61,458 nucleotides of DNA, from positions 1 to 61,458 of the forward strand of contig JACPQZ010000013.1 in NCBI GenBank assembly GCA_016190205.1, read 5' to 3'. Both the position numbers and the translations under genes were made by a program. The notes below the pieces were generated by a model, which was not told the DNA's origin, searched no databases, and saw only the letters and a program-made list of their open reading frames with translations. This document shows, piece after piece, positions 1 to 61,458 of this stretch. How positions within the stretch are numbered: position 1 is the first letter of the stretch; every line of letters begins with the position of its first letter. The DNA comes from Candidatus Omnitrophota bacterium. Its GTDB lineage: Bacteria; Omnitrophota; JACPQZ01.

Positions 1-221
1 CCGAATTTCTGGGCCAGACCCAGTGTCGTTCCAAATGTCCCCTTGTGGTCATCCACCCCCTGCCCCAAGAGAACAACCTCTTCGTGTCGTTCGAGGGCTT
101 CGTGCATGCTCTCGAACAGAGCTTCACGATAGGTCATAATCCTTTCGTGGGCCTGCGGAGCGGGATCCGAAGAAAGGAACTGCGCATGATCCAGCGGCTC
201 GAGAACGTCTCTAGATGACAT
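1..221 (-). CDS. TPP-dependent dehydrogenase E1 beta / transketolase-C subunit, N-terminal part (runs off window start)
   Basis: Manual translation from ATG at 221: MSSRDVLEPL...IMTYREALFESMHEALERHEEVVLLGQGVDDHKGTFGTTLGLAQKF, typical E1-beta N-terminus; overlaps the E1 alpha stop. Confidence 0.85.
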   Translation of the reverse strand, partial: MSSRDVLEPLDHAQFLSSDPAPQAHERIMTYREALFESMHEALERHEEVVLLGQGVDDHKGTFGTTLGLAQKF

Positions 222-1152
222 CTGAAAGCACGTGCTCCTCTTGAGGGGCTTCGCTCGCATCGGCGAAGGCAACCGCAGCATCTATTTCACGATTGATCTC
301 GTGACGAAACCGTTCGACCAACGCCTGATCCTGCACCAGCGGGTCCTTAGCCTTCCAACACTCGAGCTCCTTACGAGAACGGTAGCCGGCTTCATAATCC
401 TCCCCGGGTCCCACATGTTCCCGAAAGCGAAAGGTCTGGATTTCGACAAAACGGGGTTTCCGATCCTGGCGGACTAATTGAACGAGGCGGGAAAATTCTC
501 CATAAACTTGCATAAAATCATACCCTTCCGGAATCCGAGTGGCGGAAAGACCGTACGACCGCGCATGTTCGCTTATCTGAAAGGCCTGGCGGGCCTTGAG
601 CCTGGAATGTACGGCCAGACCGTTATTCTCACAGATAAATATGACAGGCAGCTGATGCAGGGCGGCAAAGTTAAGGGATTCGTGATAGACACCTTGCTCC
701 GTGGCCCCATCTCCGAAAACCGCCACGATCACCTGATCTTTCATGAGCCGATTCGCGGCCAGGGCCGCGCCCACAGCATGTGGAATAGTGCTGGCCACAA
801 GCGCTGAAGAACCCATCATCCCAACCTGGGGATCGGCGAGATGCATGGAACCGCCCTTCCCGCCGCTGCATCCCGTCACCCGTCCGAAAAGCTCGGCAAA
901 CATCTCACGCAGACCCCCTCCCTTGGCAAGGTAAAAGGCGTGGCCGCGGTAATTACCGAATAAAAGATCCGTTTTGCGAAGCGACTGACACGTCCCTACC
1001 GCCACAGACTCTTGACCGATCGACAGGTGTACAGGGCTCTGAATCTTGTCACTCGGATAAATATCAGCGATACGCTCCTCAACCAAACGGATTCGGAGGG
1101 CCTTATAAAACAACTCCTCATAAAGCGGTGCCGCCTCCATCGTACTAGCCAA
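211..1152 (-). CDS. TPP-dependent dehydrogenase E1 alpha subunit (PdhA/AcoA-like)
   Basis: HLSIGQE, GKGGSMH, TPP motif GDGATEQGVYHESLN, ENNG, TFRFREH. Confidence 0.9.
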   Translation of the reverse strand: MASTMEAAPLYEELFYKALRIRLVEERIADIYPSDKIQSPVHLSIGQESVAVGTCQSLRKTDLLFGNYRGHAFYLAKGGGLREMFAELFGRVTGCSGGKGGSMHLADPQVGMMGSSALVASTIPHAVGAALAANRLMKDQVIVAVFGDGATEQGVYHESLNFAALHQLPVIFICENNGLAVHSRLKARQAFQISEHARSYGLSATRIPEGYDFMQVYGEFSRLVQLVRQDRKPRFVEIQTFRFREHVGPGEDYEAGYRSRKELECWKAKDPLVQDQALVERFRHEINREIDAAVAFADASEAPQEEHVLSDVI

Positions 1153-1837
1153 GTCCTCCCTCGTCTTTTGGAGACACTGAAACCAACTTCATGGGCGCTG
1201 GTGGAAGGGCAATGATCTTTTCCTCAGGGACTCCCAACTCCACCAGCCTCTGGATGACGTCCGCTTGAGGGCGCGGCGTTGTAACAATAACACGATCGCA
1301 TTCAACAATAACCGCATAACCGATACTCCGTACGATGTGCCCAAAGAAACGTGTTCGATCAGAACATCCATCCACGACCCCTACCAGCTCAAGACCCATC
1401 TCCTGCAGGGTCAGGAACGCGATCTCGGCCAGCTCCCCGGTCCCGTACAAAAGGATCCTCCGCTGTCCATGACGGGCGAGCTCACCGACGTGCTGCCGGA
1501 GAAAAACCCGGACGTCCTTATAAAATGAAAGCGAGCACTCGATGTACTCGCATGTCAGCCTGGCCTTTTCAATAATCCCCTTCGGCGTTATCAAGTACCG
1601 AATACGGGTCTTTTTGACGCTGATGATCTTGATGTAACCCTTGACGACCAGCCTTTTAATCAAGAGATTCGTGAAACCTAGAGCGACGCCAATCCGCCGT
1701 GATAAGTCCCGCTGAGTTAAATGCGGACTGGATGCCACGGCATCCAAGAGGCGCATATCGTAATAGTGGGCAGGAATAGGTGCAGGAATAGGTGCCGAGC
1801 TATTAGCGGGCGTTTTGTGCTCTTCTGTGTCGGTCAA
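1145..1837 (-). CDS. MarR-family winged-helix regulator, EPS-associated type, with C-terminal Rossmann-like domain
   Basis: LTQRDLSRRIGVALGFTNLLIKRLVVKGYIK...RYLITPKGIIEKARLT; C-terminal RILLYGTGELAE; lies in a polysaccharide locus; start uncertain. Confidence 0.8.
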   Translation of the reverse strand: MTDTEEHKTPANSSAPIPAPIPAHYYDMRLLDAVASSPHLTQRDLSRRIGVALGFTNLLIKRLVVKGYIKIISVKKTRIRYLITPKGIIEKARLTCEYIECSLSFYKDVRVFLRQHVGELARHGQRRILLYGTGELAEIAFLTLQEMGLELVGVVDGCSDRTRFFGHIVRSIGYAVIVECDRVIVTTPRPQADVIQRLVELGVPEEKIIALPPAPMKLVSVSPKDEGGLG

Positions 1838-1891
1838 TGATGCTGTCTCAAATTGTGGGAGGAACTATGGGATTTACCTAGATAAGGTGAA

Positions 1892-1931
1892 CGTTCAGCT
1901 TGTGAACAGCCTAGCGTTCATTGAGTGAACA
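1892..1931. promoter_or_regulatory. Tandem palindromic operator cGTTCA-N5-TGAACa x2
   Basis: GTTCAgcttgTGAAC at 1893-1907 and GTTCAttgagTGAAC at 1916-1930, 23 bp apart, in the AT-rich region upstream of the MarR gene. Confidence 0.6.
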
Positions 1932-2089
1932 TCTTAAAAAGCAAAATACAAGATTTTTTCGCATGTGTCAATTATAAATATTACACGTTGATTTTTCTTT
2001 GTGCTAAGCAAGTATTATTAACTATGCTAATATAATACGACTATACGACAATAACCATGACTGTTATGTTTAAAATCATGGATAAATAA

Positions 2090-2785
2090 TTAAAACATGC
2101 GGCTCCTCGACACGACCCACAGGGCCCACAGACCGTCAACCCAGGTAATCTTTTTTCCCTCCTTTTTCGTGCGCGGCTCATAACTCACCGGCACCTCATA
2201 TATTTTAATCCCCCTGCGGAGGACCCCTGTAGTCAACTCGGGATCGATACCGAACCTCTTTTCCCTCAAATTCAAGTCCTTGGCCAGACAAAGGTTGAGC
2301 ATTTTGTAACACGTTTCAACATCGGTCAGATGCGTGCCGTAAATGATATTGACCCATCCCGTGACTATCACATTCGCCAGGCGGTTGAAGAGGGATAACC
2401 GCCTGCCCATCTTCATAAACCTGGAACCGTAGACAACCGCGTAACCGCCCTCCTCCGCCGCCTTGAGTAACTTCAAGATATCCCGCGGGTCATATTCCAG
2501 GTCTGCATCCTGTATCACCACACGTTGACCTGTAGCCTTTTTCAGCGCCGTCCGAATCGCCGCACCCTTGCCCTCATTCCTTATGTGAAACAACTTGATG
2601 CAGTCTGTATCTTGGAGACGGTCCCTCACAATACCGGCGGTGCCGTCGGAAGAGCCGTCGTCTACGATAATAATTTCTTTGTCGATGGGAAGGCGGAGGA
2701 GTTGTTCTAAAAGCGCCGTAAGGGTGTGTTTTTCATTATAAGCGGGCACGAGGATGGACAGTTTTCCAAATCCCTTTCCCGTCAC
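2090..2785 (-). CDS. GT2 glycosyltransferase (DPM-synthase/ArnC-like)
   Basis: LSILVPAYNE, VDDGSSDGT, NEGKGAA, QDADLEYDP, GSRF, TDVETCYK. Confidence 0.9.
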   Translation of the reverse strand: MTGKGFGKLSILVPAYNEKHTLTALLEQLLRLPIDKEIIIVDDGSSDGTAGIVRDRLQDTDCIKLFHIRNEGKGAAIRTALKKATGQRVVIQDADLEYDPRDILKLLKAAEEGGYAVVYGSRFMKMGRRLSLFNRLANVIVTGWVNIIYGTHLTDVETCYKMLNLCLAKDLNLREKRFGIDPELTTGVLRRGIKIYEVPVSYEPRTKKEGKKITWVDGLWALWVVSRSRMF

Positions 2786-3903
2786 ACAAGTCCTCTTGAT
2801 AAAAGTTCCCGTTGGGCCCGATGCGAGTAGTCTCTGGCTTTTTCTTCACGCGCCCAGTCCAGAAGTTCCCGGATGCCGTCCTCAAAGGACACCAGGGGCT
2901 CGAATCCGAGCGCCTTGCGTATGCGCGAGATATCGGCAGTACAATGGCGGATATCGCCCTGCCGATAACGCTCGGTGATCCGGGGCTTGACTCCGCTGTG
3001 CGTCTCCCTGATCAGTTTTAACGCAATGTCACGTATGGCGCGCCCCCGGCCGCTTCCCAGGTTAAAGACCCCGCGCACCGCTTCGCCAGACTCGATTAAG
3101 GCCACACATGCCCGAGCGACATCATGGACAGAGATAAAATCCCGGGTCTGCAGCCCGTCTTCATAAATGATGGGCGGGCGCCGGTTCTTAGTCCGGCTTA
3201 AAAACAGGGAGAGCACTCCCGTATAAGGATTGGAAAGAGACTGGCGCGGGCCGTAAACGTTAAAAAAGCGCATGGCCGCAGAGGGGATTCCGTACGTCCT
3301 GCCCACAGAAATCACCATCTCCTCTTGGACACGCTTGGTGATGGCATAGATGGAATCGCCCCGCAGGGGATGGTTTTCTTGAGTAGGCCGCGCCACTAGC
3401 GGCCTGGTGCAATCCGTACAGAGCGGCTCCCACTTACGAGATTTGAGCTGCTCCCCTGTCCGTTCAGCGCGCAACCGGGGCCCGCAGGAGGGGCACTCGT
3501 AAGCCCCTTCCCCGTAAATGCTCATGGAAGAGGCAACCACCAGTTTTCGGATACGGGCCCTGTGACGGTTGGCTACAAGATCCAAAAGATTGGCCGTGCC
3601 TCCGATGTTGACGTCTGTGTAGGAACGGATTTCGTATTGGGATTGTCCCACGCCCACACGGGCGGCCAGGTGAACCACTGCATGGACGCGGGACAAGGCC
3701 CGGCCCAGTCGCTCGGGGTCACGCACGTCGCCTTGCACAAATTCACACTCCCGGGTGAGATAGCGGGGTCTCCTTCGGGCCGGATGAACCTGGGGATCCA
3801 GGTTATCAAACGCCCTCACGTCATACCCCTTTTGCAGCAATTGCTCGCACAGGAAAGATCCGATGAAACCGCCCCCGCCGGTTACAAGAACCTTCCCTTT
3901 CAC
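2782..3903 (-). CDS. NAD-dependent epimerase/dehydratase, WbiB (dTDP-L-rhamnose 4-epimerase)-like with CxxC..CxxC insertion
   Basis: TGGGGFIG, ASSMSIYGEG, YAITK, RFFNVYGP; insertion CPSC...CTDC. Confidence 0.82.
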   Translation of the reverse strand: MKGKVLVTGGGGFIGSFLCEQLLQKGYDVRAFDNLDPQVHPARRRPRYLTRECEFVQGDVRDPERLGRALSRVHAVVHLAARVGVGQSQYEIRSYTDVNIGGTANLLDLVANRHRARIRKLVVASSMSIYGEGAYECPSCGPRLRAERTGEQLKSRKWEPLCTDCTRPLVARPTQENHPLRGDSIYAITKRVQEEMVISVGRTYGIPSAAMRFFNVYGPRQSLSNPYTGVLSLFLSRTKNRRPPIIYEDGLQTRDFISVHDVARACVALIESGEAVRGVFNLGSGRGRAIRDIALKLIRETHSGVKPRITERYRQGDIRHCTADISRIRKALGFEPLVSFEDGIRELLDWAREEKARDYSHRAQRELLSRGLV

Positions 3904-5030
3904 CGAGGCACCTCGGTACCGGCGAGCGCGCGCCTTAAGGCTGCGACAACCGCCTGCACATCCTGCGGACTCATTTCCGGGTAGATGGGGAGGGAAAGGG
4001 CCGTGCGGGCCAGCTGTTCAGACACAGGGAATCGGCCCTTCCGATATCCCAGGTAACACAGGCTCTTCACGAGATGCAGCGGGCGTGGATAATGAATCAA
4101 TGCCCCCACCTTTAGCTCGACAAGACGGCGCAAGACCCGATCCCGCGAACCGCACCGGATCACATACTGATGGTATACGTGGACATCACCGCGCCGCTCG
4201 GCCGGACGGACAATGGGCAGCCCTTGCAACAGGCGGTCATAGAGGGCGGCCAGAGACCGCCTTTTTTGGTTCCACCGTTCCAGGAAGGGAAGCTTCACAC
4301 GCAAGTAGGCCGCCTGCAGTTCATCGAGCCGTGCCGTAAAACCGACCTCCTCGTGCTCATTTTTTTGAAGCGCTCCGTGATTGATCAAGCGGCGCACCTT
4401 CTTCTCGTCGCCCGGCGAGCGCCCCGCCACGAGACCCGCATCTCCGAAGGCACCCAAGTTCTTGGTAGGATAAAAGCTGAAACAGGACATCCGGCCGAAG
4501 GTCCCCACACGGCGCCCGGCCGCGCGCGCACCATGCGCCTGCGCGGCGTCTTCCACAACGTCCAAATGAAAACGGGCCGCGATTTCCTGAACCCGTTTCA
4601 TCTCTGCAGGATGTCCGTAAAGATGCACGGGGATGACCGCTCTGGTCTTGGCTGTGACTGCCTTTTCCAGCGCGCGCACATCGATGCAATAGGTCTTGGG
4701 ATCAATGTCTACCAAAACAGGCCGGGCACCCGTATGGATAACGGCCTCCGCAGTTGCGACAAACGTCATGGCCGGGAGGATCACCTCGTCTCCTCTTCCG
4801 ACCCCGCAGACGGTGAGCGCCATGCGCAGGGCATCCGTCCCCGACGAGACTCCTACAGCCCAGCGGACCCCCAAATAGCGGGCGAACTCGCCTTCAAAGG
4901 CATGCCCCTCTTCGCCATCAATGAACCGGCCGGCCTTAAACACCCGGCGGGATGCCCCCTCAAGCCCCCCGCGCATGGCGCGGGCCTCACGGGCCAAGTC
5001 ACAGGGTGGAACCGGCCTAGTCACCCGCAT
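3900..5030 (-). CDS. DegT/DnrJ/EryC1/StrS PLP-dependent sugar aminotransferase
   Basis: [41 protein letters not shown]; start reset to ATG 5030 next to the upstream stop. Confidence 0.92.
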
Positions 5031-5968
5031 GTGCGAAACCAGTCTATGGTCATTCTCAAGCCATCTTCCAGAGAAACCCGCGGCCCCCACGTCAAGAGCC
5101 GCCGGGCAAGGCGGATATCAGGACGTCTGACCTTTGGGTCATCCTCCGGCAGGGGGCGCCGCACGATCTTCGAACGGCTCCCGACCAACGAAACGACCTT
5201 CTCCGCCAGTTGCAAGATGCTGACCTCGTTCTGATTTCCGAGGTTCACGGGCCCCAAATGCCGGCCTGTGAGCATTTTCCAAATCCCCTCGATCAAATCG
5301 GAAATGTAACAGAAGCTGCGCGTCTGACTCCCATGACCAAACACCGTGATCGGCCGGTTTTTCAGTGCCTGCGAAATAAAGGTGGGGATGGCGCGGCCGT
5401 CGTCGGGACGCATCCGGGGCCCGTACGTGTTAAAAATACGCACGATGCGTGTCTGAAGGCCATGGGATTTACGGTACGCCCCGGTGAGGGCCTCGGCAAA
5501 TCGCTTAGACTCATCATATACGCCCCGGGGGCCGATCGGGTTGACATTGCCCCAGTAAGTCTCCGGCTGGGGATGCACCAGCGGATCGCCGTAGACCTCC
5601 GACGTGGAGGCCAATAAAAAGACGGCCCTCTTTTCTTTGGAGAGCCCCAGGGCGTTGTGAGTTCCCAAGGATCCCACTTTAAGGGTCTGTATGGGCGCCT
5701 TCAAGTAGTCTGGGGGGCTCGCGGGGGAAGCCAGGTGGAGCACGTAGTTCACCTTCCCCGGCACGTAAATGGGTTTCGTCACATCGTGGCGGATGAATTC
5801 GAATTCCCGGTGACGGGCCAGGTCCTCAAGATTATTCTTGGAGCCGGTGATGAGGTTGTCCACGCACAGAACACGGACGCCCTCCTCCATGAGCCGCTCG
5901 CACATGTGGAAACCGATGAAACCGGCCCCGCCGGTCACCACCGCAATTTTTCTCTTTTTTTTCTGCAT
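5021..5968 (-). CDS. UDP-glucuronate decarboxylase (UDP-xylose synthase family)
   Basis: [45 protein letters not shown]; start reset to ATG 5968. Confidence 0.92.
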
Positions 5969-5973
5969 CTTCT

Positions 5974-6858
5974 TCAGCGGTACACTGCGCTTAAGGATGC
6001 CCGTACGGCCTCCTGCCACGGCCGGAGCGCTCTCCCCGTCCACTCCTTAAAACGAGAATTGTCCAAGGCGGTCATGGCAGGACGGAGCGCATCGCGACGG
6101 AGATCGCGCCGGCTGATTCTTTGGATCCCGGCCCCGTTTTCAAGATGTGCCGCGCGCAGGATCTCACACGCAAAATCATACCAGCTCGCCGCACCCGCAT
6201 TGGTCACGTGCACAGTCCCCGTCCTTCCCAAAAGGACGAGCTCCTCGATGGCCTCCGCCAGATCACCCGCGTGGGTCGGCGAAGAAATCTTGTCCGCCAC
6301 ATAGGAGAGCGGCCGTTTTTCGCCCGCCTCTTTGAGCACCTGCCGCATAAAAACGCTCCCCCCCGCCCCGAAGAGCCAGGTGGAGCGTACGATCACGTGG
6401 CGTTCAGCTACCCGTCGGACCACACCCTCCGCCTGGACCTTGGTCCGGCCGTACACGTTGACCGGACCCGTGGGATCGTCCTCCCGGTAGGGCCTCGAGC
6501 CTTTTCCGTCAAAGACGTAATCCGTGCTGATAAAAACGAGCAAGGCACCCAGCGTGTCCGCGGCCTGGGCCACGTGGCGGGTGCCTTCCACATTCACCCT
6601 CTGGGCCAGATCGGGCTCGCGTTCGCAGTAATCCACATCCGCCAGGGCGGCCGCGTGCAGGATCACGTCGGGTTGAAAAACCCTGGCCACTTCTTCCACC
6701 CGGCGGCCGTCCGCGATGTCGCAGGTCTCAAAACCGGCCAGACCCTTGAGTCCCCCGGCCGGCCGGCGGGCCAAGCCATGAAGGGTGTGGCGTTTCGACA
6801 AGGCCTCCACGCACGAGGACCCCACGAGCCCCGTGACTCCCGTGATGAGCCATCTCAC
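5974..6858 (-). CDS. rfbD: dTDP-4-dehydrorhamnose reductase
   Basis: [31 protein letters not shown]; GTG start at 6858 overlaps the rfbB stop. Confidence 0.92.
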
Positions 6859-7832
6859 GGCACAGCCACGCGTCCGCGCTTCAAGTTCCGCCACCAGCCC
6901 TCGTGGGACCGGTACCACGCCACCGTTTCCTTAAGTCCCTGCTCAAAGGGTATCGAAGGAGCCCACCCCAACCGCCTCACCTTCTCATCCCGCATCGCAT
7001 AGCGCCGGTCGTGCCCCGGCCGGTCGCTCACATGCCGGATCAGGGATTCGTCCCGGCCCATCCATCTCAATATGGAACGCGCCACCTCGATATTCTCCCA
7101 CTCATTTCCGCCCGCCACGTTGTAGATCTGGCCGGGAGCGCCCTTTTCCAGGATGCACAAGAGGGCGCGGGCGTTGTCCTCCACGTTGAGCCAGTCGCGC
7201 CGGTAGCGGCCGTCTCCGTAAACAGGCAGGGGTTCTCCATCGATCGCCTGCGTGATGAAAAGCGGGATCATCTTTTCGGGATATTGAAGGGGGCCGTAGT
7301 TGTTGGTGGAACGCGCAATGTGGACGGGAAACCGGTGGGTCTTAAAGTACGAGAGGGCCAAGAGATCGCCGGAGGCCTTGGTCGCAGAATAGGGATTGGT
7401 GGGGGCCAGCGGGTCTTCCTCGGAGGCGGCGGACTCGGCGATGGAGCCGTAGACCTCGTCCGTGCTGACATTCAAAAAGCGCGGGACCTTTTGCCGCCGC
7501 GCCTCTTCGAACAGGGAGTACGCCCCCAAGACATTGGTGCGCACGAATCCCGAGGCATCCTGAATGGAACGGTCTACATGGGATTCGGCGGCGAAATGAA
7601 CCACCGCCTCACACCCTGCCATGGCCTCGCGGACGGCGGCGGGGTCCGCTACGTCACCCCTCACCCACTGGTGCCTCCCGCTCCGGTCTAACTCCTCGAG
7701 AGTCTCCTCATTCCCCGCGTACGTCAGTTTGTCCAGATTGACGACATCCACACCGGGACGCTCCCGAAGGATCAACCGGACAAAATGGCCTCCAATGAAC
7801 CCTGCCCCTCCGGTGACGAGCCACCTCGGCAT
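6855..7832 (-). CDS. rfbB: dTDP-glucose 4,6-dehydratase
   Basis: [50 protein letters not shown]. Confidence 0.95.
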   Translation of the reverse strand: MPRWLVTGGAGFIGGHFVRLILRERPGVDVVNLDKLTYAGNEETLEELDRSGRHQWVRGDVADPAAVREAMAGCEAVVHFAAESHVDRSIQDASGFVRTNVLGAYSLFEEARRQKVPRFLNVSTDEVYGSIAESAASEEDPLAPTNPYSATKASGDLLALSYFKTHRFPVHIARSTNNYGPLQYPEKMIPLFITQAIDGEPLPVYGDGRYRRDWLNVEDNARALLCILEKGAPGQIYNVAGGNEWENIEVARSILRWMGRDESLIRHVSDRPGHDRRYAMRDEKVRRLGWAPSIPFEQGLKETVAWYRSHEGWWRNLKRGRVAVP

Positions 7833-8593
7833 CAGGGCTCCACACGAGCGGGCTGCCCGTGTACACGCTCTGCGATGAGCGTGTTGGCACGCAGAAGGGA
7901 ATCAAAAGTCCCCGCGTCTGACCAGAATCCCTTCAATATATCAAACGTGAGGCACCCCATCCGCAGATACGCCGTGTTCACATCCGTGATTTCGAGCTCC
8001 CCGCGGCCGGAGGGTTTGAGATCACGGACGATGTCGAAAACCTCTCCGTCGTACATGTAGATGCCGGTGACCGCAAAGCGCGATGCCGGGACCCTGGGCT
8101 TTTCCTGAATTTCCACAATCCGATCGCCCTCAAATGTCACGACCCCAAAGCGCCCCGGATCATCCACCTCCTTAAGCAAAATCTTGGCCCCCCGCGGCTG
8201 ACGGCGGAAGTCCTCCACATAGGGGGCGATGGTATCCTCGACGATGTTATCGCCCAGAATAACAACCAGTTTCTCACCCCGGGCAAAATTTTCAGCAATG
8301 GAGAGGGCCGCCGCAATACCTCCTTCCCCCTCTTGGTACGCGTATGTGATGTGTTCCAGCCCAAAATCACGCCCGTTCCCCATCAACCGCAGGAAATCGC
8401 CGGAGGAAGTTCCCCCCGTCACAATCAGGATGTCCCGTATCCCCGCCTTGACCAGCGTCTCGATGGGATAAAAAATCATGGGTCTATTGTAAATGGGCAG
8501 AAGGTGCTTGTTCGTCACGCGCGTCAAAGGCGCCAGACGCTTGCCTAAACCGCCTGCAAGAATAACCCCGCGAACCGCATGCCGATCAGCCAT
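7832..8593 (-). CDS. rfbA: Glucose-1-phosphate thymidylyltransferase (short form)
   Basis: GVILAGGLGKRLAPLT, NKHLLPIY, LGDN, EKP, RGELEITD, WSDAGT; start reset to ATG 8593. Confidence 0.92.
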   Translation of the reverse strand: MADRHAVRGVILAGGLGKRLAPLTRVTNKHLLPIYNRPMIFYPIETLVKAGIRDILIVTGGTSSGDFLRLMGNGRDFGLEHITYAYQEGEGGIAAALSIAENFARGEKLVVILGDNIVEDTIAPYVEDFRRQPRGAKILLKEVDDPGRFGVVTFEGDRIVEIQEKPRVPASRFAVTGIYMYDGEVFDIVRDLKPSGRGELEITDVNTAYLRMGCLTFDILKGFWSDAGTFDSLLRANTLIAERVHGQPARVEP

Positions 8594-9068
8594 CTTGGGT
8601 CCCCCAGACATAAGGTATCTCGGATGAATGCGGGTCCACCCGAAACTCATCCGGACTGTCATAGTGGTACAACTCACTGGACACATTGATGATGAGCGCC
8701 TCCTCGTCCCCTATCCCCTCCATCCCATGCAGCACGAATGGAGGGATGCGCAGCAAGATAGGTTGATGGACGCCCATAAAAAACTCGTTGACGGCCCCAG
8801 AGGTGGGCGAGTCCTTTCTTCCATCGTAGAGGACCACCTTCACCATGCCTTGCACACATACAAAATGATCCACCTGCTTTTTGTGGTAATGCCAGCCCTT
8901 CACGACGCCCGGGTAGACGGAGGTCATGTACACCTGCCCGAAAGAAGTGAAGAAAGGGTCGTCTGACCGGACCATTTCCATCAGCCGCCCGCGGCCGTCC
9001 GGCAGGACCTTCAGCTTTTTGACCTCAACCCCGTCTATCAGGTTTTTGGGGGCGGCCGATACCGACAT
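8586..9068 (-). CDS. rfbC: dTDP-4-dehydrorhamnose 3,5-epimerase family cupin
   Basis: DGRGRLMEM, VKGWHYH, LYDGRKDSPT, IPPFVLHG; within rml cluster. Confidence 0.85.
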   Translation of the reverse strand: MSVSAAPKNLIDGVEVKKLKVLPDGRGRLMEMVRSDDPFFTSFGQVYMTSVYPGVVKGWHYHKKQVDHFVCVQGMVKVVLYDGRKDSPTSGAVNEFFMGVHQPILLRIPPFVLHGMEGIGDEEALIINVSSELYHYDSPDEFRVDPHSSEIPYVWGTQDG

Positions 9069-10338
9069 ATCTGAATCCCAACTCTTTCATGTGTGCCGGA
9101 CTGTAGATATTTCGTCCATCTAAGACCAGCGGATATTTCATCATTTCCTTGATCTTCTTTAAATCCAATTTCCTAAACTCGTCCCAGCCCGTGACGATGA
9201 CAAGGGCATCGGCTCCCTGGGCCGCTTGATAGGCATCCCTGACAAAGGTGATGCCTTTTAAGACCTGCCTGGCCTTCGGCATGGCCTGGGGATCATACGC
9301 CCGGATCCGGGCCCCTTCCTTCCGAAGCCACGCGATGACCTCCAAAGACGGGGCCTCGCGGAGATCATCCGTGTTCGGCTTAAACGCGAGACCCAGCACC
9401 CCAATGGTCTTGCCGGAGACGTTCCAGAGATTTTCCTCGATGCGCTTGAGGAATATCTGCCTCTGATTCTTGTTGATCTGGGAGACTGATTTGAGCAGGG
9501 TAAAATCGACGCCGGCATCCTCCGATATCTTCACAAAAGCGGCCAGGTCCTTGGGAAAACAGGATCCCCCGAATCCTATGCCGGCCTCCAGGAAATCAGG
9601 TCCGATGCGGCGGTCCAGGCCCATCCCGCGGGAGACCTCGTGCACATCCGCCCCGACCTGGTCGCAGAGATTGGCGACCGCATTGATGAACGATACCTTG
9701 GTAGCGAGAAACGAATTGGAGGCGTGCTTGATGAGCTCCGCGCTTTTCATGTCGGTCACCACCAGGGGGGCCTTCAACGGTTTGTAGAGCCGGGTGAGGA
9801 TGTCCCGTGCGCGCCCGCTTTCAACGCCCAGGACGATACGGTCCGGATGCAAAAAATCCTGAACCGCGGAGCCCTCGCGCAGGAATTCGGGATTGGAGGC
9901 CACATCAAATTCTATCCCCTTTTTCACGTGGAGGCGTATCGTACGCTCTATCCATTCCCCCGTTGCAACGGGCACCGTGCTCTTTTCGACGATCAGGCGG
10001 TATCCCGTCATGGCCTCTGCAATCTGCCGTGCTACGTTTTCCACGTAAGTGAGATTCGCGGCGCCGTTTTCCCTGGAGGGGGTGCCCACGGCGATAAATA
10101 TGATTTCGGAGATCTCCACCGCCTCATCGAGCCGGCTGGTAAACCCAAGACGCCGCGACTTACGGTTCCGGCGCACGAGCTCCCCAAGCCCCGGCTCGTA
10201 GATGGGCATCGTGTTTGCCTTCAAGAGGAGCATCTTCGACCGGTCACTGTCCATGCAGGTGACGTGGTGCCCCAATTCGGCAAGGCAGGCCCCCGTAACC
10301 AAACCTACGTAACCGGCGCCTATGATGCTGATTTTCAT
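9025..10338 (-). CDS. ugd: UDP-glucose 6-dehydrogenase
   Basis: IGAGYVGL, EKSTVPV, NPEFLREG, GFGGSCFPKD, GLAFKPNTDDLREAP. Confidence 0.95.
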   Translation of the reverse strand: MKISIIGAGYVGLVTGACLAELGHHVTCMDSDRSKMLLLKANTMPIYEPGLGELVRRNRKSRRLGFTSRLDEAVEISEIIFIAVGTPSRENGAANLTYVENVARQIAEAMTGYRLIVEKSTVPVATGEWIERTIRLHVKKGIEFDVASNPEFLREGSAVQDFLHPDRIVLGVESGRARDILTRLYKPLKAPLVVTDMKSAELIKHASNSFLATKVSFINAVANLCDQVGADVHEVSRGMGLDRRIGPDFLEAGIGFGGSCFPKDLAAFVKISEDAGVDFTLLKSVSQINKNQRQIFLKRIEENLWNVSGKTIGVLGLAFKPNTDDLREAPSLEVIAWLRKEGARIRAYDPQAMPKARQVLKGITFVRDAYQAAQGADALVIVTGWDEFRKLDLKKIKEMMKYPLVLDGRNIYSPAHMKELGFRYVGIGRPQKPDRRG

Positions 10339-10459
10339 GAGTTCATGGGCCTAAAAGCTGGAGTGTCTCGCTTAAGAAGGTTGAGAGGTCAACGCATGTA
10401 GATGATTATTATAAGGTTACGGCGTTTGCGCGTCAAGCATGATCATCACACCAAAATTT

Positions 10460-12721
10460 CTACGGTGTGGTATCCTCCGTTCCGCCCTCCACAGGTACAA
10501 TGGGCTTAGGCCCCTGTCCACCATAATTTCGTCCCAACTTAGGCGCATGGTAACTGGTGCTGAACTTGAACAGATTGTTTCCAGGAAATGCCTTGGGCTC
10601 AATCACGATCCACACCGACTCCGACTCCTTCAAGTTGTAATTAAAGGATAGGATGAAATCGTGCATTTCATATTCAAGGGTGTATTCCTTTTCGGGCCAA
10701 CCGCCCCCTCGCAAATCAAAACGGCTGAAAAAACGGAAGAACCACGTTCGACTGATTTGGTAACCTATTTCCGTAGTCAAATCGCTAGCCGCGTCCACGG
10801 TATACGCATAACCCAATCCCAGATCCATCCGTTTTCTATCCAACATGACATCCAATCGGTAGGTATCAATCCTATCCTGTATGTGGTCGTACTCCGCCCT
10901 CATTTCCGACAACAACCAGGGGTAGGGCCGCAACTCGAGTAATCCGGCGATGTTGGAGAACTTGCTATAATCCCCTTCTGGATTAATGGTGTAAGTGGTC
11001 TTCAATTCCAAATCGGCCACGTTAACATTGACCATGGGCCGGGAAGGCGGTTGCGGACCTTCGGCGGTTTCATCAGCCTCGCCGAGTCTTTTGGTTTGAA
11101 GCACATTGTCCAAGGTAAAAACGACGGAACTCGATCCCGCGCTGCCAGCCCCCCCTTGGATCAGACGCCCAGCCCCTACGGAAGGTCGTCTAAGATACGC
11201 ATAATCCATGGACGGTTTCACCAGATGTCTGAGTCGATTGATGTTCAATCCTAAAAAATTTGTGTATAAGTCAAACATTCTTTGTATGCGCGTGCTGGCA
11301 CCGACCCCTGTCCCGAAACCCGTCCGGTGAATATTGTCCTCCCCTCGGGCCTCCTTGCTCCACCAGTCCACCCTGTAATTTGCCCGCGGCGAAACATCCA
11401 GCCATCTGAAGAGACGCTGGGTATACGTCATCTGCTGAAAATAATCCCACTTCACAACGTCTGAATCCGACGTGGTGCTCAAGGACGGCCTCGGGATGGT
11501 CTCTTCTACAGCTCCCACGGACTTTTCATTGAAGTTGATCATGCTCGTTGATCCCTCGTAAAGCAACTTCTCGAACCACAGGGGCCGCGGATCCATAGAC
11601 AAGGTCAGCTCTGGAAGATGTTCCGTCACGGACTCATACCGATTCGCCCTCTTTAGGAAGTTAAAAAACAATTTATTCCCCTCCTGGGCATGGGTCAAGC
11701 TCACGAACGATGCCGGTGACGCCTCTTCCTGAAACTCATCTTCAAAATAATCTTGAGTGAAGTCGGCGTCACTTTGCTTGAACAACTCGGCCTCGACTGT
11801 AGTCCAGTCATCGACCAGCCATTTGTGCCGCAGTCTGGTCCGCCACCTCTCGTCCTCTGCCTTAAGGTCCTGCTCAAAGTGCCGGCTGCGCTCACGTGCG
11901 TAATACGTTTCGATTCTACCCGCCCCGAGATTCGGAGTGCGATAATCCAAATCCACGCCCCCTCCTGCCCCGAGCCGCTCGCGATAATCCAGATTCAACC
12001 TGCCCTGCAGATTATCGTTTATCCAATAGCCCCATGACGTAAGCACAAAGACACCAAAGTCCTTATTCTTTCCGGGCGTCACGATTACGGACGGCCGATG
12101 AAAATAATGAATATAATAAGGAAGCCAGGCGATAGGGTAATCGAATAGTTTGAACTTGGCATTTCGGCTGACTATCTTGTCATCCCAATAAATATCAATC
12201 GTGCGCGCCGCCACGCTGTAGTGGGGGACAGCGAAATCACAGGTGGTGATGTAACCTTCCTTCACGTTGAAGGTCGACGCGCTCGTCTTTTCTCCAAAAG
12301 GAGTTTTTCCATAAGCGAGCTTTGAGAAAGAGGCTACTTCGCCATTCTTGACGGTCCCAAGCTTGGTGTCAAAGTTATACCTCATCTCTTCCCCGCGGTA
12401 CTCATTGTCATCTTCCTGTAGGATGACGTTTCCCCTGGCAAATACATCCTTTGTTTGGAGATAGACCTCCGCATAGTCACACGTCAGGAGGAAACGCTCG
12501 GACGTGACCATCACGTGCCCTTGACCCACGACTTTTTGCTCGTCCGAAAGAAAGGTCACCACATCGGCCTCGCACTCCACCGGCGGCCCGCCGCCCTCTT
12601 CTTGGGCCTCTTCCGCTCCGGCAAGTGGGGCGCCGAGAAACGCAGGCAACAAAAAAAGGGCAAGCACTGCCCCTTGAATAGGTCCCATCAAATCTTTCAG
12701 GCTACGTGGCCGTGTGACCAC
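10460..12721 (-). CDS. lptD: LPS-assembly protein LptD (OstA-like N-domain plus beta-barrel)
   Basis: Signal peptide; ITTCD..PHYSVAA, P..WLPY.I motifs; long amphipathic beta-strand C-terminal region. Confidence 0.8.
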   Translation of the reverse strand: MVTRPRSLKDLMGPIQGAVLALFLLPAFLGAPLAGAEEAQEEGGGPPVECEADVVTFLSDEQKVVGQGHVMVTSERFLLTCDYAEVYLQTKDVFARGNVILQEDDNEYRGEEMRYNFDTKLGTVKNGEVASFSKLAYGKTPFGEKTSASTFNVKEGYITTCDFAVPHYSVAARTIDIYWDDKIVSRNAKFKLFDYPIAWLPYYIHYFHRPSVIVTPGKNKDFGVFVLTSWGYWINDNLQGRLNLDYRERLGAGGGVDLDYRTPNLGAGRIETYYARERSRHFEQDLKAEDERWRTRLRHKWLVDDWTTVEAELFKQSDADFTQDYFEDEFQEEASPASFVSLTHAQEGNKLFFNFLKRANRYESVTEHLPELTLSMDPRPLWFEKLLYEGSTSMINFNEKSVGAVEETIPRPSLSTTSDSDVVKWDYFQQMTYTQRLFRWLDVSPRANYRVDWWSKEARGEDNIHRTGFGTGVGASTRIQRMFDLYTNFLGLNINRLRHLVKPSMDYAYLRRPSVGAGRLIQGGAGSAGSSSVVFTLDNVLQTKRLGEADETAEGPQPPSRPMVNVNVADLELKTTYTINPEGDYSKFSNIAGLLELRPYPWLLSEMRAEYDHIQDRIDTYRLDVMLDRKRMDLGLGYAYTVDAASDLTTEIGYQISRTWFFRFFSRFDLRGGGWPEKEYTLEYEMHDFILSFNYNLKESESVWIVIEPKAFPGNNLFKFSTSYHAPKLGRNYGGQGPKPIVPVEGGTEDTTP

Positions 12722-12751
12722 TCCGATTGGTTTGCCCGGTTTATGCGCGGA

Positions 12752-13426
12752 TTACAAACAAGAAATTTGCTCTGGAAAGATCTTGTCCTTGACTTTGTTC
12801 CAATCCGCCAGAAAGCGCTCGAGGCCTAAATCCGTCTGGGGATGTTGAAAGAGCTGGTTAAAAACCTTGTACGGCATCGTGGCAACGTGCGCGCCCGCCT
12901 TGGCGGCCTCCACCACGTGCAGGGGATGACGGATGCTGGCGACCAGGATCTCCGTCTTGAAACCATAATTCTGATAGATGGTCCGGATGTCGCGTACCAA
13001 GTCCATGCCGTTCTGACTGATGTCGTCCAAACGGCCGATGAAGGGACTCACGTAGGTCGCCCCCGCCTTGGCCGCGATGAGGGCCTGCGAGGGAGAGAAG
13101 CAGAGGGTGACATTCACGCGGATACCCTGACTCACGAGTTCCCGGCAGGCCTGGATCCCCTCCTCTATGAGCGGCACCTTCACGACCACGTTTTTGTGGA
13201 CCTTCGCGAACCGCTTCCCTTCCTCGATCATCTCGGTCGCGTTCAAACCCACCACTTCCACGCTCACGGGACCCTGCACCGTCTGGCAGATATCCTTGAC
13301 CACCTCCCAAAAATTCCGCCCCTCTTTCGCGATCAGGCTGGGATTGGTGGTGACCCCGTCCAAAAGACCCAAGGCCCGCGCCCGGCGGATCTCTTCAATA
13401 TCGGCCGTATCCAAGAAAAATTTCAT
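12752..13426 (-). CDS. tal: Transaldolase, small FSA/TalC family
   Basis: [14 protein letters not shown], Schiff-base Lys in VVVKVP; SVEV and SPFIGR (Glu/Phe) indicate transaldolase rather than fructose-6-P aldolase. Confidence 0.9.
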
Positions 13427-14805
13427 GAGTGGTTACCTCCGAACACGTGAACGCGGTTCCTGCCCGCCCGTTTGGCCTCGTAGAGGGCCTCATCGGCCCG
13501 CTCCACGAGGGCCTGCGGCTCCTGGGCATCCAACGGAAATGTGCTGACCCCGATCGAAACAGTCATGTGGGTGGCGACATCGTAGGCCCGTATGGTGTGC
13601 CGCTCGATGGTCTGGCGAATGCGTTCCCCAACCTGCCGGCCGCCTTCCCGATCGGTCTCGGGAAGGGCGATAGAGAACTCCTCGCCACCGAGCCGGCCGA
13701 AGAGGTCCACCTCGCGTAAGGTTTCACGCGCGACGCGCGCCACTTCCCGCAAGGCCACGTCTCCGACCAAATGGCCGTGTTCATCATTGTACTTCTTAAA
13801 GTGATCGAGGTCAAGGACAAGGACGGTGAGTTCGAGGCTGTTTTTACGTGAGCGCTCGAACTCCTCCAAATACCGCTCGAGAAAATGTCTCCTTCGGAAC
13901 ACGCCCGTCAGTCCGTCGATCAAGGCGAGCTCCTGCACCGTCTCGTACAACGTGTCTTTCTTGATCTCCATGGAGAGCTGTCCGGCCAGAATGGCGAATT
14001 TCTCCGAAATCTCTTCGCTGAAGTTCTCCATCGTCAGGACACCCAGGAGGCGTCCCTCAAAAACAAGGGGGATGGCCATGAACGAAAAAAGACTTGCGGG
14101 GAGCGTGAGCGCCAGTGAAACGGGCCGGCGGGCCTCGGGCGTCACCCAGATGACCTCCATGCGTTCCGAGACCGACTGGACGATCTGGCGGTCGAAATTC
14201 ATCACGCCCACAATATTCGGGTGGGACCGCAGCTCCCGGTCAATCAGCGTGATGCGCCGTTTCTCGGAGGGCGGGATCATCGGCCGCTGGCCCTCCTGCT
14301 TTTGAATCTGGTAGATGCGCTCTATGCCGCCCGAAGGGCTGGGATTGAGAAGGATGAGCTTCACGGTCTCAAAGGAGAAGGCCCTGCGCAGGGTTCCGCT
14401 GAAGACCTCGAAGGTATCCACGAATTCCAGACTCGCATTCATGGATTTCGTGAGCTCATAAAGGCTCTCCAGCTCCAGGACGTTCTGCTCCAGATTTTCA
14501 TTCATCACGAGCGCGCGCTCATGGGATTGCCGAACCTTGACGAGGGCATCCTGCGTGGAGCGGATGCCCTCTTTAATCCCCGAGAGGGCACGCTGCCACG
14601 ACCTCCGGGAGACGTGCGCAATGAAGGCAGTCGAGGCACATAAAACCAAGGACAGGACGACAGCGGTCCAGGGCGCGCCCAGCCCGCGGCCCCAGGCGGC
14701 CAGAACGGCTGCCAGGACCCCCGTGGTGATCCAGACTGGGAGGATAGACCGCGCGCGCAAGGCAAGCAATATCAGAAGCTGCGCCCCGCCCGTCAGGACC
14801 CACAT
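13423..14805 (-). CDS. Membrane-anchored GAF-GGDEF diguanylate cyclase, I-site intact
   Basis: N-terminal TM helices, coiled coil, GAF-like region, [29 protein letters not shown]. Confidence 0.92.
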
Positions 14806-16226
14806 ACCCGGTTCCTCCCCTCGCGCTTGGCTCGGTAGAGCGCCTGATCCGCCTTAGCGAAAAGTGTTTCCCGGTCCAGCGCGTCGCCGGGAAACGTAGC
14901 CACCCCAATGGAGACCGTCATGACCGTCTCCTGGCGGCGGATCGTAAAGCGAGAGGAGGCAATCTGCTTTCGGAACGCTTCCGCCCGCTTGAGCGCGGAC
15001 TCCTTCGTCATGTCCGGCAGGAGAAGTACGAACTCCTCCCCTCCGTACCTCGCCACGAGTTCGCCCGGACCCAGGCACCCTGACAGCATCTGGGCCAGCT
15101 GTTTTAAGACCTGATCGCCCGCGGCATGACCGTAGCGGTCGTTGTACTCCTTGAAGTGATCGAGATCGCAAATAAGAAGAGAGAGATCCTTTTTCCCGGT
15201 CAGGGCGCGCTGGTGTTCCTGCGCAAATCGCTCCTTAAAATACCGCTGGACAAAAAGACCCGTCAGACCGTCCCGGATGGCCAGCTCTTCCGTGCGGCGG
15301 TAAAGCCTGGAGTTCTCTACGGCGACCGAGGCCAGGCTGGCCAATATATCGAGGAGCCTTAAGTCATCCTGGCTGAAAACCCCGCACCCTTCGGCCTCGA
15401 TGCGTACGACCCCGGTGAGCGACTGCTTGGAACTTAAAGGGCACGTCATAACGGAACGGAAACGCCGGTCTTCTGGAGCAAGCTCTTCCTGCCTAAATCT
15501 GAAATCCGTCTCGCAGTCGTCGACCAAGAGCGGTTTGCGCTGCTTCAAAACCCAAAGGTCAAAGATATTTCCCGTCTTCGACCGCAGGGGAGATTGAACG
15601 CGGGGCTCCAGGTGAAACGCAAGTCCCAGTTCCCGAGATTCGTCGTCCACCAGGAAAATAAGACATCTCGCCGCCCGCTCGAATGAGTGGAGGGCGTATG
15701 TCGCCAGGATCCGGACGATGCGCTCCAGAGAGAGTGTGGAAGCGAACTCCTCCGTCACCTTTTTCAAATCCGCGTATCTCTGGAACTTTTTGCGCAGCGA
15801 TTCAGTCAGCCCCTTCGAGCGCTCATGCTCGAGCAGGACAACCTGGTGCTCCTCGCTCAACCCGTCGCACTGCGACTTTAGCACCATCTCCTCGGCCTCA
15901 AATCTGCGCCACAGGACGGCGCAGGCGCCAAACGCCGCCGCCACCATGAGGATCACCCCGTTGTACGAAAAGACGCCGTGAAGAAAAGAAATGGTGAAGA
16001 TGCCGGCCGACGCCAAGGCCGTCATGGCCGCGCCGCCCGGCATGCCCAAAAGCAAAAAGGCCCCCATGACCCCGAGCGTATTCAGCATGAGGATAAAGGG
16101 AGCGAGCGGTGCGTTGGCACCGCTCCGGATACACCACGCGACCGCGCGCTCTTCAAGCCCTGCTAAAACCAAAAAACCCAGCAGGGTAAGGCACCACCGC
16201 CAGGTCTTCGTCTGGTAAAAGGGCAT
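14793..16226 (-). CDS. Membrane-anchored GAF-GGDEF diguanylate cyclase, no RxxD I-site
   Basis: Several TM helices, GAF region, DGLTG, DLDHFKEYND, GPGE-LVARY-GGEEF. Confidence 0.92.
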   Translation of the reverse strand: MPFYQTKTWRWCLTLLGFLVLAGLEERAVAWCIRSGANAPLAPFILMLNTLGVMGAFLLLGMPGGAAMTALASAGIFTISFLHGVFSYNGVILMVAAAFGACAVLWRRFEAEEMVLKSQCDGLSEEHQVVLLEHERSKGLTESLRKKFQRYADLKKVTEEFASTLSLERIVRILATYALHSFERAARCLIFLVDDESRELGLAFHLEPRVQSPLRSKTGNIFDLWVLKQRKPLLVDDCETDFRFRQEELAPEDRRFRSVMTCPLSSKQSLTGVVRIEAEGCGVFSQDDLRLLDILASLASVAVENSRLYRRTEELAIRDGLTGLFVQRYFKERFAQEHQRALTGKKDLSLLICDLDHFKEYNDRYGHAAGDQVLKQLAQMLSGCLGPGELVARYGGEEFVLLLPDMTKESALKRAEAFRKQIASSRFTIRRQETVMTVSIGVATFPGDALDRETLFAKADQALYRAKREGRNRVCGS

Positions 16227-16234
16227 CGTTTTTT

Positions 16235-16302
16235 AGCTTATCAGCTATCAGCCTTCAGCTATCAGCTATCAGCTTTCAGCCTTCAGCTGAAGGCTGAAAG
16301 CT
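16235..16302. repeat. Heptamer tandem array (AGCTATC/AGCCTTC/AGCTTTC) ending in a perfect 32-bp palindrome
   Basis: agctatc agccttc agctatc agctatc agctttc agccttc agct gaaggct gaaagct; 16271-16302 is self-complementary. Confidence 0.9.
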
Positions 16303-16305
16303 ATG

Positions 16306-17409
16306 TTAAATAATGGTTAGGTCGGTCGTACAATCGAAAAAGTGGGCCTTGCTCATATCAAACACCACCGTCAAATCTTGATTGGGAGCGGCGCGCTCAT
16401 GGGCAGGAAACCGTGCGACAAAAAGGTGTTTCCCGGTTGAGAGGTGGAGATAGGTCTCGGCCCCCATAGGTTCACTCACCTCAACCGTAGCCGAGAGCGT
16501 ATTGTCCTCCGAAACCTCTGTGACAGACAGCTTGTCGTAAATATCCTCCGGCCGGATTCCAAAGATGACATCCTTCTCCCGGTAGGGAGCAATCCTCTCA
16601 TGCATATTGTCCAGAATCTTGACCTTGAAATTCCCTTCATCGAAATAGAAGGATCCATTTGCGCCCCGAACCCTTCCCTTCATGAAATTCATGGGAGGGC
16701 TCCCGATGAAGCCCGCGACAAAACGGTTGACCGGCTTATCATAAATGGAAATCGGATCGTCGTTCTGCTGGATCTGGCCCTCATGCATCACGACGATACG
16801 GTCCCCCATAGAAATGGCCTCCACCTGGTCGTGGGTCACATAGAACATCGTGGATTGGAGCCGGCTATGGAGCTTGATGATCTCCGCCCGCATCTGCACC
16901 CTCAGCTTGGCGTCGAGGTTGCTCAAAGGCTCGTCGAACAGAAACACCTGGGGCTTGCGCACGATGGCCCGTCCCAAGGCCACCCTCTGCCTCTGCCCGC
17001 CTGAAAGCGCCTTGGGCCGGCGGTCCAACATCTTCTCCAGCCCCAGAATGACGGCCGCCTCCTCCACGCGCTTTCGAATCTCCGCCTTGGGGTAGCGCCG
17101 GAGCTTAAGCCCGAATGCCATATTTTCATACACGCTCATGTGGGGATACAGGGCGTAGTTTTGAAAGACCATGGCGATCTCGCGTTCCTTGGGCGCGACA
17201 TCGTTTACCCGCCGCCCTCCGATATAAATGTCCCCGGCACTGACCTCCTCGAGTCCGGCCACCATGCGCAACGTGGTGGTTTTGCCGCAGCCCGAGGGCC
17301 CTACCAAGACGACAAACTCCCTGTCGCTCACCTTAAGATCAATCGCGCGGACGGCCTCGACATCATCACTAAACCTCTTCGTCACCTTCTCCAGCCTGAC
17401 CTCTGCCAT
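16306..17409 (-). CDS. Sugar ABC transporter ATP-binding subunit (MsmK/UgpC/MalK family)
   Basis: GPSGCGKTT, MVFQNYALYPHM, LSGGQRQR, FDEPLSNLDAKLR, YVTHDQVEA, C-terminal TOBE. Confidence 0.94.
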   Translation of the reverse strand: MAEVRLEKVTKRFSDDVEAVRAIDLKVSDREFVVLVGPSGCGKTTTLRMVAGLEEVSAGDIYIGGRRVNDVAPKEREIAMVFQNYALYPHMSVYENMAFGLKLRRYPKAEIRKRVEEAAVILGLEKMLDRRPKALSGGQRQRVALGRAIVRKPQVFLFDEPLSNLDAKLRVQMRAEIIKLHSRLQSTMFYVTHDQVEAISMGDRIVVMHEGQIQQNDDPISIYDKPVNRFVAGFIGSPPMNFMKGRVRGANGSFYFDEGNFKVKILDNMHERIAPYREKDVIFGIRPEDIYDKLSVTEVSEDNTLSATVEVSEPMGAETYLHLSTGKHLFVARFPAHERAAPNQDLTVVFDMSKAHFFDCTTDLTII

Positions 17410-17416
17410 GTTCCGG

Positions 17417-18334
17417 TTATGCCCTCCCTTTTGAGCCGGCGATGCGCGCCTGCCCCGCGGTCGCCGAAGGCGACTTTGCGGGTGCCTGTCCGTTCATGAG
17501 ATAATGCAAGAGCTGTGAAATAGTCTTTTTGAGATCACGTCTCGCCACGACCATGTCGATCAGTCCATGCTCCAGAAGAAATTCAGAACGTTGAAAACCC
17601 GGGGGGAGCTTTTGCCGGATGGTCTGTTCGATGACGCGAGGTCCCGTAAACCCCAAAAGCGCCTTCGGTTCCGCGATGACCAGATCCCCCAGCGAGGCAT
17701 AACTGGCCATGACCCCTGCCATGGTCGGATTGGTCAAAACTGAAATATAGGGCCGTCCGGCCTTTTGGTACCGGGCTATGGCCGTGCTTGTCTTGGCCAT
17801 CTGCATAAGGCTTAAGACGCTTTCATACATGCGCGCACCCCCTCCGGAACCCGAGACGATCACGACCGGCAGGCGTTCTTCGTGGGCATGCTCCACCAGG
17901 CGCGTGAGCTTTTCCCCCACCACAGAGCCCATGGACCCCATGATAAAGCGCGAATCCGTCACCCCAAACGCTACCGTCACTCCATCCATACGGCCGGTCC
18001 CCGTTACACAGGCCTCTTTAAGACCTGTTATTTTGCGGTCTTCCGCAATCTTTTCGGTATAGGTCTTCGGTCCCTTAAAGGAGAGAAAATCAACGGACTC
18101 AAGGTTCGGCTCGCGCTCTTTAAAACTTCCGGAATCCAGGAGCAGATTGATACGTTCAGAAGCCCCCAGAGTGAAGTGATACGAACACCTGGGGCAGACC
18201 ATCAGGTTGTCCGCAAGATGCTTGTTAAAAATAGCCCTCTCGCAGTCCGGGCACTTCGTCCAAAGGCCGGCCGGGATTCCGCGTTTCCGGGGTCTTTCGC
18301 TGCGGGGGTCCGCTGGCTTCCCAAAAAGGGGCAT
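17417..18334 (-). CDS. accD: Acetyl-CoA carboxylase carboxyltransferase beta subunit
   Basis: WTKCPDC..VCPRC zinc finger, GSMGSVVGEK, GGARMYE, LMQMAKTS, GFTGPRVIEQT. Confidence 0.95.
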   Translation of the reverse strand: MPLFGKPADPRSERPRKRGIPAGLWTKCPDCERAIFNKHLADNLMVCPRCSYHFTLGASERINLLLDSGSFKEREPNLESVDFLSFKGPKTYTEKIAEDRKITGLKEACVTGTGRMDGVTVAFGVTDSRFIMGSMGSVVGEKLTRLVEHAHEERLPVVIVSGSGGGARMYESVLSLMQMAKTSTAIARYQKAGRPYISVLTNPTMAGVMASYASLGDLVIAEPKALLGFTGPRVIEQTIRQKLPPGFQRSEFLLEHGLIDMVVARRDLKKTISQLLHYLMNGQAPAKSPSATAGQARIAGSKGRA

Positions 18335-18475
18335 TTACCTAACCGATTGCGTGTGAGATAGTAAAATCTGAAGGTAACGGCGCGTGTATTTAAAGAAGTA
18401 TACTTCTTTCCAAAACTAATGTCAAGCAAACTGAAGCAAGCGCCTTTTTCTTAACATATTAATATAACTAGGGTT

Positions 18476-18505
18476 TTGCGACAATGGCACGTTTCATGCT
18501 ATAAT
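18476..18505 (+). promoter_or_regulatory. sigma70 promoter of rpoN overlapped by a sigma54 (-24/-12) site
   Basis: TTGCGA(18476)-18 nt-TATAAT(18500) with TGn extension; TGGCACGTTTCATGCT at 18485-18500 with GG and GC 12 nt apart. Confidence 0.7.
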
Positions 18506-18540
18506 TTCATGAACAACAACAAGGATGCCTCACATTCTCC

Positions 18541-20028
18541 ATGGCACTCGAAACCAGACTGACGCAGAAGCTCACAACCCAGCTCACCCTTACCCCCCAA
18601 CTCAAGTTATCCATAGATATCCTCCAACTCCCCATCCTGGAGCTTGCCGCAAGGATCCAGCAGGAACTTGCTGAAAATCCTGTTTTAGAGGAAGACGACG
18701 ACTCCCGCTCCGCCGAGCCTTCCGATCGCCCAGACGGCGAAGCCTCCCGCAATAAGATGGAGCAGGAGTGGGATGCCAAGGACGTGGCACTCGCCAACCT
18801 CGTGGAAAGCTGGAAGGAAAGCTTTCAGACATCCCTCAACGAACGCCCTGAAGATATCCAGTCAAAGTTAGATTATTTAGAAACCCTGATTTCAAAGCCG
18901 CCCACCCTGGCCGAGCACCTCCTCCATCAATACGGCCTGATATCATCCGGCGAAGAGGAGAAAAGAATTGCGGAAACCATTATAGGAAATTTGGATGAAA
19001 ACGGCTATCTGAAATCTACTATAGAGGAAATGGCCCAAGATCTGCAAAAAGAGCGGGGCCTAGTGGAGGAGGTCCTTAAAAAGGTGCAGGGGCTTGACCC
19101 GCCCGGAATCGCGGCCCAGGACCTCAAGGAGTGCCTGATCCTTCAGCTCGCCCGGCTTCCCCAATCCAACCCACGACTCATCGCGGAAAGAATCGTGCGC
19201 GGGGCGCTGGCCTTCCTCGAGAAAAAGCAGTTTGCCAAGATAGCGAGGGCGCTTTCGCTCACGCAGACTGAAGTCGCCCACGCCGTTCGGGTCATCTCCG
19301 AACTGGAGCCCAAGCCGGGCCGCCGCTTCAGCAATGAGCGGGTGATCGCCGCCGTGCCGGATGTGGTCATTCTGGACAAAGACGGCGAACTCAACCTCGC
19401 CGCACGGGATGAAGACCTGCCCCGCTTGAGGATCAGCGAGCGCTACCGCAGGATGCTCAAGGACCCCCGTCTGGACAAGCAGGCAAAAGATTTCATACGG
19501 CAAAAAATGCAGCTCGCGGCCGGCTTCATCCGCGCCGTCGATCAGCGCCACACGACGCTCATCCGCATTGCCAAGGAACTCGTAACCACGCAGAAACTCT
19601 TTCTCGAGAAAGGCATTGAATACTTAAAACCCCTGCGCCTTAAAGACATCGCCCGCGCCACGGGCCTGCATGAATCCACCATCAGCCGCACGGTGCAGAA
19701 TAAATACATTGAGACGCCCAACGGGGTTTATCCGCTCAAGCACTTTTTCAGCCGGGCCATCCCGTCCCAAAACGGAGATCCCATGAGCCAGGCCAGCATT
19801 AAAGACCGCATCCGGCGCCTGATAGACGAGGAAAGCCCGGGCGAGCCCTTGAGCGACGCCCAGGTCACCCGCGTATTAAAAAGCGACGGCGTGGCCATTG
19901 CCCGCAGGACGGTGGCAAAGTACAGGGAGGAGCTCAAGATTCCGCCTACCCATGAGCGCAGGAGAAAAGATAGACATGAAACCGTTATGAGGGAGGAGAG
20001 AGGAAGGAAGAGAGATGAGAAGGTTTAG
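18541..20028 (+). CDS. rpoN: RNA polymerase sigma-54 factor
   Basis: Q/L-rich region I, ENPVLE, IGNLDENGYL, HESTISRTVQNKY, RpoN box ARRTVAKYREEL. Confidence 0.97.
   Translation: MALETRLTQKLTTQLTLTPQLKLSIDILQLPILELAARIQQELAENPVLEEDDDSRSAEPSDRPDGEASRNKMEQEWDAKDVALANLVESWKESFQTSLNERPEDIQSKLDYLETLISKPPTLAEHLLHQYGLISSGEEEKRIAETIIGNLDENGYLKSTIEEMAQDLQKERGLVEEVLKKVQGLDPPGIAAQDLKECLILQLARLPQSNPRLIAERIVRGALAFLEKKQFAKIARALSLTQTEVAHAVRVISELEPKPGRRFSNERVIAAVPDVVILDKDGELNLAARDEDLPRLRISERYRRMLKDPRLDKQAKDFIRQKMQLAAGFIRAVDQRHTTLIRIAKELVTTQKLFLEKGIEYLKPLRLKDIARATGLHESTISRTVQNKYIETPNGVYPLKHFFSRAIPSQNGDPMSQASIKDRIRRLIDEESPGEPLSDAQVTRVLKSDGVAIARRTVAKYREELKIPPTHERRRKDRHETVMREERGRKRDEKV
19989..20023. repeat. Purine-rich degenerate heptamer run in the rpoN 3' end
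   Basis: gagggag gagagag gaaggaa gagagat gagaagg. Confidence 0.55.
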
Positions 20029-20057
20029 TCTCAAATCTCGAGTGCCACGTCTTAAGC

Positions 20058-20441
20058 CTATCTGTTGGGGAGTCCGGATTGCGGATTGGGAATTGCCGAT
20101 TGGGCGGTTTTCGACCTGAATTCCTGCATGACGAGACCTTCTGCAAGATCCTCCACGCGATGAGAAAATTCTAGGTCCCGGGGAACAAGGGCGATCCTGG
20201 AATAAGACGGCGGGGTCGGCAGGCGAAAACGAAGGCCCTCCGGGGTAAACGTTTGACTCATGGCCTGCGAGACGAGTTCCACCACCTCCACGCGCGTTAT
20301 CTCACCCTCGGCGTGCACCCGGTCTAGAAGCGACTGAACCAGCCCATCCACGTCTGCCGACGTCACCTCATCCGCCGCAAAGGCAACGCACCCCCACCCC
20401 GCGAGCGCACAAGCCACCATGAGCACGAGCATCTTTTTCAC
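20058..20441 (-). CDS. Hypothetical secreted protein
   Basis: GTG start with GGTGGGG RBS, signal peptide MKKMLVLMVACALAGW; C-terminal tail encoded by a heptamer array. Confidence 0.65.
   Translation of the reverse strand: MKKMLVLMVACALAGWGCVAFAADEVTSADVDGLVQSLLDRVHAEGEITRVEVVELVSQAMSQTFTPEGLRFRLPTPPSYSRIALVPRDLEFSHRVEDLAEGLVMQEFRSKTAQSAIPNPQSGLPNR
20075..20102. repeat. Heptamer array (CGGATTG)
   Basis: cggattg cggattg ggaattg ccgattg. Confidence 0.8.
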
Positions 20442-20540
20442 GATGTACCCCCACCTATAAGTTTACCTGGCGCAGCACACAAACACCAACCGCCAATCAA
20501 TTCTGTGCGTATCTCGCATGCCATCGTCCGTCAATCGCCT

Positions 20541-20708
20541 GTCGTGAGGGGTGTGTGATGGGTGGTGAGACAGACCCATCACCCATCACTCAACACACAC
20601 GACAAACGTTGCTCGTTCTGAAATCGCTTCACGAGCGACGCTTCACGCACCCCGCACCCCGCACAACGCATCCCGCACAACGCGCCCCGCACAACGCATC
20701 ACGCAGCT
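20541..20708. repeat. Two heptamer arrays (ACCCATC hairpin type; CGCWCNN type)
   Basis: acccatc acccatc actcaac acacacg at 20574, with an inverted partner gtgatgggt; 12 CG-phased units from 20625 (cgcttca cgagcga cgcttca cgcaccc cgcaccc cgcacaa...). Confidence 0.9.
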
Positions 20709-21079
20709 AAGAGGTCCCTCACCTCTTGCACGAACTTTTTGGTCTCGATGGGCTTGATGATACAGCGATCGAAACCCGCCGCGCGGATCTTCTCCTGCTC
20801 CTCTCTCATGGCGAGCGCGGTCCAGGCAATGACCTTGACCGACCTGGACTTTTCCTTCGCGCGCACGGCCTTGAATAGTTCGAAGCCGTCCATATCCGGA
20901 AGATTGATGTCCATGAGAATAAGGTCCGGAGTTTCCGTCTTGAGCATCTGAAGGAGCTCCTGTCCGCTTTGAGCGGTGACCGCGCACATCCCGTGGAGCT
21001 CGAGGAGATCTACCGACAACTTGCGGTTCATCACATCGTCGTCCACCACGAAAATCTTCTTTTTCATATCGTCAGCCAT
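20699..21079 (-). CDS. Single-domain response regulator (CheY/DivK-like)
   Basis: IFVVDDD, DLILMDINLPDMDG, WTA, IKP. Confidence 0.93.
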   Translation of the reverse strand: MADDMKKKIFVVDDDVMNRKLSVDLLELHGMCAVTAQSGQELLQMLKTETPDLILMDINLPDMDGFELFKAVRAKEKSRSVKVIAWTALAMREEQEKIRAAGFDRCIIKPIETKKFVQEVRDLLAA

Positions 21080-21106
21080 TTCGAGTTACCCCCTCCTACC
21101 CTGTGG

Positions 21107-23425
21107 TTATGCGGCTTTCTTGCATGGCTCCCCCAGCGCTCGGTGAACTTCCCTAAGAAGGTCATTCTTGGAAACAGGTTTGGTGAGCGTATCCGCAGCA
21201 CCCAGGGCCCGGGACCTGGTCCGGTCGCCCATGGTGCTGATCATAAGAACAGGGATGGCTTGGGTCGTCTGATCTTTCTTGAGTTCAGTCAAGACCTCCC
21301 AGCCGTCCTTCTTAGGCAACATGACATCCAGCGTCACGAGGTCCGGACGCGCCTTTTTTGCCAAATCAAATCCCTTCACACCATCCTGCGCCACCTGAAC
21401 CTGGTAGCCAGCTTTCGAAAGGAGTGCGGAGATGAGCTTGGCGGCCTTAGGATCGTCCTCTATCACCAGAATCCTGTTCCCCCGGCCCGTGTGCGGTAGC
21501 GGTCCGGCCTCAACCAGCGCCTCGATGCCCCGAGAAACCTCGCCCTTGTTTGCCCCTGCGGGACCCTTAACCGGCAAGGCAAATGAAAAACAGGTCCCCT
21601 TGTCTTTCCCTTCGCTCTCAAACCAGAGCTCGCCTCCGTGGAGTTCGACCAGTTTTTTCGCGAGCGGCATCCCGAGCCCGGTCCCCGCATACTTTCTGGA
21701 GTACGCGCTGTCGATTTGCTCAAATTCAGCAAAGACCTTGTGACGGTCCTTTTCTTCAATACCGATTCCCGTGTCCCGGACTGAAAAAATGACCGTGCCT
21801 GTGTCGCGCTGGCCGGCCTCAATACTGATCCGGCCCCCTTCAGGCGTAAACTTGGTTGCGTTGGAAAGGAGGTTAAAGAGGATCTGCTTGAGCTTACGCT
21901 TGTCGGCGCGTAGTCCGCCCACGCTGTCCGCAATAGAGGCGGAAAGCTTGAGCCCCTGCTTGAGGGCCCTTTCCTTGATGATCGTGATGGCGCTTTCGAC
22001 GACCTCCCGAACGTTTACTTCTTCAAGCTCCAGCTCGAGCTTTCCCGCCTCCACCTTGGCGAGATCCAAGATGTCATTGATGAGCGAGAGGAGATGCCGT
22101 CCGCTCTCCAGGACATCCGTGACGTACTCTTTTTGCTTCGGGTTCAAAGCGCCGAAGCTCTCGTCCCGGAGGATCTCGGAAAATCCTATAACCGAATTGA
22201 GCGGGGTTCGGAGCTCATGCGACATGTGCGACAAAAACTCCGATTTGGACTTGCTGGCCGCCTCCGCCGCCTCCTTTGCGAGCTTAAGGTGCTGCTGGGA
22301 ATCAGAGAGGTTTTGCGCCATCTCGTTAAAGCTGGCCCCGAGAAGCCCCAGCTCATCTTTTGAACTCAAGCGGGCGCGTGCCTCGAGGTCTCCCGCACCT
22401 ACACGACGCGCCGCCCCGACCACAGCGCCCAGCGGGCCCGTGATACGTCGGGCGACGAGGAGACTCGCCAGCATACCTAAGAGGAGCACCCACCCCAGCA
22501 CCACCCACTCGTTGTGGATCATGGTGTCGATCTTCGCCACCGCTTCCTGTGTCAATTGATCCGTCAGCCGGTTGATCTTCTCCAGTATCTGCGCATTCAG
22601 GCGGCTGACCGAGCCCGCCGCAGAACGCACCTCCGGCACGCGGCTTAAGATAAGGTCCACATCCTGCGAAATCGGTCGATAGGCCTCCCGTATCTCTTCA
22701 AGCTGCTGGCGCACCGCGGGCGACTCCACCCCTTCTAGACCCAACTCCTCCGAGCCATTGAGGAGTCCGGTAATGATCTCGCTGACCAACTGGTTGAGCT
22801 CGGCGAGCTCCTGCCGCGCCCCATCGTCACCCCCCCAATAGGCGAAGGCCGCCTTTGCAATCCTCTGTCCCAGGGCGTCAAGCTCCGAGGCAAAGGCAAT
22901 GTCTTCCGCCCCGAGCCACCCAGCTCCCATCCCCTCAATCAGGCGGCTGAAGAGCCGGGAAACGAGCGGGATGCGACCGGCCAGATCCTCCAGGGCCAGG
23001 TGTACCTCGGGCATCTGACGCATCAAATCCATAAACCGCTTTCTCAAATCCTCCCAGCGCGCCGATATTTCATCACACTGAATACGGGCCTCCGCCTTGA
23101 AGGAGGTGGCCGATTCAATCCGGCTCACATGGATCTTGAGATCCGCCAGACTGGCTGCGTAGACGGACATGAGATTCTCCAGCACTGGGATGCGCCCGAG
23201 ATCGCCCGAGCGGAGGGCATGGGCCTCCTTGGACATCTTCTGAACAAGAAAGCGCAGTTCCCCCCCAGCCTTTATCATCTGCGCATCCTCGGCCTGGGTC
23301 TGCATCGTAGTGACCGTATAGGTCACGACGTAAGTCAATGCGATGGCGAAGAGCGAGCTCAACAGTATGAGTTTGCCGCCGATGGTAAAACCGCGTACTT
23401 TAAAAACCGCGACTTGCCGTGTCAA
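21107..23425 (-). CDS. Hybrid sensor histidine kinase (PilJ/NarX-like sensor, HAMP, HisKA, HATPase, REC)
   Basis: Two TM segments; DAQMIKAGGELRFLVQKM; SKDELGLL; SHELRTPLNSVIGF; NLLSNATKFT; DTGIGI; GTGLG; C-terminal REC IEDD/LDVMLP. Confidence 0.93.
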   Translation of the reverse strand: MTRQVAVFKVRGFTIGGKLILLSSLFAIALTYVVTYTVTTMQTQAEDAQMIKAGGELRFLVQKMSKEAHALRSGDLGRIPVLENLMSVYAASLADLKIHVSRIESATSFKAEARIQCDEISARWEDLRKRFMDLMRQMPEVHLALEDLAGRIPLVSRLFSRLIEGMGAGWLGAEDIAFASELDALGQRIAKAAFAYWGGDDGARQELAELNQLVSEIITGLLNGSEELGLEGVESPAVRQQLEEIREAYRPISQDVDLILSRVPEVRSAAGSVSRLNAQILEKINRLTDQLTQEAVAKIDTMIHNEWVVLGWVLLLGMLASLLVARRITGPLGAVVGAARRVGAGDLEARARLSSKDELGLLGASFNEMAQNLSDSQQHLKLAKEAAEAASKSKSEFLSHMSHELRTPLNSVIGFSEILRDESFGALNPKQKEYVTDVLESGRHLLSLINDILDLAKVEAGKLELELEEVNVREVVESAITIIKERALKQGLKLSASIADSVGGLRADKRKLKQILFNLLSNATKFTPEGGRISIEAGQRDTGTVIFSVRDTGIGIEEKDRHKVFAEFEQIDSAYSRKYAGTGLGMPLAKKLVELHGGELWFESEGKDKGTCFSFALPVKGPAGANKGEVSRGIEALVEAGPLPHTGRGNRILVIEDDPKAAKLISALLSKAGYQVQVAQDGVKGFDLAKKARPDLVTLDVMLPKKDGWEVLTELKKDQTTQAIPVLMISTMGDRTRSRALGAADTLTKPVSKNDLLREVHRALGEPCKKAA

Positions 23426-23673
23426 TGGGTTGGTCTCCGAGAAAAATTGTGCTTTCTATGAAAATACAAAGCACATATAAAATATAAACTATTACAAGCG
23501 CAACATGCAAATAGTGATATGTGTCTAACACAAGTAATCATATATAGTTACGATATAGTAGTTGCTTATTTTCATGTTCACTTTTGGCTGATTACTTGCA
23601 CAATGCATGTACGCCCTAACTTTAGGAAAATGAGCAGAATATTGACAACTCACCCTTAAATCAAGTAATTTAT

Positions 23674-24192
23674 GTGCCAATGCTTACATTTGCCAAAGAT
23701 AGTTCAGAAATGCGCTTGTCGCCAGGCGGGGCGGTCTTTCTGCGGACTGCCTTTATCGCACTTTATCTCCTGGGGTGCGCGTCTGCCCCGGCTCAAGAAG
23801 ACAAGTCTCAAGTGAAAGATCCTTTTCCGCTTGAAGAGCCCTGGGTTGAGGCCCTCCCTGTGCCTTACGATCCGGAGCTTGAGCAGCAGATCCAGGAGGT
23901 GCAGGAGTCAATTAGCACGCTTCACGAGCAGATGGTCCGGAGGAAGGCCGCGTTGGAGCAGGCTTTAGAGCCCGGCGAGGAAGGCCGCATACGGGAGGAG
24001 CTCTCACAACTCAAGCACGAGCGGGATGCCCTTGAAAAAATGTTACACAACCTCGTTGACGAGGCCAGGGCGTCCGAATGGACCAAGATAGACGAGGCCT
24101 TAAAGCGCACGCGCCGGCTGGATATCCTGGAGGATAGAAAGGAGCGCAAGGAAGAAGCGGTGCGCGATAAACGCGATGAAGAGCTGCAATAA
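23674..24192 (+). CDS. Predicted coiled-coil lipoprotein
   Basis: Lipobox-like LYLLGC; long charged helical body; start may be ATG 23710. Confidence 0.65.
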   Translation: MPMLTFAKDSSEMRLSPGGAVFLRTAFIALYLLGCASAPAQEDKSQVKDPFPLEEPWVEALPVPYDPELEQQIQEVQESISTLHEQMVRRKAALEQALEPGEEGRIREELSQLKHERDALEKMLHNLVDEARASEWTKIDEALKRTRRLDILEDRKERKEEAVRDKRDEELQ

Positions 24193-25249
24193 CCTGCGTA
24201 CGAAATCTCAGAGGGTTTTAAGCGGGCTCGTGTGGGCCCTCTTCTTTTGCCTGTTCACGCAATCGGTCCTGGCCCAGGAAAAAGAGCTCCCTCCCTTGAC
24301 GGCAACCCTCTCGACCGAGCAGGCCCTGGCCGCCATCAAGGAAAGGGCCAAGAAAATCGTCGAGGCGCGCAAGAAAGCTAAGCGGCTTAAAATATCTGGC
24401 GAGCTCTCCACCGTGGCCGCATATGAAACCAACCCTTCCAACGGCGCCACTCACAAGGGTGATACGTATTTTGAGGAGGACGCCTCGGTCACCCTCTCCA
24501 AGAAGCTCTCGAATACTTGGCGCTGGAATGCGAGCTACAGTGAATCCTATATCAGTTATCTCGAATACACCGACGGGACCTACTTCACCCAGACCTTGAC
24601 TGCCAGCAAACTGACATGGAACCCAGGCAAGATGTGGCGACTGGAAGGCTGGACGGACTTGGACTACAACTGGTATCCGCGCTCGAACGGTTCCAGCTAC
24701 CGCCAGATTAAGCCGGTGGGACGCATCCGGCAGAATTTAACCGATATCTTCTTCCACCAATTGCAATACGAATGGTTTTTCCGGGACTACATCGATAAGA
24801 GCGCCGACGATGGAGAGGGGACGGATACCGAAGACAGACGCCACGATATCCGTGACCGCCTCCGGTACAAGGTGGGGGCCACCATCCACGACTGGCTTTG
24901 TACCGTTGAGAACGCCTGGTACTCGAATCAGTCCAATGACCAGCGCGAGGATTACTACGATTATGACGTCTACAAGGTAACGGGCTCGCTCAACGGTGAT
25001 CTCACAGAGAAGTTAAGCGTGAGCCTTAGTTACGCCTGGGAGCGCAAAAACTACGAGCACCGGCTGGTGAGCAATCTTGACAATGCCCGTTACGACGATA
25101 AGAACTCCATTACCCTCTCGGCCACCTACACCATCAATGACGACTGGAAGGTGGGGGGCAAGGTCGACATTAATGACCTGGAATCCAACCAGCCGAGCGG
25201 CGAATACACGGACATCACAAACAGCCTCACTGTAACCCGCAGCTTTTAG
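24176..25249 (+). CDS. Outer-membrane beta-barrel protein of unknown family
   Basis: Signal peptide, short basic helix, many Tyr/Trp-rich alternating strands, C-terminal Phe (NSLTVTRSF). Confidence 0.78.
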   Translation: MKSCNNLRTKSQRVLSGLVWALFFCLFTQSVLAQEKELPPLTATLSTEQALAAIKERAKKIVEARKKAKRLKISGELSTVAAYETNPSNGATHKGDTYFEEDASVTLSKKLSNTWRWNASYSESYISYLEYTDGTYFTQTLTASKLTWNPGKMWRLEGWTDLDYNWYPRSNGSSYRQIKPVGRIRQNLTDIFFHQLQYEWFFRDYIDKSADDGEGTDTEDRRHDIRDRLRYKVGATIHDWLCTVENAWYSNQSNDQREDYYDYDVYKVTGSLNGDLTEKLSVSLSYAWERKNYEHRLVSNLDNARYDDKNSITLSATYTINDDWKVGGKVDINDLESNQPSGEYTDITNSLTVTRSF

Positions 25250-25276
25250 CGGCCCGCAAGAATCCTTAAAATGAAG

Positions 25277-25307
25277 CCCCCCTTTCCCGGTAAACGGGAA
25301 AGGGGGG
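25277..25307. terminator. Hairpin terminator between convergent genes
   Basis: cccccctttcccg-gtaaa-cgggaaagggggg (13-bp stem), T-rich flank. Confidence 0.75.
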
Positions 25308-25332
25308 TTGTCTTTTGCTTTTAAACCGCGGT

Positions 25333-26769
25333 CTACAGTATCGGGGTGTGGCCGTGGCCCAAGTGCTCCGCAACCTCTTCGGGCGTGAAGCCCTCGAAGC
25401 TGTGTTCGTTAGGATCGGGATCGGGATCGGGCTCCGGCTCTGGCTGTGGCTCGGGCTCCGGCTGTGGCTCGGGCTGTGGCGGAGGAGGAGGCGGCGGGAT
25501 ATAGTTGTCATAATTTTGATTTTCGAAATCCCGCGGCTCAAAATCCTGATAATTCTGCTCGAAGTCCTGGAAATTTTGCTCAAATTCCTGGTAATTCTGT
25601 TCGAAGTCCTGGTGATTCTGTTCGAACTCCTGGGAATACTGCTCGAACTCCTGCGAAAATTGCTCGAACTCGTTCGAGTACTGCTCGAAGTCCCCCATAT
25701 TTCCCTCGAACTGCTCGGGGCCCATGCCTTCGAACTGCTCTGGGTGAAAGCCCTCGAAATGCTCGGGGTTCATCCCTTCAAACTGCTCGGGGTTAAAGCC
25801 CTCGAACTCCGTCCCGATGCCGTCTTGAAATAGCTCACCCATCTCGCGCATCAAGGACTCGCGGGTAGCGGGGTCAGCCGCCTCCCAGGTCTGCCGCATC
25901 TCATTCATTTGCTCAAATTCGGCCTGGCTGATCTCACCGCTCGCAAGGGCTTCCTGGAGATCCCCCTCGGTGGGGGCTTGCATTTCCCCTATGGGGCCCT
26001 GAAATTCACCCATGGGACCCTGAAATTCCCCGCCGGGGCCGGGACCGCGAAATTCCCCGCCGGGACCGCGAAATTCACCCATCGGGCCTTGAAATTCCCC
26101 GGCGGGACCGGGACCACGAAATTCACCGGGCCCTCCGAACCGCTCGGGACCGCCCCTGTAGGGGCCTTCACCTCGAGAAAAGCCCTCAAAGCCGAGTTGT
26201 GCCATGTGTATTTCGCGCTCGCCGGCCCCCCGGCTCAACGCCTCCCCTTCCCACTCGCGGAACATCTCCCGCGCGTGCTCCATCATTTCCGGAGAAGGCA
26301 TATAGCGCTCGCCGACCTCAAAAGCGGCCATGGCCCTTTCCCCCTCTTGAAGCATAAGCTCCATTTCCTGGGCCGCTTCCGGATCTACAGCCCTAAGCCG
26401 CTCGATCTCCGCCAGGGCCTGGCCCTGGTTAAGCTCAAATTGCTCACGGGCCGCCTCGCGCACCTGGGGCGGGATCTCGACACTAAGATCGCGGCCGGAC
26501 CGCATGATGTCCGCCGCTTCGCGCACCACCGCGGCGCGCTCCATCGGGTCCGTCACGCAGTCCTCCGCCAGATCACGCACGGCCCCCGCAAGCTCCGCGT
26601 CCTGCGCGAGTTCCGGATCGTTCTCGATGTAGGCCTCGACAGCCGCTGCGAGAACCGGGTCCGTGGTTGCCAATTGAGCCTGGGCGGTCTCTAGATATGC
26701 AGGATTTAATACCAGCGCCATAGCGAGCGCGAGGTGCGTCGAAACCTTAAGTGCGGTACCCATATTCAT
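25333..26769 (-). CDS. Secreted acidic multi-repeat protein (GPGGEF, FEGxxPEx and EQYSQEF-type repeats, Pro-rich linker)
   Basis: Signal peptide, AAGGGAGATG RBS; nucleotide and peptide repeats visible; His-containing C-tail. Confidence 0.8.
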   Translation of the reverse strand: MNMGTALKVSTHLALAMALVLNPAYLETAQAQLATTDPVLAAAVEAYIENDPELAQDAELAGAVRDLAEDCVTDPMERAAVVREAADIMRSGRDLSVEIPPQVREAAREQFELNQGQALAEIERLRAVDPEAAQEMELMLQEGERAMAAFEVGERYMPSPEMMEHAREMFREWEGEALSRGAGEREIHMAQLGFEGFSRGEGPYRGGPERFGGPGEFRGPGPAGEFQGPMGEFRGPGGEFRGPGPGGEFQGPMGEFQGPIGEMQAPTEGDLQEALASGEISQAEFEQMNEMRQTWEAADPATRESLMREMGELFQDGIGTEFEGFNPEQFEGMNPEHFEGFHPEQFEGMGPEQFEGNMGDFEQYSNEFEQFSQEFEQYSQEFEQNHQDFEQNYQEFEQNFQDFEQNYQDFEPRDFENQNYDNYIPPPPPPPQPEPQPEPEPQPEPEPDPDPDPNEHSFEGFTPEEVAEHLGHGHTPIL

Positions 26770-26793
26770 CTCCTCCCTTATGCTGTTACTTTC

Positions 26794-27888
26794 TTACATA
26801 GGCTGCGGTTCGTATTCCTCTGGATTAGGCCTTTCCTCCACCTCGACCGGTTGATCAAAATCGAGGTCGAGTTCGATGGTCTCATGCTCGTATTCCGGCG
26901 CGTCGTACTCGTGCTCCAACTCTGGAGTTTCGTAGTCCGCCTCCGGGGCTTCGTAATCCGGCACCTCTGACTCATTTTCGGCCGCCTCAAAATCGCTTTC
27001 TACTGCCTCGTATTCGTGGTCCAGCCCCTCATACTCATTTTCCATGGCTTCGTATTCGTGCTCCATGGTCTCGAAGTCGTGTTCCGCTGAAGGTGCTTCG
27101 TAGTCCGATTCCTGGGCCTCGTGATCTGTCAATCCCTCCATCTGGGATTCGTTCTCTTCTCCCGGATCTCCGTAAAAATCTGATGGCTCGTACTCGTCAT
27201 TCCGAAGCGCGTCTTCTTCCCCACTGTAATCCACCCACTCCGATGGCTCGCTATTTTCCAAGTATTCGTTCTCCAACTCAAAACCAGAGTCCCGGAGCTC
27301 GCTCCCCCACCGCTCCTCCATCTCTTGACGGAACTGCTCGAATTCCTCCGGAGCAAACTCTCCGTGCTCTTCGCCCGTGAAGGGGTTCTCCGTCTCCCAC
27401 TGCTCTTTCATGATGGCCTGTTCCCCGGGGGTCGCGTTTTCGTACTGCTCCCACATCGCTTTTTGCTCGTCCGTCATCTCTCCAGGCAGTCCCTCTCCAC
27501 CCTGGCCGTATGGGTCAAACCCCTGATTTTCGAAGATCGGATATCCACCGCCAGGCAGGGTCACCCCCTCCGGCAGCAGGCCTCCCTGAGTCAGGAGCTC
27601 CGGGGTACCCTCTCCCAGGTTTCCACCTTCACCTTCCTGGCGGAAAGACTCCATGGCATCACGGGCAAGGGCCTCCGCTTCTTCAAGGCTTAATCCATGC
27701 TCCGCTTGCAAGTTAGCGACGAGGTCCTCGAAGCTCACCCCCTCTGCCCCACCCTCGGATAACGAGGCGGCATCGGGACTCACCGCATCCTCTGCCTCAT
27801 CAGCCGCTTGAACGGCGGGTGCACCTAAAAGAATTAAACCCAAAATGAGAACGCTCAAAACTTCCTTCAGCCACTCTGTACGGCTCAT
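26794..27888 (-). CDS. Secreted Glu/Asp-rich low-complexity protein with HEYEA-type heptads
   Basis: GAGGAGAG RBS, signal peptide ending AVQA, E/D-dominated body with few K/R. Confidence 0.8.
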   Translation of the reverse strand: MSRTEWLKEVLSVLILGLILLGAPAVQAADEAEDAVSPDAASLSEGGAEGVSFEDLVANLQAEHGLSLEEAEALARDAMESFRQEGEGGNLGEGTPELLTQGGLLPEGVTLPGGGYPIFENQGFDPYGQGGEGLPGEMTDEQKAMWEQYENATPGEQAIMKEQWETENPFTGEEHGEFAPEEFEQFRQEMEERWGSELRDSGFELENEYLENSEPSEWVDYSGEEDALRNDEYEPSDFYGDPGEENESQMEGLTDHEAQESDYEAPSAEHDFETMEHEYEAMENEYEGLDHEYEAVESDFEAAENESEVPDYEAPEADYETPELEHEYDAPEYEHETIELDLDFDQPVEVEERPNPEEYEPQPM

Positions 27889-27920
27889 GTTGTCTCTCCT
27901 CTTCGCTGGCTTTAGTCCAC

Positions 27921-27950
27921 AAAAAAGCCCTTTCCAGTTAAGGAAAGGGC
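27921..27950 (-). terminator. Intrinsic terminator, riboswitch expression platform
   Basis: Minus strand GCCCTTTCC-ttaact-GGAAAGGGC-TTTTTT, ~30 nt upstream of the 27888 start codon. Confidence 0.85.
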
Positions 27951-27977
27951 AAAATAGTATGGTTAAGCTTTAACCAC

Positions 27978-28060
27978 CTGGCAACTGGCTATCCGCCAAA
28001 CAGCGCGGCGGACCCTATAGCTTTGCGCCCCCGCCTTACGACGGGTTTGCCCTTTTCAGG
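27978..28060 (-). promoter_or_regulatory. c-di-GMP-I (GEMM) riboswitch aptamer
   Basis: Minus strand GGGCAAACCCGTC-GTAA-GGCGGGGGCGCAAAGCTATAGGGTC...GATAGCCAGTTGCC: GGCAAAC, GNRA-capped stem, CGCAAAGC and AGCCAG-TGCC hallmarks. Confidence 0.92.
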
Positions 28061-28076
28061 AAATCATCTAACTAGA

Positions 28077-28105
28077 AGTGTACCGCATAAAGTCGTAAGA
28101 TGCAA
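28077..28105 (-). promoter_or_regulatory. sigma70 promoter driving the riboswitch leader
   Basis: Minus strand TTGCAT-17 nt-TACACT ending ~17 nt before the aptamer. Confidence 0.65.
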
Positions 28106-28159
28106 AAAAACACATCCTATCTAACCCATTTAAATTAAATAGGATAGATATATGTGCCT

Positions 28160-28432
28160 TTATTCCTCCCGTACCGGGCGCTCTACCTCGCGCCCTTCGG
28201 TCCCCACATCCTCTTGGGGGGTTTCAGCCAACTCCTCACGCCTTCCTGAAAGAAGGGCCCGAAAACCACGAACGAGCCTCTCCTTGAGTTCGGCGATGGA
28301 CCCGCGCTCCCCCGCGCCCGCGTTTTTGATCGCAGATAATGCCCGGCTGCCACCACTATCCTGTGCGTCTGCGCTTCCACAGAAAAAGATAAGGGCCAAG
28401 CTCAACATGACCAGCGGGACAACGCGGCGCAT
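28160..28432 (-). CDS. Small secreted hypothetical protein
   Basis: AAAGAGGG RBS plus ATG 28432, signal peptide MRRVVPLVMLSLALIFFCGSADA; the longer ORF-track N-terminus is repeat-derived. Confidence 0.65.
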   Translation of the reverse strand: MRRVVPLVMLSLALIFFCGSADAQDSGGSRALSAIKNAGAGERGSIAELKERLVRGFRALLSGRREELAETPQEDVGTEGREVERPVREE

Positions 28433-28453
28433 ATAGCCCTCTTTTACCCCGTG

Positions 28454-28597
28454 CGTATCTCGTATCTCGTGAAGCGTATCTCGACAGCCCCTTGTCATGC
28501 GAGCCTCGTTCGTATCTCGTATCTCGTGAAGCGTATCTCGCAATCGAATATTACTACGTTTGCGCTTCACGCTTCACGAGCGACGCTTCACGCAACA
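28454..28597. repeat. Heptamer arrays including a duplicated 30-bp block
   Basis: cgtatctcgtatctcgtgaagcgtatctcg at 28454-28483 and 28511-28540; cgcttca-type array at 28563 shares a 25-mer with 20625. Confidence 0.9.
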
Positions 28598-28616
28598 GGC
28601 TACTGAACGTTAAAAG

Positions 28617-28849
28617 AGCCCGCGAGGGGATCTCACGTCGCGCCGGCTCTTAGATCCATCTAATTTGAAACGCCGGCGCTCCCTAAGGGGGGTGCTCGCT
28701 AACAACGCAAATTTCGCGCAGCTACGCACCCCCCTTAGATTCCCCCCTCAACGCTTTCAACCTTGCTCAGGTGGAAAACTCCCGTTTTCCCCCTGAAACC
28801 CCTTTTCCCGTTCGATCCCACTCGCTAAGCAAACCTAGTAAGATAACTA
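28617..28849. other. Structured non-coding element downstream of tRNA-Thr, bounded by copies of the tRNA 3' end (MITE-like or ncRNA)
   Basis: Degenerate direct repeat of the tRNA 3' end at 28617-28632, perfect 16-bp inverted copy at 28810-28825, 13-bp and 8-bp internal inverted repeats. Confidence 0.5.
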
Positions 28850-28922
28850 AGCCCGCGAGTGGGATCGAACCACCGACCTGAGCTTTACGAAAGCCCTGCT
28901 CTACCAGCTGAGCTACGCGGGC
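28850..28922 (-). tRNA. tRNA-Thr(CGT)
   Basis: GCCCGCG acceptor stem, TAGCTCAGCTGGTAGAGCA D-arm, anticodon loop TTCGTAA, GGTTCGATCC T-arm; CCA not encoded. Confidence 0.95.
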
Positions 28923-28931
28923 GTTAAAAAC

Positions 28932-28954
28932 CGTACTTCGAACTTCGTACTTCG
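28932..28954. repeat. Heptamer array (CGTACTT/CGAACTT)
   Basis: cgtactt cgaactt cgtactt cg; exact 16-bp inverted copy at 33825-33840. Confidence 0.8.
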
Positions 28955-28967
28955 GGCAATCTTCTGG

Positions 28968-29459
28968 TTATAGCTTCTTCGCGATCGCGGTGTAAACCTC
29001 CTCGGCGAGCTTCTCCCGCGGCAGAAGGTTCTTGCGTGCCGTAACACGCATCTTGGTGGATGCCTCGGTGATCTTGACGAGCTCAACGGTCACGTCCGTG
29101 TCAGCAACCTTTCCTTTTAGGACGCCTCCCGCCTCATCATCGGAGGTGAGCGTCCCCTTTTCCTCAAGCACCGCCTTGGCCGCCTTCCAAATGCGGTCAT
29201 ACTTGGCGTCCGAAAAACCCTCCGCGCTCCCCTGGACCATGGCGTAGGTCCCGGCCGCGGCCCCGGCGCCCACGAGGGCGAGGGCGCAACCTGATGTGGT
29301 CAACGCAATACAGGACAGAAGGATCAAAACGAGCTCTAAGCTGCCGCCTCGCGTGCAGCACCTTGCGGCTTGAGGAAGTTGACTATGGACAGTGGACAGC
29401 GGACCCACGACGGACGACGGACGACGGACGACGGACGGGACAATTCTATTTGCTATCAT
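28968..29459 (-). CDS. DUF3568-like lipoprotein
   Basis: TSGCALALVGAGAAAGTY lipobox region and VTVELVKITEASTKMRVTARK; start uncertain because a heptamer array lies in the 5' part. Confidence 0.7.
   Translation of the reverse strand: MIANRIVPSVVRRPSSVVGPLSTVHSQLPQAARCCTRGGSLELVLILLSCIALTTSGCALALVGAGAAAGTYAMVQGSAEGFSDAKYDRIWKAAKAVLEEKGTLTSDDEAGGVLKGKVADTDVTVELVKITEASTKMRVTARKNLLPREKLAEEVYTAIAKKL
29381..29437. repeat. Heptamer array (GACGGAC/GACAGTG)
   Basis: gactatg gacagtg gacagcg gacccac gacggac gacggac gacggac gacggga. Confidence 0.88.
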
Positions 29460-30168
29460 TTCTCGCTCCTTTACTTTGATAAAGCAACTTGAGTGTCGAG
29501 ACCAATTCCCTTAACGGGATCTGGCCGTCAAAGGGGATGAGACCTGTGTACGCGATGAGAGATCCGGCGGTCGGGAACAAAACCCGCGAAAGGGTCCCGC
29601 GTGGCCCCAGTGAAATGGTGATGATGTTTTTCCTGCGGTGCCTCCTGGTAAATTCATACATCCTCAACACATCATCCCCCTTTTTTGCCAAGACCGCGAT
29701 CTTGGTGATCTGGGCGCCCAGTATCCGGGCCCGCCGCAGCCGTTCGGTCAGGAACTGGTCGGGAGGCGTGTGCCCGAAATGGTGATACGAAAGGATGAGC
29801 GGTTTGCGCGCCTTTTTAAGCAAAGGCCCCAGGGCGCGCACGAGGGCCGCCGAGGCAAGCTCTACATCTACCGCGTCTACCCAGGGGAGGACTGCCTGAT
29901 AGAGCTTAAGCCGCTCAGCGGGTGAAAGGTCGGCCAGCCCCCCTTCGGAGGAACTGCGCACTGTCGCGATGATAGGAAGCCCGTGCTTCTTGAGACCCTT
30001 AATTTCCCCCAGCACAGAAAGGAGGTCCAGATGTGCAAAGCGGTCGATGCGGGCCTCCAGGATGTGGACTCCCTGATCCCGGGCATTTCGCAGGAGGGCC
30101 GTGTCCCGGTCGACCACCAGCGCGACACAGGGCCCGCACCCCAGCCGCGCTCCGCCAATCTGAAGCAT
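29446..30168 (-). CDS. aroD: Type I 3-dehydroquinate dehydratase
   Basis: ILEARID, IATVRSSSEGG, DVEL, ILSYHHF, TKIA, PFDGQI; start reset to ATG 30168 with GGAG RBS. Confidence 0.9.
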   Translation of the reverse strand: MLQIGGARLGCGPCVALVVDRDTALLRNARDQGVHILEARIDRFAHLDLLSVLGEIKGLKKHGLPIIATVRSSSEGGLADLSPAERLKLYQAVLPWVDAVDVELASAALVRALGPLLKKARKPLILSYHHFGHTPPDQFLTERLRRARILGAQITKIAVLAKKGDDVLRMYEFTRRHRRKNIITISLGPRGTLSRVLFPTAGSLIAYTGLIPFDGQIPLRELVSTLKLLYQSKGARNDSK

Positions 30169-30223
30169 ATCGACTACTCCGCTTTTGTTTGCTACAATAA
30201 AGACCAATCAAAGAGAGGAAAAC

Positions 30224-30610
30224 ATGCCACGAACAAACGTTCTCCGGAATGCGGATCTATTTCTCTGTCTGGCTGTGATCCTTGCCGCAGGGCTTGTTCT
30301 CGAATCACCTGCGGCATCCGAAACGGAAAAAGAGACCAATACGAGCGTACTCAAAGAAGTGGGGGGGGTGCAATTTCTGGTGGAGCCTGACCGCGAGATT
30401 GAAAAAGACCCTATTACCGGCGTGCTCATGCCGGAACCCCTCGACCGCTATGTAGCTCGTAAGTACAGCACCTTGAAGGAAGACACCGAGACCAGGATCA
30501 AGGACCTGGAATCCAAGATCGCGGACCTGGAAAAAAAGATCACTTCTCTGGAAGACGTGCTGCGCCGCCCTTTGATCCCGCAAGCTGTCCAGGAAGATTC
30601 CACCTATTGA
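30224..30610 (+). CDS. Small secreted coiled-coil hypothetical protein
   Basis: AGAGGA RBS, signal peptide, C-terminal heptad coil RIKDLESKIADLEKKITSLE. Confidence 0.7.
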   Translation: MPRTNVLRNADLFLCLAVILAAGLVLESPAASETEKETNTSVLKEVGGVQFLVEPDREIEKDPITGVLMPEPLDRYVARKYSTLKEDTETRIKDLESKIADLEKKITSLEDVLRRPLIPQAVQEDSTY

Positions 30611-31185
30611 CTCCCGTCCTTCGGTGCGTGACCAAAATCGCGCGCCGTAAATAGCGCGACGAGCTCGCACCCTTCCTGGGCAAGCCTCTTGGCCGCCCCC
30701 TCCATCCGGTCCACCACAGCCAGCACCTTACTGACCACACAGCCTGCCTCGCGCACCGCTTCAATCGCCATGAGGGAGGAGGTCCCCCGGGTGACCACGT
30801 CATCGATAATAATGACCTTATCGCCGCCCGCGAGCGGTGTGCCATGAATACGGTCCGTCACGCCGTGATCCTTGGCCTGGGACCGCACCATAAACGTGCC
30901 GACCGGCTCATACGGCGGCCCTGCCGCGCTCAAGGCGGCCATGGCCCCCGCGATGGGGTCCGCCCCGACCGAGGGCCCCCCCACAGCCGCCACGTCTTCA
31001 TCCCGGATCATGTCTAAAAAAAGACGTGCAATGAGATAGGCCCCCCTGGGGTGAAACGTCACCCGCTTGGCGTCCAGGTAATAATCGCTTGAGCCCCCGG
31101 ACGCAAGCCGGAAATGCCCGCGCCGGTATGCCTTTTCTTTAAGGAGCGCGAGGAGCTCCTGCCTCATGCCGGCGCCTTCTGACAT
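30604..31185 (-). CDS. pyrE: Orotate phosphoribosyltransferase
   Basis: LASGGSSDYYLD, RSQAKDHG, PRPP motif IIIDDVVTRGTS. Confidence 0.93.
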   Translation of the reverse strand: MSEGAGMRQELLALLKEKAYRRGHFRLASGGSSDYYLDAKRVTFHPRGAYLIARLFLDMIRDEDVAAVGGPSVGADPIAGAMAALSAAGPPYEPVGTFMVRSQAKDHGVTDRIHGTPLAGGDKVIIIDDVVTRGTSSLMAIEAVREAGCVVSKVLAVVDRMEGAAKRLAQEGCELVALFTARDFGHAPKDGSQ

Positions 31186-32321
31186 GCCCCCTCCAACACG
31201 CTGTGGTACACCTCCTCGACTTCATCCGTCATATGATCGACCGAAAATTTCTCCTCAACGATCTTTCTCCCCATCTCTCCCATTTTGCGCGCGAGCGAGC
31301 GATCCCGGCTTAGGAGCTCCATATAGCGGCTGATCTCTCCCACATCCTGCACCGGCGTAAGAAATCCGGAGATCCGGTCTTCCACTATGGTATCGATGGC
31401 CCCGATCCTGGAAGCGATCACGGGTAGTCCCACCGCCATGGCCTCCAGCACAGAGAGCCCAAAGCCTTCCTGCCAGATGACGGGAAATACAAAGACATCG
31501 ATCACGGAAAGCGGCTCTGTGGGATCCCGTACGGCAGGAACAAAACAGACCTTGCGATCCAGCCCGAGTCCGTGGGCTACCCGCACGACCCGGTCCTTGT
31601 AATCCCCGTCCCCGACGATGAGACCCTGCACCCGCCGATCCGGATATTTTTCTTTTAGCGCCGCGAGCGAGCGCAAAAAGAATTCATGGCCTTTCACCTG
31701 GGCGACACGCGCCACGATTCCAAACACAATCGAATCCGAGGCCAGGCCGTAGGACCGGCGGATACGCATTTTTTCCTCGGGGCTCGCTACCTTTAAGAAG
31801 CGCCCGACATTGAGGCCGTTGCGCACCAAGACCACACGGCTTTCGGGCACGCAAAAATCATCTATGAGATGCCGCCGCACGATATCGCTGATGGCAATAC
31901 TCTTGACGCCCCAGCAGGGAAAGAGCCTGCGGCCCAGGCGCCTTTTGTAGAGACCGTGGCACGTCGCGATGTTGGGAATGTCCGCCGCCCGAAACACGCA
32001 TTCGGCCGCCACTTGAGTGACCCGCGTGTGTGCGTGGACCACCTGAATCTCATGCGCACGGATCCAGCGGATGAGCGCCGGGATGGCCTTCCAGAGCCGG
32101 GGGCTAAGCTCACTCTTGGTGCGGATACCGAGCGGCAAGACCTGGGCCCCCGCCTCGGCGATCTGGGGGGAAAGTTCTCCCCCCGACGAGCCGACGGTTA
32201 CCTGGTGACCGCGTTTGACCAATCCTGAAACGAGATCCGCGAGGTGACTCGTGATCCCGCCAATATTGAGGTGGGTGGTGAGTATCAGGATCCTAATTTT
32301 TGATATCCCTGCCAAGCACAC
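31164..32321 (-). CDS. GT4 family glycosyltransferase
   Basis: NIGGITSH, VHAHT, VKGH, EGFGLSVLEAMAVGLPVIAS. Confidence 0.92.
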   Translation of the reverse strand: MCLAGISKIRILILTTHLNIGGITSHLADLVSGLVKRGHQVTVGSSGGELSPQIAEAGAQVLPLGIRTKSELSPRLWKAIPALIRWIRAHEIQVVHAHTRVTQVAAECVFRAADIPNIATCHGLYKRRLGRRLFPCWGVKSIAISDIVRRHLIDDFCVPESRVVLVRNGLNVGRFLKVASPEEKMRIRRSYGLASDSIVFGIVARVAQVKGHEFFLRSLAALKEKYPDRRVQGLIVGDGDYKDRVVRVAHGLGLDRKVCFVPAVRDPTEPLSVIDVFVFPVIWQEGFGLSVLEAMAVGLPVIASRIGAIDTIVEDRISGFLTPVQDVGEISRYMELLSRDRSLARKMGEMGRKIVEEKFSVDHMTDEVEEVYHSVLEGACQKAPA

Positions 32322-32712
32322 GATTGATGGCGCTTACAAGGGACTCAAGCTCATCATGCTTGCGGACGCGCAGCGCATGGTACTCTTTGCCTTCTGCCAT
32401 TCGAATAAGCTCCCGCTCCAGACGGAGTATGGGCCCCGCAATGCGGTTGGACACGAGGAGTGACGCCCACAGGATCAATATGCATACGAGAGGGAGCAGA
32501 AAAAAAAGGGTAAGGCCCGCGCGGGCAAGAGCGGGCTTAAGGACCTGCGCAATCCCCTCGGGGACGACCATCTCCGCTGCCGCCGCCTCCCAGAAAACCA
32601 TGAGGATGGCGCCCGACACGACCAGGAGGGGGACAACCATACCCAATGCGATGAACAAAAGGTACTTAAATTGTATGCCGAAATGAGCCAGATGCCTCCT
32701 GCGATACTTCAT
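32293..32712 (-). CDS. Two-TM membrane protein with a single HAMP domain
   Basis: Two hydrophobic segments then IAGPILRLEREL...RKHDELESLVSAIN; no output domain. Confidence 0.75.
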   Translation of the reverse strand: MKYRRRHLAHFGIQFKYLLFIALGMVVPLLVVSGAILMVFWEAAAAEMVVPEGIAQVLKPALARAGLTLFFLLPLVCILILWASLLVSNRIAGPILRLERELIRMAEGKEYHALRVRKHDELESLVSAINRVLGRDIKN

Positions 32713-33680
32713 ACCCCCTCCTTGCCCCGGTTGAACCAGAGCGAGACAGCACCCCAGTCTCCCACCTGCTCTCCCAATGACGAACGGATGACGCGTACGG
32801 AGCGGTAGCTTTCAGGCCACGTGGCCCTGCGCAGGGCACGGCGCACAGGCCCCAAAAGAAACTCCCCCGCCTTTGAGACACCGCCGCCCAGGGCGATGAC
32901 GGAGGGATTCACAACCTGAACCACCTGCGCCAGCGCAAGCCCCAGCCACTCGGCCGCCTGAAGCCAGATCTTAAGCGCTGTCGGATCACCCCCCCGGGCA
33001 GCGCGCTCTACGAGAATAGCGTTGAGGCGCCGGGGTTCGCCCCCGCACAGTTTACGCAGCACACGAGAAGCCCGAGCGCGCACAGCCGCGCGGGCCTCTG
33101 TGGCCAGGGCCGTCCCGCTGGCCAGGGCTTCCAGACATCCCCGTTTCCCGCACAGGCACTTGGGACCGCCGGGACTCAAAACCACATGCCCAATCTCGCC
33201 CGCGCCGAAACTCGCCCCGCGCCAGACGCGGCCGTCCAGCACGAGACCCCCGCCGATGCCGGTGCTCACCGTGACATAAAAGAGGGAGCGCGCTCCCCGG
33301 CCTCCGCCCTTCGTAAACTCCGCGAGCGCCGCGCAGTTTGCGTCATTATCCATCCGGACATCCAATTTCATCCGGCCCTGGACGACTCTTAAAATATTCA
33401 AGCCGGCAAGCTGTGGAAGGTTCGGGGCCCGGTAGATTACCCCTAAGTCAGGATTCACCGTTCCGGGACAGGAGATCCCGATTCCGCGCACGCGCGAGAG
33501 GGAGACCCGCGCACCCTGAAGCAGTGCCCTGGAATGGGACTCGATCTGATCGAAGATGGACGATCTTGAGATCCGGCGGCCAGACGCAAACACGCGCCTT
33601 GCCCATATCCGCCGCTCCGTCGCGAGCACCACAGAAATCTTGGTGCCACCCAGGTCCCACCCTAAGATGTAAGGTTTCAT
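32709..33680 (-). CDS. ROK-family sugar kinase (glucokinase-like)
   Basis: DLGGTKI, NDANCAALAE, STGIGGG, GEIGH, CLCGKRGCLE. Confidence 0.92.
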   Translation of the reverse strand: MKPYILGWDLGGTKISVVLATERRIWARRVFASGRRISRSSIFDQIESHSRALLQGARVSLSRVRGIGISCPGTVNPDLGVIYRAPNLPQLAGLNILRVVQGRMKLDVRMDNDANCAALAEFTKGGGRGARSLFYVTVSTGIGGGLVLDGRVWRGASFGAGEIGHVVLSPGGPKCLCGKRGCLEALASGTALATEARAAVRARASRVLRKLCGGEPRRLNAILVERAARGGDPTALKIWLQAAEWLGLALAQVVQVVNPSVIALGGGVSKAGEFLLGPVRRALRRATWPESYRSVRVIRSSLGEQVGDWGAVSLWFNRGKEGV

Positions 33681-33689
33681 AGCGTGTCT

Positions 33690-33940
33690 CGTACTGCGTA
33701 CAGCGTACAGCGTGATTCGTTCGTCGTACTTCGTATTTCATACTCCGTCACGTTAGCTTGCTGAGCTGAGCCGGAATCAACTTAAAGCCCTGCAATTTTT
33801 CAACAAGCGCGGATCCCCAAACCACGAAGTTCGAAGTACGAAACCTTATGCCATCGCCGTCGCAGCTGTTACCCATTTCACGCTATACGCCAAACGTTGC
33901 ACGCCCAATATTGTACGCACGACGCACAACGCAGTACGAA
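33690..33940. repeat. Three heptamer arrays separated by unique spacers, downstream of tRNA-Phe
   Basis: 33690-33745 (cgtactg cgtacag cgtacag cgtgatt...), 33825-33845 (cgaagtt cgaagta), 33881-33940 (cgctata cgccaaa cgttgca...cgcagta). Confidence 0.85.
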
Positions 33941-33963
33941 CCGAGCAACTCATCGGTGAAAAA

Positions 33964-34036
33964 TGCCGAGGCCCAGAATCGAACTGGGGACGCACGGCTT
34001 TTCAGGCCGTCGCTCTACCGACTGAGCTACCTCGGC
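33964..34036 (-). tRNA. tRNA-Phe(GAA)
   Basis: GCCGAGG acceptor stem, TAGCTCAGTCGGTAGAGC, anticodon loop CTGAAAA, AGTTCGATTCT; CCA not encoded. Confidence 0.95.
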
Positions 34037-34048
34037 GTAAGAATCCGG

Positions 34049-34468
34049 CTATTTATCCAGGACGTCAATCCAGCCGGCGACCCAGCCCCCCTCCCCGGAA
34101 AAATAGGCCGCCTCCGCGCGGTCACCCACGGCAAGCGCCGAGACGTCCTCGGCGTACCCGCCCGCCTTCCAGATGATCGTTGCGTAGGGGTCAACGCCCA
34201 GCTCAAGCACCTGGCCTTGTTCGTCCCTGATCTGAACCCTGGAATCCTCAAGGCTTATGGCCACGATCTCGCCCAGGACCGCCTTCTCCTCGTCGTGCTC
34301 CCCCCAGGCAGGAAGGTTCTCCTGAAAGGGTCCTCCCACGGCAGGATGGACACCCAGGAGAATTAAAAGGAGTAGGACCTCAGCGCTCAACCGGGCCCCG
34401 GCCCGCTCTGTAAACTTGCTGCCGGGGCGGGCCGGGGGAACAGGGGAAAATGACGGGTGGTCTTGCAT
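34049..34468 (-). CDS. Small secreted protein, OB-fold/DUF5666-like
   Basis: Hydrophobic signal then VLGEIVAIS...VSALAVGDRAEAAY; real start probably downstream of 34468. Confidence 0.55.
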   Translation of the reverse strand: MQDHPSFSPVPPARPGSKFTERAGARLSAEVLLLLILLGVHPAVGGPFQENLPAWGEHDEEKAVLGEIVAISLEDSRVQIRDEQGQVLELGVDPYATIIWKAGGYAEDVSALAVGDRAEAAYFSGEGGWVAGWIDVLDK

Positions 34469-34516
34469 CTTATGGTTGCGCGTATTTTACCATATTCCCT
34501 ATCTGCCTAAAAGGTA

Positions 34517-34545
34517 TTGTCATACGTGCAAAAAAGCACTATACT
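34517..34545 (+). promoter_or_regulatory. sigma70 promoter with a palindromic spacer
   Basis: TTGTCA-17 nt-TATACT; spacer contains GTGC-N6-GCAC. Confidence 0.65.
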
Positions 34546-34577
34546 ATGCTCGGCCAGAATTACAGGAGGTAGACTAC

Positions 34578-34913
34578 ATGATGAAGCGAATTGCTGTTCT
34601 GGTTTTTGCCGCGTCACTGATCCTCGCCCCAGTGGCCGCGTTTGCAGGAAGTCCTTGGACCGAAGAGGAGGGTTATCCATCGCGGGCGGCCGGAAAATTC
34701 GGCTTTGGTCTTAAGAACGTCCTTTTGGGTTGGACCGAGATTTTTACCCAGCCATATGATGACGCCAAGGCGGGTGAAAACCCAATCACGAGTTTCGGCA
34801 AGGGTATATTCAACATGATCGGCCAAACCGTTGGCGGCGCCTTGCATTTAGCCACGTTTCCTATAACGGCAGTCGACATTCCGCTGCCGGAAAACGGGAA
34901 TCAACTGCTTTAA
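34578..34913 (+). CDS. Secreted protein resembling the TIGR04073 (exosortase-system-associated) family
   Basis: AGGAGG RBS; signal peptide; GKFGFGLKNVLLGWTEI and GGALHLATFPI pattern. Confidence 0.7.
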   Translation: MMKRIAVLVFAASLILAPVAAFAGSPWTEEEGYPSRAAGKFGFGLKNVLLGWTEIFTQPYDDAKAGENPITSFGKGIFNMIGQTVGGALHLATFPITAVDIPLPENGNQLL

Positions 34914-34927
34914 GCGCACCGAAAAGT

Positions 34928-36289
34928 CTAAAAAGGCCCCGGTCGGTCCGGGGCCTTTTTTTTGAACGCAGCCTCAAGGACGTTCAACAAAACCGGATCC
35001 CCGGCCACGCACTGCGCCAAGGCCCGGTGGCCTGCAGGATTTAGGTGCCCGTCCCAGGCGTAGAAAAGGGCCTCCGTCTGCCCTGCACGGCGCATCCCCT
35101 CGAAGGAATTGATGAGCGGGATGCCCGACCGTCTTGAAAAGTCCTCGAATAATTCCAAGGCCCCCCGAGCCTCGTACACCTTCCCCTTTTCAAATCCGAA
35201 AGACGTCCTGCCCTCCGACCACTCGTCAGGCCCCACGTTAACGCCGTAGGGGTAGATCCCGATCAACAAGGGAATGCCATGCTCATGCAACAGGTCCCGG
35301 ATCATCAGAATATATTTCTCGCTGACCGCCCAGTACGCCTTAAGAGATTCTGCCGTCCCGCCGTCGCGCAGGAGGAGCAGACGGTCGTTGTCCAGCACGG
35401 CATGGACGGCCTCGCGGCCCTCCTCGCGGGCCTTGAGCCGGGCGATCGCCACCTTGGCCGTCTCACCGGCGAGTTTCGCCCGGAGGTACCCCGCAAGCCC
35501 CAGGATGCGTATTTTCTGAAAGGTGCGGACCCCTTTGGTGTGGATATATTTGGCCAATGCAGACCGGTTCTGGATCCACTCCCAGCGGCTGAAACGCCCG
35601 TACGTGTACTGCGGGTCGCACCTTAAAATCCGGCCGTCCTCATCGAAGATCAGATTCTTTTGATACCAGTAATCGTCCCTTAAATCTCCCCAGTCATACC
35701 ATAAAATAACCGCGTCGGGGTGAAACTCGAGGAAATCGTCCCTCAAAGAAATATAATGAAGGGTGGGAGAATAGCTGGAGACGCCCGCATTGACCACCTC
35801 GACCGGAAACCCCCGCTCGTTGAGATGCTCGCCCGTGAGATACGCAAAGGTCTCTTCGTCCCGCACCGGAAAGCCGAACGTGAACGAATCGCCCAGCATG
35901 AGGACGCGCACCGTATCGCGGGACACAATCGCGGAGGGCTCCTTCCCCCTCAGACCAAAACGGTTGGTGGTGATGTGCACGTCGAACTCTTTCGAGGTGT
36001 AATGATACGTCGTGGAGGGTTTCAACCTATGATGATAGTGGGGGTCTTCGATACCGGCGCTCACTGTCCAGCGCTTGACCCAGAATACCCGGAATCCGGC
36101 CTCCGCAATGAGGAGGGATACGAGGACGGAAAGTGCCGCGAGCACCAGACGCAAAAGCCGTCGCTCGGGTCTCGGGCCTTGGGTCCCGGGGCTTGGGTCC
36201 CGGGGCTTGGGTCTTGGGGTTCGGCTTTCGATACCCGATACCCTATACCCGATACCCGGACTACGCACCACGCTGTACGCTGTACGCAC
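34928..36289 (-). CDS. Membrane-anchored SGNH/GDSL hydrolase (SxtL-like)
   Basis: TM anchor, TNRFGLRG, block I LGDSFTFG, NAGVSSY, C-terminal DGHLNPAGH; start uncertain (GTG 36289 reads through a heptamer array). Confidence 0.82.
   Translation of the reverse strand: MRTAYSVVRSPGIGYRVSGIESRTPRPKPRDPSPGTQGPRPERRLLRLVLAALSVLVSLLIAEAGFRVFWVKRWTVSAGIEDPHYHHRLKPSTTYHYTSKEFDVHITTNRFGLRGKEPSAIVSRDTVRVLMLGDSFTFGFPVRDEETFAYLTGEHLNERGFPVEVVNAGVSSYSPTLHYISLRDDFLEFHPDAVILWYDWGDLRDDYWYQKNLIFDEDGRILRCDPQYTYGRFSRWEWIQNRSALAKYIHTKGVRTFQKIRILGLAGYLRAKLAGETAKVAIARLKAREEGREAVHAVLDNDRLLLLRDGGTAESLKAYWAVSEKYILMIRDLLHEHGIPLLIGIYPYGVNVGPDEWSEGRTSFGFEKGKVYEARGALELFEDFSRRSGIPLINSFEGMRRAGQTEALFYAWDGHLNPAGHRALAQCVAGDPVLLNVLEAAFKKKAPDRPGPF
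34930..34963. terminator. Bidirectional intrinsic terminator
   Basis: aaaaaggccccgg-tcggt-ccggggccttttttt between convergent genes. Confidence 0.85.
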
Positions 36290-36293
36290 GACG
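36167..36293. repeat. Long compound heptamer array
   Basis: gggtctc gggcctt gggtccc ggggctt gggtccc ggggctt... cgatacc cgatacc ctatacc cgatacc cggacta cgcacca cgctgta cgctgta cgcacga. Confidence 0.9.
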
Positions 36294-36300
36294 GAACCTT

Positions 36301-36480
36301 TTAAAAAAGCGTGTAAATGAACGGGGCGAGCGGAGAGGTCTGGGCGAAGATGAGGATGAGACCGAATAAAAGGAGCACAGCCACCATGGGGATTAGCCAC
36401 CAGAGGCGCTGCCTCCATAGAAAATAAAAGAGCTCACCCACGACCGAGAAACGATTCGAGAGGCGCCTCGCCCACTTCAT
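36301..36480 (-). CDS. DUF5989 / SxtK-like small membrane protein
   Basis: ELFYFLWRQRLWWLIPM...LAPFIYTLF signature; ATGA overlap with the carbamoyltransferase. Confidence 0.88.
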   Translation of the reverse strand: MKWARRLSNRFSVVGELFYFLWRQRLWWLIPMVAVLLLFGLILIFAQTSPLAPFIYTLF

Positions 36481-38273
36481 GCCAGACCCCCGCTGGTGGA
36501 TTTGCAAATCATCTCTTCTCCCATCACCACCACGTCCATGTCACTGCGTGAAAACGTCGAGAGGGCGTCGTCGGGGCTGTTGACGATCGGCTCCCCCTTC
36601 AAATTGAACGAGGTGTTTAAAACCGCCGGGACGCCCGTCCGGTCTTCAAACGCACGGATCAGCTCATAATAAAGCGGATTGGCCTTTTTTTCAACCATCT
36701 GCGCGCGGCCCGTTCCATCTACATGCGTGACGGCCGGAATGCGTGCGCGCATGTTCGGACGTATCGGGCTCACCATGAGCATAAACCGCGCCGGATCCAG
36801 GGGCCGGTCGGGAGGGTGCTCAATCACATCCCGGATGCCCCGGTCCAATATGGAGGGGGCGAAGGGGCGGAACGGCTCCCTGAACTTGATCTTCCGGTTG
36901 ACTACCTCCTTCATGCGGGCTGCGCGGGGATCGGCCAGGATGCTCCGGTTGCCCAGGGCGCGGGGGCCCCACTCGGCCCGGCCCTGATACCAGCCTACCA
37001 CCTGGCCCTCCGTCAGACGCCGGGCGGCCTCTTGGACCAGCGCGCGTTCATCCGAAAAAGTCTTCGGCTGAAATCCACGCCTTTGGACCGCATCCCGGAT
37101 GGAGGCCCCGTCGAAGGACTTTCCCCAATAGGCGTGCTCCATCACAAACCGGCGCGGTTTTTGCAATAGGACGTGATACGCGTAAAGCGCGGCGCCCAAT
37201 GCCCCGCCGGAGTCCCCCGCCGCCGGCTGAATGAAAATGTGCCGAAAGGGCGTCTCCCTTAAAACCCGGCCGTTCGCCACGCTGTTATAGCCGATGCCGC
37301 CCGCGATGCACAGGCGGTCGAGACCTGTTCGCGCATGGAGTTCACGGGCCAGTCCTAAGATCACCTCTTCGGTCACGAGCTGGACGCTGGCCGCCACATC
37401 CGCATAGTGCCGGCCCTCGCCATCTAAGGCGTCCTGCCAAACCTGCCCTTCTCCCCGCGTGAGCACGAAAGGGATGTCCGGATTTCGGGGCTTTCCAAAC
37501 AATCTCTCGAACCGGGACGAAAAGGACCGGCGCGATGAATAATGGAAACTGAAGTAATCCATGTTGAGCCGGAAACTTCCTCTGCCTGCAGGCTGGATCA
37601 CTTTCCAGACCTTGTCCGCGTAGCGGGGGGTCCCATAAGGGGCCATACCCATCACCTTGTATTCGCCCTCATTGACCTCAAAACCCAAGAAGGCGGTAAA
37701 GGCCGAGTACATGAGACCGAGGGAATGGGGAAAGCGCTGTTCGCAAAAAGAACGGATCTCATTCTTCCCCTTCCCGTCCCATGAGGCCCGGCCGACCCCC
37801 AGGGTGGTGGACGCCCATTCCCCCACCCCGTCGAGCGTCAAGATGGCGGATTCCGAATAAGGCGACGAAAAGAATGCGCTTGCGGCGTGCGAGAGGTGAT
37901 GCTCGGAGAAAAGGATGCGCGCGGAGTCTACATCGAGGAGATCCTGGATCTGGGATTTGAGCCACAGCCGGCTCCCCAGCCAGCGGGACATGGCCCTGCG
38001 GAACTGATTAAACGACCGGGGAAACGTCTGGAGGGAGGTGAGGAGGATGCGCTCAAACTTTAAAAGAGGCTTCTCATAGAATACGACGTAATCCAGATCC
38101 CGCGACGTAATCCCCGCCTGGTCCAGGCAAAATTGGATGGCCAGGCGCGGAAACTCCGAATCGTGTTTCTTGCGGGAAAAACGCTCTTCCTCGGCGGCCG
38201 CGATGAGCTCGCCATCCTGGATAAACGCTGCGGCCGCGTCGTGGTAATAACAGGAGATGCCCAGAATGCGCAT
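36477..38273 (-). CDS. O-carbamoyltransferase (NodU/CmcH/SxtI family)
   Basis: MRILGISCYYHDAAAA, EEERFSRKKHD, HHLSHAAS, GEYKVMGMAPYG, GPRALGNRS, LNTSFN; start reset to ATG 38273. Confidence 0.94.
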   Translation of the reverse strand: MRILGISCYYHDAAAAFIQDGELIAAAEEERFSRKKHDSEFPRLAIQFCLDQAGITSRDLDYVVFYEKPLLKFERILLTSLQTFPRSFNQFRRAMSRWLGSRLWLKSQIQDLLDVDSARILFSEHHLSHAASAFFSSPYSESAILTLDGVGEWASTTLGVGRASWDGKGKNEIRSFCEQRFPHSLGLMYSAFTAFLGFEVNEGEYKVMGMAPYGTPRYADKVWKVIQPAGRGSFRLNMDYFSFHYSSRRSFSSRFERLFGKPRNPDIPFVLTRGEGQVWQDALDGEGRHYADVAASVQLVTEEVILGLARELHARTGLDRLCIAGGIGYNSVANGRVLRETPFRHIFIQPAAGDSGGALGAALYAYHVLLQKPRRFVMEHAYWGKSFDGASIRDAVQRRGFQPKTFSDERALVQEAARRLTEGQVVGWYQGRAEWGPRALGNRSILADPRAARMKEVVNRKIKFREPFRPFAPSILDRGIRDVIEHPPDRPLDPARFMLMVSPIRPNMRARIPAVTHVDGTGRAQMVEKKANPLYYELIRAFEDRTGVPAVLNTSFNLKGEPIVNSPDDALSTFSRSDMDVVVMGEEMICKSTSGGLA

Positions 38274-38280
38274 CGGTACC

Positions 38281-38508
38281 CTAAAACTGGGCACGCGCCC
38301 ACTTCCAGAGGTCGGGCGCATCGGTTTTCGTATGCCAGAGTGAACCGCCCTGCGTGCGCAGATCGAGCGAATCCCGAAACAGGGCTTGAATGAAGACGGC
38401 AGGAAGAAGGACAACGAAATAAAGGATGGAGAATATGATCCAGCCCTGGACGCGCCCAATCCCCGCAGCCAGGATACGTAAGAAACCCAGAACGCGCCGC
38501 CAGACCAC
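38281..38508 (-). CDS. SxtJ-like small membrane protein
   Basis: IGRVQGWIIFSILYFVVLLP...RDSL..ends RAQF; directly upstream of the carbamoyltransferase. Confidence 0.75.
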   Translation of the reverse strand: MVWRRVLGFLRILAAGIGRVQGWIIFSILYFVVLLPAVFIQALFRDSLDLRTQGGSLWHTKTDAPDLWKWARAQF

Positions 38509-39150
38509 TTATTTCTTATTCGGTTGAGGCGTGACCCTTAAGTATGGCTTGAGGGCCTTATAGCCTCTTGGAAAGAGCTTTTTGATCTCTTGCTCATCCG
38601 TCAGGCTCGGGACGATGATGACATCCTCCCCGTTCTTCCAGTTGACCGGAGTAGCCACCTTGTAGTTATCGGTCAGCTGCAGCGAATCAATCACCCGCAA
38701 GATCTCTACGAAGTTGCGTCCGGTGCTTGCGGGATAGGTAATGATGAGGCGCACCGTGTTTTTCCCGTCGATCACGAAGACGGACCGCACCGTAAAGGTG
38801 TCGCTCGCGTTGGGGTGGATCATGTCGTAAAGCTGCGACACCCTCCGGTCCGGATCACCAATTAAAGGAAAATTCAGGGTCTGGCCCTGGGTCTCCTGGA
38901 TGTCTTGGGCCCAGCCCTGGTGATCCTTCACTGCGTCGACGCTTAAACCGATGACCTTGCAACTGCGCTGGTCGAACTGCGCCTTGAGCCGCGCCACCTC
39001 GCCCAGCTCGGTCGTGCACACGGGGGTGAAATCCCTGGGATGAGAGAAAAGGACGGTCCAGTTTGAACCCTTCCATTGGTAAAAATCGATTTTTCCCTGC
39101 GTGGTTTCTGCCTGAAAGTTGGGAGCTTTATCTCCGATACGAATAGCCAT
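38509..39150 (-). CDS. 1-Cys peroxiredoxin (Prx6 family)
   Basis: FSHPRDFTPVCTTE, TVRSVF, YPASTGRN, ATPVNW. Confidence 0.95.
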   Translation of the reverse strand: MAIRIGDKAPNFQAETTQGKIDFYQWKGSNWTVLFSHPRDFTPVCTTELGEVARLKAQFDQRSCKVIGLSVDAVKDHQGWAQDIQETQGQTLNFPLIGDPDRRVSQLYDMIHPNASDTFTVRSVFVIDGKNTVRLIITYPASTGRNFVEILRVIDSLQLTDNYKVATPVNWKNGEDVIIVPSLTDEQEIKKLFPRGYKALKPYLRVTPQPNKK

Positions 39151-39298
39151 ATTACCTCCTTCTATGATCTCTTGTATACTGCCAGTTGGCCTAGCGGTGG
39201 GGTTAGTTTTTATTTTATCATACCTGATACTGCACGGCTATGTGTACCGCGCCAGCCGTCGTAACTCGTGTGAATAAAATAGGTTCTAGCCCGGCAAT

Positions 39299-39374
39299 GG
39301 GGACAGAGCCACTCCCTCTAACTCTTTATTTGATAATCGGTTAGAAGAGAGTAACTCCAAAGGTCGCTGTCCCC
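39299..39374 (-). other. Long imperfect intergenic hairpin (REP-like)
   Basis: ggggacag/ctgtcccc closing stem plus a ~16-bp inner stem whose G-U pairs form only on the minus strand. Confidence 0.5.
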
Positions 39375-39385
39375 CTTCAGGATAC

Positions 39386-42043
39386 TCAGAGGGGATTTAG
39401 TTCGATATCTTGAGTCTGAAAACTGTTTGACCTAAAATCAAACCCGGGACTCACCGCCGGGTTGTACCCCCCTACTTCTACATAAACGGAATACGTCAGC
39501 CAGCCGATTCGCCCGCCGCTCGATTCGCGGAACGCGACGACGTCCTCAAACAAATAATTTCCGTTTGATAGAGTCAGCGTTGTTTGAGCGACATGACTTC
39601 CCCCCTGATCCAACAGCGAGACGGTCAGCCCTCCCAGGGCGGCACCGGTCCTGGTGTCCGTCGCCTGACCCTGGACGAGGCCAACCGCCAAGAGCGATGC
39701 ATCAAAATAAAAGGTGAGATCACCCTCCATTTCAAAGGCCGGACTGACTTCCATACGAAACCCCGGATGGTCTATTCGGATAGAGTACGCCGCCGGGCGA
39801 ACCTGTCCATCCGTTGAGATCTCCGAAACCGGAACGCCGTCAAATCGGTAAAACCCATACCGATCTGTCTGCGTCGTTTGGTATAAATCGGCGGGATCGC
39901 CGATACGCCAGAGTTCCACCGTTACCCACTGGAGCGGCTTTTTCGCACGGACATAGTTCGTCACAAACCCTTGAACGGATCCATAGGACATTGGGCCTGG
40001 GGATTCCAGTGCCAAAAATCCAACCGCCTCCATGTCATGACCCACTTCGGCATCCAGAGACGTTTCTTCTTCAAGCATGAGCTGCACGGACTGGGCGGTG
40101 TTTTCTCTACGCCGCAGGCTGACCGGGTCGCTTCCTCGTGCGCTCTGAAGATCGGCAATCACGGCAGGGGGGTCGTCAAACATAGGAAGATAGTGTACGG
40201 TACTCCAATTTGACTCATCGTAAGGGTTCCCGCTGTGCCTAGCCAGGATACTCCTCGCATCGATCGTCACGTTACCCACCGTGTCGCTGATCGGATTGAG
40301 CGCGACATAACCCACAGTCTCCTTAGTATGCATTCCCCCATGGGGACTGGCCTCCTCTTCTTGCAGTCGCACACTGAAACCCCCTAATACGTTGGTCGGA
40401 TGATTCGCATTCCGTGTAACGACGGGGTCCAGCCCCCGGGCGGTCTGGCATTGCGTAAAGAGAACAGGTATCACAGGCCAGGGATCACCCCTCAGAAAGA
40501 CGCCCTGATAAAGATGTGATGTCCATCGATGCGTGATGTTAGGAATCAAACCTGCCTCGATCTCAAACCCGGGCCGGACCGGATACCGTCCTTCCGGGAG
40601 AACCACATAATGTACATTCTCCTCCTTGTGCCACGTGTCCAGATAAGACCACTCCTCAATGCGGAGATCAAAACCGTACGGGGTGACGTTCCGTATTCGG
40701 ATGTGCGACGGATCTTTTCCAAAACGGCTGGGCGCCTTCGCGATGACAACCGGCGGAGCATTGCGGTATCGCTCGGGCCAACGGAAGCTGACACCCATCC
40801 ACTCATGCGTCAGCCGAAAGATTTTGCCGAACTCACCGATGAAGAGCAGATCGTGAGTCACTTGAGTCGCCGGAGGGACCGAGGTCCGGGCTTCAGCGGT
40901 GTTGCCATAAGCCCCTTGGTTGATACGGCCTCCATTGCTTTGGGGTTCCAAGGAGAAATCATCTTCAGGGTCTCCCGCGTCAATCGAGGGCGAACTATGG
41001 CGAAGGTGATAATCGCCGCCCTCTCGATCGATAAAGAGCGGGTCGGCATTGATATTTCCCCCTTCCAGATTTACTTCCGGTGTCCCATCGTACGCGTTCA
41101 CACGAATTCCTACGTTGTTATACGTAAACCGATCGTAGTCGATCCTTCCTCCGATAAAGATATTCGACGAAAGGTCCTCCTCTCTAAAGCCAAAGCGATT
41201 GTCCTCCGCCACATTGCCGCGAATAATATTATTTTTAATGACCAGGCCCGTCCAAGGAAGAAACACATCTTCAGCGTGAATACCTGCGCCAACGGAAGAC
41301 CAACTGCTTTGCGTGTTATCCACAATCGTATTATTGATGATCGATAGCGGTACCTCGCGTGCGGCCCGATGACCATCACTTCTTATGGTAATTCCCCCGC
41401 CGCCAAAAGAGGCAAAATTCTTTGAAATGACATTGTTTTGGATGATGCCCTGAAGGAGTTCATTTCCATCTGCTAAAATGCCGCCGCCCGAACCCCCGTT
41501 ATGGTTTCTCGATATGTAATTTCCTTGAACGACAAATTGCTTGACGCCGTTTGCTATGTAAACACCCGACCAATTGTTGTCGACAATCGTATTATGGGTA
41601 ATCACGAGCTCATCCACAGCACGAGCCGCCACGCCGCCGAAACCGCGGAAGACATCGTAGTTGTATCCGCCCCGGGTAATCGTAAACCCGTCGATCATAA
41701 CCCGCCCGTCCACATACTCCGCAAGGACCGTGGCCCCCAGCGCGATGTGTGTCCCCCGAATTTCAGTGACTTTGCTTCCGGCATCACTTAGGAGCGATAG
41801 GGGTTTTCGTATCACCACATGCTCTGAATAGACCCCTGTCCTGCCGGGTGCCACATGCACCACGCCCCCCTCAAGCACGTGGTCCACCCCCGCTTGAACC
41901 TGATCGAAATGCGTGACGCCCCAGCCGGATATTCCTACGTCAAAGTTGCTGTCAACCCAGACCTCCGAGGCGGCTGCCTCCAATGCAGCGCTAGTTGAAA
42001 AAAAGGCGGTTCCTAAAACGATCAAAAGTGGGATTGTTTTCAT
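39386..42043 (-). CDS. Large secreted protein: right-handed beta-helix, three H-type-lectin-like repeats, two carboxypeptidase-regulatory-like domains
   Basis: Signal peptide from ATG 42043; IxxNxIxxN/GGGI repeats; ADPLF..DYHL..SPSIDAG..NQGAYG; three P.V..Q..G.DP..R..EE..H..E.VGY repeats; TDRYGFYRF and TLSNGNYLF. Confidence 0.78.
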   Translation of the reverse strand: MKTIPLLIVLGTAFFSTSAALEAAASEVWVDSNFDVGISGWGVTHFDQVQAGVDHVLEGGVVHVAPGRTGVYSEHVVIRKPLSLLSDAGSKVTEIRGTHIALGATVLAEYVDGRVMIDGFTITRGGYNYDVFRGFGGVAARAVDELVITHNTIVDNNWSGVYIANGVKQFVVQGNYISRNHNGGSGGGILADGNELLQGIIQNNVISKNFASFGGGGITIRSDGHRAAREVPLSIINNTIVDNTQSSWSSVGAGIHAEDVFLPWTGLVIKNNIIRGNVAEDNRFGFREEDLSSNIFIGGRIDYDRFTYNNVGIRVNAYDGTPEVNLEGGNINADPLFIDREGGDYHLRHSSPSIDAGDPEDDFSLEPQSNGGRINQGAYGNTAEARTSVPPATQVTHDLLFIGEFGKIFRLTHEWMGVSFRWPERYRNAPPVVIAKAPSRFGKDPSHIRIRNVTPYGFDLRIEEWSYLDTWHKEENVHYVVLPEGRYPVRPGFEIEAGLIPNITHRWTSHLYQGVFLRGDPWPVIPVLFTQCQTARGLDPVVTRNANHPTNVLGGFSVRLQEEEASPHGGMHTKETVGYVALNPISDTVGNVTIDARSILARHSGNPYDESNWSTVHYLPMFDDPPAVIADLQSARGSDPVSLRRRENTAQSVQLMLEEETSLDAEVGHDMEAVGFLALESPGPMSYGSVQGFVTNYVRAKKPLQWVTVELWRIGDPADLYQTTQTDRYGFYRFDGVPVSEISTDGQVRPAAYSIRIDHPGFRMEVSPAFEMEGDLTFYFDASLLAVGLVQGQATDTRTGAALGGLTVSLLDQGGSHVAQTTLTLSNGNYLFEDVVAFRESSGGRIGWLTYSVYVEVGGYNPAVSPGFDFRSNSFQTQDIELNPL

Positions 42044-42110
42044 GGCATCTCCAGCGCTTCTAGACAATATTTGACATTTTTTAACTCTTTAAACTTTTAA
42101 ATAACAAGGC

Positions 42111-42148
42111 AAAAAAAGAGTGGCAACCACTTTGGGGCGGTTGTCACT
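42111..42148 (-). terminator. Intrinsic terminator
   Basis: Minus strand agtgacaacc...ggttgccact followed by cttttttt. Confidence 0.75.
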
Positions 42149-42209
42149 ATCTTCGAAAGAATAGCACAGAAATTTTAATTAAGCAACGGATCTAACAATA
42201 AAATCACTT

Positions 42210-42569
42210 TTAGAATTGGTCGGTCTTGAGCAGTGTCAGAGTGCACGCCCGCACGGTCGTGATCCCGCGCGCCCTGGCCTTGGCCTCAAGCTCGGGATTC
42301 TCCGCTCCCGGATTAAAAATGATGCGTCGGGGGCTTGTCCCCAGGATCTCTTCACCGAGCCGGCTGGACACTTGCGGGGAAACATAGAGCGTGACGGTGT
42401 CAACCGGTTCGGGGATCTCTCGAATAGAGGCGTAAACCTTATCGCCCTCAATCGTGCGTAGGGCGGGATGCACCGCAAATGCCCGGTGCCCGGCCTCCTT
42501 GAGAAATCGAAGGGCGAGATAGGAATATTTTTCAGGGCGATTCGACGCCCCGATCACAGCGACGTTCAT
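42210..42569 (-). CDS. CoA-binding domain protein (YccU-like)
   Basis: MNVAVIGASNRPEKYS, DTVTLYV, IFNPGAEN, ACTL; ATGA overlap with the upstream gene. Confidence 0.9.
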   Translation of the reverse strand: MNVAVIGASNRPEKYSYLALRFLKEAGHRAFAVHPALRTIEGDKVYASIREIPEPVDTVTLYVSPQVSSRLGEEILGTSPRRIIFNPGAENPELEAKARARGITTVRACTLTLLKTDQF

Positions 42570-43120
42570 AGGACCTTCTGGATGATTTGCTCCAGCTCGC
42601 GCACTTGGGCTTCGGTAAAGAATCCGCCGTCGTGGACATAACGAATCACACCGTCGGGGCCGATGAGAAAGCTGGCGGAAGTAAACGCGCGCACTCTCCC
42701 GCCGATCCAATACCGGTGCAGGGTTTGCCAGTCGGGATCGAGGGCGATGGGGAAGGTCATCCCCAGGGCACGGGCCGCCTGCTGGACTTCCTTCTCATTC
42801 AATAATCCCGGCGGCTTGGGATGATACACCCCAATCACCACAAGGCCCCGCGGGCCGTAGCGTTCGTGCCAGCGGTTGAATAGGGGGCCTGCAGCTGTGC
42901 AGAACGGACACTCATCCGTCCAAAAGCGTATGAGGACGGGATGCCCCTTTAGACCCTTGAGTGTAAGGGGCCCGGCGTTCATCCACCCGCTGAACACCCA
43001 TTCCGGGGCCGGGGTCCCGACGAGCTCCTCCCCTTCTGCGCACACCGCGTTAACAGGAATAACCGTCAACACGAGCGCGAGTTGAACAGCCAGTGCGTTC
43101 ATGATAAACCTGTATGTCAT
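42566..43120 (-). CDS. TlpA/ResA-like periplasmic thioredoxin
   Basis: Signal peptide, LKGHPVLIRFWTDECPFC, FPIALD, LIGPDGVIRY. Confidence 0.88.
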   Translation of the reverse strand: MTYRFIMNALAVQLALVLTVIPVNAVCAEGEELVGTPAPEWVFSGWMNAGPLTLKGLKGHPVLIRFWTDECPFCTAAGPLFNRWHERYGPRGLVVIGVYHPKPPGLLNEKEVQQAARALGMTFPIALDPDWQTLHRYWIGGRVRAFTSASFLIGPDGVIRYVHDGGFFTEAQVRELEQIIQKVL

Positions 43121-43130
43121 CGGATAGTAT

Positions 43131-44783
43131 CTATTCTCGTTCTACGCGCCCCGCACCACGCACCCCGCTGCCTGCTACTTTGTTTTCCAAGATGGCGCGC
43201 TGCGCTTCCTCAAGATTTTCCCGTGCCACTTCATCCCGCGGATTGAGCTCCAAGGCCTTCTCAAAATACGAAATGGCTTCCTCTACCCGGCCAGAGCGGG
43301 CGAGGGCGGAACCCAAATTATTATACCCCCCCGCAAAGCCGGGGTTAAGCTCAATTGCCTTACGAAAATTAATGAGCGCCTCGTCCATCCTTCCGGCCCC
43401 GAGGAAGGCGTTCCCAAGACTCGTATAGGTAAATGGAAACTCGGGCTTAAGCCGTATGGCCTCCTCGTAATGCGCCACCGCCTCTCCGATCCGATCGCGG
43501 TCATAGAGAATCCGCCCCAAGGCATAATGCGCCCTGTAGTTCGCGGGACGCGTGGCCACAATATCCCGGAACATCCGTTCCTGGCTCCAATAAACGGTGT
43601 TGCGTAGGGCGGTCAAAAATCCCAGGGAGCCTATGATAAAGGTGAGCATGAGCGCCGATAAAGCCTTCCTCAAACCTGCGGTGGAAAACACCCTCCGCAT
43701 AAACTCCCTCCCGCCCAACACTGCGAGCGTCGCACAGCCCGCCAGCGGAAGGTACATCCGGTGCTCTACGAGGAGGTCGTCGATGGGAATGAAGCTGGAG
43801 CTGGGCAGCAAAACCAGAAAGAACCACAAGGCTGGAAAGCCCCAAGCGGGATATCGCCAAAAGAACCACGCTGAAGCCAGCAAGCTAAATCCCACCGCGG
43901 CCGCCGGCCAAAGCAGTCCGGCCGCGCCATCGGCAGGAGCCCACACATAATCCAGACACTGCGGAACAGGCCAGAGCACGAGCTTGAGATATTGAAGAAT
44001 CACGCGCGGCTGATTGAGGGCATACTCAAGCGGCGTAAAATCCCGCGTAAACCCGGCGCTCGTCTCCGGGCCTTGGGGGGACGCGGCCAGCACAAAGAAA
44101 AGTATCACCCACGTGGCCGCGAGACTTAAATAGAGGCCGCGCCTTATGCGCAAGGCTTCTCTAAGACTCGTTACCAAAAAGATGCGATCATAGAGGAGCA
44201 CGGCCAACGGAGCCGTAACCATCACGGGCTTGGTTGCCATCCCCAAGGCGCAGGAGGCTACAGACATAGCGTACCAGATACCTCGTCCGCGGGCGCGTGC
44301 GCCGCGTATCATACAGTACAAGGTCAAAAGATAAAAAAGCCCCATGAGAGACTCGGCCCTTTGAATGACGTACGTCACGCTCTGCGTCTGGAGAGGGTGC
44401 ACCAGCCAGATGAGCGCGATGCTCAACGCAGTGAAGTAATGAGAGCCTTGCAAGGTCCTGCGAAGAATTCCATAAAGGGCAAGCGCCGCGAAGATATGAA
44501 CCGCAAGATTGAAGGCGTGGTATCCCCAGGGGTTTAATCGCCCCAGTGCGTAATTGAGGGCAAGGGTAAAGTAGACGAGCGGGCGGACGGGGGCGTCATG
44601 GATGGGAGGCTTGGACACGGCCTGGGAAAGCGGCCAAAGCGAGCGGATGTTGGGATTGTCGACGATGGAAAAACCATCGTCGGCCAGGAAGACGCCGGGA
44701 AAACTCGTCAGGTAAAATAAAATCCCGATCGCGCAGATCAGTCCGGGGCCTAGCCACTCGGTCCGCTGTTCCGGGTTTGACAT
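43131..44783 (-). CDS. TMTC-like multi-pass membrane glycosyltransferase with C-terminal TPRs
   Basis: ADD..IVDNPNI, RPL, HPLQTQSVTYVIQRAE, EHRMYLP, RNTVYW followed by TPR repeats. Confidence 0.85.
   Translation of the reverse strand: MSNPEQRTEWLGPGLICAIGILFYLTSFPGVFLADDGFSIVDNPNIRSLWPLSQAVSKPPIHDAPVRPLVYFTLALNYALGRLNPWGYHAFNLAVHIFAALALYGILRRTLQGSHYFTALSIALIWLVHPLQTQSVTYVIQRAESLMGLFYLLTLYCMIRGARARGRGIWYAMSVASCALGMATKPVMVTAPLAVLLYDRIFLVTSLREALRIRRGLYLSLAATWVILFFVLAASPQGPETSAGFTRDFTPLEYALNQPRVILQYLKLVLWPVPQCLDYVWAPADGAAGLLWPAAAVGFSLLASAWFFWRYPAWGFPALWFFLVLLPSSSFIPIDDLLVEHRMYLPLAGCATLAVLGGREFMRRVFSTAGLRKALSALMLTFIIGSLGFLTALRNTVYWSQERMFRDIVATRPANYRAHYALGRILYDRDRIGEAVAHYEEAIRLKPEFPFTYTSLGNAFLGAGRMDEALINFRKAIELNPGFAGGYNNLGSALARSGRVEEAISYFEKALELNPRDEVARENLEEAQRAILENKVAGSGVRGAGRVERE
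43138..43179. repeat. Heptamer array inside the 3' end of the TMTC-like gene
   Basis: cgttcta cgcgccc cgcacca cgcaccc cgctgcc tgctact. Confidence 0.75.
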
Positions 44784-44836
44784 GGCATTCAGTATACCAG
44801 ATCAAACGCGGTTGGACCGCATAAGCCGCCGTCTGA

Positions 44837-47800
44837 CTATGGAGCCGCCTCTCCCATCACAAGCCCCTTAAAGTGAGATCGGGCATGACGCGTCATAAAG
44901 CCCGCCTGACCTTGAGTGTGCGTAAGGCCCGCGCGGGGCATGAGAATCGTCCGCCGGCCGTCGACAGAGAGCTCCAGGGCCTCCTCGCCCACATCCAAGC
45001 GAACGGGATAAGGCGTGTCCTTCTCAAGCGGGAAGGCGGCAGACTTCACCTCCGAAAGCGTGCCATTATAAACTTGACCGATGACAACCTGACTTCTCCC
45101 GCAATAGAGTCCGGCAAAGCTAAAGTGGGCCGGATCCTGATAGCCGAAAACGACGAAGGCGTTGTGCCATGCCCTTTCGGTTTCGAGGCAGGTTAAATCA
45201 CTCTTAAGGGAAAAGTTTCCGGATGGATGTAGAGACCGGTTGACTAAAATCGCCCGCTGAACGAACAGATCGGACTGCTGAAAACCTCCGCCTGTGACGA
45301 GCCACTTCCCGGACACGACTGACCAATCGTCCAGTCCCCCGCCGGCACCCTGAGAGACTTCGATAGAGATCTCGTCCTGCGCTTCCAGGCGTCCGTCCAT
45401 GGCCTTTGCGCGGACTAAATAGACTCCCACATCGGAGGGGTCGCTCGGCCTCAACGAAATTTCCATTCCGCGGCCCACCACACTTCGCGACGTGACCGCC
45501 GCAAAAGACGGCTGCTGTATCTGAAAACCCTCCCGGCTCCAAACGAGCTCGCAAGTGACCGGATCGTACTCCGGATCAATGGCCAATAAACGCACAGTCT
45601 TCCCCGACCCGACCGTTAGAGCAACCGGCCCGACCGGCATGGGCGCGAGAGGGACTTCATGCCGCGAGAAGAGCTCCAAGACCCATTGGGAGTCCAGCGC
45701 GTTGACCTCACCGTTCGCGTCAAAATCGGCGCGGCGCGCGGCCTCCGTTTGAGAAAGCCGTCCCCTGTATCCACCGCCCACCCAATTGGCTATAAGCTGT
45801 GCATCGGAGTTGTCCAACCTCCCGTCGTCGTTGAGATCGCCGCGCGAATTGACGAAGACCGGCGCCCGGTTTACTTTTCCCGGCTCCTCGGTGCGGTCCG
45901 GATAAGCATTGGTCCTGCGGTAATTTTGCCTCTCGGTAGGCCAGGGCGCTCCCGGCGCGCCGGGGCCGATAGCCCACGGCGAGGTGAAGATATGGATCCA
46001 GCCATCTTTGCTGGTCGGAAACCCGTCGTAGGCCGTAATCCATTCTTCACTCGTCACAACGAGCTCCAAATACCCGTCTTGATTTAAGTCGGCGATCGTA
46101 AGACCAGGGTTAAAAGCGCCGTGGCCATCTGGAATGCGGATGGGAAACCCGCGGACCATCTGCCCGTCTTTATGATAGGCGTAGATATCAGATCCCTTAT
46201 AAATGAAGATGACCTCCAGTTCGCCGTCTCCGTCCAAGTCGGAAAAGACGGGACAGAAGTAACTCATCGCCGGCTGGGGCCAGCCCTCGAGCACATGGCC
46301 TACAGCGTCAAGCAGGTACGCCATCCTGTCTTTGTCATTAACAATGAAGAGCTCCTTTTTGCCATCCCCCTCAATATCCCCGACCAGCGGTTGTTGCCAG
46401 TACGCAAATGGACTCGAGAGTAAAATACTTCCTGCCCCCTCGCGCTGTGGACTAAAAGTAGGGATCACAAACGGCCAGTTATCGCCTTGAGCTGCTCCCT
46501 CTGCATCAAACAGGTCTACATAACCCTTTAGTTTCAACGAATCGTTCGCTTCCAAAAAGCCGCGTGAGAGGACGACGACATCCCCGCGCCCGTCGAGATC
46601 GATATCCGATACCGTGAAACCCCTCGGCAAGCGTTCCGGGCTGTCCGGGTAAATCCGGTGCATGGCCTGGATACTTCCATCATGATTGTAGGAATAGATA
46701 TACTTGGGCTCCGGGGCCGATCCGGGCTCCTCGTGTTCGCCGATCGTCACGACCTCGAGTTCCCGATCCCCATCCCTATTCGCAATCACCGGAAGCATGC
46801 GTTCGTGCTCGTAATTGCGCGGGTCTTCCGTAACGGTCCGCCACAAGAGCGGCATCGTCAAAGGGTCCGACCCCCAGACATGCACTTCCGGACGTAACGT
46901 GCCGCTGTAGGGATGTGCCATAATGCCGGCCCATTCCGACTCTCCGTCGAGGTTGAGGTCAGCCACAGAAAGCGTATCGCTCACGTCTCCTAGCAGAGCC
47001 CCTCCCCCGATGCCCCGTGCGAGCACCTCCCCTCGCGTATTGAGAACATAGGCCCGTCTATCTTGGCGTCTATCGTCATAGTAGCCGTTTCTTACCACAA
47101 CCACGATCTCCTGCGTACCGTCCCCATTCATATCCAAGATGATGGGGGCGGCATTTATGTTGAATTCGGTGCCGGCGGCCTCCGGATGAGGCTCGAACGG
47201 CCAGCTTCCCGCAAGCGGCGTGCCGTCGTCATGAAACGCATGGAGCTGGGCTGTAAACCAATAAAAGGGATACGTGGGGGGCTGGGTCTGATCGCGCTCA
47301 CGGCTTCCACCCACGATGATTTCCAGGTCTCCGTCGCGATCCAGGTCCGCCAAGGTGGAAGATCTTACAGGCCCCGGGGTATGAATCGCCTGCCGATATA
47401 CGGGAAGCGTGTTTTTGAGGAGGAAGGGCGCTGATAACCCTGACGCCCCAAACTCAATTCTAAAGCGCAAGTCGCTTAAGAGGGGGGTCCCCGCGTTCAT
47501 CAAAATCACAAAAGGATCGGCCTCGTTGTGATACTCCGGGTCGAGGAGGATGCCCCCGCCCTGGCCTGAAGCGAGCGGGCGGTCCCTTCGGCTGAACCGA
47601 GACCCTTCATCGACGACCGTGCATAACCCGTCTTCCGACACGAGACGAGCCGCTGTGTCCTGAAGCACGCTCGTGGCGAAAAGGTTTAGCCGAAGCTCAA
47701 CCTCCTCACCCGGTTCGATGCTTTGATTGGTTTGAAGATCTGTTTCTTGATACGTGACCTCCTTCACGAACAAAAGCGTAGAGCCCATGCGCTCGTGCAC

Positions 47801-49711
47801 GGCACGATACGCATCGACTACGCCCCGTCCCAATTGGAAGGCATGGAGACGGTCCGCGTCACTCACGGGCCGGGCCGTACTCAAGAGCTGCTGTATCGCC
47901 GCAATGTGATCGCGCTTAAGCTCCGGGTATTTGGACAGTACCAGCGCAAATACACCCGAGACATGGGGGCAGGCCATGGACGTCCCTCGAACACGGTAGT
48001 AATCTTGGGCAACATATTGTCGCGCTTCATCAGGGCCCCAACTTCCGGCCATGTCACTGCCTTGCGAGCGGAGGGAAAGGATATTGTTGTGGGGCCGCCT
48101 CACCACTTCGACCAGATCTTTGCTGTCCCCGCCGGGGGCCAGCACCTTAAGCTGGGTACCGAAATTCGAAAAGTCGCTCTTGGTTCCCAAGTGGGTTACG
48201 GACCCCACCGACACCACTTCCTGCATGTTGATGGGGGCATATCGCTTGACGTCTTCCGAACTATTGCCGGCAGAAAAGACCACGATCTTTTTCTTTTGGT
48301 GATAGGCATAGACGATCGCCTCTTCAAGAAGCAGATCTCTGTAGTTTTCCCGGGTCGGCCCCCAGCTATTGCTCAAAATGTGGGCCGGGCCATTGGCCGC
48401 ATAATAAATGGCCCGCACCACCACGGCGGTCGTCGCGAGGGGAAAAATCTTAATGGGCATCACCTTGGCAAAAGGGGCAACCCCGGCTATCCCTATGGTA
48501 TTATCCGCCTCCGCCGCAATGGTGCCGGCCACGTGGGTGCCGTGACCGATGCGCTGGAGCTCATAAGGATCGCGGTCCGGATATACACCGTTCGCCCCAT
48601 CACCACTAAAATCCCAACCCAGGATGTCGTCGCGGAAACCATTGCGGTCTTCGTCGAAACGGTTTAGAAACTTTGGATTCATCATAACGTCCTTGAGATT
48701 AAGGCTTCCATTGCCATCGAGGTCGCCCGTAAAATCCATTGCCTCCCGAGGGGTCACGACTCCATCCGCGTCGGCATCGAGTCCTGCCGGAAACCGGCCT
48801 TCCTCAACCATCAGCTCACGCTGATTGAGCCAAACGCTGTTTTCGATGTCCGGATGGTTGTAGTCAAGCCCCGTATCGAGCACGGCTACGATAACCCCCT
48901 CCCCGGGCTTCGTTTCCCCTTCGTCGAAACGCCCGTTCGCATTGGTATCAAACTCATTCCATGCCTCGATCGCACGGATCATGGCAAGCCCCCAGAGATC
49001 CGGATAATTCTGACCCCAAGACCCCTGACGGTAGGTGCCGGGGTTTGCCTCATCTCCCAGAAAGGCATCGTTCGGAATGTAGTTCTCGCGGGGGAGCGGC
49101 CAGGCATTTGTCTCATACTGATAATTGGGCTGTGCGTATTCAATAAGCGGGTCTTTCGAGAGCTCCTCACAGATGGCTTCAATCCCTTTGCCCATGCCAG
49201 CCTTTACCTTCATGAGCCAGACATCCTGAAAACGGGTCGGGCGTGCCCGCCCCGCGCTGGCGCGGTCACCCTCTTCGGGAATTAAGGGCCGCGCGCTTGA
49301 AAAGTCTATTCGTCGTTCCAGCGCCCGCGCGCCGCGGACACCCAGCGCCTTGGAAGCGGAGGTCACCCGGCCTTGGACATTGAGGCTTTGGGCGAGCGCC
49401 TGGGATAGATCTTTTCCCGCCCCACTGCCCTTGAACTTGACGATCACCTCGTCCGACCGCCAGGCCCGCGCACGCGCCCCCTTTTTAGAATCAGCAGGCC
49501 CCTCGGAAACAGCCCTGTCCAGCGGACCCTGTGTCGTCACCCCTTCTTCCATCTGCACCTTGAGCGCTGTTCCGTCGACCACGATTTCCTCAACTGGGTC
49601 CTTTTGAGATGGCTCTGAAAATGCGGCGGAATGCTCTGCCAGCATTAGGGTTCCCACAAAAATAATAAATGCGGCCGTTCGCCATACTATCTCTCTACGA
49701 TCGGTCTCCAT
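44837..49711 (-). CDS. Secreted S8 subtilase with FG-GAP/VCBS repeats, dockerin-like, Ig/cadherin-like and ConA-like domains
   Basis: Catalytic D (VAVLDTG), H (GHGTHVAG), oxyanion N (FSAGN), S (GTSMACPHV); ADLDRDGDLE-type repeats; GDLNDDGRL..ADFDANGEV; start reset to ATG 49711. Confidence 0.9.
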   Translation of the reverse strand: METDRREIVWRTAAFIIFVGTLMLAEHSAAFSEPSQKDPVEEIVVDGTALKVQMEEGVTTQGPLDRAVSEGPADSKKGARARAWRSDEVIVKFKGSGAGKDLSQALAQSLNVQGRVTSASKALGVRGARALERRIDFSSARPLIPEEGDRASAGRARPTRFQDVWLMKVKAGMGKGIEAICEELSKDPLIEYAQPNYQYETNAWPLPRENYIPNDAFLGDEANPGTYRQGSWGQNYPDLWGLAMIRAIEAWNEFDTNANGRFDEGETKPGEGVIVAVLDTGLDYNHPDIENSVWLNQRELMVEEGRFPAGLDADADGVVTPREAMDFTGDLDGNGSLNLKDVMMNPKFLNRFDEDRNGFRDDILGWDFSGDGANGVYPDRDPYELQRIGHGTHVAGTIAAEADNTIGIAGVAPFAKVMPIKIFPLATTAVVVRAIYYAANGPAHILSNSWGPTRENYRDLLLEEAIVYAYHQKKKIVVFSAGNSSEDVKRYAPINMQEVVSVGSVTHLGTKSDFSNFGTQLKVLAPGGDSKDLVEVVRRPHNNILSLRSQGSDMAGSWGPDEARQYVAQDYYRVRGTSMACPHVSGVFALVLSKYPELKRDHIAAIQQLLSTARPVSDADRLHAFQLGRGVVDAYRAVHERMGSTLLFVKEVTYQETDLQTNQSIEPGEEVELRLNLFATSVLQDTAARLVSEDGLCTVVDEGSRFSRRDRPLASGQGGGILLDPEYHNEADPFVILMNAGTPLLSDLRFRIEFGASGLSAPFLLKNTLPVYRQAIHTPGPVRSSTLADLDRDGDLEIIVGGSRERDQTQPPTYPFYWFTAQLHAFHDDGTPLAGSWPFEPHPEAAGTEFNINAAPIILDMNGDGTQEIVVVVRNGYYDDRRQDRRAYVLNTRGEVLARGIGGGALLGDVSDTLSVADLNLDGESEWAGIMAHPYSGTLRPEVHVWGSDPLTMPLLWRTVTEDPRNYEHERMLPVIANRDGDRELEVVTIGEHEEPGSAPEPKYIYSYNHDGSIQAMHRIYPDSPERLPRGFTVSDIDLDGRGDVVVLSRGFLEANDSLKLKGYVDLFDAEGAAQGDNWPFVIPTFSPQREGAGSILLSSPFAYWQQPLVGDIEGDGKKELFIVNDKDRMAYLLDAVGHVLEGWPQPAMSYFCPVFSDLDGDGELEVIFIYKGSDIYAYHKDGQMVRGFPIRIPDGHGAFNPGLTIADLNQDGYLELVVTSEEWITAYDGFPTSKDGWIHIFTSPWAIGPGAPGAPWPTERQNYRRTNAYPDRTEEPGKVNRAPVFVNSRGDLNDDGRLDNSDAQLIANWVGGGYRGRLSQTEAARRADFDANGEVNALDSQWVLELFSRHEVPLAPMPVGPVALTVGSGKTVRLLAIDPEYDPVTCELVWSREGFQIQQPSFAAVTSRSVVGRGMEISLRPSDPSDVGVYLVRAKAMDGRLEAQDEISIEVSQGAGGGLDDWSVVSGKWLVTGGGFQQSDLFVQRAILVNRSLHPSGNFSLKSDLTCLETERAWHNAFVVFGYQDPAHFSFAGLYCGRSQVVIGQVYNGTLSEVKSAAFPLEKDTPYPVRLDVGEEALELSVDGRRTILMPRAGLTHTQGQAGFMTRHARSHFKGLVMGEAAP

Positions 49712-49831
49712 GGCGGCTCCCCCCTCTTCATCCGCGCCAAAAAAACAATGCACTGTACCATTAAATTAACAGCCCAGGGGTTTTTTTATTCCCTTGGCGG
49801 GTAATGAGATCGGTGTAAATTTGTAAAAAGT

Positions 49832-49873
49832 AAAAAAGCACACAGGAGCCAGCCTTAGGCTGGCTCCTGTGTG
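49832..49873 (-). terminator. Intrinsic terminator after the G8 gene
   Basis: 16-bp perfect stem cacacaggagccagcc/ggctggctcctgtgtg followed by a T run on the minus strand. Confidence 0.9.
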
Positions 49874-49894
49874 AACATGCTTCATAGGGGGTTA

Positions 49895-52800
49895 TTAAGG
49901 CAGGATGCGCTGCGCCCTGGAGGTTACCGCGATCTCCGCGGTCCCGCTGGCTTTGTTACCCGCCTGATCCTCAAACTCCAGCACAACAGGGATGCGGCCG
50001 CCGTCGGGAGTTACGGGGAGATCCACGGTTGCGCCGGCGAACAGGCCCACGGTCACGTGCGCCACTTGGTCGGTGAAACTGAAGGTGAGCGCCATCCGGC
50101 GCGGTAAATCCAGGGGATGGACCTCAAGCCTGGGCGGGGCGTACACTTTTGTAAACGCCGGGGGTGTGCGGTCCCCATAAACGAGAACCGTCCTTTGCAC
50201 GCCGGCAACCCTCACGGGAATAAAGTTCCAGCCCTCTTTAAGCGTTACGGCCGTTCCGCGTACGGTTCCACCGCTCTCCACATCCGTCACCACCGGCACG
50301 TAGCCTGAATAATCGTTGGTCGTCCAGGGGCTGTTCAGCACGATGGGAGTGAGGATCGTCTCGGTGTCCGGACCCACGAGGCCCGCAACCCCTTCTACAC
50401 GCCTTGCCTCCGGCGGGGCTACGGTTCCGGCAACTGCCAGGTGGTACTCCCTCCAAAGCCTGTCGCCAGTCTTTCCGTCAAGCTCGGGGATGCCAGTGCC
50501 AGTAAAGAGTATGTGACTGCCGCTCTGTTCCAGATAGTACAAGCGCTCACCATCCAACCAGATATAATCCGAAGAGATCCCTTCTTCTTCCATCATCATA
50601 GGATCCTTACTCTGCATCATCATCATCATCTTTTCCGTTTTCTGCATAAACAAGGCCCCCAGCATGCCGGTACCCAGAGCGTTGGCGCTAACCTGCATGG
50701 CAATATTTTCATGCTTTTCCCCGGCCCACGCGGGAGCGCCCGGATCCAGCGTCCCAAACGTGAGGCGCTCCATCTGAAAATCGCGGGGGGCCACACTGTT
50801 CGTAAAGGCGACGTTGACCACGTTGTTAAAGTAGCAATCGCGCATCTCGTTGTGGCCCTTACCCGGTGCCGCAAGACCCGTCCCCCATCCAATCACCACG
50901 AGGTCTTCATAGAGCATGTGTTCCGTCGCGCCATTACCCTGAATGGCATATTGGACTGGATACGTCCGGTCACCCAGCACCTTGGACTGACGATAGGTGA
51001 TCGACCTGGAATAGGCCGCGATGAGCCCCCTTTCCTTGACACCCCATAGAACCGAATTTTCAACCACGCTGTTGACCGAGTGAGGTACATTGAGCAGGTG
51101 GTTTCCAACCAGGAAACCGCTTTTTGACGCCCCGCCCTTGTTGCCGGAAGCATGAAACGGGACATGCATGGGGACCAGGGCGGGCTTCCCACCATGAATA
51201 TTGAGCGCCTTGAGGTCCTCACGCAGGTTAGCCGAGTCAAACCGAACATCATGGCCGTTTTCCCGATTTGGAAAGGTATAAACAGAAAAGCAGGTCCCGG
51301 AATGTCCGAAAGAATAATTGTCCAGAAGCTCGATGCCGGGGCTCTGCAGCCAAAAGCCGTGGCCCGCAAAGCCGAAATCGAACTGGGCGTCGCGCGTGGG
51401 CTCAATCGCCTGTTTCTGGGAGCGCACGGCCAGGTTATTGCGCCAGGTGCCGATCTCGCTTCCGTTTTCCGCGAAGAAGCCCGAGCCATTGCAGCGGTAG
51501 GAGACATTCCCCTCCGCCACGAGATGCGCCCCGTGGTGCACCAGCCCGTGCTTGGGGCTTCCCACAATCGCACTATTGCGCACGATCTGGGGAGGATTGT
51601 CGATGCTTGCTCCCGTCCGCCCGTGAAAGTGCAGGGCGTAGCGTCCGATCGTATTTGCGTCCGTCAGGGGCATGACATTCCCGTGGTCATCAAGAACGGG
51701 TGAGGTGTGCACGATATCGGCATTCGTGCGTCCCAGCCCATAGAAGCCCGCCCCATCCACCACCACCCCTGAGTGGACGTGCATCACCATGAAGTGACCG
51801 CGCCGCGAAATGTCCCTGCGAACATCTGCACCGTAAAGATCGCTTCCGATCACCTCGGACATGAATTGGACGTTACGCGTGAGATTCCCCACGGGGATCT
51901 CAACATCCTCCCGCGTGACGCGTTCGTATTCATAGTAAGGCGTTCCGGAAGAGTCGCGCGCCACGTGGTCAAATTGGAGAGCTCTCGCCAGGCGGGCCGT
52001 GCGCCCATCCGGCGAGATTTCCGCAACCGTGATGACCTCATCTTCGTTCACATCGATTTTTGTCCCGGCAAAAAGGAGGGCGTCCCCCGCCTTCCAACCC
52101 GCGGGCGGGCCGTCAAAGGTAATAACCGAAAGCCCCCTGACCAAATCCTCCCTGGGAACGGCATGGGCCTGAACTAAAGCGCCATAGATAGAAGTCTTTG
52201 CGGTATGAGAAATAAATCCGCCGCTAAGGTCTAAGGGGTCGTACAGCTTGTTTCGTTCGCCCCGGTCTGCGATCACGATCTTGGCTGTTTTGCCTGCGCT
52301 GATCCTGTCTAAAGCCGTTCCCATCTCGAAAGTTCCCGTGTGACCGATGACGACCGTGACCGCCTTGAGGGCCGTATCCTTAGAAGGATCAAAACGGAGC
52401 GTCCCGTCCACGCGAATCCATTCCAAGGCTTGTCCGGAAAAATCCCCATCCACCGTGACCGTTGCCCCCTCTTCGATCATGATGCGATCCCCTGCGAGGG
52501 TGTCCATATTAGACCAAAGGGCGTCGCCTGCCACGCGCAAGGTGGCGCCAGCGTCCCGGACGAGATTAAACGCCGCCAGATGCTCTTCGCGTTTGACCGG
52601 ATCGTCCATGTGCGCGCCGTGGTCATGATCGTGGTCCATTGGATAGGGATCCCTTTGAGCCGAACAAGAGGTGCACGGCCCCCCCGGCCTTGTCACGCGC
52701 GTAACTTTATGAAGATGATTCGGATCTTCGTCATCATGAAGGAGTTCAATGTTAAAACCTTCAAAACGCGAGCGGGCATACCAAGCGTTAAGACCGATCT

Positions 52801-53329
52801 TTCCTTTAGTACTCGTGAGAGAGGATGCCGGGATGCGGATCTTTTCTTGGGCATCAATGGAAAGGATGGCCTCATCCCCTTCATTCCGAAAGGATACAAG
52901 GTACGGGACCGCCGCCTGAAGAGGGTAAAACGCCAGCCCCCGGTCCGTCGTGCGCCCATTGATCACTTCCCCTATGGCAACACGGCGCCGGCCGCAGTAA
53001 ATACCGGCGTAACTGAAATTCTTTGGATCTTGATATCCAAAAACCAGGAAGGCGTTGCGCCAGGCTTTTTCGGTCTCAAAACAGGTCAGCACGGCTTCCA
53101 GCTTAAAGGGACCGTTCAAATCACCTAAGTCGCTAAGCAAAAGGGCCCTGCCTCTATAGGGTGCGTCAAGCTCAACGCCGGTCGGGATAGCGCGCCAGGA
53201 GCCCGAGACCTCAATCCACTGGGCTGAACCCGGTTCGTTCACACCAGCTACTGCGCCCGAAACGGTTAGAGACAAAAATATGAACGAAACAATCAGTGCG
53301 ATTTGAGATTTCATCTTCATTCTCCTCAA
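49895..53329 (-). CDS. Secreted G8-domain / beta-helix protein (TMEM2/CEMIP-like) with N-terminal ConA-like domain
   Basis: Signal peptide; IEEGATVTVD..WIRVDGTLRF..VVIGHTGTFEMGT G8 pattern; LTRNVQF, GRYALHFH, SGFFAENGSEIG. Confidence 0.82.
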   Translation of the reverse strand: MRRMKMKSQIALIVSFIFLSLTVSGAVAGVNEPGSAQWIEVSGSWRAIPTGVELDAPYRGRALLLSDLGDLNGPFKLEAVLTCFETEKAWRNAFLVFGYQDPKNFSYAGIYCGRRRVAIGEVINGRTTDRGLAFYPLQAAVPYLVSFRNEGDEAILSIDAQEKIRIPASSLTSTKGKIGLNAWYARSRFEGFNIELLHDDEDPNHLHKVTRVTRPGGPCTSCSAQRDPYPMDHDHDHGAHMDDPVKREEHLAAFNLVRDAGATLRVAGDALWSNMDTLAGDRIMIEEGATVTVDGDFSGQALEWIRVDGTLRFDPSKDTALKAVTVVIGHTGTFEMGTALDRISAGKTAKIVIADRGERNKLYDPLDLSGGFISHTAKTSIYGALVQAHAVPREDLVRGLSVITFDGPPAGWKAGDALLFAGTKIDVNEDEVITVAEISPDGRTARLARALQFDHVARDSSGTPYYEYERVTREDVEIPVGNLTRNVQFMSEVIGSDLYGADVRRDISRRGHFMVMHVHSGVVVDGAGFYGLGRTNADIVHTSPVLDDHGNVMPLTDANTIGRYALHFHGRTGASIDNPPQIVRNSAIVGSPKHGLVHHGAHLVAEGNVSYRCNGSGFFAENGSEIGTWRNNLAVRSQKQAIEPTRDAQFDFGFAGHGFWLQSPGIELLDNYSFGHSGTCFSVYTFPNRENGHDVRFDSANLREDLKALNIHGGKPALVPMHVPFHASGNKGGASKSGFLVGNHLLNVPHSVNSVVENSVLWGVKERGLIAAYSRSITYRQSKVLGDRTYPVQYAIQGNGATEHMLYEDLVVIGWGTGLAAPGKGHNEMRDCYFNNVVNVAFTNSVAPRDFQMERLTFGTLDPGAPAWAGEKHENIAMQVSANALGTGMLGALFMQKTEKMMMMMQSKDPMMMEEEGISSDYIWLDGERLYYLEQSGSHILFTGTGIPELDGKTGDRLWREYHLAVAGTVAPPEARRVEGVAGLVGPDTETILTPIVLNSPWTTNDYSGYVPVVTDVESGGTVRGTAVTLKEGWNFIPVRVAGVQRTVLVYGDRTPPAFTKVYAPPRLEVHPLDLPRRMALTFSFTDQVAHVTVGLFAGATVDLPVTPDGGRIPVVLEFEDQAGNKASGTAEIAVTSRAQRILP

Positions 53330-53530
53330 GTTCGGGCATGATACATGATCTACGTCACCTACCGAACTCTCCAGTTAATGAAAACACTCCAATCGACCTC
53401 TTATTCCGCACTTTATAAAAAAACATAACTTTTGCGCGAAAAGAGCTTGCATTTTGTACATTTGCAAAGGTGCACTATGGGGTCGAATGAAAAGGGGGTG
53501 GACACGACCGCGTGTCCGGCCGAACGAGGG

Positions 53531-54895
53531 TTAAGCTACGACCACCGTTTTGACGTTGACAAACTCCCGAATGCCAAAGCGGGATAATTCCCGGCCGTAA
53601 CCGGATGCCTTGACGCCCCCGAAGGGAAGCCGTGGATCGGATTTAACAAACGTATTCACAAATACACAACCAGCCTCCAGCCTTAAGGCCAGCTTCTCTC
53701 CCCGCTCCACGTCCCGCGTGAAGACAGCGGCACCCAATCCGAAAGGGGTGTCGTTGGCCAGGCGCACCATCTCGTCTTCGGTCTCTGCCGTAAAAAGTGC
53801 GGCGACAGGCCCAAAGAACTCTTCCCGGTAAGCAGGCATTCCCGGCGAGATATTCTTAAGTACCGTTGGCGGGTAATAAAATCCGGGGCCCTTGGGAAGC
53901 TGGGCGCCGAGAACAACCTGGGCGCCCAGCGCAACACTTTCTTTAACCTGCCCGTCGAGATGATCCCGCAGATCTTGTCGCGCCAGAGGTCCCAGGGTCA
54001 CTCCCCGGTCCATGGGATCACCCATGGTCTGCGCGGCCATTTTTCTTACGACGAGCTCTTCGAATATCCTGGCCACCCCTTCGTGTGCAATGAACCGCTT
54101 GGCCGCAATACAGCTCTGACCATTGTTGATGAGTCTTGAAGCGACACAGCTTTCGGCGGCGCGCTCAAGATCGGCGTCTTCCAATATCAGGCAGGGATCG
54201 CTCCCGCCCAGCTCCAGGACGGTTTTTTTAAGCGCCTCTCCCGCGCGGGAGGCGACGACGCGGCCTGAGCGCGTGCTCCCCGTAAGCGTAACCCCCCGAA
54301 TGCCCGGATGCTTCATCAGAGAATCAGTCAGATCCTCCGAGACGAGGAGAGCCCGCACGAGGCCTTTGGGTCCATCCATCCCCTGAAAAATCGACTCTAT
54401 CGCCAGGGCACAGCCCGTCACATTGGGGGCGTGCTTGAGGAGTACGGTATTTCCCGCCATGAGGGCAGGGGCCGCGAAACGGAAGAACTGCCAAAAGGGA
54501 AAATTCCAGGGCATGATGGCGAGGATCACCCCCAAGGGCTCATAGCGGATATAAGACTTCCTCGTCTCGGTGGCAACCCACTCGTCCCGCAGGCCCTCTT
54601 CCGCCTGCCCGGCAAAATACTCACACGCCCAGGCGCACTTGTCGATCTCGGCCTCGGCCTCGCGGATGGGCTTTCCCATCTCCAGAACCATGAGCGCCGC
54701 AAAATCAGCCCGCCTTAACCGGAGCGACGACGCCGCCTGAATCAGGACTTCCTGCCGCAAGGAGAAAGGGGTATCACGCCACCCAATAAAACCCGCTTGC
54801 ACCGCCTCCACGACCCCCGCGGCTTCATCCGGCGTCATCTCTAAATAGCTTTTCAGGACGAGCCCCGTGGCGGGATTGACGGAGGTGAGACTCAT
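53531..54895 (-). CDS. NAD(P)-dependent succinate-semialdehyde dehydrogenase family aldehyde dehydrogenase
   Basis: IMPWNFPFWQ, LKHA, FTGS-like TLTGS, ELGGSDP, GQSCIAAKR, EEFFGP. Confidence 0.92.
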   Translation of the reverse strand: MSLTSVNPATGLVLKSYLEMTPDEAAGVVEAVQAGFIGWRDTPFSLRQEVLIQAASSLRLRRADFAALMVLEMGKPIREAEAEIDKCAWACEYFAGQAEEGLRDEWVATETRKSYIRYEPLGVILAIMPWNFPFWQFFRFAAPALMAGNTVLLKHAPNVTGCALAIESIFQGMDGPKGLVRALLVSEDLTDSLMKHPGIRGVTLTGSTRSGRVVASRAGEALKKTVLELGGSDPCLILEDADLERAAESCVASRLINNGQSCIAAKRFIAHEGVARIFEELVVRKMAAQTMGDPMDRGVTLGPLARQDLRDHLDGQVKESVALGAQVVLGAQLPKGPGFYYPPTVLKNISPGMPAYREEFFGPVAALFTAETEDEMVRLANDTPFGLGAAVFTRDVERGEKLALRLEAGCVFVNTFVKSDPRLPFGGVKASGYGRELSRFGIREFVNVKTVVVA

Positions 54896-54898
54896 GAC

Positions 54899-55420
54899 CT
54901 ATCCCGTAAACTCCGCTTCGTCCAGGAGCCGGAACTCTTCTAGCAGGTCCTCGAGTTCCGAGCCCCCCTCTTCTAGGGCGGGTTCCTCACCCATCTCCGA
55001 CAAGAGATCCAAAAGCCGCTCTACCTCTTCCTCGTCGCTCACATCCTCGACCGCTTCGGCAAGCACCAGGCTGTCCCATTGCTCCAGCTCGTCCTCCAAA
55101 AAGCCCCCATCCAGATCTACTTCCTGTTCCACAGCCTCCAGGATATTCCACTCTTCCTCGATCGCCTGCGTAAGCTTGAGTGGGTCGGTCGGCCCTGGCT
55201 TGAGGATAATTACGGCCAGGAGACAGGCCGCCGCGAGTCCCATGCCCCAGGCGAGCCGCGGGGCAAAAATCGGGACCGTTTGAGGAGAGGGGGCTTGCTC
55301 GGCGCGAATACGACGCATCACATCCTCCGTAAAAGCAGCCCCCTGCTCTTGAGAGGGGCCCAGCAGAGGGTGTTTCTTAAGCCAACGTTTAAGTCTCGCT
55401 AAAAACAGTTCTTCATGCAT
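54899..55420 (-). CDS. Putative anti-sigma factor (single TM, acidic C-terminus)
   Basis: Overlaps the ECF sigma stop; TM WGMGLAAACLLAVII; E/D/L-rich tail; no HxxxCxxC motif. Confidence 0.7.
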   Translation of the reverse strand: MHEELFLARLKRWLKKHPLLGPSQEQGAAFTEDVMRRIRAEQAPSPQTVPIFAPRLAWGMGLAAACLLAVIILKPGPTDPLKLTQAIEEEWNILEAVEQEVDLDGGFLEDELEQWDSLVLAEAVEDVSDEEEVERLLDLLSEMGEEPALEEGGSELEDLLEEFRLLDEAEFTG

Positions 55421-55997
55421 AGCGGCGCTCCTCCTGCCAGTAGGGCTCCAGCAACCGCTGAAGAGCCCTGGTAGCCTTAAAAATGTGGGCCTTGACCGTC
55501 CCCGTACGGCGGCCCATCACCTGGGCCACCTCTTCTAGCTTGAGGCCCTGCACATGGTGCAGTAAAAAGGCTTCTCGTTCCCTTTGCGGAAGCTCACGTA
55601 TCGCCTCCGTCAAACGCGTGCCGAGTTCTGCGCTGGCCGCGGCTTCCCGCGGGCCCTGACCCGGATCCGCCACTTCAAATATTACGGCATCCTGTTCGTG
55701 CCGCTCCGGCGGGTCCTGGACCACCCGCCTGCGGTCTCTCCCTTTGCAAAAATCTTTACACTCGTTCAGGATGATCCGGTAAAACCACGTAAAGAACCTG
55801 GCCCTTCCCCGGAACCGGTCCAGGTGCCGGTACGCCTTCACGAACGCGTTCTGGGAGATGTCCCTGGCATCTTCCCAATTACCCACAAAGCCGTAAGCCA
55901 GCTGCCAGGCGGCCGCCTGGTACCGGCTTACGAGCTCGGCGTAACGCCCGGTCTCACCCGCGAGGACCGCCCTTATCAGTTCTTCGTCAACCTGCAT
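55413..55997 (-). CDS. ECF RNA polymerase sigma factor
   Basis: Region 2 DARDISQNAFVKAY..FTWFYRIILN; region 4 LPQREREAFLL..EEVAQVMG..GTVKAHI; start reset to ATG 55997. Confidence 0.93.
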   Translation of the reverse strand: MQVDEELIRAVLAGETGRYAELVSRYQAAAWQLAYGFVGNWEDARDISQNAFVKAYRHLDRFRGRARFFTWFYRIILNECKDFCKGRDRRRVVQDPPERHEQDAVIFEVADPGQGPREAAASAELGTRLTEAIRELPQREREAFLLHHVQGLKLEEVAQVMGRRTGTVKAHIFKATRALQRLLEPYWQEERRYA

Positions 55998-56011
55998 GTT
56001 CACAGGCGTTC

Positions 56012-56046
56012 CGATGGACGAAGGACGAAGGACGATGGACGATCCG
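56012..56046. repeat. Heptamer array (CGAAGGA/CGATGGA)
   Basis: cgatgga cgaagga cgaagga cgatgga cgatccg. Confidence 0.88.
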
Positions 56047-56064
56047 GGCGGACGCACTGTTTGC

Positions 56065-56883
56065 CTATCGGCGTCCACCCGCAGGCACTCCACCCTTCTG
56101 AACAGGACTGGGGCCCTTACCCCCGGCTTGAGGCCGAGGCTTCACCTTATCATGCGGCTCTTGGAGCCTGTGTTTCATCGCATCATGGGTATGCTCGTGA
56201 ATCCGACGCTCTTCATAAGGCTTAAGATCCGCATCCTCCAAGCGCTCATGCAGGGTCTCGTGCTTTTCCTTGTAGAGTTCATGTCCTTGTTTGTGCCATG
56301 CCGGCGGCCCCAGCTCCGGATGCTCCTCCCACTTGGGATGCTTGGTCATGAAGCGTTCGTAGGCCTCGGGATTATTCACCTGAAGGTGCTCCAGCTTCTC
56401 TTTCCTCCAGTCTTTCCTTTTCGCAGTGAGCTCCTCATATTTTTGAGGATCGTTTTCCTTAACCTTTTCCAGGCGGACTGAAAGCTTGTCCCTCCGGCTT
56501 TCCGCCCAGCGCCTAAAGGCTTCCGGATCCTCCTCGCGCAAACGATCGAGGCGATGACGGCGGGCCGACCGCTTCCGGTCCAGGAGACGCTCGTAGGCCT
56601 CGGGGTTAGTTTCCTTAAGGTTTTCCAGCTTCTCCTTGACCTCACCCCTTCGTTCCTCAATAGCCGCGCGGAAAGCCTCCGGGTCTTCCTGTTTGAGCCT
56701 GCGGAGCCTTTGCGCTTCCTCATCATGCCGGCCGGGATGCCTCACCTCCGCCTCCCCAGGGTTCATGACCTCCCCGCCTCTTTCCTCCACTACGACTGGC
56801 TGTTCCCCGCCCTCCTCTGCAAACAAGACACGCGGTCCGAGCAGCCAGCTCACCGCCATGATCGCAAACAGAATGTGTTTCAC
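56065..56883 (-). CDS. Secreted highly charged helical-repeat protein with His-rich C-terminus
   Basis: GGAGG RBS plus GTG 56883; signal peptide; five L.xxDPEAF/NPEAYE repeats. Confidence 0.75.
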   Translation of the reverse strand: MKHILFAIMAVSWLLGPRVLFAEEGGEQPVVVEERGGEVMNPGEAEVRHPGRHDEEAQRLRRLKQEDPEAFRAAIEERRGEVKEKLENLKETNPEAYERLLDRKRSARRHRLDRLREEDPEAFRRWAESRRDKLSVRLEKVKENDPQKYEELTAKRKDWRKEKLEHLQVNNPEAYERFMTKHPKWEEHPELGPPAWHKQGHELYKEKHETLHERLEDADLKPYEERRIHEHTHDAMKHRLQEPHDKVKPRPQAGGKGPSPVQKGGVPAGGRR

Positions 56884-56931
56884 CTTATCCTCCCGGGCGC
56901 CTCTCGCGCCCATATTTATGGTTCCGTCTCA

Positions 56932-56960
56932 TTAGACGACGGGGGGCCAAAAAGGTTTAC
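56932..56960 (-). promoter_or_regulatory. ECF-type promoter
   Basis: Minus strand GTAAAC-16 nt-CGTCTAA ~50 nt upstream of the repeat protein/sigma/anti-sigma genes. Confidence 0.65.
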
Positions 56961-56985
56961 CTGGCGATAACCGTTTATACGCGCT

Positions 56986-57363
56986 TTAGATAAAGCGGCC
57001 GACGGTCTTGAGGAGTTTCTTGAAATCCAGAGGTTTGATGAGGTAGTCGGCCACGTGAAAATCCTTGGCGTGCAGGATGGCCTGGGATTCGCCCCGCGCG
57101 CTGAGCATGACAACAGGGATCTTCTGCGTTTTTTCACAGGCGCGCAGCTGGCGCAGGACTTCGAAGCCATCCACCCGAGGCATCTTGATATCCAATATAA
57201 TCATATCGGGCGACTCGCTCTGCGCGAGCTTTAGAGCCATAGGACCGTCCAAGGCTGACAAGACGTCGTAGTCGTTCTCACCCAGCACCTGGGAAAGTAT
57301 ATCCACCACCTCTTTCTCGTCATCGACCACCAGGATCTTCTTACGGTTCACACGGGTCAGCAT
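56986..57363 (-). CDS. Single-domain response regulator
   Basis: ILVVDDE, DMIILDIKMPRVDG, MLSA, YLIKP. Confidence 0.93.
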   Translation of the reverse strand: MLTRVNRKKILVVDDEKEVVDILSQVLGENDYDVLSALDGPMALKLAQSESPDMIILDIKMPRVDGFEVLRQLRACEKTQKIPVVMLSARGESQAILHAKDFHVADYLIKPLDFKKLLKTVGRFI

Positions 57364-57481
57364 GGGCCCTCCTCATCATCATTAAACCGCAATTTTGGGG
57401 CCTGGTCAACACATCTGCTCCCAAGGCACCGCCCCTCGCCCAGGCCCTTCCACGCCCTGTGATATAATAGTTGCCCTCCAC

Positions 57482-58747
57482 ATGAGTAATAAAACGTTCG
57501 CCCTCATCCTGGCGGGAGGGGACGGCAGCCGCCTGCGGCCCCTGTCAACACCCGAAAAACCAAAGCAGTTTATGCCTTTCTACCGCCAGGAGACCCTTCT
57601 GCAAAGGACCTACCGGCGCCTGGGCAGCCTCTTTCCCCCGGATCGCATCTATGTGGTAACCCACGCCCGTTACCTCGATCAGGTCCGTCATGATCTGCCT
57701 TCTGCTGACCCGCGCTTTATCCTGGGTGAGTCCTGCAAGAAAAATACGGCCCCGTGTATCGCCCTCGCCGCGCGCTGGATCCATGAGCGGGAACCCTCGG
57801 CCATTTTCGGCGTTTTTTCATCTGACCACCACATCGGGGACGAGGCCCTCTTTCAGCAAGCAGTCAAGCGTATGCTCGACTGCGCCCGCCACTATCAGCG
57901 CCTCGTGATTTTGGGCGTCCGACCGGACGTCCCCTCCACACAATACGGGTACATCCACTGCGGGCGCCCTTTCCCCAAAGACGGGGACGGGATCTACGAG
58001 GTATCACAGTTCACGGAAAAACCGGAATGGAGCACGGCCTGCGATTTCGTGCGAAGCGGGCGCACCCTTTGGAACTGCGGCGTCTTTGCCTGGAAGACCC
58101 AGACCCTCTTAAACGAGCTCCACATACACCTCAATGAACTCTACAAGAAGGTCCAGTCTATTCCCATCGCCCAAGGAAGACCAGGCCCCCAGGAATTGGA
58201 CCGCTATTTTCAGGATGCCCCGAACCTGTCCATAGATTATGGGCTGCTGCAAAAGACGCGAAACCTGATCGTAGTCAAGGGGGACTTCGTCTGGACCGAC
58301 CTGGGCTCCTTTGATGCCATCCGCGCCCTCGTCCGGCAGGAACCGGCGTGTCTTAATCCAGAACTCGTGAAAGCCCTTTCACTGTGTCAGGCCGTTCCGC
58401 GGCGCGTGGAAAAGCCCTGGGGGTATGAACTTGTTTGGACAGAGACATCCCAATACGTGGGGAAAATGCTGGTCATTCGGGCCCGCCAGACCCTTTCCTA
58501 CCAATTCCATCGGGTGAAAGAAGAATCGATCTACGTCGTGGAAGGAGAGCTTGATTTTGAGTTTGAAGAAGATGGAAACCGCAAGACGGTCATCTTAAAG
58601 GCAGGCGACACCTTTCACATCCCTCCCAAGATGAAGCACCGAATGGGCGCGCGAACCGATTGCAGAATCTTTGAGGTATCCACGCCTCACCTGGACGATG
58701 TTGTCAGACTTGAGGATTCCTACGGACGCGCAGTTGAGCTGTTATGA
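57482..58747 (+). CDS. manC: Mannose-1-phosphate guanylyltransferase with C-terminal cupin
   Basis: LILAGGDGSRLRPLS..KPKQF, KNTAPCI, SDH, YGYI, FTEKP, SIDY, WTDLGS; cupin KPWG..SYQFH; start ATG 57482. Confidence 0.88.
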   Translation: MSNKTFALILAGGDGSRLRPLSTPEKPKQFMPFYRQETLLQRTYRRLGSLFPPDRIYVVTHARYLDQVRHDLPSADPRFILGESCKKNTAPCIALAARWIHEREPSAIFGVFSSDHHIGDEALFQQAVKRMLDCARHYQRLVILGVRPDVPSTQYGYIHCGRPFPKDGDGIYEVSQFTEKPEWSTACDFVRSGRTLWNCGVFAWKTQTLLNELHIHLNELYKKVQSIPIAQGRPGPQELDRYFQDAPNLSIDYGLLQKTRNLIVVKGDFVWTDLGSFDAIRALVRQEPACLNPELVKALSLCQAVPRRVEKPWGYELVWTETSQYVGKMLVIRARQTLSYQFHRVKEESIYVVEGELDFEFEEDGNRKTVILKAGDTFHIPPKMKHRMGARTDCRIFEVSTPHLDDVVRLEDSYGRAVELL

Positions 58748-59358
58748 AAGCGTCTTCTCCTCGATAGTCTCCTCACGATCATTGATCCCCATCAGATCTA
58801 CTTTAGTAAGATTGAGATAGTTCCGTGCCGCATAGAAACCGGAAAGAAGGGCGTGATCCTGATTGTTATACCGGTACATCCCCGCGCGGCCAATCAGACA
58901 CAGGTTTGAGAACTGCTGGGCATATCGATACAGCGTCTGAAAGTGATCCTGGCTCACTGCCGACGTGTCAGGATGCCCGATCATATCCCGGCTGAAATTA
59001 TTGTAATTGGCAATCCGCGCCATCTTAACCTCGGGCGAATGGATGTAAAGCCAGTTATCCGGAAAGAGATTGTCCCCCCGAACAATGTGATTCACGGTAA
59101 TGTGACCGCGAAAATATAAAGACTGAGCCGCATCGAGTATCGCCTTGGGCGGCAATGGCTCAAGGGCCCGCAGGGTGTGGCTGATGGGGGCGCTCGAAAA
59201 AACATAATCCACAGGAAGAACACGGTCTCCCCGCGAGCCAAACCGAACACAGTCAATGCGCCCTCCCCTGGCACGCATCCCCTGTACCGGCTCATTCAGC
59301 CAAATTTCCCCCCCCTTCTCCCGGATTTCCGCCGCCATGCGATCATACAGCTGGCCGG
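58742..59358 (-). pseudogene. C-terminal fragment of a FAD-dependent oxidoreductase (HemY/Glf-like polysaccharide-locus family), with an internal deletion
   Basis: AGQLYDRMA..I..GG, PDNWLYIH, IGRAGMYRYNNQDHA; no N-terminal GxGxxG; the usual LEYF/AYP segment is missing near 58950. Confidence 0.72.
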
Positions 59359-59359
59359 C

Positions 59360-59833
59360 GTACGGTTCCGGCTCCCGGAGAAACGATGCCTAGTAGCGAA
59401 CATCTTCTTCGCCATGGGTATCGCCGCCAGCATGGTAACGATTGGGAAACCCGCCGTTCCTAAAGCCCTGGTTGGCGCAACCGCTCTATGGCGGGGAGAA
59501 AACGAGACGGACAATGTCCAGTGGCGGGTGGCCCATGCGCTCCGGTCGGACTTTGGTATTCAGGCCGGCGACTCCATTGCGCACATTGGGAATGGCTTTG
59601 AAGTTTACTGGGCCCGGCTTGCGCGCGTTCGGATCGTGGCGGAGATTCCACAGGCTACGGTACTCAACGTGTGGACCAACGACCCGGATGCGCCGGAGAA
59701 GGCCGTCCGCATTTTCAGAGAGGCCGGAGCACGATGCATTGTTAGGATCGGAATCACACGTGCCGATGCTGAAAGGCTGGGGTGGAAACGAATTGACGAC
59801 GCCGACGATTACTTCTATCCGTTGACGATTTGA
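59360..59833 (+). pseudogene. C-terminal fragment of a membrane protein
   Basis: Last TM followed by GDSIAHIG..YWARLARVRIVAEI..GW..YFY; no credible start; begins at the junction with the opposite-strand fragment. Confidence 0.55.
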
Positions 59834-60220
59834 TTATTCCGACGGCGCTTCCCCGCGGAATAGCTTTCGAATAGCCCTGCGAAGAGGGGATTCCGGCTTA
59901 TTCCCTGCACCGTTCCAACCCTCCTTCTCTCCCTTGCCCCAGCCCGGCGGGACCTTGTCTTGCTTCGCCAGTCCGGGAGGCATTTTGTCTTTTTTGGCGA
60001 GACCCGGGGGCATCCCACTGGGAGACTCCTCTTCGCCCAGCATCTCATCCGCCATGGTATCCACGATCTCCTCCCCGAGCCGGTCGCTGAAATCTTTCTC
60101 TTCGTGCACGGCCGCTGCCCTCGGTGCCTTCCCCCGGCCCTGCGCATGGCCGGGAGGCTGGGCCAGCGCCCCTTGTACAAAAAAGATAAGAAACAGAATT
60201 AAGACCATCCATGTTTTCAT
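59834..60220 (-). CDS. Small secreted protein with PPGLAKK repeats
   Basis: AAGGAGG RBS, signal peptide, GMPPGLAKKDKMPPGLAKQDKVPPGWGK. Confidence 0.8.
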   Translation of the reverse strand: MKTWMVLILFLIFFVQGALAQPPGHAQGRGKAPRAAAVHEEKDFSDRLGEEIVDTMADEMLGEEESPSGMPPGLAKKDKMPPGLAKQDKVPPGWGKGEKEGWNGAGNKPESPLRRAIRKLFRGEAPSE

Positions 60221-60238
60221 ATGCGGCCTCCTTTATTT

Positions 60239-61458
60239 CTAACGGGCCCCGCCCTCACGGAGCAATTGCGCGACCTCGGCATGGGGCAAACCCCGGGTGT
60301 AACGGAGGGCGGTCATCCCGCTCTTCGTGGCGGCGTTAATGTCGGCCCCGGCATCTATGAGTAATTTCATGACATCTGTTTTCGGGCTTTCGTCCGAAGT
60401 GACCACGGCCCACATGAGGGCCGTGAGCCCCGATGAATCGCGCACGTTAAGATCTGCCCCCTCCTCGATCAGGACGCGCGCCGCTTCAACATGCCCTTCA
60501 ATCACTGCCGTCATCAGTAAGGTGGTCCCAAATTTTCCCTCGGTATTGGGATCCATGCCGGCTTCTAGAAGGAGCCGCACAGTCTCGGCATCGCCCGCTT
60601 TAGCCTTTTCCAAAAGCACGTTTTCGCTGACCTCAACGCCACGCTCTTTAAGTTTTTCGACGGCCGCGGTACGAAGCTTGTTTTCCTCCTCCGTACTCTC
60701 CGGCGCCACCGCGACAGGAGAAATAAGCTCAAGCGGCGCGGGAGGCTCCACGAGCGGCACCACCTGCAGTGGCTCCACGACCGGCGCAGTCTGCTCAAGC
60801 TCCACGACCGGCGCAATGTGCTCAAGCTCCACGACCGGCGCAGTCTGCTCAAGCTCCACGACCGGCGCAATGTGCTCCGGTCGGACCACCGGCACGGCTT
60901 GCGGGGGCTCTGGCCTTACCACCGGCACAGCTTGCGGGGGCACCGGCTCGATCGCCGGTGAGACCGGAGGGACCTCAACTATAGGTTCAGAAGGAACATG
61001 GGGCACAGGAATGGGCGGCGCCGGTTTCGGTATCTCTGCAAAAACGGCCCGGACCTCTTTCGCGCTGTTCATCTCGAGGGTCTCTTTAGGTTTGGAACCC
61101 GAAAGCGCGCCCTCCCAATTGAGGAAGATGTAGCCTTCCGACGGCTCCGCCTTGAGCCTGACCCTTGTCCCGTGCGCGTATTCAGCCGCTTCGGGGTCGA
61201 GTAATACTTTCCCATGTTCCGCTGTGACCGTTAAGGCGTAGCGAGTGGTTTCAAACAAGGCCGTGACGTTTTTGGGCGAATCCATGACAAGAGCGGCTTT
61301 AAGTTCCGATCCTGAAAGGTCCCCCTGCCAGCCGGTGAAATGGTAGCCCTCAAGGGGAAGGGCTTTTAAGGCGACCCGGGTGCCGTGGGCGTAGTCGGCC
61401 TCTTGAGGGGAGGCCTCAATCCTTCCGCCCTCGCTTTTGAGGGTGAGGGAGTGGCGCA
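60239..61458 (-). CDS. InlB-B/Flg_new-type repeat, Pro/Val-rich linker and ankyrin-repeat protein (5' end beyond the window)
   Basis: Frame stays open to the window end (RHSLTLKSEGG..GTRVALKA..GYHFTGWQGDLSG); second repeat; ankyrins GTTLLMTA, GLTALMWA, GMTALRY. Confidence 0.85.
   Translation of the reverse strand, partial: RHSLTLKSEGGRIEASPQEADYAHGTRVALKALPLEGYHFTGWQGDLSGSELKAALVMDSPKNVTALFETTRYALTVTAEHGKVLLDPEAAEYAHGTRVRLKAEPSEGYIFLNWEGALSGSKPKETLEMNSAKEVRAVFAEIPKPAPPIPVPHVPSEPIVEVPPVSPAIEPVPPQAVPVVRPEPPQAVPVVRPEHIAPVVELEQTAPVVELEHIAPVVELEQTAPVVEPLQVVPLVEPPAPLELISPVAVAPESTEEENKLRTAAVEKLKERGVEVSENVLLEKAKAGDAETVRLLLEAGMDPNTEGKFGTTLLMTAVIEGHVEAARVLIEEGADLNVRDSSGLTALMWAVVTSDESPKTDVMKLLIDAGADINAATKSGMTALRYTRGLPHAEVAQLLREGGAR
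60745..60945. repeat. Coding VNTR: 27-bp units (alternating, giving a 54-bp higher-order repeat) and 33-bp units
   Basis: APVVELEHI/APVVELEQT x4; PPQAVPVVRPE x2. Confidence 0.9.

Follow-up and report, generated by a model that had tools for sequence, protein, structure and literature searches.

The STRR heptamers of heterocystous cyanobacteria, reportedly described by Mazel et al. in 1990, share with the arrays described here a tandem arrangement of 7-nt units, the presence of several unit families in one genome, a dispersed and mostly intergenic distribution, and the lack of a known function. This comparison, made in a preliminary description of the present DNA, is apt, although the arrays studied here belong to the phylum Omnitrophota, use other units, and are built on a fixed five-core module; in addition, 40% of them form inverted pairs, and they bracket PF05635 genes. 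Intervening sequences (IVS) of 23S rRNA can carry a PF05635 (S23p) ORF between stem-forming inverted repeats, inside a longer transcript. Here too, inverted repeats with stem potential enclose a PF05635 gene that is embedded in a longer transcript, but the cassettes are found between protein-coding genes instead of within rRNA helices, heptamer arrays make up the stems, and gene-less copies exceed gene-bearing ones about 100 to 1. REP/REPIN-RAYT systems and MITEs likewise associate short intergenic repeats, often hairpin-forming inverted doublets, with a protein gene flanked by the same repeats, and internal deletion can produce non-autonomous copies there as well. In contrast, the gene flanked here encodes a four-helix bundle of roughly 118 amino acids, for which, to our knowledge, no catalytic activity and no nuclease or transposase fold is known; no clear target-site duplication was seen at the elements, and the RAYT-like genes of this genome use a different repeat. 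The Pfam name of PF05635 (S23p) and its relation to Avd are given in PMC10053308.

In Xanthomonas campestris and X. axonopodis, GGGAATC repeats are 89-93% intergenic, mostly with at least four units, and include 70-75 convergent inverted pairs in each genome; their position is nearer the upstream ORF, both strands are equally frequent, and no partner gene is named (Rehm et al. 2015, PMC4692102). Intergenic bias, unit number, inverted pairs, upstream-ORF proximity, and strand balance are all seen in the present genome, whereas the Xanthomonas repeats consist of one G-rich, quadruplex-forming unit and those found here fall into some 140 unit classes, most of which have a single CpG and lack a G-tract. 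In Beggiatoaceae, Cyanobacteria, and Bacteroidetes, TAACTGA direct repeats are grouped in sets of 2-6 units that nearly always lie in intergenic DNA; in some genomes these sets share composite spacers with other heptamers, and repeats are frequent at contig ends (MacGregor 2015, PMC4679880). Heptamer sets, intergenic placement, composite spacers, and contig ends are thus common to both systems. Nevertheless, TAACTGA sets are strongly oriented to the downstream ORF, often ending 1 nt before its start codon, with only one inverted pair reported (PMC4679880), while the arrays found here include many inverted pairs and are unbiased in orientation.

The window, that is, the whole 61,458-nt stretch analysed, comes from the 1.65-Mb genome of an uncultured Omnitrophota bacterium. 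We consider it reasonably probable that its arrays represent arms (some of them solo) and fragments of a PF05635-associated family of small gene-less fold-back elements that is spread over the genome and tolerated in operon spacers. The sites are as follows (strand unassigned unless given):

16239..16302, TCAGCYW fold-back, seven units then an inverted arm (TRF; inverted repeats I10, I13), between two minus-strand genes; 16271-16302 is a perfect 16+16 palindrome.
19989..20023, plus strand, degenerate purine-rich GAGNNNN x5 (sequence reading), forming the 3' tail of a sigma-54 (rpoN) ORF, 18541-20028, identified from a Logan gene call.
20075..20104, CGGATTG x4 (TRF), within the 3' end of minus-strand ORF 20058-20441.
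20507..20612, composite element in which a truncated CGTATCT module and a conserved linker accompany a hairpin (I1, I2) that is GT-rich/AC-rich and heptamer-periodic, with arms at 20535-20567 and 20574-20604.
20625..20703, chain of 12 CpGs at 7-nt spacing (TRF, CpG chain): a CGCTTCA-CGAGCGA-CGCTTCA module (25-mer), then a CGCACMM array reaching the stop of minus-strand gene 20699-21079.
28454..28540, 30-nt module CGTATCT-CGTATCT-CGTGAAG-CGTATCT-CG in two copies (28454-28483, 28511-28540), with a conserved linker between them (five-CpG chains).
28563..28592, 30-nt module CGCTTCA-CGCTTCA-CGAGCGA-CGCTTCA-CG (I3, I8, I11).
28932..28954, CGTACTT/CGAACTT, four phased CpGs (TRF, CpG chain), adjoining tRNA 28850-28922.
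29386..29437, TGGACAG x2.7 then ACGACGG x4.4 (TRF), a solo array in which 29408-29437 is a five-CpG module.
33683..33748, left side of a nested fold-back, with outer CGTACWG (8 phased CpGs) and inner CGTACTT (TRF, CpG chain, I4), directly upstream of the start of a ROK gene.
33824..33939, right-hand part of this nested fold-back, with ACGAAGT and CGCNNNA arrays (TRF, inverted repeats), abutting tRNA 33964-34036.
36163..36293, three adjoining tiers, CTYGGGT/CCCGGGG (period 14), CGATACC x4.3, and ACGCTGT x2.6 (TRF, CpG chain), flanked by a small hydrophobic minus-strand ORF (36301-36390) and an SGNH-hydrolase gene.
43138..43167, exact five-CpG 30-nt module CGTTCTA-CGCGCCC-CGCACCA-CGCACCC-CG (CpG chain; missed by TRF), in the last codons of a TPR gene, just ahead of the next gene's start.
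56012..56041, exact five-CpG module CGATGGA-CGAAGGA-CGAAGGA-CGATGGA-CG (TRF, CpG chain), between genes 55413-56003 and 56065-56913 (minus strand).

The period-7 arrays are confirmed as real. Tandem Repeats Finder (TRF) returned 18 period-7 rows in the window, whereas 30 dinucleotide-preserving shuffles averaged 0.77 and never exceeded 3; genome-wide it returned 643 rows of period 7, versus 31 of period 6 and 40 of period 8; these 643 rows and the 623 merged arrays considered below are two counting levels. The preliminary description had listed dispersed arrays across the window, and TRF rows (at 16239, 20075, 20574, 20638/20644, 28454, 28510, 28563, 28935, 29386, 29407, 33690, 33824, 33886/33915, 36164, 36229, 36270, and 56012) fall at or near nearly all of them. 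Two listed sites received no TRF call: 43138, which is recovered as an exact five-CpG chain with 7-nt spacing, and 19989, where the reported tract exists but is degenerate and constitutes the weakest family member. The exact recurrences also reported there were found again, namely the 25-mer shared by 20625 and 28570, which has a further site at C33:8408, and the inverted 16-mer at 28932 and 33825. Independent Logan contigs, assembled from two runs, are identical over 33600-34040, hence the arrays are not an assembly artefact. Of the contig ends, 20% have an array within 300 nt, compared with 7.8% of random windows, and array counts are therefore lower bounds.

A reverse-complement 11-mer partner within 500 nt was found for 247 of the 623 arrays (40%), as opposed to 14 in the reversed and 24 in the complemented control; the other 60% are solo arrays. 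Loops between inverted arms mostly measure 0-200 nt, and the pairs form imperfect nested hairpins, those of the window folding at z = -2.5 to -6.2. Element 16239..16302 folds at -37 kcal/mol (z = -6.2). The module at 28563 is partly complementary to those at 28454 and 28511, giving a hairpin at 28452-28594 (z = -2.8). In the nested fold-back, the ACGAAGT array (33824-33842) is inverted to 33727-33741 and the CGCNNNA arrays (33881-33939) to 33689-33713, and a 283-nt fold pairs both sides (-103 kcal/mol, z = -2.5). The three-tier element 36163..36293, whose ACGCTGT tier lies within a chain of 7 phased CpGs, folds at z = -3.1, while 20075..20104 and 29386..29437 are unstructured as RNA (z = +1.35 and +2.65). 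Hairpins as intrinsic terminators were rejected, T-rich tails being present in 10 of 98.

Arrays cover 10.9% of intergenic DNA versus 0.31% of coding DNA, a 35-fold difference that bears out the enrichment at gene junctions noted earlier. Altogether, 456 of the 623 merged arrays are fully intergenic, 25% of co-directional spacers hold one, and copies are almost confined to short transcribed same-strand spacers (from stop codon to ribosome-binding site) or to dispensable gene ends, which may be the places where selection tolerates them. This location, as well as the stable RNA folds of several arrays, is what host cis-elements for operon expression would show, whether RNase III/RNase E sites, REP/BIME-like mRNA stabilisers, or tracks for single-strand-binding proteins; cold-shock proteins bind about one heptamer each, and for TAACTGA one cold-shock protein per heptamer and a translational role have been proposed (PMC4679880). 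We nevertheless regard such a role as unlikely. Orientation relative to transcription is balanced (231 sense, 209 antisense), with most unit classes unbiased and a purine content equal to the spacer background, so that the RNA signals suggested in the preliminary description find no support as strand-specific ones. In the hairpin arms, only one compensatory pair was seen among 15 copies, and selection for pairing is therefore not supported. The scarcity of T-rich tails, the arrays in ORF ends and interiors, the functionally unrelated neighbouring genes, and the absence of any Rfam match for the arrays also argue against host cis-elements.

The reading favoured here links the fold-back elements to PF05635. 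Five PF05635 genes (23S-rRNA-IVS/Avd-like) are present in the genome, and four of them lie directly between inverted heptamer arrays made of the genome's commonest units; the ACGCTGT tier at 36163..36293 belongs to one family with the arrays flanking the gene at C13:857-1168. By abundance alone, the commonest units would also flank PF05635 genes, and random placement would look alike. At PF05635 loci of other Omnitrophota genomes, the flanks have a common inverted repeat of at least 10 nt in 25 of 30 cases, versus 14 of 321 controls. Across Omnitrophota and other phyla, arrays stand on both sides of 33 of 63 loci, including Bacteroidota, Verrucomicrobiota, Syntrophales, and a deltaproteobacterium; they are in reverse-complement orientation in 31 of these 33, and their length also peaks at 31 nt. 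The complete element is thus a PF05635 gene between two inverted heptamer arrays, in this genome, in most other Omnitrophota, and in several other phyla. Gene-less copies can derive from it: C24:38951-39215 is about 97% identical to cassette C24:40196-40705 in the parts that it retains, which are the arms, the leader, and 21 initial codons, but it has lost some 250 nt of the gene, of which a 3' remnant lies at C15:29452. At least one gene-less hairpin family is, therefore, an internal-deletion derivative of a PF05635 cassette; such remnants were found in the ACCAG family only, which is absent from the window. Across genomes, the relation of array density to PF05635 copy number is weak (Spearman 0.26, p = 0.09, phylogeny uncontrolled). 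Period-7 rows per 10 kb had a median of 0.25 versus 0.76 (one-sided p = 0.038, phylogeny uncontrolled); one genome (G002) lacks PF05635 yet is array-rich, and several with 6-9 copies show no arrays in 33-40 kb. The preliminary description, whose interpretation is partly supported overall, was right that the window itself holds no mobilising gene; it overlooked the inverted pairing and the arrays that bracket PF05635 genes elsewhere in the genome.

The arrays are fixed-size modules and not open-ended microsatellites. Five cores of 2-5 nt, mostly CpG, make up their building block, strictly one every 7 nt (30-31 nt in all), with four pentamers between the cores that are partly variable but fixed in order; the canonical form has five CpGs over 30 nt. 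Chains of four, five, and six CpGs number 183, 186, and 60 at spacing 7, but 147, 14, and 2 at spacing 6, and 60, 10, and 1 at spacing 8, and the commonest TRF array length is 30-31 nt, with 145 of the 643 rows. Modules combine into tiers and keep a heterogeneous unit order while recurring at up to 14-18 sites, and about 40 ACCAG modules have a common 4+3-unit architecture with a 3-nt hiccup. An exact 14-mer is common to another array in 534 of the 623 cases, and window elements have further copies in the genome that include the linkers and are 83-97% identical over 56-131 nt. For instance, 16239..16302 has three other copies (two on C70, one on C35; 87% over 59-64 nt), 20507..20612 at least eight (83-87% over 68-131 nt; 18 for the hairpin core), and 14 sites in the genome carry the module of 28454..28540 with no more than 4 mismatches. 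Furthermore, 28454-28509 matches C37:6759-6705 at 96%, 28506-28594 matches C33:8344-8432 at 97% over 89 nt, the 16-mer at 28932 has relatives at 36 positions, frequently as the inner tier of ACCAG elements, and 29386..29437 has a 57-nt copy at C43:26814 (91%), its module also occurring on C13, C36, C42, and C54. One related copy of 56012..56041 was found (C65:15931), and blastn returned no further copies of 43138..43167.

In-place polymerase slippage with a 7-nt bias would instead make the arrays ordinary SSRs with no element identity or partner protein, and the PF05635 genes passengers in pre-existing hairpin loops. It would explain the wide unit differences between sites (143 unit classes genome-wide), the long and near-perfect arrays such as 29407-29437 (100% by TRF), the many solo arrays, and the weak tie of density to PF05635 copy number; a polymerase footprint of about 7 nt is proposed as the cause of bacterial heptamer SSRs in work cited in PMC4692102. 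Slippage is, however, rather improbable in view of non-monotonic lengths with a sharp mode at five cores (186 versus 10-14 at neighbouring spacings), a heterogeneous unit order kept across 14-40 copies, identical composite modules at non-homologous sites, non-repeat linkers conserved along with the arrays, and a deletion derivative that keeps gene remnants. The propagated class of elements postulated earlier agrees with this fixed size and order and near-unchanged recurrence; the elements would have been copied from site to site, with no in-place growth.

The earlier observation of a CG at the same phase was reproduced, since CG is present in 70% of consensus units, as opposed to 47% once the letters of each unit are shuffled (z = 12.8). 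This strong, 7-nt-phased enrichment, and the lack of strand bias expected of a duplex-level role, could suit DNA-level tracks, either for methylation or for double-stranded DNA-binding proteins, three units making two helical turns. We find this very improbable: no PF00145 C5-cytosine methyltransferase domain was found in the 92.8%-complete genome, which speaks against the methylation tracks put forward earlier, the genome's CpG observed/expected ratio is 1.05, about 30% of units lack CpG, among them the abundant ACCAG family, and 7-bp spacing should place successive cores on different helix faces. Least probable of all is mobilisation as REP/REPIN-type elements by Y1 (RAYT/IS200-like) transposases, for although the genome has four PF01797 genes and REPINs are likewise intergenic inverted doublets flanking their mobiliser gene, the flanks of these four genes largely refute it, the one at C32:10212-11048 being flanked by a different, non-heptamer repeat, GGGGTCAGGTCTTGCATTATCACA (15 copies, often doublets, 0 near heptamer arrays), and, of the other three, only that on C66 lying near a heptamer array, on one side, with none bracketed by inverted arrays.

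For the PF05635-associated family, tests of mobilisation by reverse transcriptase gave no support, and the search for related strains yielded none above 61% amino-acid identity, hence no empty/filled site pair. Hairpins within operon transcripts probably act like the stems of rRNA intervening sequences, as RNase III substrates; if so, they would be passengers, close to neutral apart from side effects on mRNA processing, and not dedicated regulators. A literature search found no paper linking heptamer repeats to PF05635, and the association offers a testable partner for these long-unexplained bacterial repeats. The five-core module may be the recognition unit of a trans-acting factor, for which PF05635 is a candidate, since its solved relative was deposited with five chains. 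That relative, PDB 2GSC, which the PF05635 protein of C13 matches with E = 9e-27, is a Xanthomonas campestris protein.

The heptamer arrays listed in the preliminary description are period-7 repeats, and the observation is confirmed, far beyond chance. TRF calls were obtained at essentially all of the listed window sites, where the quoted units are visible in the sequence, and the window has 18 period-7 TRF rows, compared with 0.77 on average and never more than 3 in 30 dinucleotide-preserving shuffles. Two sites are without a TRF call:

43138: exact run with five CpGs spaced 7 nt
19989: no more than a degenerate, purine-rich stretch at the tail of a sigma-54 ORF

The recurrences pointed out from the sequence, a 25-mer at 20625 and 28570 and an inverted 16-mer at 28932 and 33825, are both exact and have relatives elsewhere in the genome. 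The source genome (1.65 Mb in 76 contigs, 57% G+C, 92.8% completeness) yields 643 TRF rows at period 7, 31 at period 6, 40 at period 8, 162 at period 14, and 43 at period 21. After merging, 623 arrays were counted, totaling 22.9 kb and comprising 143 canonical unit classes; they display the 7-nt tandem unit in strong excess over other periods that defines STRR-type repeats. Their density (3.9 TRF rows per 10 kb) is extreme, compared with 0.5 in unrelated bacteria. From 33600 to 34040, the arrays are identical in independent Logan assemblies of two runs of the same population, so they are not artefacts of one assembler. SRR12113385 and SRR12113390 are among the runs in which the organism occurs. 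Arrays are found at 20% of contig ends versus 7.8% of random windows, and the array counts are, therefore, lower bounds.

A purpose-built hexamer-based gene caller was used for gene positions, because a naive longest-ORF call, which was rejected, wrongly takes in many arrays, e.g., those at 36163-36293, located between a small ORF and the gene of an SGNH hydrolase. With the hexamer-based calls, 456 of the 623 arrays are fully intergenic, which bears out the gene-junction location proposed earlier. Arrays account for 10.9% of intergenic DNA versus 0.31% of coding DNA (a 35-fold enrichment), and occupy 210 of the 840 spacers between same-strand genes. Most of the ORF-overlapping arrays lie at most 90 nt from the 3' end or 150 nt from the 5' end, and 51 are in ORF interiors. 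As with STRR-type repeats, the distribution is dispersed and mainly intergenic. The arrays come at a cost for annotation, as ORFs are extended or interrupted, assemblies broken, and gene 5' and 3' ends apparently inflated. The strand co-linearity of the genome is itself extreme (840 same-strand spacers versus 32 convergent and 48 divergent), and almost all genes of the window from 20058 to 57363 are on the minus strand. The following ORFs of the window were noted in this context:

18541-20028: ORF with its end inside an array
20058-20441: ORF with its end inside an array
43131-44783: ORF with its end inside an array
36301-36390, minus strand: small hydrophobic ORF (MVAVLLLFGLILIFAQTSPLAPFIYTLF) directly after the carbamoyltransferase gene, hidden by the longest-ORF call through a false upstream start and read-through of arrays

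The arrays have a preferred size. TRF array lengths in the genome peak sharply at 30-31 nt, and CpG chains, a size measure independent of unit sequence, number 183, 186, and 60 for lengths 4, 5, and 6 at a spacing of 7, versus 147, 14, and 2 at a spacing of 6, and 60, 10, and 1 at a spacing of 8. As the two peaks agree, the canonical object is CG-N5-CG-N5-CG-N5-CG-N5-CG, a 30-nt module of five cores. Six exact five-CpG modules (28454, 28511, 28563, 29408, 43138, and 56012) and three longer composite CpG chains are present in the window. The CG that had been described as held in phase occurs in 70% of units, versus 47% after within-unit letter shuffling (z = 12.8).

Unit order recurs as well. 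The 30-mer CGTATCT-CGTATCT-CGTGAAG-CGTATCT-CG, in which the third unit is the odd one, occupies 14 genome sites, and about 40 modules of the ACCAG family (units ACCAGNN/NNCTGGT, absent from the window) have a common layout of four units, a 3-nt hiccup, and three units. Conserved linkers travel along with the arrays: 20507-20636 has at least eight copies at 83-87% identity (18 for its hairpin core), 28506-28594 is 97% identical to C33:8344-8432 (C and a number denoting another contig of the genome), 28454-28509 is 96% identical to one C37 site, 16239-16302 recurs in three copies at 87%, and 29381-29437 in one at 91%. An exact 14-mer is common to another array in 534 of the 623 cases. The fixed module size, the recurring unit order, and the linkers copied together with the arrays support the earlier suggestion of a propagated element class. 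In-place slippage predicts none of these features, nor the shared 14-mers; the slippage-type class of long SSRs, with open-ended copy number and homogeneous units, was rejected on the sharp five-core mode and the conserved heterogeneous unit order.

The four-helix-bundle gene family PF05635 (23S-rRNA-IVS/Avd-like) emerged as a candidate partner. Five such genes are found in the source genome, whereas the family occurs in only one of 14 control genomes. Inverted heptamer arrays directly enclose four of the five, none of them within the window:

C13: CGTACTG... versus ...ACGCTGT
C21: CGTGCTT versus AAGCACG
C31: GT-rich versus CACTCAT
C24: ACCAGNN versus NNCTGGT

These flanking units are among the commonest of the genome, and the ACGCTGT tier of the window (36262-36288) is a member of the C13 flank family. 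Two of the PF05635 ORFs (C21:22913-23338 and C31:33652-34053) read past the domain into the downstream array, which adds 15-25 array-encoded residues. Of 201 Omnitrophota genomes, 127 carry PF05635, frequently with 3-13 copies, as do 34 of a mixed set of 50 genomes from other phyla. Across 30 other Omnitrophota genomes, an exact inverted repeat of at least 10 nt links the two 180-nt flanks at 25 of 30 loci, versus 14 of 321 geometry-matched controls (4.4%). A period-7 array lies in a flank of 51 of 63 PF05635 loci and on both sides of 33, with reverse-complement units in 31 of these 33. The length of the flanking arrays peaks at 31 nt, and bracketed examples beyond Omnitrophota come from Bacteroidota, Verrucomicrobiota, Syntrophales, and one deltaproteobacterium.

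Across genomes, array density rises only weakly with PF05635 copy number (Spearman 0.26, p = 0.09, with counter-examples both ways). The median array densities compared were 0.25 versus 0.76 rows per 10 kb (one-sided p = 0.038), from 41 genomes with about 40 kb sampled from each and with statistics that ignore phylogeny. The PF05635 protein may not be the driver but a passenger settling in hairpin loops. Similar PF05635 proteins tend to be flanked by similar units; this signal (Mantel rho = -0.10, p = 0.015) comes from 14 close pairs, including one duplicated locus, and is inseparable from shared descent.

On balance, the window arrays appear to be modules and fold-backs that lack a gene and belong to a PF05635-associated family of heptamer-array elements that settles at cistron boundaries. 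A bolder and rather improbable mechanism would have PF05635 proteins, probably pentamers, each recognize one 30-nt module, with its five cores in 7-nt phase, and, together with host replication or repair enzymes, spread fold-back cassettes (the gene between inverted heptamer arrays) in the absence of a transposase; the hundreds of gene-less arrays would then be non-autonomous offspring of the cassettes. The C13 protein, encoded at C13:836-1189, matches PDB entry 2GSC (Xanthomonas campestris XCC0516; E = 9e-27), which has five chains. If the mechanism were true, one core per subunit would explain structurally both the strict 7-nt period and the module size of five cores, and STRR, GGGAATC, and other heptamer repeats unexplained since 1990 could share a PF05635 origin.

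Gene-bearing and empty forms are tied together by a deletion derivative. The segment C24:38951-39215 is about 97% identical to the cassette C24:40196-40705. Both arms are retained, as are the leader, the initial 21 codons, and a few codons at the gene end, while about 250 nt of the PF05635 gene, located at C24:40209-40628 in the cassette, are missing. A second remnant (C15:29452) consists of the last 20 codons, at 100% identity, beside an array, and a further cassette copy is cut by the C24 contig end. Because of this derivative and the other remnants, at least the ACCAG family, which has 36 fold-backs of 111-465 nt with symmetric ends, includes deletion derivatives of a PF05635 cassette; no PF05635 gene remnants were found in the families present in the window. 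Terminal inverted repeats combined with an internal-deletion origin, as in MITEs, are seen in the ACCAG family only. The ends of the ACCAG fold-backs showed no consistent direct repeat (target-site duplication), and no transposase was associated with them. Only two or three related copies (C24:38967-39215 and C24:40212-40705) have ATGA at both ends; the left ATGA is the stop codon of the upstream gene, and the right one, after a common GGAG-N7 stretch, is the start codon of the downstream gene. These copies may have inserted into an ATGA stop/start overlap. The closest strain match in one metagenome scan with the carbamoyltransferase as a query reached 61% identity, and the genome collection held nothing closer than the same phylum, whose members' genomes measure 0.7-3.7 Mb.

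The inverted arrangement extends to gene-less arrays. An exact reverse-complement 11-mer partner lies within 500 nt for 247 of the 623 arrays, versus 14 in the reversed and 24 in the complemented control, and hairpin loops are mostly 0-200 nt. The longest inverted repeats of the window are all carried by arrays:

16243-16302: inverted repeat
20535-20604: inverted repeat
28452-28594: inverted repeat
33689-33713 and 33915-33939: outer arms of a nested inverted pair
33727-33741 and 33824-33842: inner arms of the same pair

Folded as RNA from the transcribed strand, the window inverted repeats give z = -6.2, -2.8, and -2.5, and the solo arrays at 29386-29437, 43138-43167, and 20075-20104 are unstructured. 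The RNA signals suggested earlier are not supported, as the arrays show no general strand bias: 231 arrays are sense and 209 antisense, and purine content equals the spacer background for paired and solo arrays; ACGCAGT/ACGCTGT is the only class leaning towards sense. Stems are imperfect at variable positions, and an alignment of 15 copies has only one compensatory pair in the hairpin arms, so the arms are conserved as sequence, not demonstrably for pairing. No known RNA family was found at arrays, the Rfam matches of the window being two tRNAs and a c-di-GMP riboswitch only. Intrinsic terminators were rejected, with a T-rich tail in only 10 of 98 hairpins.

By architecture, the elements described here work like REPIN-RAYT or MITE families, from which they differ in that no transposase is associated with them and no consistent target-site duplication was seen. 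Inverted heptamer arrays enclose none of the four PF01797 genes of the genome, so that a REPIN-RAYT origin from these genes was rejected; among the three Y1 genes other than that of C32, the one on C66 is the sole case with a heptamer array nearby, on one side. The Y1-transposase-like (RAYT-like) gene within C32:10150-11072 is flanked by perfect inverted copies of its own 24-nt REP, GGGGTCAGGTCTTGCATTATCACA, and has no heptamer arrays nearby. This REP has 15 copies, often in doublets about 58 nt apart, with 13 further sites on C18, C31, C32, C49, C64, C65, C68, and C70; gene and repeat form a classical REPIN-RAYT-like system, distinct from the heptamer arrays. The proposed methylation tracks (5mC) find no backing, as the genome has no PF00145 match and a CpG observed/expected ratio of 1.05. 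PF05635 is regarded as Avd-like (PMC10053308), and a diversity-generating retroelement with Avd as an accessory was rejected, as there is no reverse transcriptase (PF00078 without a match in the genome). Two module patterns were not found in viral contigs.

Cyanobacterial STRRs are among the closest heptamer repeats described. To our knowledge, the heptanucleotide repeats of cyanobacteria, Xanthomonas, Beggiatoaceae, and other groups have been catalogued for decades with neither a mechanism nor a partner protein. With heptamer arrays in about 11% of the intergenic DNA, the source genome is extreme among them, and three of its properties are left unexplained by simple slippage: the fixed five-core 30-nt module, the copy-paste recurrence with unit order conserved, and the systematic bracketing of PF05635 genes by inverted arrays, together with the deletion derivative between gene-bearing and empty forms. 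STRR in the strict sense, with the STRR1-3 units of heterocystous cyanobacteria, differs from these arrays in its units, and rpoB places the genome elsewhere: its product shares 65% identity with that of one MAG and 56-58% with those of Verrucomicrobiota and Omnitrophota MAGs. A 1144-aa ORF considered as rpoB was rejected, being a beta-helix surface protein. The literature searched contained no link between heptamer repeats and PF05635, no five-core module, and no report of heptamer repeats in Omnitrophota. Besides STRR, the closest descriptions are those of the GGGAATC repeats of Xanthomonas (PMC4692102) and of the TAACTGA repeats (PMC4679880). The GGGAATC repeats are intergenic, with four or more units near the upstream ORF, on both strands, and in many convergent inverted pairs (PMC4692102). 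The cassettes share a PF05635 ORF inside stem-capable inverted repeats with ORF-bearing rRNA intervening sequences; the latter sit in a 23S rRNA helix, from which RNase III cuts them out, whereas the cassettes lie between protein-coding genes.

Other features of the window were noted:

27976-28060, minus strand: aptamer of a c-di-GMP-I-GGC riboswitch (64.7 bits), with two acidic ORFs rich in repeats downstream of it
25333-26769 and 26794-27888: these two ORFs, whose 21/24/27-nt tandem repeats are coding and unrelated to the heptamer arrays
60772-60877: two exact copies of a 54-nt unit that has a 27-nt sub-period (92%), within the minus-strand ORF 60239-61285
28595-28870: gene-less stretch of about 250 nt beside the tRNA at 28850-28922

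In the last of these, tRNA sequence recurs twice: the T-arm/3' end as an exact inverted 16-mer (28810-28825 versus 28855-28870), and the 3' end as a partial direct copy (about 28626-28641). The stretch looks like a small structured insert behind a tRNA gene.

Follow-up and report, generated by a model that had tools for sequence, protein, structure and literature searches.

The window, a 61,458-nt stretch of an Omnitrophota genome, encodes several arrays of short aromatic repeats, and the question raised by this locus is what such arrays could do in a bacterial protein. The initial annotation placed them at 25333–26160 and read them as a Phe/Tyr-zipper coiled coil or a sticker–spacer assembly. 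Every repeat element that it described is present, in the stated order, in a 478-aa ORF. The repeats do lie at 25333–26160, but this minus-strand stretch covers only residues 204–478, i.e. the C-terminal 275 residues of a larger gene. Beyond the array, the annotation had left out a folded N-terminal domain, a riboswitch, a partner gene and an outer-membrane pair.

Organization of the 478-aa protein

The whole coding sequence occupies 25333..26769 on the minus strand, as do all features of the protein given below, with an RBS and an ATG start, a signal peptide and a terminator downstream. It encodes an acidic secreted protein, assigned from the ORF, the charge and the homologues P0001–P0028; the mature form has a computed pI of about 4.1 and a net charge of about −76. 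The terminator (25275..25309) is a bidirectional intrinsic one, common to the convergent outer-membrane-protein operon. The signal peptide (residues 1–32; 26674..26769) ends in an AQA↓QL cleavage-type site, seen in the sequence itself and in alignment A1, in which the signal peptides of the homologues terminate in AWA↓QL. As judged from the sequence, the protein is exported via Sec, and no known secretion motif beyond Sec was found in it.

The AlphaFold2 model combines confident helical regions with disordered repeats. The N-terminal domain (residues 33–200; 26170..26673) is all-helical, with pLDDT of about 80–96, and is conserved and family-defining in alignments A1 and A2; it has no Pfam, NCBIfam, PDB or Foldseek match. 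Seven GPxGEF[RQ] units, read as repeats, follow (residues 213–264; 25978..26133) and are predicted to be disordered (pLDDT 30–37). Next is a conserved middle module of three helices (residues 265–315; 25825..25977; pLDDT 79–95) with a SHOCT-like motif, 'SGQMTPEQLQMA', conserved in homologues. The SHOCT family itself (PF09851) scored 21.3 bits over residues 271–288, under the gathering threshold of 27 bits, and matched just 2 of the 28 family members at E ≤ 0.05. Four FEG[FM]xPE[QH] octamers and a degenerate fifth (residues 322–360; 25690..25806) are again predicted to be disordered (pLDDT 33–46). They are followed by seven FEQxxQ[ED] heptads (residues 361–409; 25543..25689), predicted from the model, repeats and charge as an amphipathic helix with an F/Y stripe, and by a degenerate eighth heptad with the family-conserved (F)ENQNYDN motif, placed by alignment with homologues (25501..25542). 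The protein ends, as read from its sequence, with a Pro/Glu/Asp linker, IPPPPPPPQPEPQPEPEPQPEPEPDPDPDP (25411..25500), and a His tail, NEHSFEGFTPEEVAEHLGHGHTPIL, with an HxxHxH motif (HLGHGH; 25336..25410).

Database searches returned little. Neither Pfam nor NCBIfam had an above-cut-off match for the protein, for its neighbours or for any of the 28 family members, a PDB sequence-profile search returned only poly-Q noise, and the full model had no Foldseek match in the PDB (best E 1.7).

Repeat arrays and the aromatic heptads

The GPxGEF units (GPGEFR, GPGPAGEFQ, GPMGEFR, GPGGEFR, GPGPGGEFQ, GPMGEFQ and GPIGEMQ) build a 23-residue super-repeat, and the octamers FEGFNPEQ, FEGMNPEH, FEGFHPEQ and FEGMGPEQ (residues 322–353) one of 16 residues. 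At the DNA level, Tandem Repeats Finder reported arrays of 21 nt × 7.5 and of 24/48 nt × 4.3/2.2, together with further 21/27 nt arrays. In the invariant F-E-Q columns of the heptads, all codon differences among the copies are synonymous, indicating that the heptad repeat is under protein-level selection and is not the product of raw slippage.

The heptads are unbroken, as expected of a coiled coil with apolar residues at a and d, and contain no helix breakers. The initial annotation had F or Y at both core positions; this holds for a, where F is found in 7/7 heptads, but the second aromatic shifts from d (heptads 1–3) to e (heptads 5–7), with His in heptad 4. The aromatic stripe is nevertheless continuous. 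In the AlphaFold2 monomer, the array is a single 50-residue helix (residues 359–408) of moderate confidence (pLDDT 62–81), flanked by disordered GPG and FEGF arrays. Residues 361–416, which include the degenerate eighth unit, bear a net charge of −16 and zero basic residues (K/R), and this charge argues against a stable helix of the isolated array. The long predicted helix with its stripe and the disordered Gly/Pro/aromatic flanks thus fit part of the earlier zipper or sticker–spacer reading, but the array is not conserved in relatives. A Phe/Tyr 'zipper' would be one interpretation of this helix and lies beyond what a monomer model can show.

Family and His-rich tail

An exhaustive phmmer search found about 20–30 clusters of homologues. 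Every named genome record is an Omnitrophota MAG, although two carry the label Planctomycetales, and among 401 genomes sampled across the phylum 4 contain the family; it is restricted to a few Omnitrophota lineages. Matches outside the roughly 20 true family clusters were rejected as unrelated low-complexity sequences, such as LRGLDPQQ and PEPEPE repeats. The homologues have in common the helical N-domain, the ENQNYDN motif (as ENxNYD in 13 of the 25 full-length members) and the His-rich tail, together with variable aromatic/Glu repeats; nearly every homologue has its own repeat type and number (GPGGFEYQ, GGWEAPT, NYGINPATGGWEP and others). The heptad array is not conserved among the orthologues. 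In most homologues the aromatic helix before ENQNYDN occurs just once or twice, the exception being P0019 with a longer aromatic stretch that includes R and K. The heptad array is therefore a lineage-specific amplification, and its contribution may not go far beyond bulk charge and aromatic content.

The His tail had been proposed as a metal-binding or sorting signal. All 25 full-length members have a His-enriched C-terminal tail, with 3–8 His in the last 50 residues versus 0.2–1.3 per 50 elsewhere, and HxH; HxxHxH is present in eight, the 478-aa protein among them. Metal binding by the tail is therefore plausible, while no Pfam match to the Pht histidine-triad family was found around the HxxHxH motif. 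The sorting-signal half of the proposal fails, since the tail is found nowhere else in the 1.65-Mb genome, where FEGx, EFEQ and ENQNYD are likewise absent from other ORFs, and since at least three distinct types of C-terminus occur among the homologues. A shared signal of the PEP-CTERM or T9SS-CTD type was rejected for want of a paralogue or shared motif in this genome. The tail was also said to reuse the octamer. Its FEGFTPEE is identical to the first octamer at 19/24 nt, but 'FTPEE' has a match in the conserved P0006 tail as well.

A c-di-GMP riboswitch precedes the operon

The gene is the second of a two-gene operon behind a riboswitch. The c-di-GMP-I aptamer (27976..28060, minus strand) scored 64.7 bits with RF03167 and 65.4 bits with RF01051, both of clan CL00126, against gathering cut-offs of 59 and 35 bits, respectively. 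It lies in the 5′ leader on the same strand as the operon, 88 nt upstream of the ATG of the first gene, and precedes the operon in 10/10 related loci with upstream DNA. In the covariance-model alignment, the leader retains the canonical pocket segments CGCAAAGC and GGGCAAACC. By these sequence features, the leader is a c-di-GMP-I riboswitch controlling the two-gene operon. Assignment to the 'c-di-GMP-I-GGC variant' was rejected, as the canonical model reaches an equal score and the canonical CGCAAAGC is present in the window; no ligand of the GGC variant was found in the literature.

Between the aptamer and the RBS lies the expression platform, a terminator hairpin with a U-run (27921..27950, minus strand), with the same architecture in the ten leaders compared, that of the window included. 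It directly follows the aptamer, and both coexist in the MFE fold. A GGG-N-CGC segment of the aptamer covaries with GCG-N′-CCC at the terminator base, the cognate mean being reached in 4 of 5000 permutations, and this antiterminator pairing is kept in 8/9 other leaders, the exception being L019. The covariation implies an OFF switch, and the operon appears to be transcribed at low c-di-GMP. In the window, the conserved pair is replaced by another complementarity of 10 bp, AAAGGGCAAA/UUUGCCCUUU; this pairing is real in the window, but was rejected as a conserved antiterminator because it is not conserved in other leaders. OFF logic would be an uncommon way to control a matrix or adhesin protein, and the idea of a 'surface matrix' may therefore be mistaken.

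Partner protein and outer-membrane barrel

The co-operonic upstream partner (26794..27888, minus strand) is a 364-aa secreted protein, identified from its ORF, charge and positional orthologues, with a net charge of about −97 and 7-residue [HD]EYEAx repeats. A homologue search with it found only itself; orthology was based on position and common EYEAP repeats, and the positional orthologues in L001, L007 and L016 bear (H/R)EYEAPT repeats. The protein also includes the segment EEFEQFRQEMEERW.

The operon converges on two genes of the plus strand. One encodes a co-conserved outer-membrane protein (24176..25249) predicted by AlphaFold2 (pLDDT 86) and Foldseek to consist of a 14-strand beta-barrel and a basic N-terminal helix (residues 47–68); this helix is conserved, with 22 residues and a charge of +9/−3. 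The best Foldseek matches were Vibrio OmpT, CymA and OmpG, with TM of about 0.5–0.6. Matches to the BBP2_2/EpsL porins fell below the curated cut-offs (PF10082, 15.6 versus 23.7; TIGR03014, 30.8 versus 275), and a precomputed PF10082 match was present in three barrel homologues. The other gene (23674..24192), identified as an ORF and by synteny, overlaps the start of the barrel gene and encodes a co-conserved 172-aa exported protein of coiled-coil type; its candidacy as a lipoprotein was dropped, as this status is not conserved in homologues. The barrel family is co-distributed with the acidic-protein family, and the four-gene module is kept in L001, L007 and L016, with three of the four genes in a short locus in L022. 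From this synteny, we infer a functional link between the acidic protein and the barrel.

Possible functions of the heptad array

We give about an even chance to the reading that the 478-aa protein is a polyanion of the envelope or cell surface, produced when c-di-GMP is low and equipped with multivalent aromatic, carboxylate and His stickers, and that it self-associates only on charge neutralization. The N-domain and the SHOCT-like three-helix module would form a conserved folded head, and the fast-evolving tail would present short aromatic/Glu/Gly/Pro repeats as multivalent 'stickers' before its conserved His-rich end. The heptads would have arisen by seven-fold tandem amplification of one family-conserved amphipathic helix (about EQYxEMAEQYQQEFEN), later kept by selection. 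On its own the array would be too negative to fold or pair, and the F/Y-stripe helix and its association would appear only once the carboxylates are neutralized, by multivalent cations aided by the HxxHxH tail or by a basic partner. Candidate associating surfaces are the array itself, the co-expressed acidic partner and the basic N-helix of the neighbouring barrel. Both acidic proteins would probably reside at the cell envelope or surface alongside the barrel and the coiled-coil protein, with the barrel as a possible export conduit or anchor. The location beyond the periplasm, the cation dependence, the self-association and the role of the barrel are what we infer, and the 478-aa protein may stay in the periplasm. 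A fuller version is improbable in our judgement: a novel four-gene envelope system of ultra-small Omnitrophota, in which the basic capture helix of the barrel threads or anchors two low-c-di-GMP polyanions, and a cation-gated Phe/Tyr zipper with His–metal bridges gives a switchable coat.

Four other explanations account for parts of the data. Both acidic proteins could be a periplasmic polyanion or metal buffer, i.e. fixed negative charge or carboxylate/His cation stores or chaperones whose repeats matter by composition only, which we regard as rather unlikely. The extreme charges of the two proteins (net, about −76 and −97), the His-rich tails with HxH or HxxHxH, the DxNxDG-type loops in seven homologue tails, a thrombospondin-type-3-like Ca-repeat protein within the L001 operon and the lack of a recognized secretion signal beyond Sec would suit such a buffer. 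However, strict synteny with an outer-membrane barrel and conservation of F-E-Q and ENQNYDN beyond mere composition are not what it predicts, and there is no similarity to CpxP, Spy, ZraP or metal-binding families. If the heptads instead formed the core of a stable bundle of parallel helices, which the bulky aromatics would probably make a high-order one, the protein would be a homo-oligomer with disordered arrays radiating from a stalk. The invariant F at a, joined by another aromatic at d or e, the absence of Pro and Gly over 50 residues, the long helix in the model and the existence of engineered Phe-zipper bundles agree with this, as does position e, which is mostly Ser or aromatic and so avoids a g–e′ Glu–Glu clash. 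We nevertheless consider such a bundle unlikely: the charge of −16 over 56 residues has no basic residue to compensate it, a uniform core is interrupted by the shift from a/d to a/e and by the His of heptad 4, almost no homologue has the array, and the match to a Pfam coiled-coil family is sub-threshold and low-complexity.

The array could also have no specific role and be a tolerated low-complexity expansion in a rapidly evolving disordered tail, with function residing in the N-domain, middle module and tail. Repeat type and number do differ in almost every homologue, and the length of the array in the window is unique. After duplication, however, the F-E-Q columns gained only synonymous changes, and the aromatic stripe survived the register shift, which together indicate selection on the pattern and make this explanation quite unlikely in our view. 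Very improbable is a cross-beta, functional-amyloid-like array, in which the Q/N/aromatic heptads and NQNYDN would form extracellular steric zippers exported through the barrel in the manner of curli or Fap. Q and N do make up 18/54 array residues, NQNYDN resembles short amyloid-forming Q/N/Y peptides, and a dedicated barrel with an accessory protein is reminiscent of the Fap and curli loci. Against it, the model gives a helix and not strands, stacking is made unfavourable by the high negative charge, and neither CsgA/B/G nor FapC/F homologues were found. The barrel, predicted with 14 strands and with porin-type matches (CymA, OmpG, Vibrio OmpT), is not FapF-like with 12, and curli respond to c-di-GMP in the sense opposite to this OFF regulation.

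Comparison with known systems

In Clostridioides difficile, adhesin and protease genes are under c-di-GMP riboswitch control. As in such riboswitch-controlled surface proteins, the locus described here has a GEMM-I aptamer in the 5′ leader, exported repeat-rich envelope proteins and transcription termination. A surface protein under a c-di-GMP riboswitch is also known in Bacillus thuringiensis, CbpA (PMC7423583). Unlike in CbpA-type systems, the proteins here are unrelated and without LPXTG or collagen-binding domains, the host is a diderm Omnitrophota, the logic appears to be OFF and the cargo comprises two polyanionic disordered proteins beside a dedicated barrel.

Phe-zipper coiled coils include engineered Phe-core bundles and the APS dimerization domain, which share with the array heptads with aromatic core positions. 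The term 'Phe zipper' is in use (PMC8016460). Those zippers have balanced charge and demonstrated oligomers, whereas the array is polyanionic, with an F/Y/H mix, a register shift and a predicted helix only. FG-nucleoporins, flagelliform silk and resilin are sticker–spacer or elastomeric GPGGX proteins, and like these the 478-aa protein has short aromatic stickers among Gly/Pro-rich disordered spacers and fast repeat turnover; unlike them, it is bacterial, exported and strongly acidic with a folded head, and has no sequence homology to them. Streptococcal histidine-triad proteins have a zinc-binding HxxHxH motif in an extracytoplasmic protein, as here (HLGHGH; HTIHVH in homologues), but only this short motif is in common and there is no Pfam match. 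The barrel resembles the 14-strand monomeric channels CymA and OmpG in its predicted strand number and N-terminal segment, but differs in its sequence (identity of about 10%, TM 0.5–0.6) and in its conserved, highly basic 22-residue N-helix.

The phylum Omnitrophota is uncultured; its cells are ultra-small and may be host-dependent. Neither c-di-GMP nor riboswitches are mentioned in the overview paper on the phylum. If the mechanism based on charge neutralization is true, the array would be a natural aromatic-core helix whose assembly is gated in this way, the locus would offer a first functional entry into how Omnitrophota use c-di-GMP signalling, and the barrel would be a candidate for a dedicated passage of disordered polyanionic proteins through the outer membrane. 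Without this mechanism, the riboswitch–operon–barrel module stands as a well-defined set of conserved genes that wholly lacks annotation, and the leader family as a clear example of antiterminator covariation.

A riboswitch-controlled operon and its linked barrel

The target gene (25333..26769, minus strand, 478 aa) is preceded by the RBS GGGAGGAG, and a strong bidirectional terminator lies 3′ of it at 25275-25309. It shares an operon with the gene of a secreted acidic partner directly upstream (26794-27888, minus strand, 364 aa). An Rfam match identifies a c-di-GMP-I aptamer 88 nt 5′ of the partner gene (27976-28060, minus strand); it scores as well with the canonical model as with that of the GGC variant, and its pocket segment has the canonical sequence CGCAAAGC. 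An aptamer lies 5′ of the operon in 10/10 loci with upstream DNA, i.e. the window and nine related loci (L001, L005, L007, L008, L009, L010, L016, L019, and L020). Convergent on the operon is an overlapping gene pair (23674-25249, plus strand). Its first gene encodes a 172-aa exported coiled-coil-type protein, with a lipobox-like LLGC in the window that is not conserved in homologues, and its second a 357-aa outer-membrane protein; the family of this protein, like the pair as a whole, shows the same distribution as the target family. The AlphaFold2 model of the outer-membrane protein (pLDDT 86) shows a basic helix (residues 47-68) followed by a 14-strand barrel; this N-terminal helix is conserved, with a charge of +9/-3 over the 26 residues 45-70, and the structures closest to the model are Vibrio OmpT, CymA, and OmpG (TM 0.5-0.6). 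The identical four-gene arrangement was found in L001, L007, and L016, and three of the four genes lie within a short stretch of L022, a locus from another family of the phylum. We conclude with high confidence that a riboswitch-controlled operon encodes two exported polyanionic repeat proteins, linked by synteny to a dedicated barrel.

Just past the barrel pair (20699-23425, minus strand, and 18541-20028, plus strand) are rpoN and the genes of a stand-alone receiver and of a hybrid histidine kinase, whose periplasmic sensor is of the PilJ type and which has a HAMP domain. The L016 module is also flanked by a receiver gene.

The partner has a net charge of ∼-97 and 7-residue [HD]EYEAx repeats. 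Its positional orthologues carry (H/R)EYEAPT repeats, and as these contain Pro the periodicity is non-helical. A word-based search returned no homologue besides the partner itself, and the L016 partner contains a target-type helix, REQYREMSEQYQAEFE. Between riboswitch and acidic partner gene, L001 additionally encodes a 641-aa protein (6926-8851, plus strand) consisting nearly entirely of DxDxDG thrombospondin-type-3-like calcium-binding repeats, with a weak MtsC-type match under the cut-off.

Architecture of the leader

All leaders share one layout: aptamer, short hairpin whose structure, unlike its sequence, is conserved, CCCUUG...CAAGGG terminator with U-run, RBS, and start codon. Covariation was compared across the leaders of the window (27921-28066, minus strand), L001 (6826-6985), L007 (6455-6610), L008 (1020-1182), L009 (6870-7030), L016 (11440-11596, minus strand), L020 (3430-3588, minus strand), L010 (1-142), and L005 (1-137). 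At its 5′ base the terminator carries GCG-N′-(A)-CCC, complementary to the aptamer bulge segment GGG-N-CGC, in which the Rfam consensus leaves N unpaired. N:N′ shows compensatory covariation, with three leaders having U:A, four G:C, and one A:U. Cognate pairings are more stable than non-cognate ones (-13.4 versus -11.3 kcal/mol; 4/5000 permutations, a statistic that ignores kinship among the loci). Because of this covariation, a conserved antiterminator in competition with the ligand-stabilised aptamer is the probable arrangement, making the element an OFF switch, and both acidic proteins would then belong to a low-c-di-GMP programme. The window leader has its own 10-bp complementarity in place of the conserved pairing, and no antiterminator complementarity was seen in the L019 leader.

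By eye, a weak sigma-70-like site, TTGCAT-17-TACACT, lies ∼10-45 nt 5′ of the window aptamer (28077-28105, minus strand), under the promoter-scan threshold. The window's genome has three more c-di-GMP-I aptamers. Two, on contig C34 (117314-117399 and 101932-102000, both plus strand), are 5′ of small paralogous ORFs with a common ...DYLDKIGKDALFS.G.KLSR.K.ISAM..., one of which is followed by a PilZ-like 109-aa ORF; the third, on contig C66 (5494-5578, minus strand), is 5′ of a 415-aa ORF and several small exported proteins.

The target protein and its family

The target carries a Sec-type signal peptide (AQA↓QL), and the mature protein has a pI of ∼4.1 and a net charge of ∼-76. The initial annotation, which covered residues 204-478 and left out the N-terminal remainder, had listed repeats that are all present in the translation in the order given: seven GPxGEF[RQ] units (residues 213-264), four FEG[FM]xPE[QH] octamers (322-353) plus a degenerate fifth, seven FEQxxQ[ED] heptads (361-409) plus a degenerate eighth, a Pro/Glu/Asp linker, and the C-terminal tail NEHSFEGFTPEEVAEHLGHGHTPIL. 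Tandem Repeats Finder recovered the arrays at the DNA level (21 nt × 7.5, 24/48 nt, and 21/27 nt). While this observation was confirmed, the mechanism proposed from it is supported only in part.

Word-indexed and exhaustive HMMER searches yielded ∼20-30 clusters of homologues, all unannotated. In the species-genome collection 8/8 matches come from Omnitrophota MAGs, of which two carry the label Planctomycetales; the family occurs in just 4/401 sampled genomes of the phylum and in none of the 40 nearest genomes compared with the window's own. Family alignments reveal four conserved elements, an N-domain of ∼170 residues, a middle ‘SGQMTPEQLQMA’ module, the (F)ENQNYDN motif, and a His-rich C-terminus, separated by protein-specific repeats, e.g. 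GPGGFEYQ, GGWEAPT, NYGINPATGGWEP, and FEGFMPPEG. The target had no match in Pfam, NCBIfam, or PDB-sequence searches, and a SHOCT assignment scored under threshold. In an AlphaFold2 model built from a 28-sequence alignment, the N-domain (residues 33-200, pLDDT ∼80-96) is helical and the middle module (262-312, pLDDT 79-95) has three helices; the GPG and FEGF arrays are disordered (pLDDT 30-37 and 33-46), and Foldseek found no PDB neighbour of the model. The family and gene module are new and unannotated, with regulation of a known kind, that of c-di-GMP-riboswitch-controlled envelope proteins.

Heptad array and His-rich tail

Immediately before ENQNYDN, many homologues have a single SPEQLEQYREMAEQYQQEFE(Q)N-type helix, and the window's heptad array is thus a seven-fold amplification of this family element. 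In the homologues P0005 and P0019 the aromatic turns number two to six and include Arg or Lys; the window array exceeds all other examples in length and alone lacks a basic residue (net charge -16 over 56 residues). Heptad units share 12-19/21 nt. Codon differences in the invariant F-E-Q columns are 100% synonymous (TTC/TTT, GAG/GAA, and CAG/CAA), so the pattern has been preserved by selection after duplication. A functionless expansion, a cross-beta assembly, and a constitutive Phe/Tyr zipper are rival readings of these repeats, all with low odds; the heptads are modelled as one helix (residues 359-408, pLDDT 62-81). The array has a genuine aromatic stripe and contains no helix breakers, making a self-associating or partner-binding amphipathic helix plausible. 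Given its charge, the array is unlikely to fold or pair unless neutralised. The initial annotation needs correction on the second aromatic, which occupies heptad position d in units 1-3 and e in units 5-7; unit 4 has His there. In the preferred reading, the aromatic/carboxylate repeats may act as multivalent stickers, and the heptad helix would fold and associate solely when neutralised by cations or a basic partner, e.g. the barrel's N-helix. The system would be of greater interest if a cation-gated aromatic zipper or barrel-dependent export proved true.

The last 50 residues contain 3-8 His in 25/25 full-length members, compared with 0.2-1.3 per 50 elsewhere. Their tails all have HxH, 8/25 have HxxHxH (including the window, HLGHGH), and 7/25 have DxNxDG-type loops. 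This enrichment makes metal binding by the tail plausible, and under the preferred reading the tail would bind metal. A further rival with low odds is that the proteins stay in the periplasm as a polyanion or as a buffer for metal, with which the acidity of both is compatible. A shared sorting signal, also suggested initially, is not plausible: in the window's genome (1.65 Mb, 92.8% complete) there is no target paralogue, and the tail and repeat motifs are absent from every other ORF. The tail's FEGFTPEE is identical to octamer 1 at 19/24 nt, and its ‘FTPEE’ aligns to ‘DFTPEEHTH’ of the homologue P0006. In L022 (genome G217), a 372-aa protein (1492-2610, minus strand) has an N-terminal domain unlike the target's, retains the ENQNYDN motif and the His tail (HDHNNDG...HYDVNADGIADHAHATPH), and adjoins the same barrel type and an ERPTMERE-repeat partner; the C-terminal module therefore accompanies the barrel whichever head it is joined to.

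What the first reader, a model, noticed from the sequence alone, without database searches (positions are those of the whole stretch)
28617..28870. Structured element behind tRNA-Thr carrying both a direct and an inverted copy of the tRNA 3' end
Seen: 28617-28632 matches the tRNA 3' end at 16 of 17 nt in direct orientation, and 28810-28825 is a perfect 16-bp inverted copy of the T-arm/acceptor segment (28855-28870). Between them are 13-bp (28683-28695/28726-28738) and 8-bp (28640-28647/28672-28679) inverted repeats with G/C runs, and no ORF. Established: integrative elements duplicate tRNA 3' ends. Inference: a minimal non-autonomous tRNA-targeting element or a co-transcribed ncRNA; the antisense copy could refold the pre-tRNA and modulate its maturation.
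Basis: partly seen in the sequence, partly recalled or inferred. Interest (0 to 1): 0.65.

Follow-up and report, generated by a model that had tools for sequence, protein, structure and literature searches.

The report
Hairpin element riding tRNA gene ends
Behind this tRNA-Thr gene sits one copy of a widespread, gene-less, tightly folding DNA element of Omnitrophota bacteria; its two arms always match the tail of the tRNA gene it follows, and I found no described mobile element or RNA family with this design.

Summary
tRNA-Thr(CGU) lies on the minus strand at 28922..28850. It is followed by a 24-nt spacer (S), a perfect 16-nt antisense copy of its T-arm/acceptor (X', 28825..28810) and a 175-nt hairpin-rich core. 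Then come a 16/17 direct copy of its 3' end (X, 28634..28617) and a T-run.

It is not a one-off. About 14 of 35 tRNA genes in this genome carry the same layout, with one of two core families. Family B is the one seen here and behind tRNA-Gly(CCC). Family A sits behind at least eight other tRNAs. A covariance model of family A hits 84 of 301 Omnitrophota genomes, almost always directly behind a tRNA (28 isoacceptors). X' and X are always tailored to that tRNA.

Cores covary strongly. They cluster by genome rather than by tRNA, form tandem arrays, and show filled, empty and decayed states at one orthologous tRNA-Ser locus.

There is no Rfam match and no ORF. Reverse transcriptase, integron integrase, IS200-type and IS110-type enzymes show no association.

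Best reading (about 0.55): a non-autonomous mobile hairpin element that recombines at the tRNA 3' end. Its enzyme, and the way its arms are rewritten, are unknown. Main rival: a co-transcribed regulatory RNA.

The parts
28850..28922 (-). tRNA-Thr(CGU), intact; its last 17-21 nt (28850-28870, T-loop to discriminator) are the segment X that is copied
   Evidence: ARAGORN; Rfam RF00005, 61.9 bits
28826..28849 (-). Spacer S (tagttatcttactaggtttgctta), AT-rich, between the tRNA end and X'. In other copies S is 5-77 nt or more, and it travels with the element
   Evidence: the identical S at the two tRNA-Ser loci shows that S is element-borne
28810..28825 (-). X': a perfect 16-nt antisense copy of tRNA positions about 53-68 (T-loop, T-stem 3' strand, first acceptor bases)
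28635..28809 (-). Family-B core: three conserved hairpins (28767-28796; 28683-28738; 28640-28679) plus conserved single-stranded blocks (GGGAAAAGGGG, GAGGGGGGAATC, TTAGGGAGC, GCGACG)
   Evidence: 79% identical paralogue at C34:53441-53625; two-sequence fold with 10 compensatory pairs; nine-member alignment; covariance model R1 hits in 10 other genomes
28617..28634 (-). Distal X: a direct copy of the tRNA 3' end (GAGATCCCC-TCGCGGGCT; 16/17 over the last 17 nt). It pairs with X' to close the element
28610..28616 (-). T-run (CTTTTAA on the minus strand) right after distal X. Together with a small hairpin it is the only terminator-like site in 28300-29100
   Evidence: site 28637..28621 on the minus strand, followed by GGCTCTTTTA

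Best explanation
The 233-bp stretch is one old copy (family B) of a class of small ORF-less repeat elements that lodge directly behind tRNA genes throughout the phylum Omnitrophota.

Shown: every copy has the order tRNA(...X) - spacer S - X' - conserved folded core - X. X is the last 16-21 nt of that particular tRNA, from the T-loop (C56 in family A) to the discriminator or CCA. X' is its reverse complement. On the tRNA-sense strand the element therefore folds into a long hairpin whose closing stem reproduces the duplex 3' end of the tRNA gene. The tRNA itself stays intact. The repeat unit in tandem arrays is X-S-X'-core with one extra X at the end, which is the arrangement expected for recombination within X as an att-like identity segment. 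Only the core is shared between copies in one genome; S, X' and X differ with the tRNA.

Inferred: it is a non-autonomous mobile DNA element that enters and leaves at the tRNA 3' end as a folded single strand. The stem would mimic the target, the logic used by CTX-phage attP and, for folding, by integron attC. It would be served by a trans-acting or host enzyme that is not yet identified. The arms would be rebuilt from, or selected to match, each new tRNA. The copy in this window is probably no longer active.
For: - Own genome: 13 of 33 testable tRNAs have an exact cognate inverted copy of at least 12 nt within 80 nt downstream, against 4 of 1121 non-cognate pairings. Nine also have a direct copy of at least 14 nt.
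- The family-B paralogue behind tRNA-Gly(CCC) has a 19-nt X' and a 23-nt X matching tRNA-Gly, not tRNA-Thr.
- Family A: 7 own copies give 43 pairs, 21 of them compensatory.
- Covariance model R2 hits 84 of 301 Omnitrophota genomes. At least 25 of the 29 best loci and 65 of 77 further hits lie directly behind a same-strand tRNA. These cover 28 isoacceptors, with cognate X' and an exact 18-21-nt X.
- Mobility-type behaviour: perfect tandem units in L111 and L120. Cores at different tRNAs of one genome are 95-100% identical, and the identity block stops exactly at the core ends.
- S and X' are identical at the two tRNA-Ser loci. At Ser-cga, X' matches Ser-gct with 0 mismatches and its own tRNA with 1.
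- The orthologous tRNA-Ser(UGA) locus in one genus is filled in 8 species, cleanly empty in 3 and decayed in 3-4.
- Folding strand: in the core, G-T pairs outnumber A-C pairs about 45 to 13 on the tRNA-sense strand. The sense strand folds at -54.1 kcal/mol against -42.6 for the antisense strand.
- The apical loop is a C(GNA)G triloop. GCGAAGC occurs in 14 of 76 copies against 0.44 in shuffles. From my own knowledge, this is the classic very stable DNA mini-hairpin.
- No Rfam family matches either core.
Against: - No recombinase can be tied to the element. The own genome has only XerC-like and XerD-like tyrosine recombinases plus an IntI-like fragment.
- Integron integrase is found in 14 of 301 genomes, and only three of those (two of them weak family-A hits) carry the element.
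- Y1/HUH transposases are found in 238 of 301 genomes but show no enrichment: 16 of 84 element-positive genomes lack them.
- Reverse transcriptase is absent from the own genome and from 9 of 13 genomes with near-identical copies. IS110-type enzymes occur in 3 of 14.
- How X' and X are rewritten at a new tRNA is unexplained. Gene conversion among old resident copies could also make cores cluster by genome.
- For this exact tRNA-Thr locus no relative was found, so there is no empty-site allele.
- No circle junction or expression data are available.
- The core is better conserved than S between orthologous copies, about 93% against 65% by eye. This could mean a host function.
Confidence: 0.55

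Rival explanations
1. A functional, co-transcribed 3'-trailer RNA. The tRNA promoter reads through S, X', core and X, and transcription stops at the T-run. X' can pair either with the tRNA's own 3' half, which blocks folding and maturation, or with the distal X, which frees the tRNA. This is the three-part logic of an attenuator or riboswitch, with the conserved core as sensor or protein-binding platform.
For: The element is always on the same strand as the tRNA and directly behind it. The G-U over A-C bias is on the sense strand. Covariation is strong and unpaired blocks are conserved. The RNA minimum-energy fold of tRNA plus element pairs X' with the tRNA's T-arm/acceptor. A T-run follows distal X here and in many copies. 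S contains no terminator in this window. The core is more conserved than S between orthologues.
Against: Empty and decayed alleles occur at an orthologous tRNA within one genus. Truncated copies occur in the own genome behind Glu-ctc, Lys-ttt and Pro-cgg. Tandem duplicate units exist. Only about 28% of genomes, and a varying subset of tRNAs, carry the element. The C(GNA)G triloops fit DNA rather than RNA hairpins. In several copies S holds a terminator-like hairpin ahead of the element. An RNA role also does not explain how the same core reaches 28 different tRNAs. No expression data could be obtained.
Confidence: 0.2
2. No dedicated machinery at all. The elements are by-products of host replication and repair at highly transcribed tRNA genes. 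Fold-back and microhomology-mediated template switches in the conserved T-loop would copy X backwards (giving X'), then copy a core from another locus, then return to X. Quasi-palindrome correction, gene conversion and unequal crossing-over would keep the arms and cores concerted.
For: No tested enzyme family associates with the element. The inner borders of identity sit exactly in the universally conserved T-loop, while the outer border of X' and the length of S vary. Direct repeats often extend past the tRNA into S.
Against: This needs three coordinated template switches, repeated many times in many lineages. It does not explain purifying selection and covariation in the core. Distal X matches the tRNA beyond the part covered by X', so hairpin-templated correction alone cannot maintain it.
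Confidence: 0.13
3. An ordinary scar of integrase-mediated genomic islands: attL and attR of a prophage or island that integrated into the tRNA 3' end and later lost nearly all its interior (a cis-mobilisable-element-like remnant).
For: Direct repeats of the tRNA 3' end are the hallmark of such integrations. Earlier notes on this genome describe islets with tRNA-Asp end copies.
Against: The same approximately 110-190-nt structured core recurs at 28 isoacceptors in at least 84 genomes. An inverted target copy is always present, and hairpins covary. The own genome has no integrase beyond the XerC/D-like proteins. The core motif is absent from viral contigs.
Confidence: 0.05

Closest known systems
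CTX-phage-type integration (IMEX elements exploiting XerCD at dif)
   Same: By my derivation from the published mechanism, a single-stranded element folds a hairpin from two inverted copies of the target site. After one strand exchange and replication, the order is target copy - short loop - inverted copy - cargo - target copy. This is the order seen here: X - S - X' - core - X. Only XerC/D-like recombinases are present in this genome.
   Different: The target here is a tRNA T-loop/3' end, not dif. The arms differ with each tRNA, across 28 isoacceptors. The cargo is a 110-190-nt structured core with no genes. No dif-like sequence was seen and no Xer involvement was tested.
tRNA-gene-targeting integrative elements and their integrase-less derivatives (cis-mobilisable elements, satellites)
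   Same: They insert at the 3' end of tRNA genes, keep the tRNA intact, have direct repeats of the last approximately 16-23 nt, and accrete in tandem.
   Different: There is no integrase, no arm-type sites and no cargo genes. An inverted target copy and a covarying hairpin core are always present. The same core serves many different tRNAs within one genome.
Integron attC sites
   Same: attC sites are non-coding recombination sites of roughly 60-140 nt that act as folded single strands. They show structure rather than sequence conservation and are homogeneous within a genome. In family A the X'|core junction falls at AA|C of the T-loop complement, which corresponds to the G|TT crossover position of attC/attI (my comparison).
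   Different: Integron integrase is present in only 14 of 301 Omnitrophota genomes and is not associated with the element. The stems here are copies of the flanking target. No cassette ORFs are present.
REP/REPIN elements mobilised by RAYT (Y1 HUH) transposases, and IS200/IS605 guide-based target recognition
   Same: They are short ORF-less hairpin repeats that act as single-stranded DNA. In IS608, cleavage and target sites are chosen by base pairing with an internal guide, which resembles an X' that pairs with X. The own genome has four Y1_Tnp genes.
   Different: Y1 genes show no association with element presence. REPINs are not tied to tRNA ends and carry no target copies. IS608 guides are 4 nt long, not 13-19 nt.

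Membership tests
Rfam RNA families (any known structured RNA or ribozyme) | Covariance-model match at or near the gathering score | tested here: not met
   At gathering thresholds the window gives only two tRNAs and a c-di-GMP riboswitch. An E-value scan of 13 loci holding both core families returned nothing but tRNAs and spurious sub-threshold hits.
Tyrosine-integrase genomic island / cis-mobilisable element at a tRNA gene | Direct repeats of the tRNA 3' end flanking the insert | tested here: met
   16/17 nt here; 17-23 nt exact at most other loci.
Tyrosine-integrase genomic island / cis-mobilisable element at a tRNA gene | A cognate integrase in the element or genome, and a full-length parent element sharing the att region | tested here: not met
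   The own genome holds only XerC-like and XerD-like genes plus a 122-aa IntI-like fragment. The core motif is absent from viral contigs.
MITE (miniature inverted-repeat transposable element) | Element-borne terminal inverted repeats that are constant between copies, with a short fixed-length target-site duplication | tested here: not met
   The inverted arms X'/X change with each tRNA, while only the core is shared. The duplicated segment runs from about 16 to more than 50 nt.
Integron attC / gene cassette | Presence of an integron integrase (IntI) in genomes that carry the sites | tested here: not met
   TIGR02249 exceeds its cut-off in 14 of 301 genomes; only three IntI-hit genomes (G027, G184, G261) are also element-positive, two of them with weak family-A hits.
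REPIN/RAYT or IS200/IS605-derived PATE | Co-occurrence with a Y1 HUH transposase | tested here: inconclusive
   Y1_Tnp is found in 79% of all genomes and in 81% of element-positive ones. There is no enrichment, and 16 positive genomes lack it.
Retroelement-derived repeats (retron, group II intron, SINE-like, tRNA-primed) | A reverse transcriptase in genomes with recently spread copies | tested here: not met
   RVT_1 gives 0 hits in the own genome and is absent in 9 of 13 genomes with near-identical copies.
IS110/IS1111 bridge-RNA (seekRNA) elements | A DEDD recombinase of the IS110 family | tested here: not met
   PF01548 is present in 3 of 14 genomes, including none in the own genome.
CTX-type single-strand hairpin integration (IMEX) | Integrated order: target copy - loop - inverted copy - cargo - target copy | tested here: met
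   X - S - X' - core - X is seen at every complete locus. The topology was derived by reasoning, not by experiment.
CTX-type single-strand hairpin integration (IMEX) | Xer-dependent strand exchange at a dif-like site | not testable with these tools
   XerC/D-like genes are present, but no assay is available and no dif-like motif was recognised.

The most novel reading that the evidence does not exclude
The element is a self-retargeting mobile unit guided by nucleic-acid base pairing. A conserved folded core of about 110-190 nt, acting as single-stranded DNA or RNA, would use the antisense arm X' to pair with the 3' end of a tRNA gene. It would insert there with help from a ubiquitous host enzyme or an unrecognised protein. 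The arms would be rewritten from the new target at each hop, so one core can colonise any tRNA. That would be a natural, enzyme-light, programmable DNA-insertion system, shared in logic with look-alike elements that earlier unchecked notes of this scan report in Patescibacteria and Thermoplasmata.
Probability: 0.25. Interest if true: 0.93.

Novelty: categorically new. Interest (0 to 1): 0.8.

Why it matters
tRNA gene ends are the classic landing pads of phages and genomic islands, and those landings need an integrase with a fixed specificity. Here a tiny gene-less element occupies the ends of up to 40% of the tRNA genes of a genome and occurs in at least a quarter of the sampled Omnitrophota genomes. 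It never breaks the tRNA, and it carries arms that match whichever tRNA it follows.

If the arms act as guides, or are copied from the target, this would be a new way for DNA to choose and enter a site. It could be of interest for programmable insertion.

If it is an RNA instead, it would be a new class of tRNA-linked regulator in a poorly known phylum. Either way it is a large, uncatalogued family of structured nucleic acid that annotation pipelines currently leave blank.

Tried and rejected
- Rfam at gathering and E-value thresholds: no family for either core.
- Chance: rejected by shuffles and by the cognate versus non-cognate control.
- Degenerate tRNA pseudogene for 28617-28700: considered from the sequence and dropped once the Gly(CCC) paralogue showed the segment is element core plus X.
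- Simple intrinsic terminator built from X and X': no T-run follows X'.
- Phage or plasmid attP origin: the family-A motif scan of viral contigs gave 3 chance hits, with no covariance-model match and no tRNA nearby.
- Enzyme hunts that found no association: integron integrase, reverse transcriptase, Y1 HUH transposase, IS110 recombinase, extra tyrosine integrases.
- Empty site for this exact locus: no close relatives in GTDB representatives; the exact-protein look-up found nothing; the metagenome protein scan found nothing; family-B motif scans of genomes and metagenomes found nothing.
- Literature: four full-text searches found no description.
- A tRNA-primed retroelement model (X about the size of a 3' tRNA fragment, X' like a primer-binding site): attractive because 5-6 distal X copies are followed by CCA that the gene does not encode (about 0.8 expected), but dropped for lack of reverse transcriptase.

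Full report
THE OBSERVATION

tRNA-Thr(CGU) lies on the minus strand at 28922..28850. Reading that strand downstream of the tRNA gives these parts in order:
- a 24-nt AT-rich spacer, S;
- GCGAGTGGGATCGAAC (28825..28810), the perfect reverse complement of tRNA positions about 53-68, called X';
- a 175-nt G/C-run-rich core with three strong hairpins;
- GAGATCCCC-TCGCGGGCT (28634..28617), a copy of the tRNA's last 17 nt with one base missing, called distal X;
- CTTTTAA.

The 16-mer occurs only at these two places in the window, against 0.1 expected by chance. No credible ORF overlaps. The tRNA-sense strand folds with X' and distal X as the closing stem: -54.1 kcal/mol as DNA, z = -5.9. The opposite strand folds less well, at -42.6 kcal/mol. 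The only adjustment is that the tRNA is on the minus strand, so the element trails it.

IT IS A FAMILY, AND THE ARMS FOLLOW THE tRNA

A BLAST search of the element against its own 1.65-Mb assembly found a 79% identical copy of the core on contig C34. That copy sits directly behind tRNA-Gly(CCC). There the inverted arm (19 nt) and the direct arm (23 nt, perfect) match tRNA-Gly, not tRNA-Thr.

A scan of all 35 tRNA genes showed the same layout behind about 14 of them. Thirteen of 33 testable tRNAs have an exact cognate inverted copy of at least 12 nt within 80 nt downstream, against 4 of 1121 non-cognate pairings. Those four involve near-identical tRNA tails.

Two core families exist:
- Family B occurs behind Thr-cgt and Gly-ccc.
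- Family A occurs behind Ser-cga, Ser-gct, Arg-ccg, Gly-gcc, Arg-tcg, Asp-gtc, Gln-ttg and Ala-ggc. Truncated forms lie behind Glu-ctc, Lys-ttt and Pro-cgg, and an X'-only form lies behind Trp.

Neither core matches any Rfam family, even at E = 1.

STRUCTURE

Seven own family-A copies give a consensus of 43 base pairs, 21 of which show compensatory changes. In a 77-member alignment the pairs are 2213 Watson-Crick, 75 G-U and 45 A-C. Within the core, G-U outnumbers A-C by about 45 to 13, so the tRNA-sense strand is the one that folds.

The apical loop of the last helix is a C(GNA)G triloop. GCGAAGC occurs in 14 of 76 copies against 0.44 in shuffles. From my own knowledge this is the classic extraordinarily stable DNA mini-hairpin, whereas stable RNA hairpins favour tetraloops. 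I treat it as a hint for single-stranded DNA, not proof.

Family B shares conserved hairpins across nine members in six genomes: GGGGAAAA..TTTTCCCC and TTAAGGGAAAACC..GGTTTTCCCTTAA, plus the blocks GGAGC and GCGACG.

DISTRIBUTION

The genome is an Omnitrophota MAG. This comes from earlier notes and from the record titles of related hits.

The family-B model R1 hits 10 other genomes out of 300. True members sit behind tRNA-Met, Thr-cgt, Gly-gcc, Phe and Leu-taa, with cognate arms. A related subgroup lies upstream of tRNAs without obvious tRNA copies.

The family-A model R2 hits 84 of 301 genomes, usually several times per genome. At least 25 of the 29 best loci lie directly behind a same-strand tRNA, with a cognate X' and an exact 16-21-nt X. 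In 77 further hits from a motif scan of GTDB genomes, 65 do so, covering 28 isoacceptors. A few records are labelled Planctomycetia, Verrucomicrobia or Auribacterota. GC-rich chance matches to the motif were rejected by the model.

In family A the inner borders are fixed. X' always ends at the complement of T54 (..TTCGAA or ..TTTGAA, followed by GGGAGC). Distal X always starts at C56 (preceded by GGCGC). The outer border of X' and the length of S vary.

BEHAVIOUR OF THE COPIES

1. Tandem arrays. L111 and L120 carry two perfect units with the form tRNA-(X-S-X'-core)2-X-flank. This is the pattern expected when X is the identity segment of a recombination.
2. Cores cluster by genome, not by tRNA. 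Eighteen nearest-neighbour pairs are same genome and different tRNA at 95-100% identity. Six are different genome and same tRNA.
3. In such pairs the identity block begins exactly at ..GAAGGGAGC and ends at GGCGCC. Even the T-loop bases of the arms differ with the tRNA.
4. S and X' are identical at the two neighbouring tRNA-Ser loci of this genome. At Ser-cga, X' matches Ser-gct perfectly and its own tRNA with one mismatch, so S and X' travel with the element.
5. The orthologous tRNA-Ser(UGA) locus in one genus is filled in eight species and cleanly empty in three (G023, G061, G135). It holds decayed remnants in three or four (G119, G199, G031).
6. Distal X is followed by CCA in five or six loci where the tRNA gene does not encode CCA, against about 0.8 expected. 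This suggests that the two X copies have different origins.

These features fit a repeat that spreads, duplicates and decays. They do not fit an indispensable part of the tRNA gene.

SEARCH FOR AN ENZYME

- The own genome (92.8% complete) has only an XerD-like and an XerC-like tyrosine recombinase, plus a 122-aa fragment with an integron-integrase-like C-terminus.
- Integron integrase occurs in 14 of 301 genomes and is not linked to the element.
- RVT_1 reverse transcriptase gives no hit in the own genome and is absent from 9 of 13 genomes with near-identical copies.
- Y1 HUH transposases occur four times in the own genome. They are found in 79% of all genomes and 81% of element-positive ones, so there is no enrichment, and 16 positive genomes lack them.
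- IS110-type recombinases occur in 3 of 14 genomes.
- The family-A motif is absent from viral contigs.

No dedicated enzyme is in sight. XerC/D or another host function remains possible but untested.

MECHANISM: WHAT IS SHOWN AND WHAT IS INFERRED

Shown: the architecture, the arms matched to each tRNA, single-strand structure under selection on the tRNA-sense strand, multi-copy spread, tandem units with one extra X, and gain, loss and decay at an orthologous site.

Inferred: the element integrates by recombination within X at the T-loop/3' end and supplies or duplicates the tRNA tail, so the gene stays intact.

By my derivation, the order target - loop - inverted copy - cargo - target is exactly what single-strand hairpin integration of the CTX-phage type leaves behind. 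In that mechanism the hairpin stem imitates the duplex target. This is why I favour a folded single-strand intermediate.

Unexplained: how one core acquires new X' and X at a new tRNA. I considered three options:
- Templated copying from the target.
- Guide-like pairing that tolerates partial matches, followed by correction. The Ser-cga case shows a one-mismatch arm.
- Gene conversion of cores among old residents.

None is demonstrated. The copy in this window shares only 79% identity with its sole paralogue and has a 1-nt deletion in distal X, so it is probably an old, inactive insertion.

RIVALS

A co-transcribed regulatory RNA remains plausible (0.2). The RNA minimum-energy fold pairs X' with the tRNA's own 3' half. 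The X / X' / X arrangement is attenuator-like, and a T-run follows distal X. Against it stand the empty and decayed alleles, tandem units, DNA-type triloops, and terminator-like hairpins inside S in some copies. Host template-switching without any machinery (0.13) and ordinary integrase scars (0.05) explain less.

COMPARISON WITH KNOWN SYSTEMS AND NOVELTY

The element shares the landing site and direct repeats with tRNA-targeting islands. It shares hairpin logic with CTX-phage attP and integron attC. It shares the ORF-less hairpin habit with REPINs, and the guide idea with IS608.

It fails a defining test for each family that could be tested: no integrase, no constant terminal repeats, no IntI, no RT, no IS110 recombinase, and no Y1 association. 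Four full-text literature searches found no description.

Earlier AI notes of this scan report look-alike elements in Patescibacteria and Thermoplasmata, and the Gly(CCC) copy in this genome. I re-derived the Gly(CCC) and tRNA-Ser observations independently. I did not test the notes on other phyla, so they are leads only.

I rate the class as categorically new, with high interest, while stressing that the mechanism is open.

LIMITS

- No relative close enough to show an empty tRNA-Thr site.
- The filled/empty evidence comes from family A in another genus.
- Genome searches used strict filters and scored few candidates per genome, so copy numbers are lower bounds.

Noticed in passing
window 27976-28060 (-): A c-di-GMP-I-GGC riboswitch aptamer (RF03167, 64.7 bits). 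It lies just upstream of the minus-strand ORF 27888..26794, which encodes a signal-peptide-bearing, extremely acidic E/D/F-repeat protein. A second similar acidic repeat protein is encoded at 26769..25333.
   Followed up: no
window 28447-28483, 28504-28540, 28563-28594: Two 37-nt direct repeats (CCYCGTKCGTATCTCGTATCTCGTGAAGCGTATCTCG) and an inverted array of CGCTTCACG units lie between the element and the next gene. Near-identical pieces recur on at least eight other contigs of the genome (C33, C37, C31, C70, C74, C11, C7, C28), so this is a separate interspersed repeat family.
   Followed up: partly
window 28934-28955: A short heptamer array (GTACTTCGAACTTCGTACTTCG on the minus strand) lies directly upstream of tRNA-Thr. 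Similar short-unit arrays flank other tRNA loci, for example the CGGTGATCGGTTATCGG arrays on C34, C28 and C70.
   Followed up: no
G000:C70 about 36030-36200, and C28 about 7560-7650: A palindromic repeat built of CGGTGATCG/CGATAACCG units is inserted inside the last helix of the family-A element behind tRNA-Asp. It also sits between two copies of the element's 3' end behind tRNA-Arg(CCG). These are nested insertions of a second repeat family into the first.
   Followed up: no
G000:C48:4712-5077 (-): A 122-aa open frame whose C-terminus (..[34 protein letters not shown]) looks, from memory, like the tail of an integron integrase. It is apparently a pseudogene fragment. Intact integron integrases occur in only 14 of 301 Omnitrophota genomes.
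   Followed up: partly
G000:C32:10185-11045 (+), and C34, C13, C66: Four Y1_Tnp (IS200/RAYT-like) genes in a 1.65-Mb genome. The C32 copy is flanked by a perfect inverted repeat of about 25 nt (GGGGTCAGGTCTTGCATTATCACAT), as RAYT genes often are. The family occurs in 79% of Omnitrophota genomes.
   Followed up: partly
L031, L032, L035, L038, L039, L041, L042, L044 (other Omnitrophota genomes): A subgroup related to family B (..GGAAAAGGGGGGTGTTGGGGGAAA..TTTCCCCCAAC..) lies 45-100 nt upstream of tRNA genes (Pro, Phe, Met, Leu, Glu). It is closed by its own long stem and has no obvious copy of the tRNA end.
   Followed up: no
L215 (G085) and L223 (G029), tRNA-Ser(UGA) locus: The tRNA is followed, after about 95 nt, by a second and longer copy of its 3' part (variable arm, T-arm and acceptor, with CCA in G029) but no family-A core. 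This is a different kind of 3'-end replacement at the same hotspot.
   Followed up: no
window 33964-34036 (-): The second tRNA of the window, tRNA-Phe(GAA), has no inverted or direct copy of its end within 450 nt downstream. It serves as an internal negative control.
   Followed up: yes
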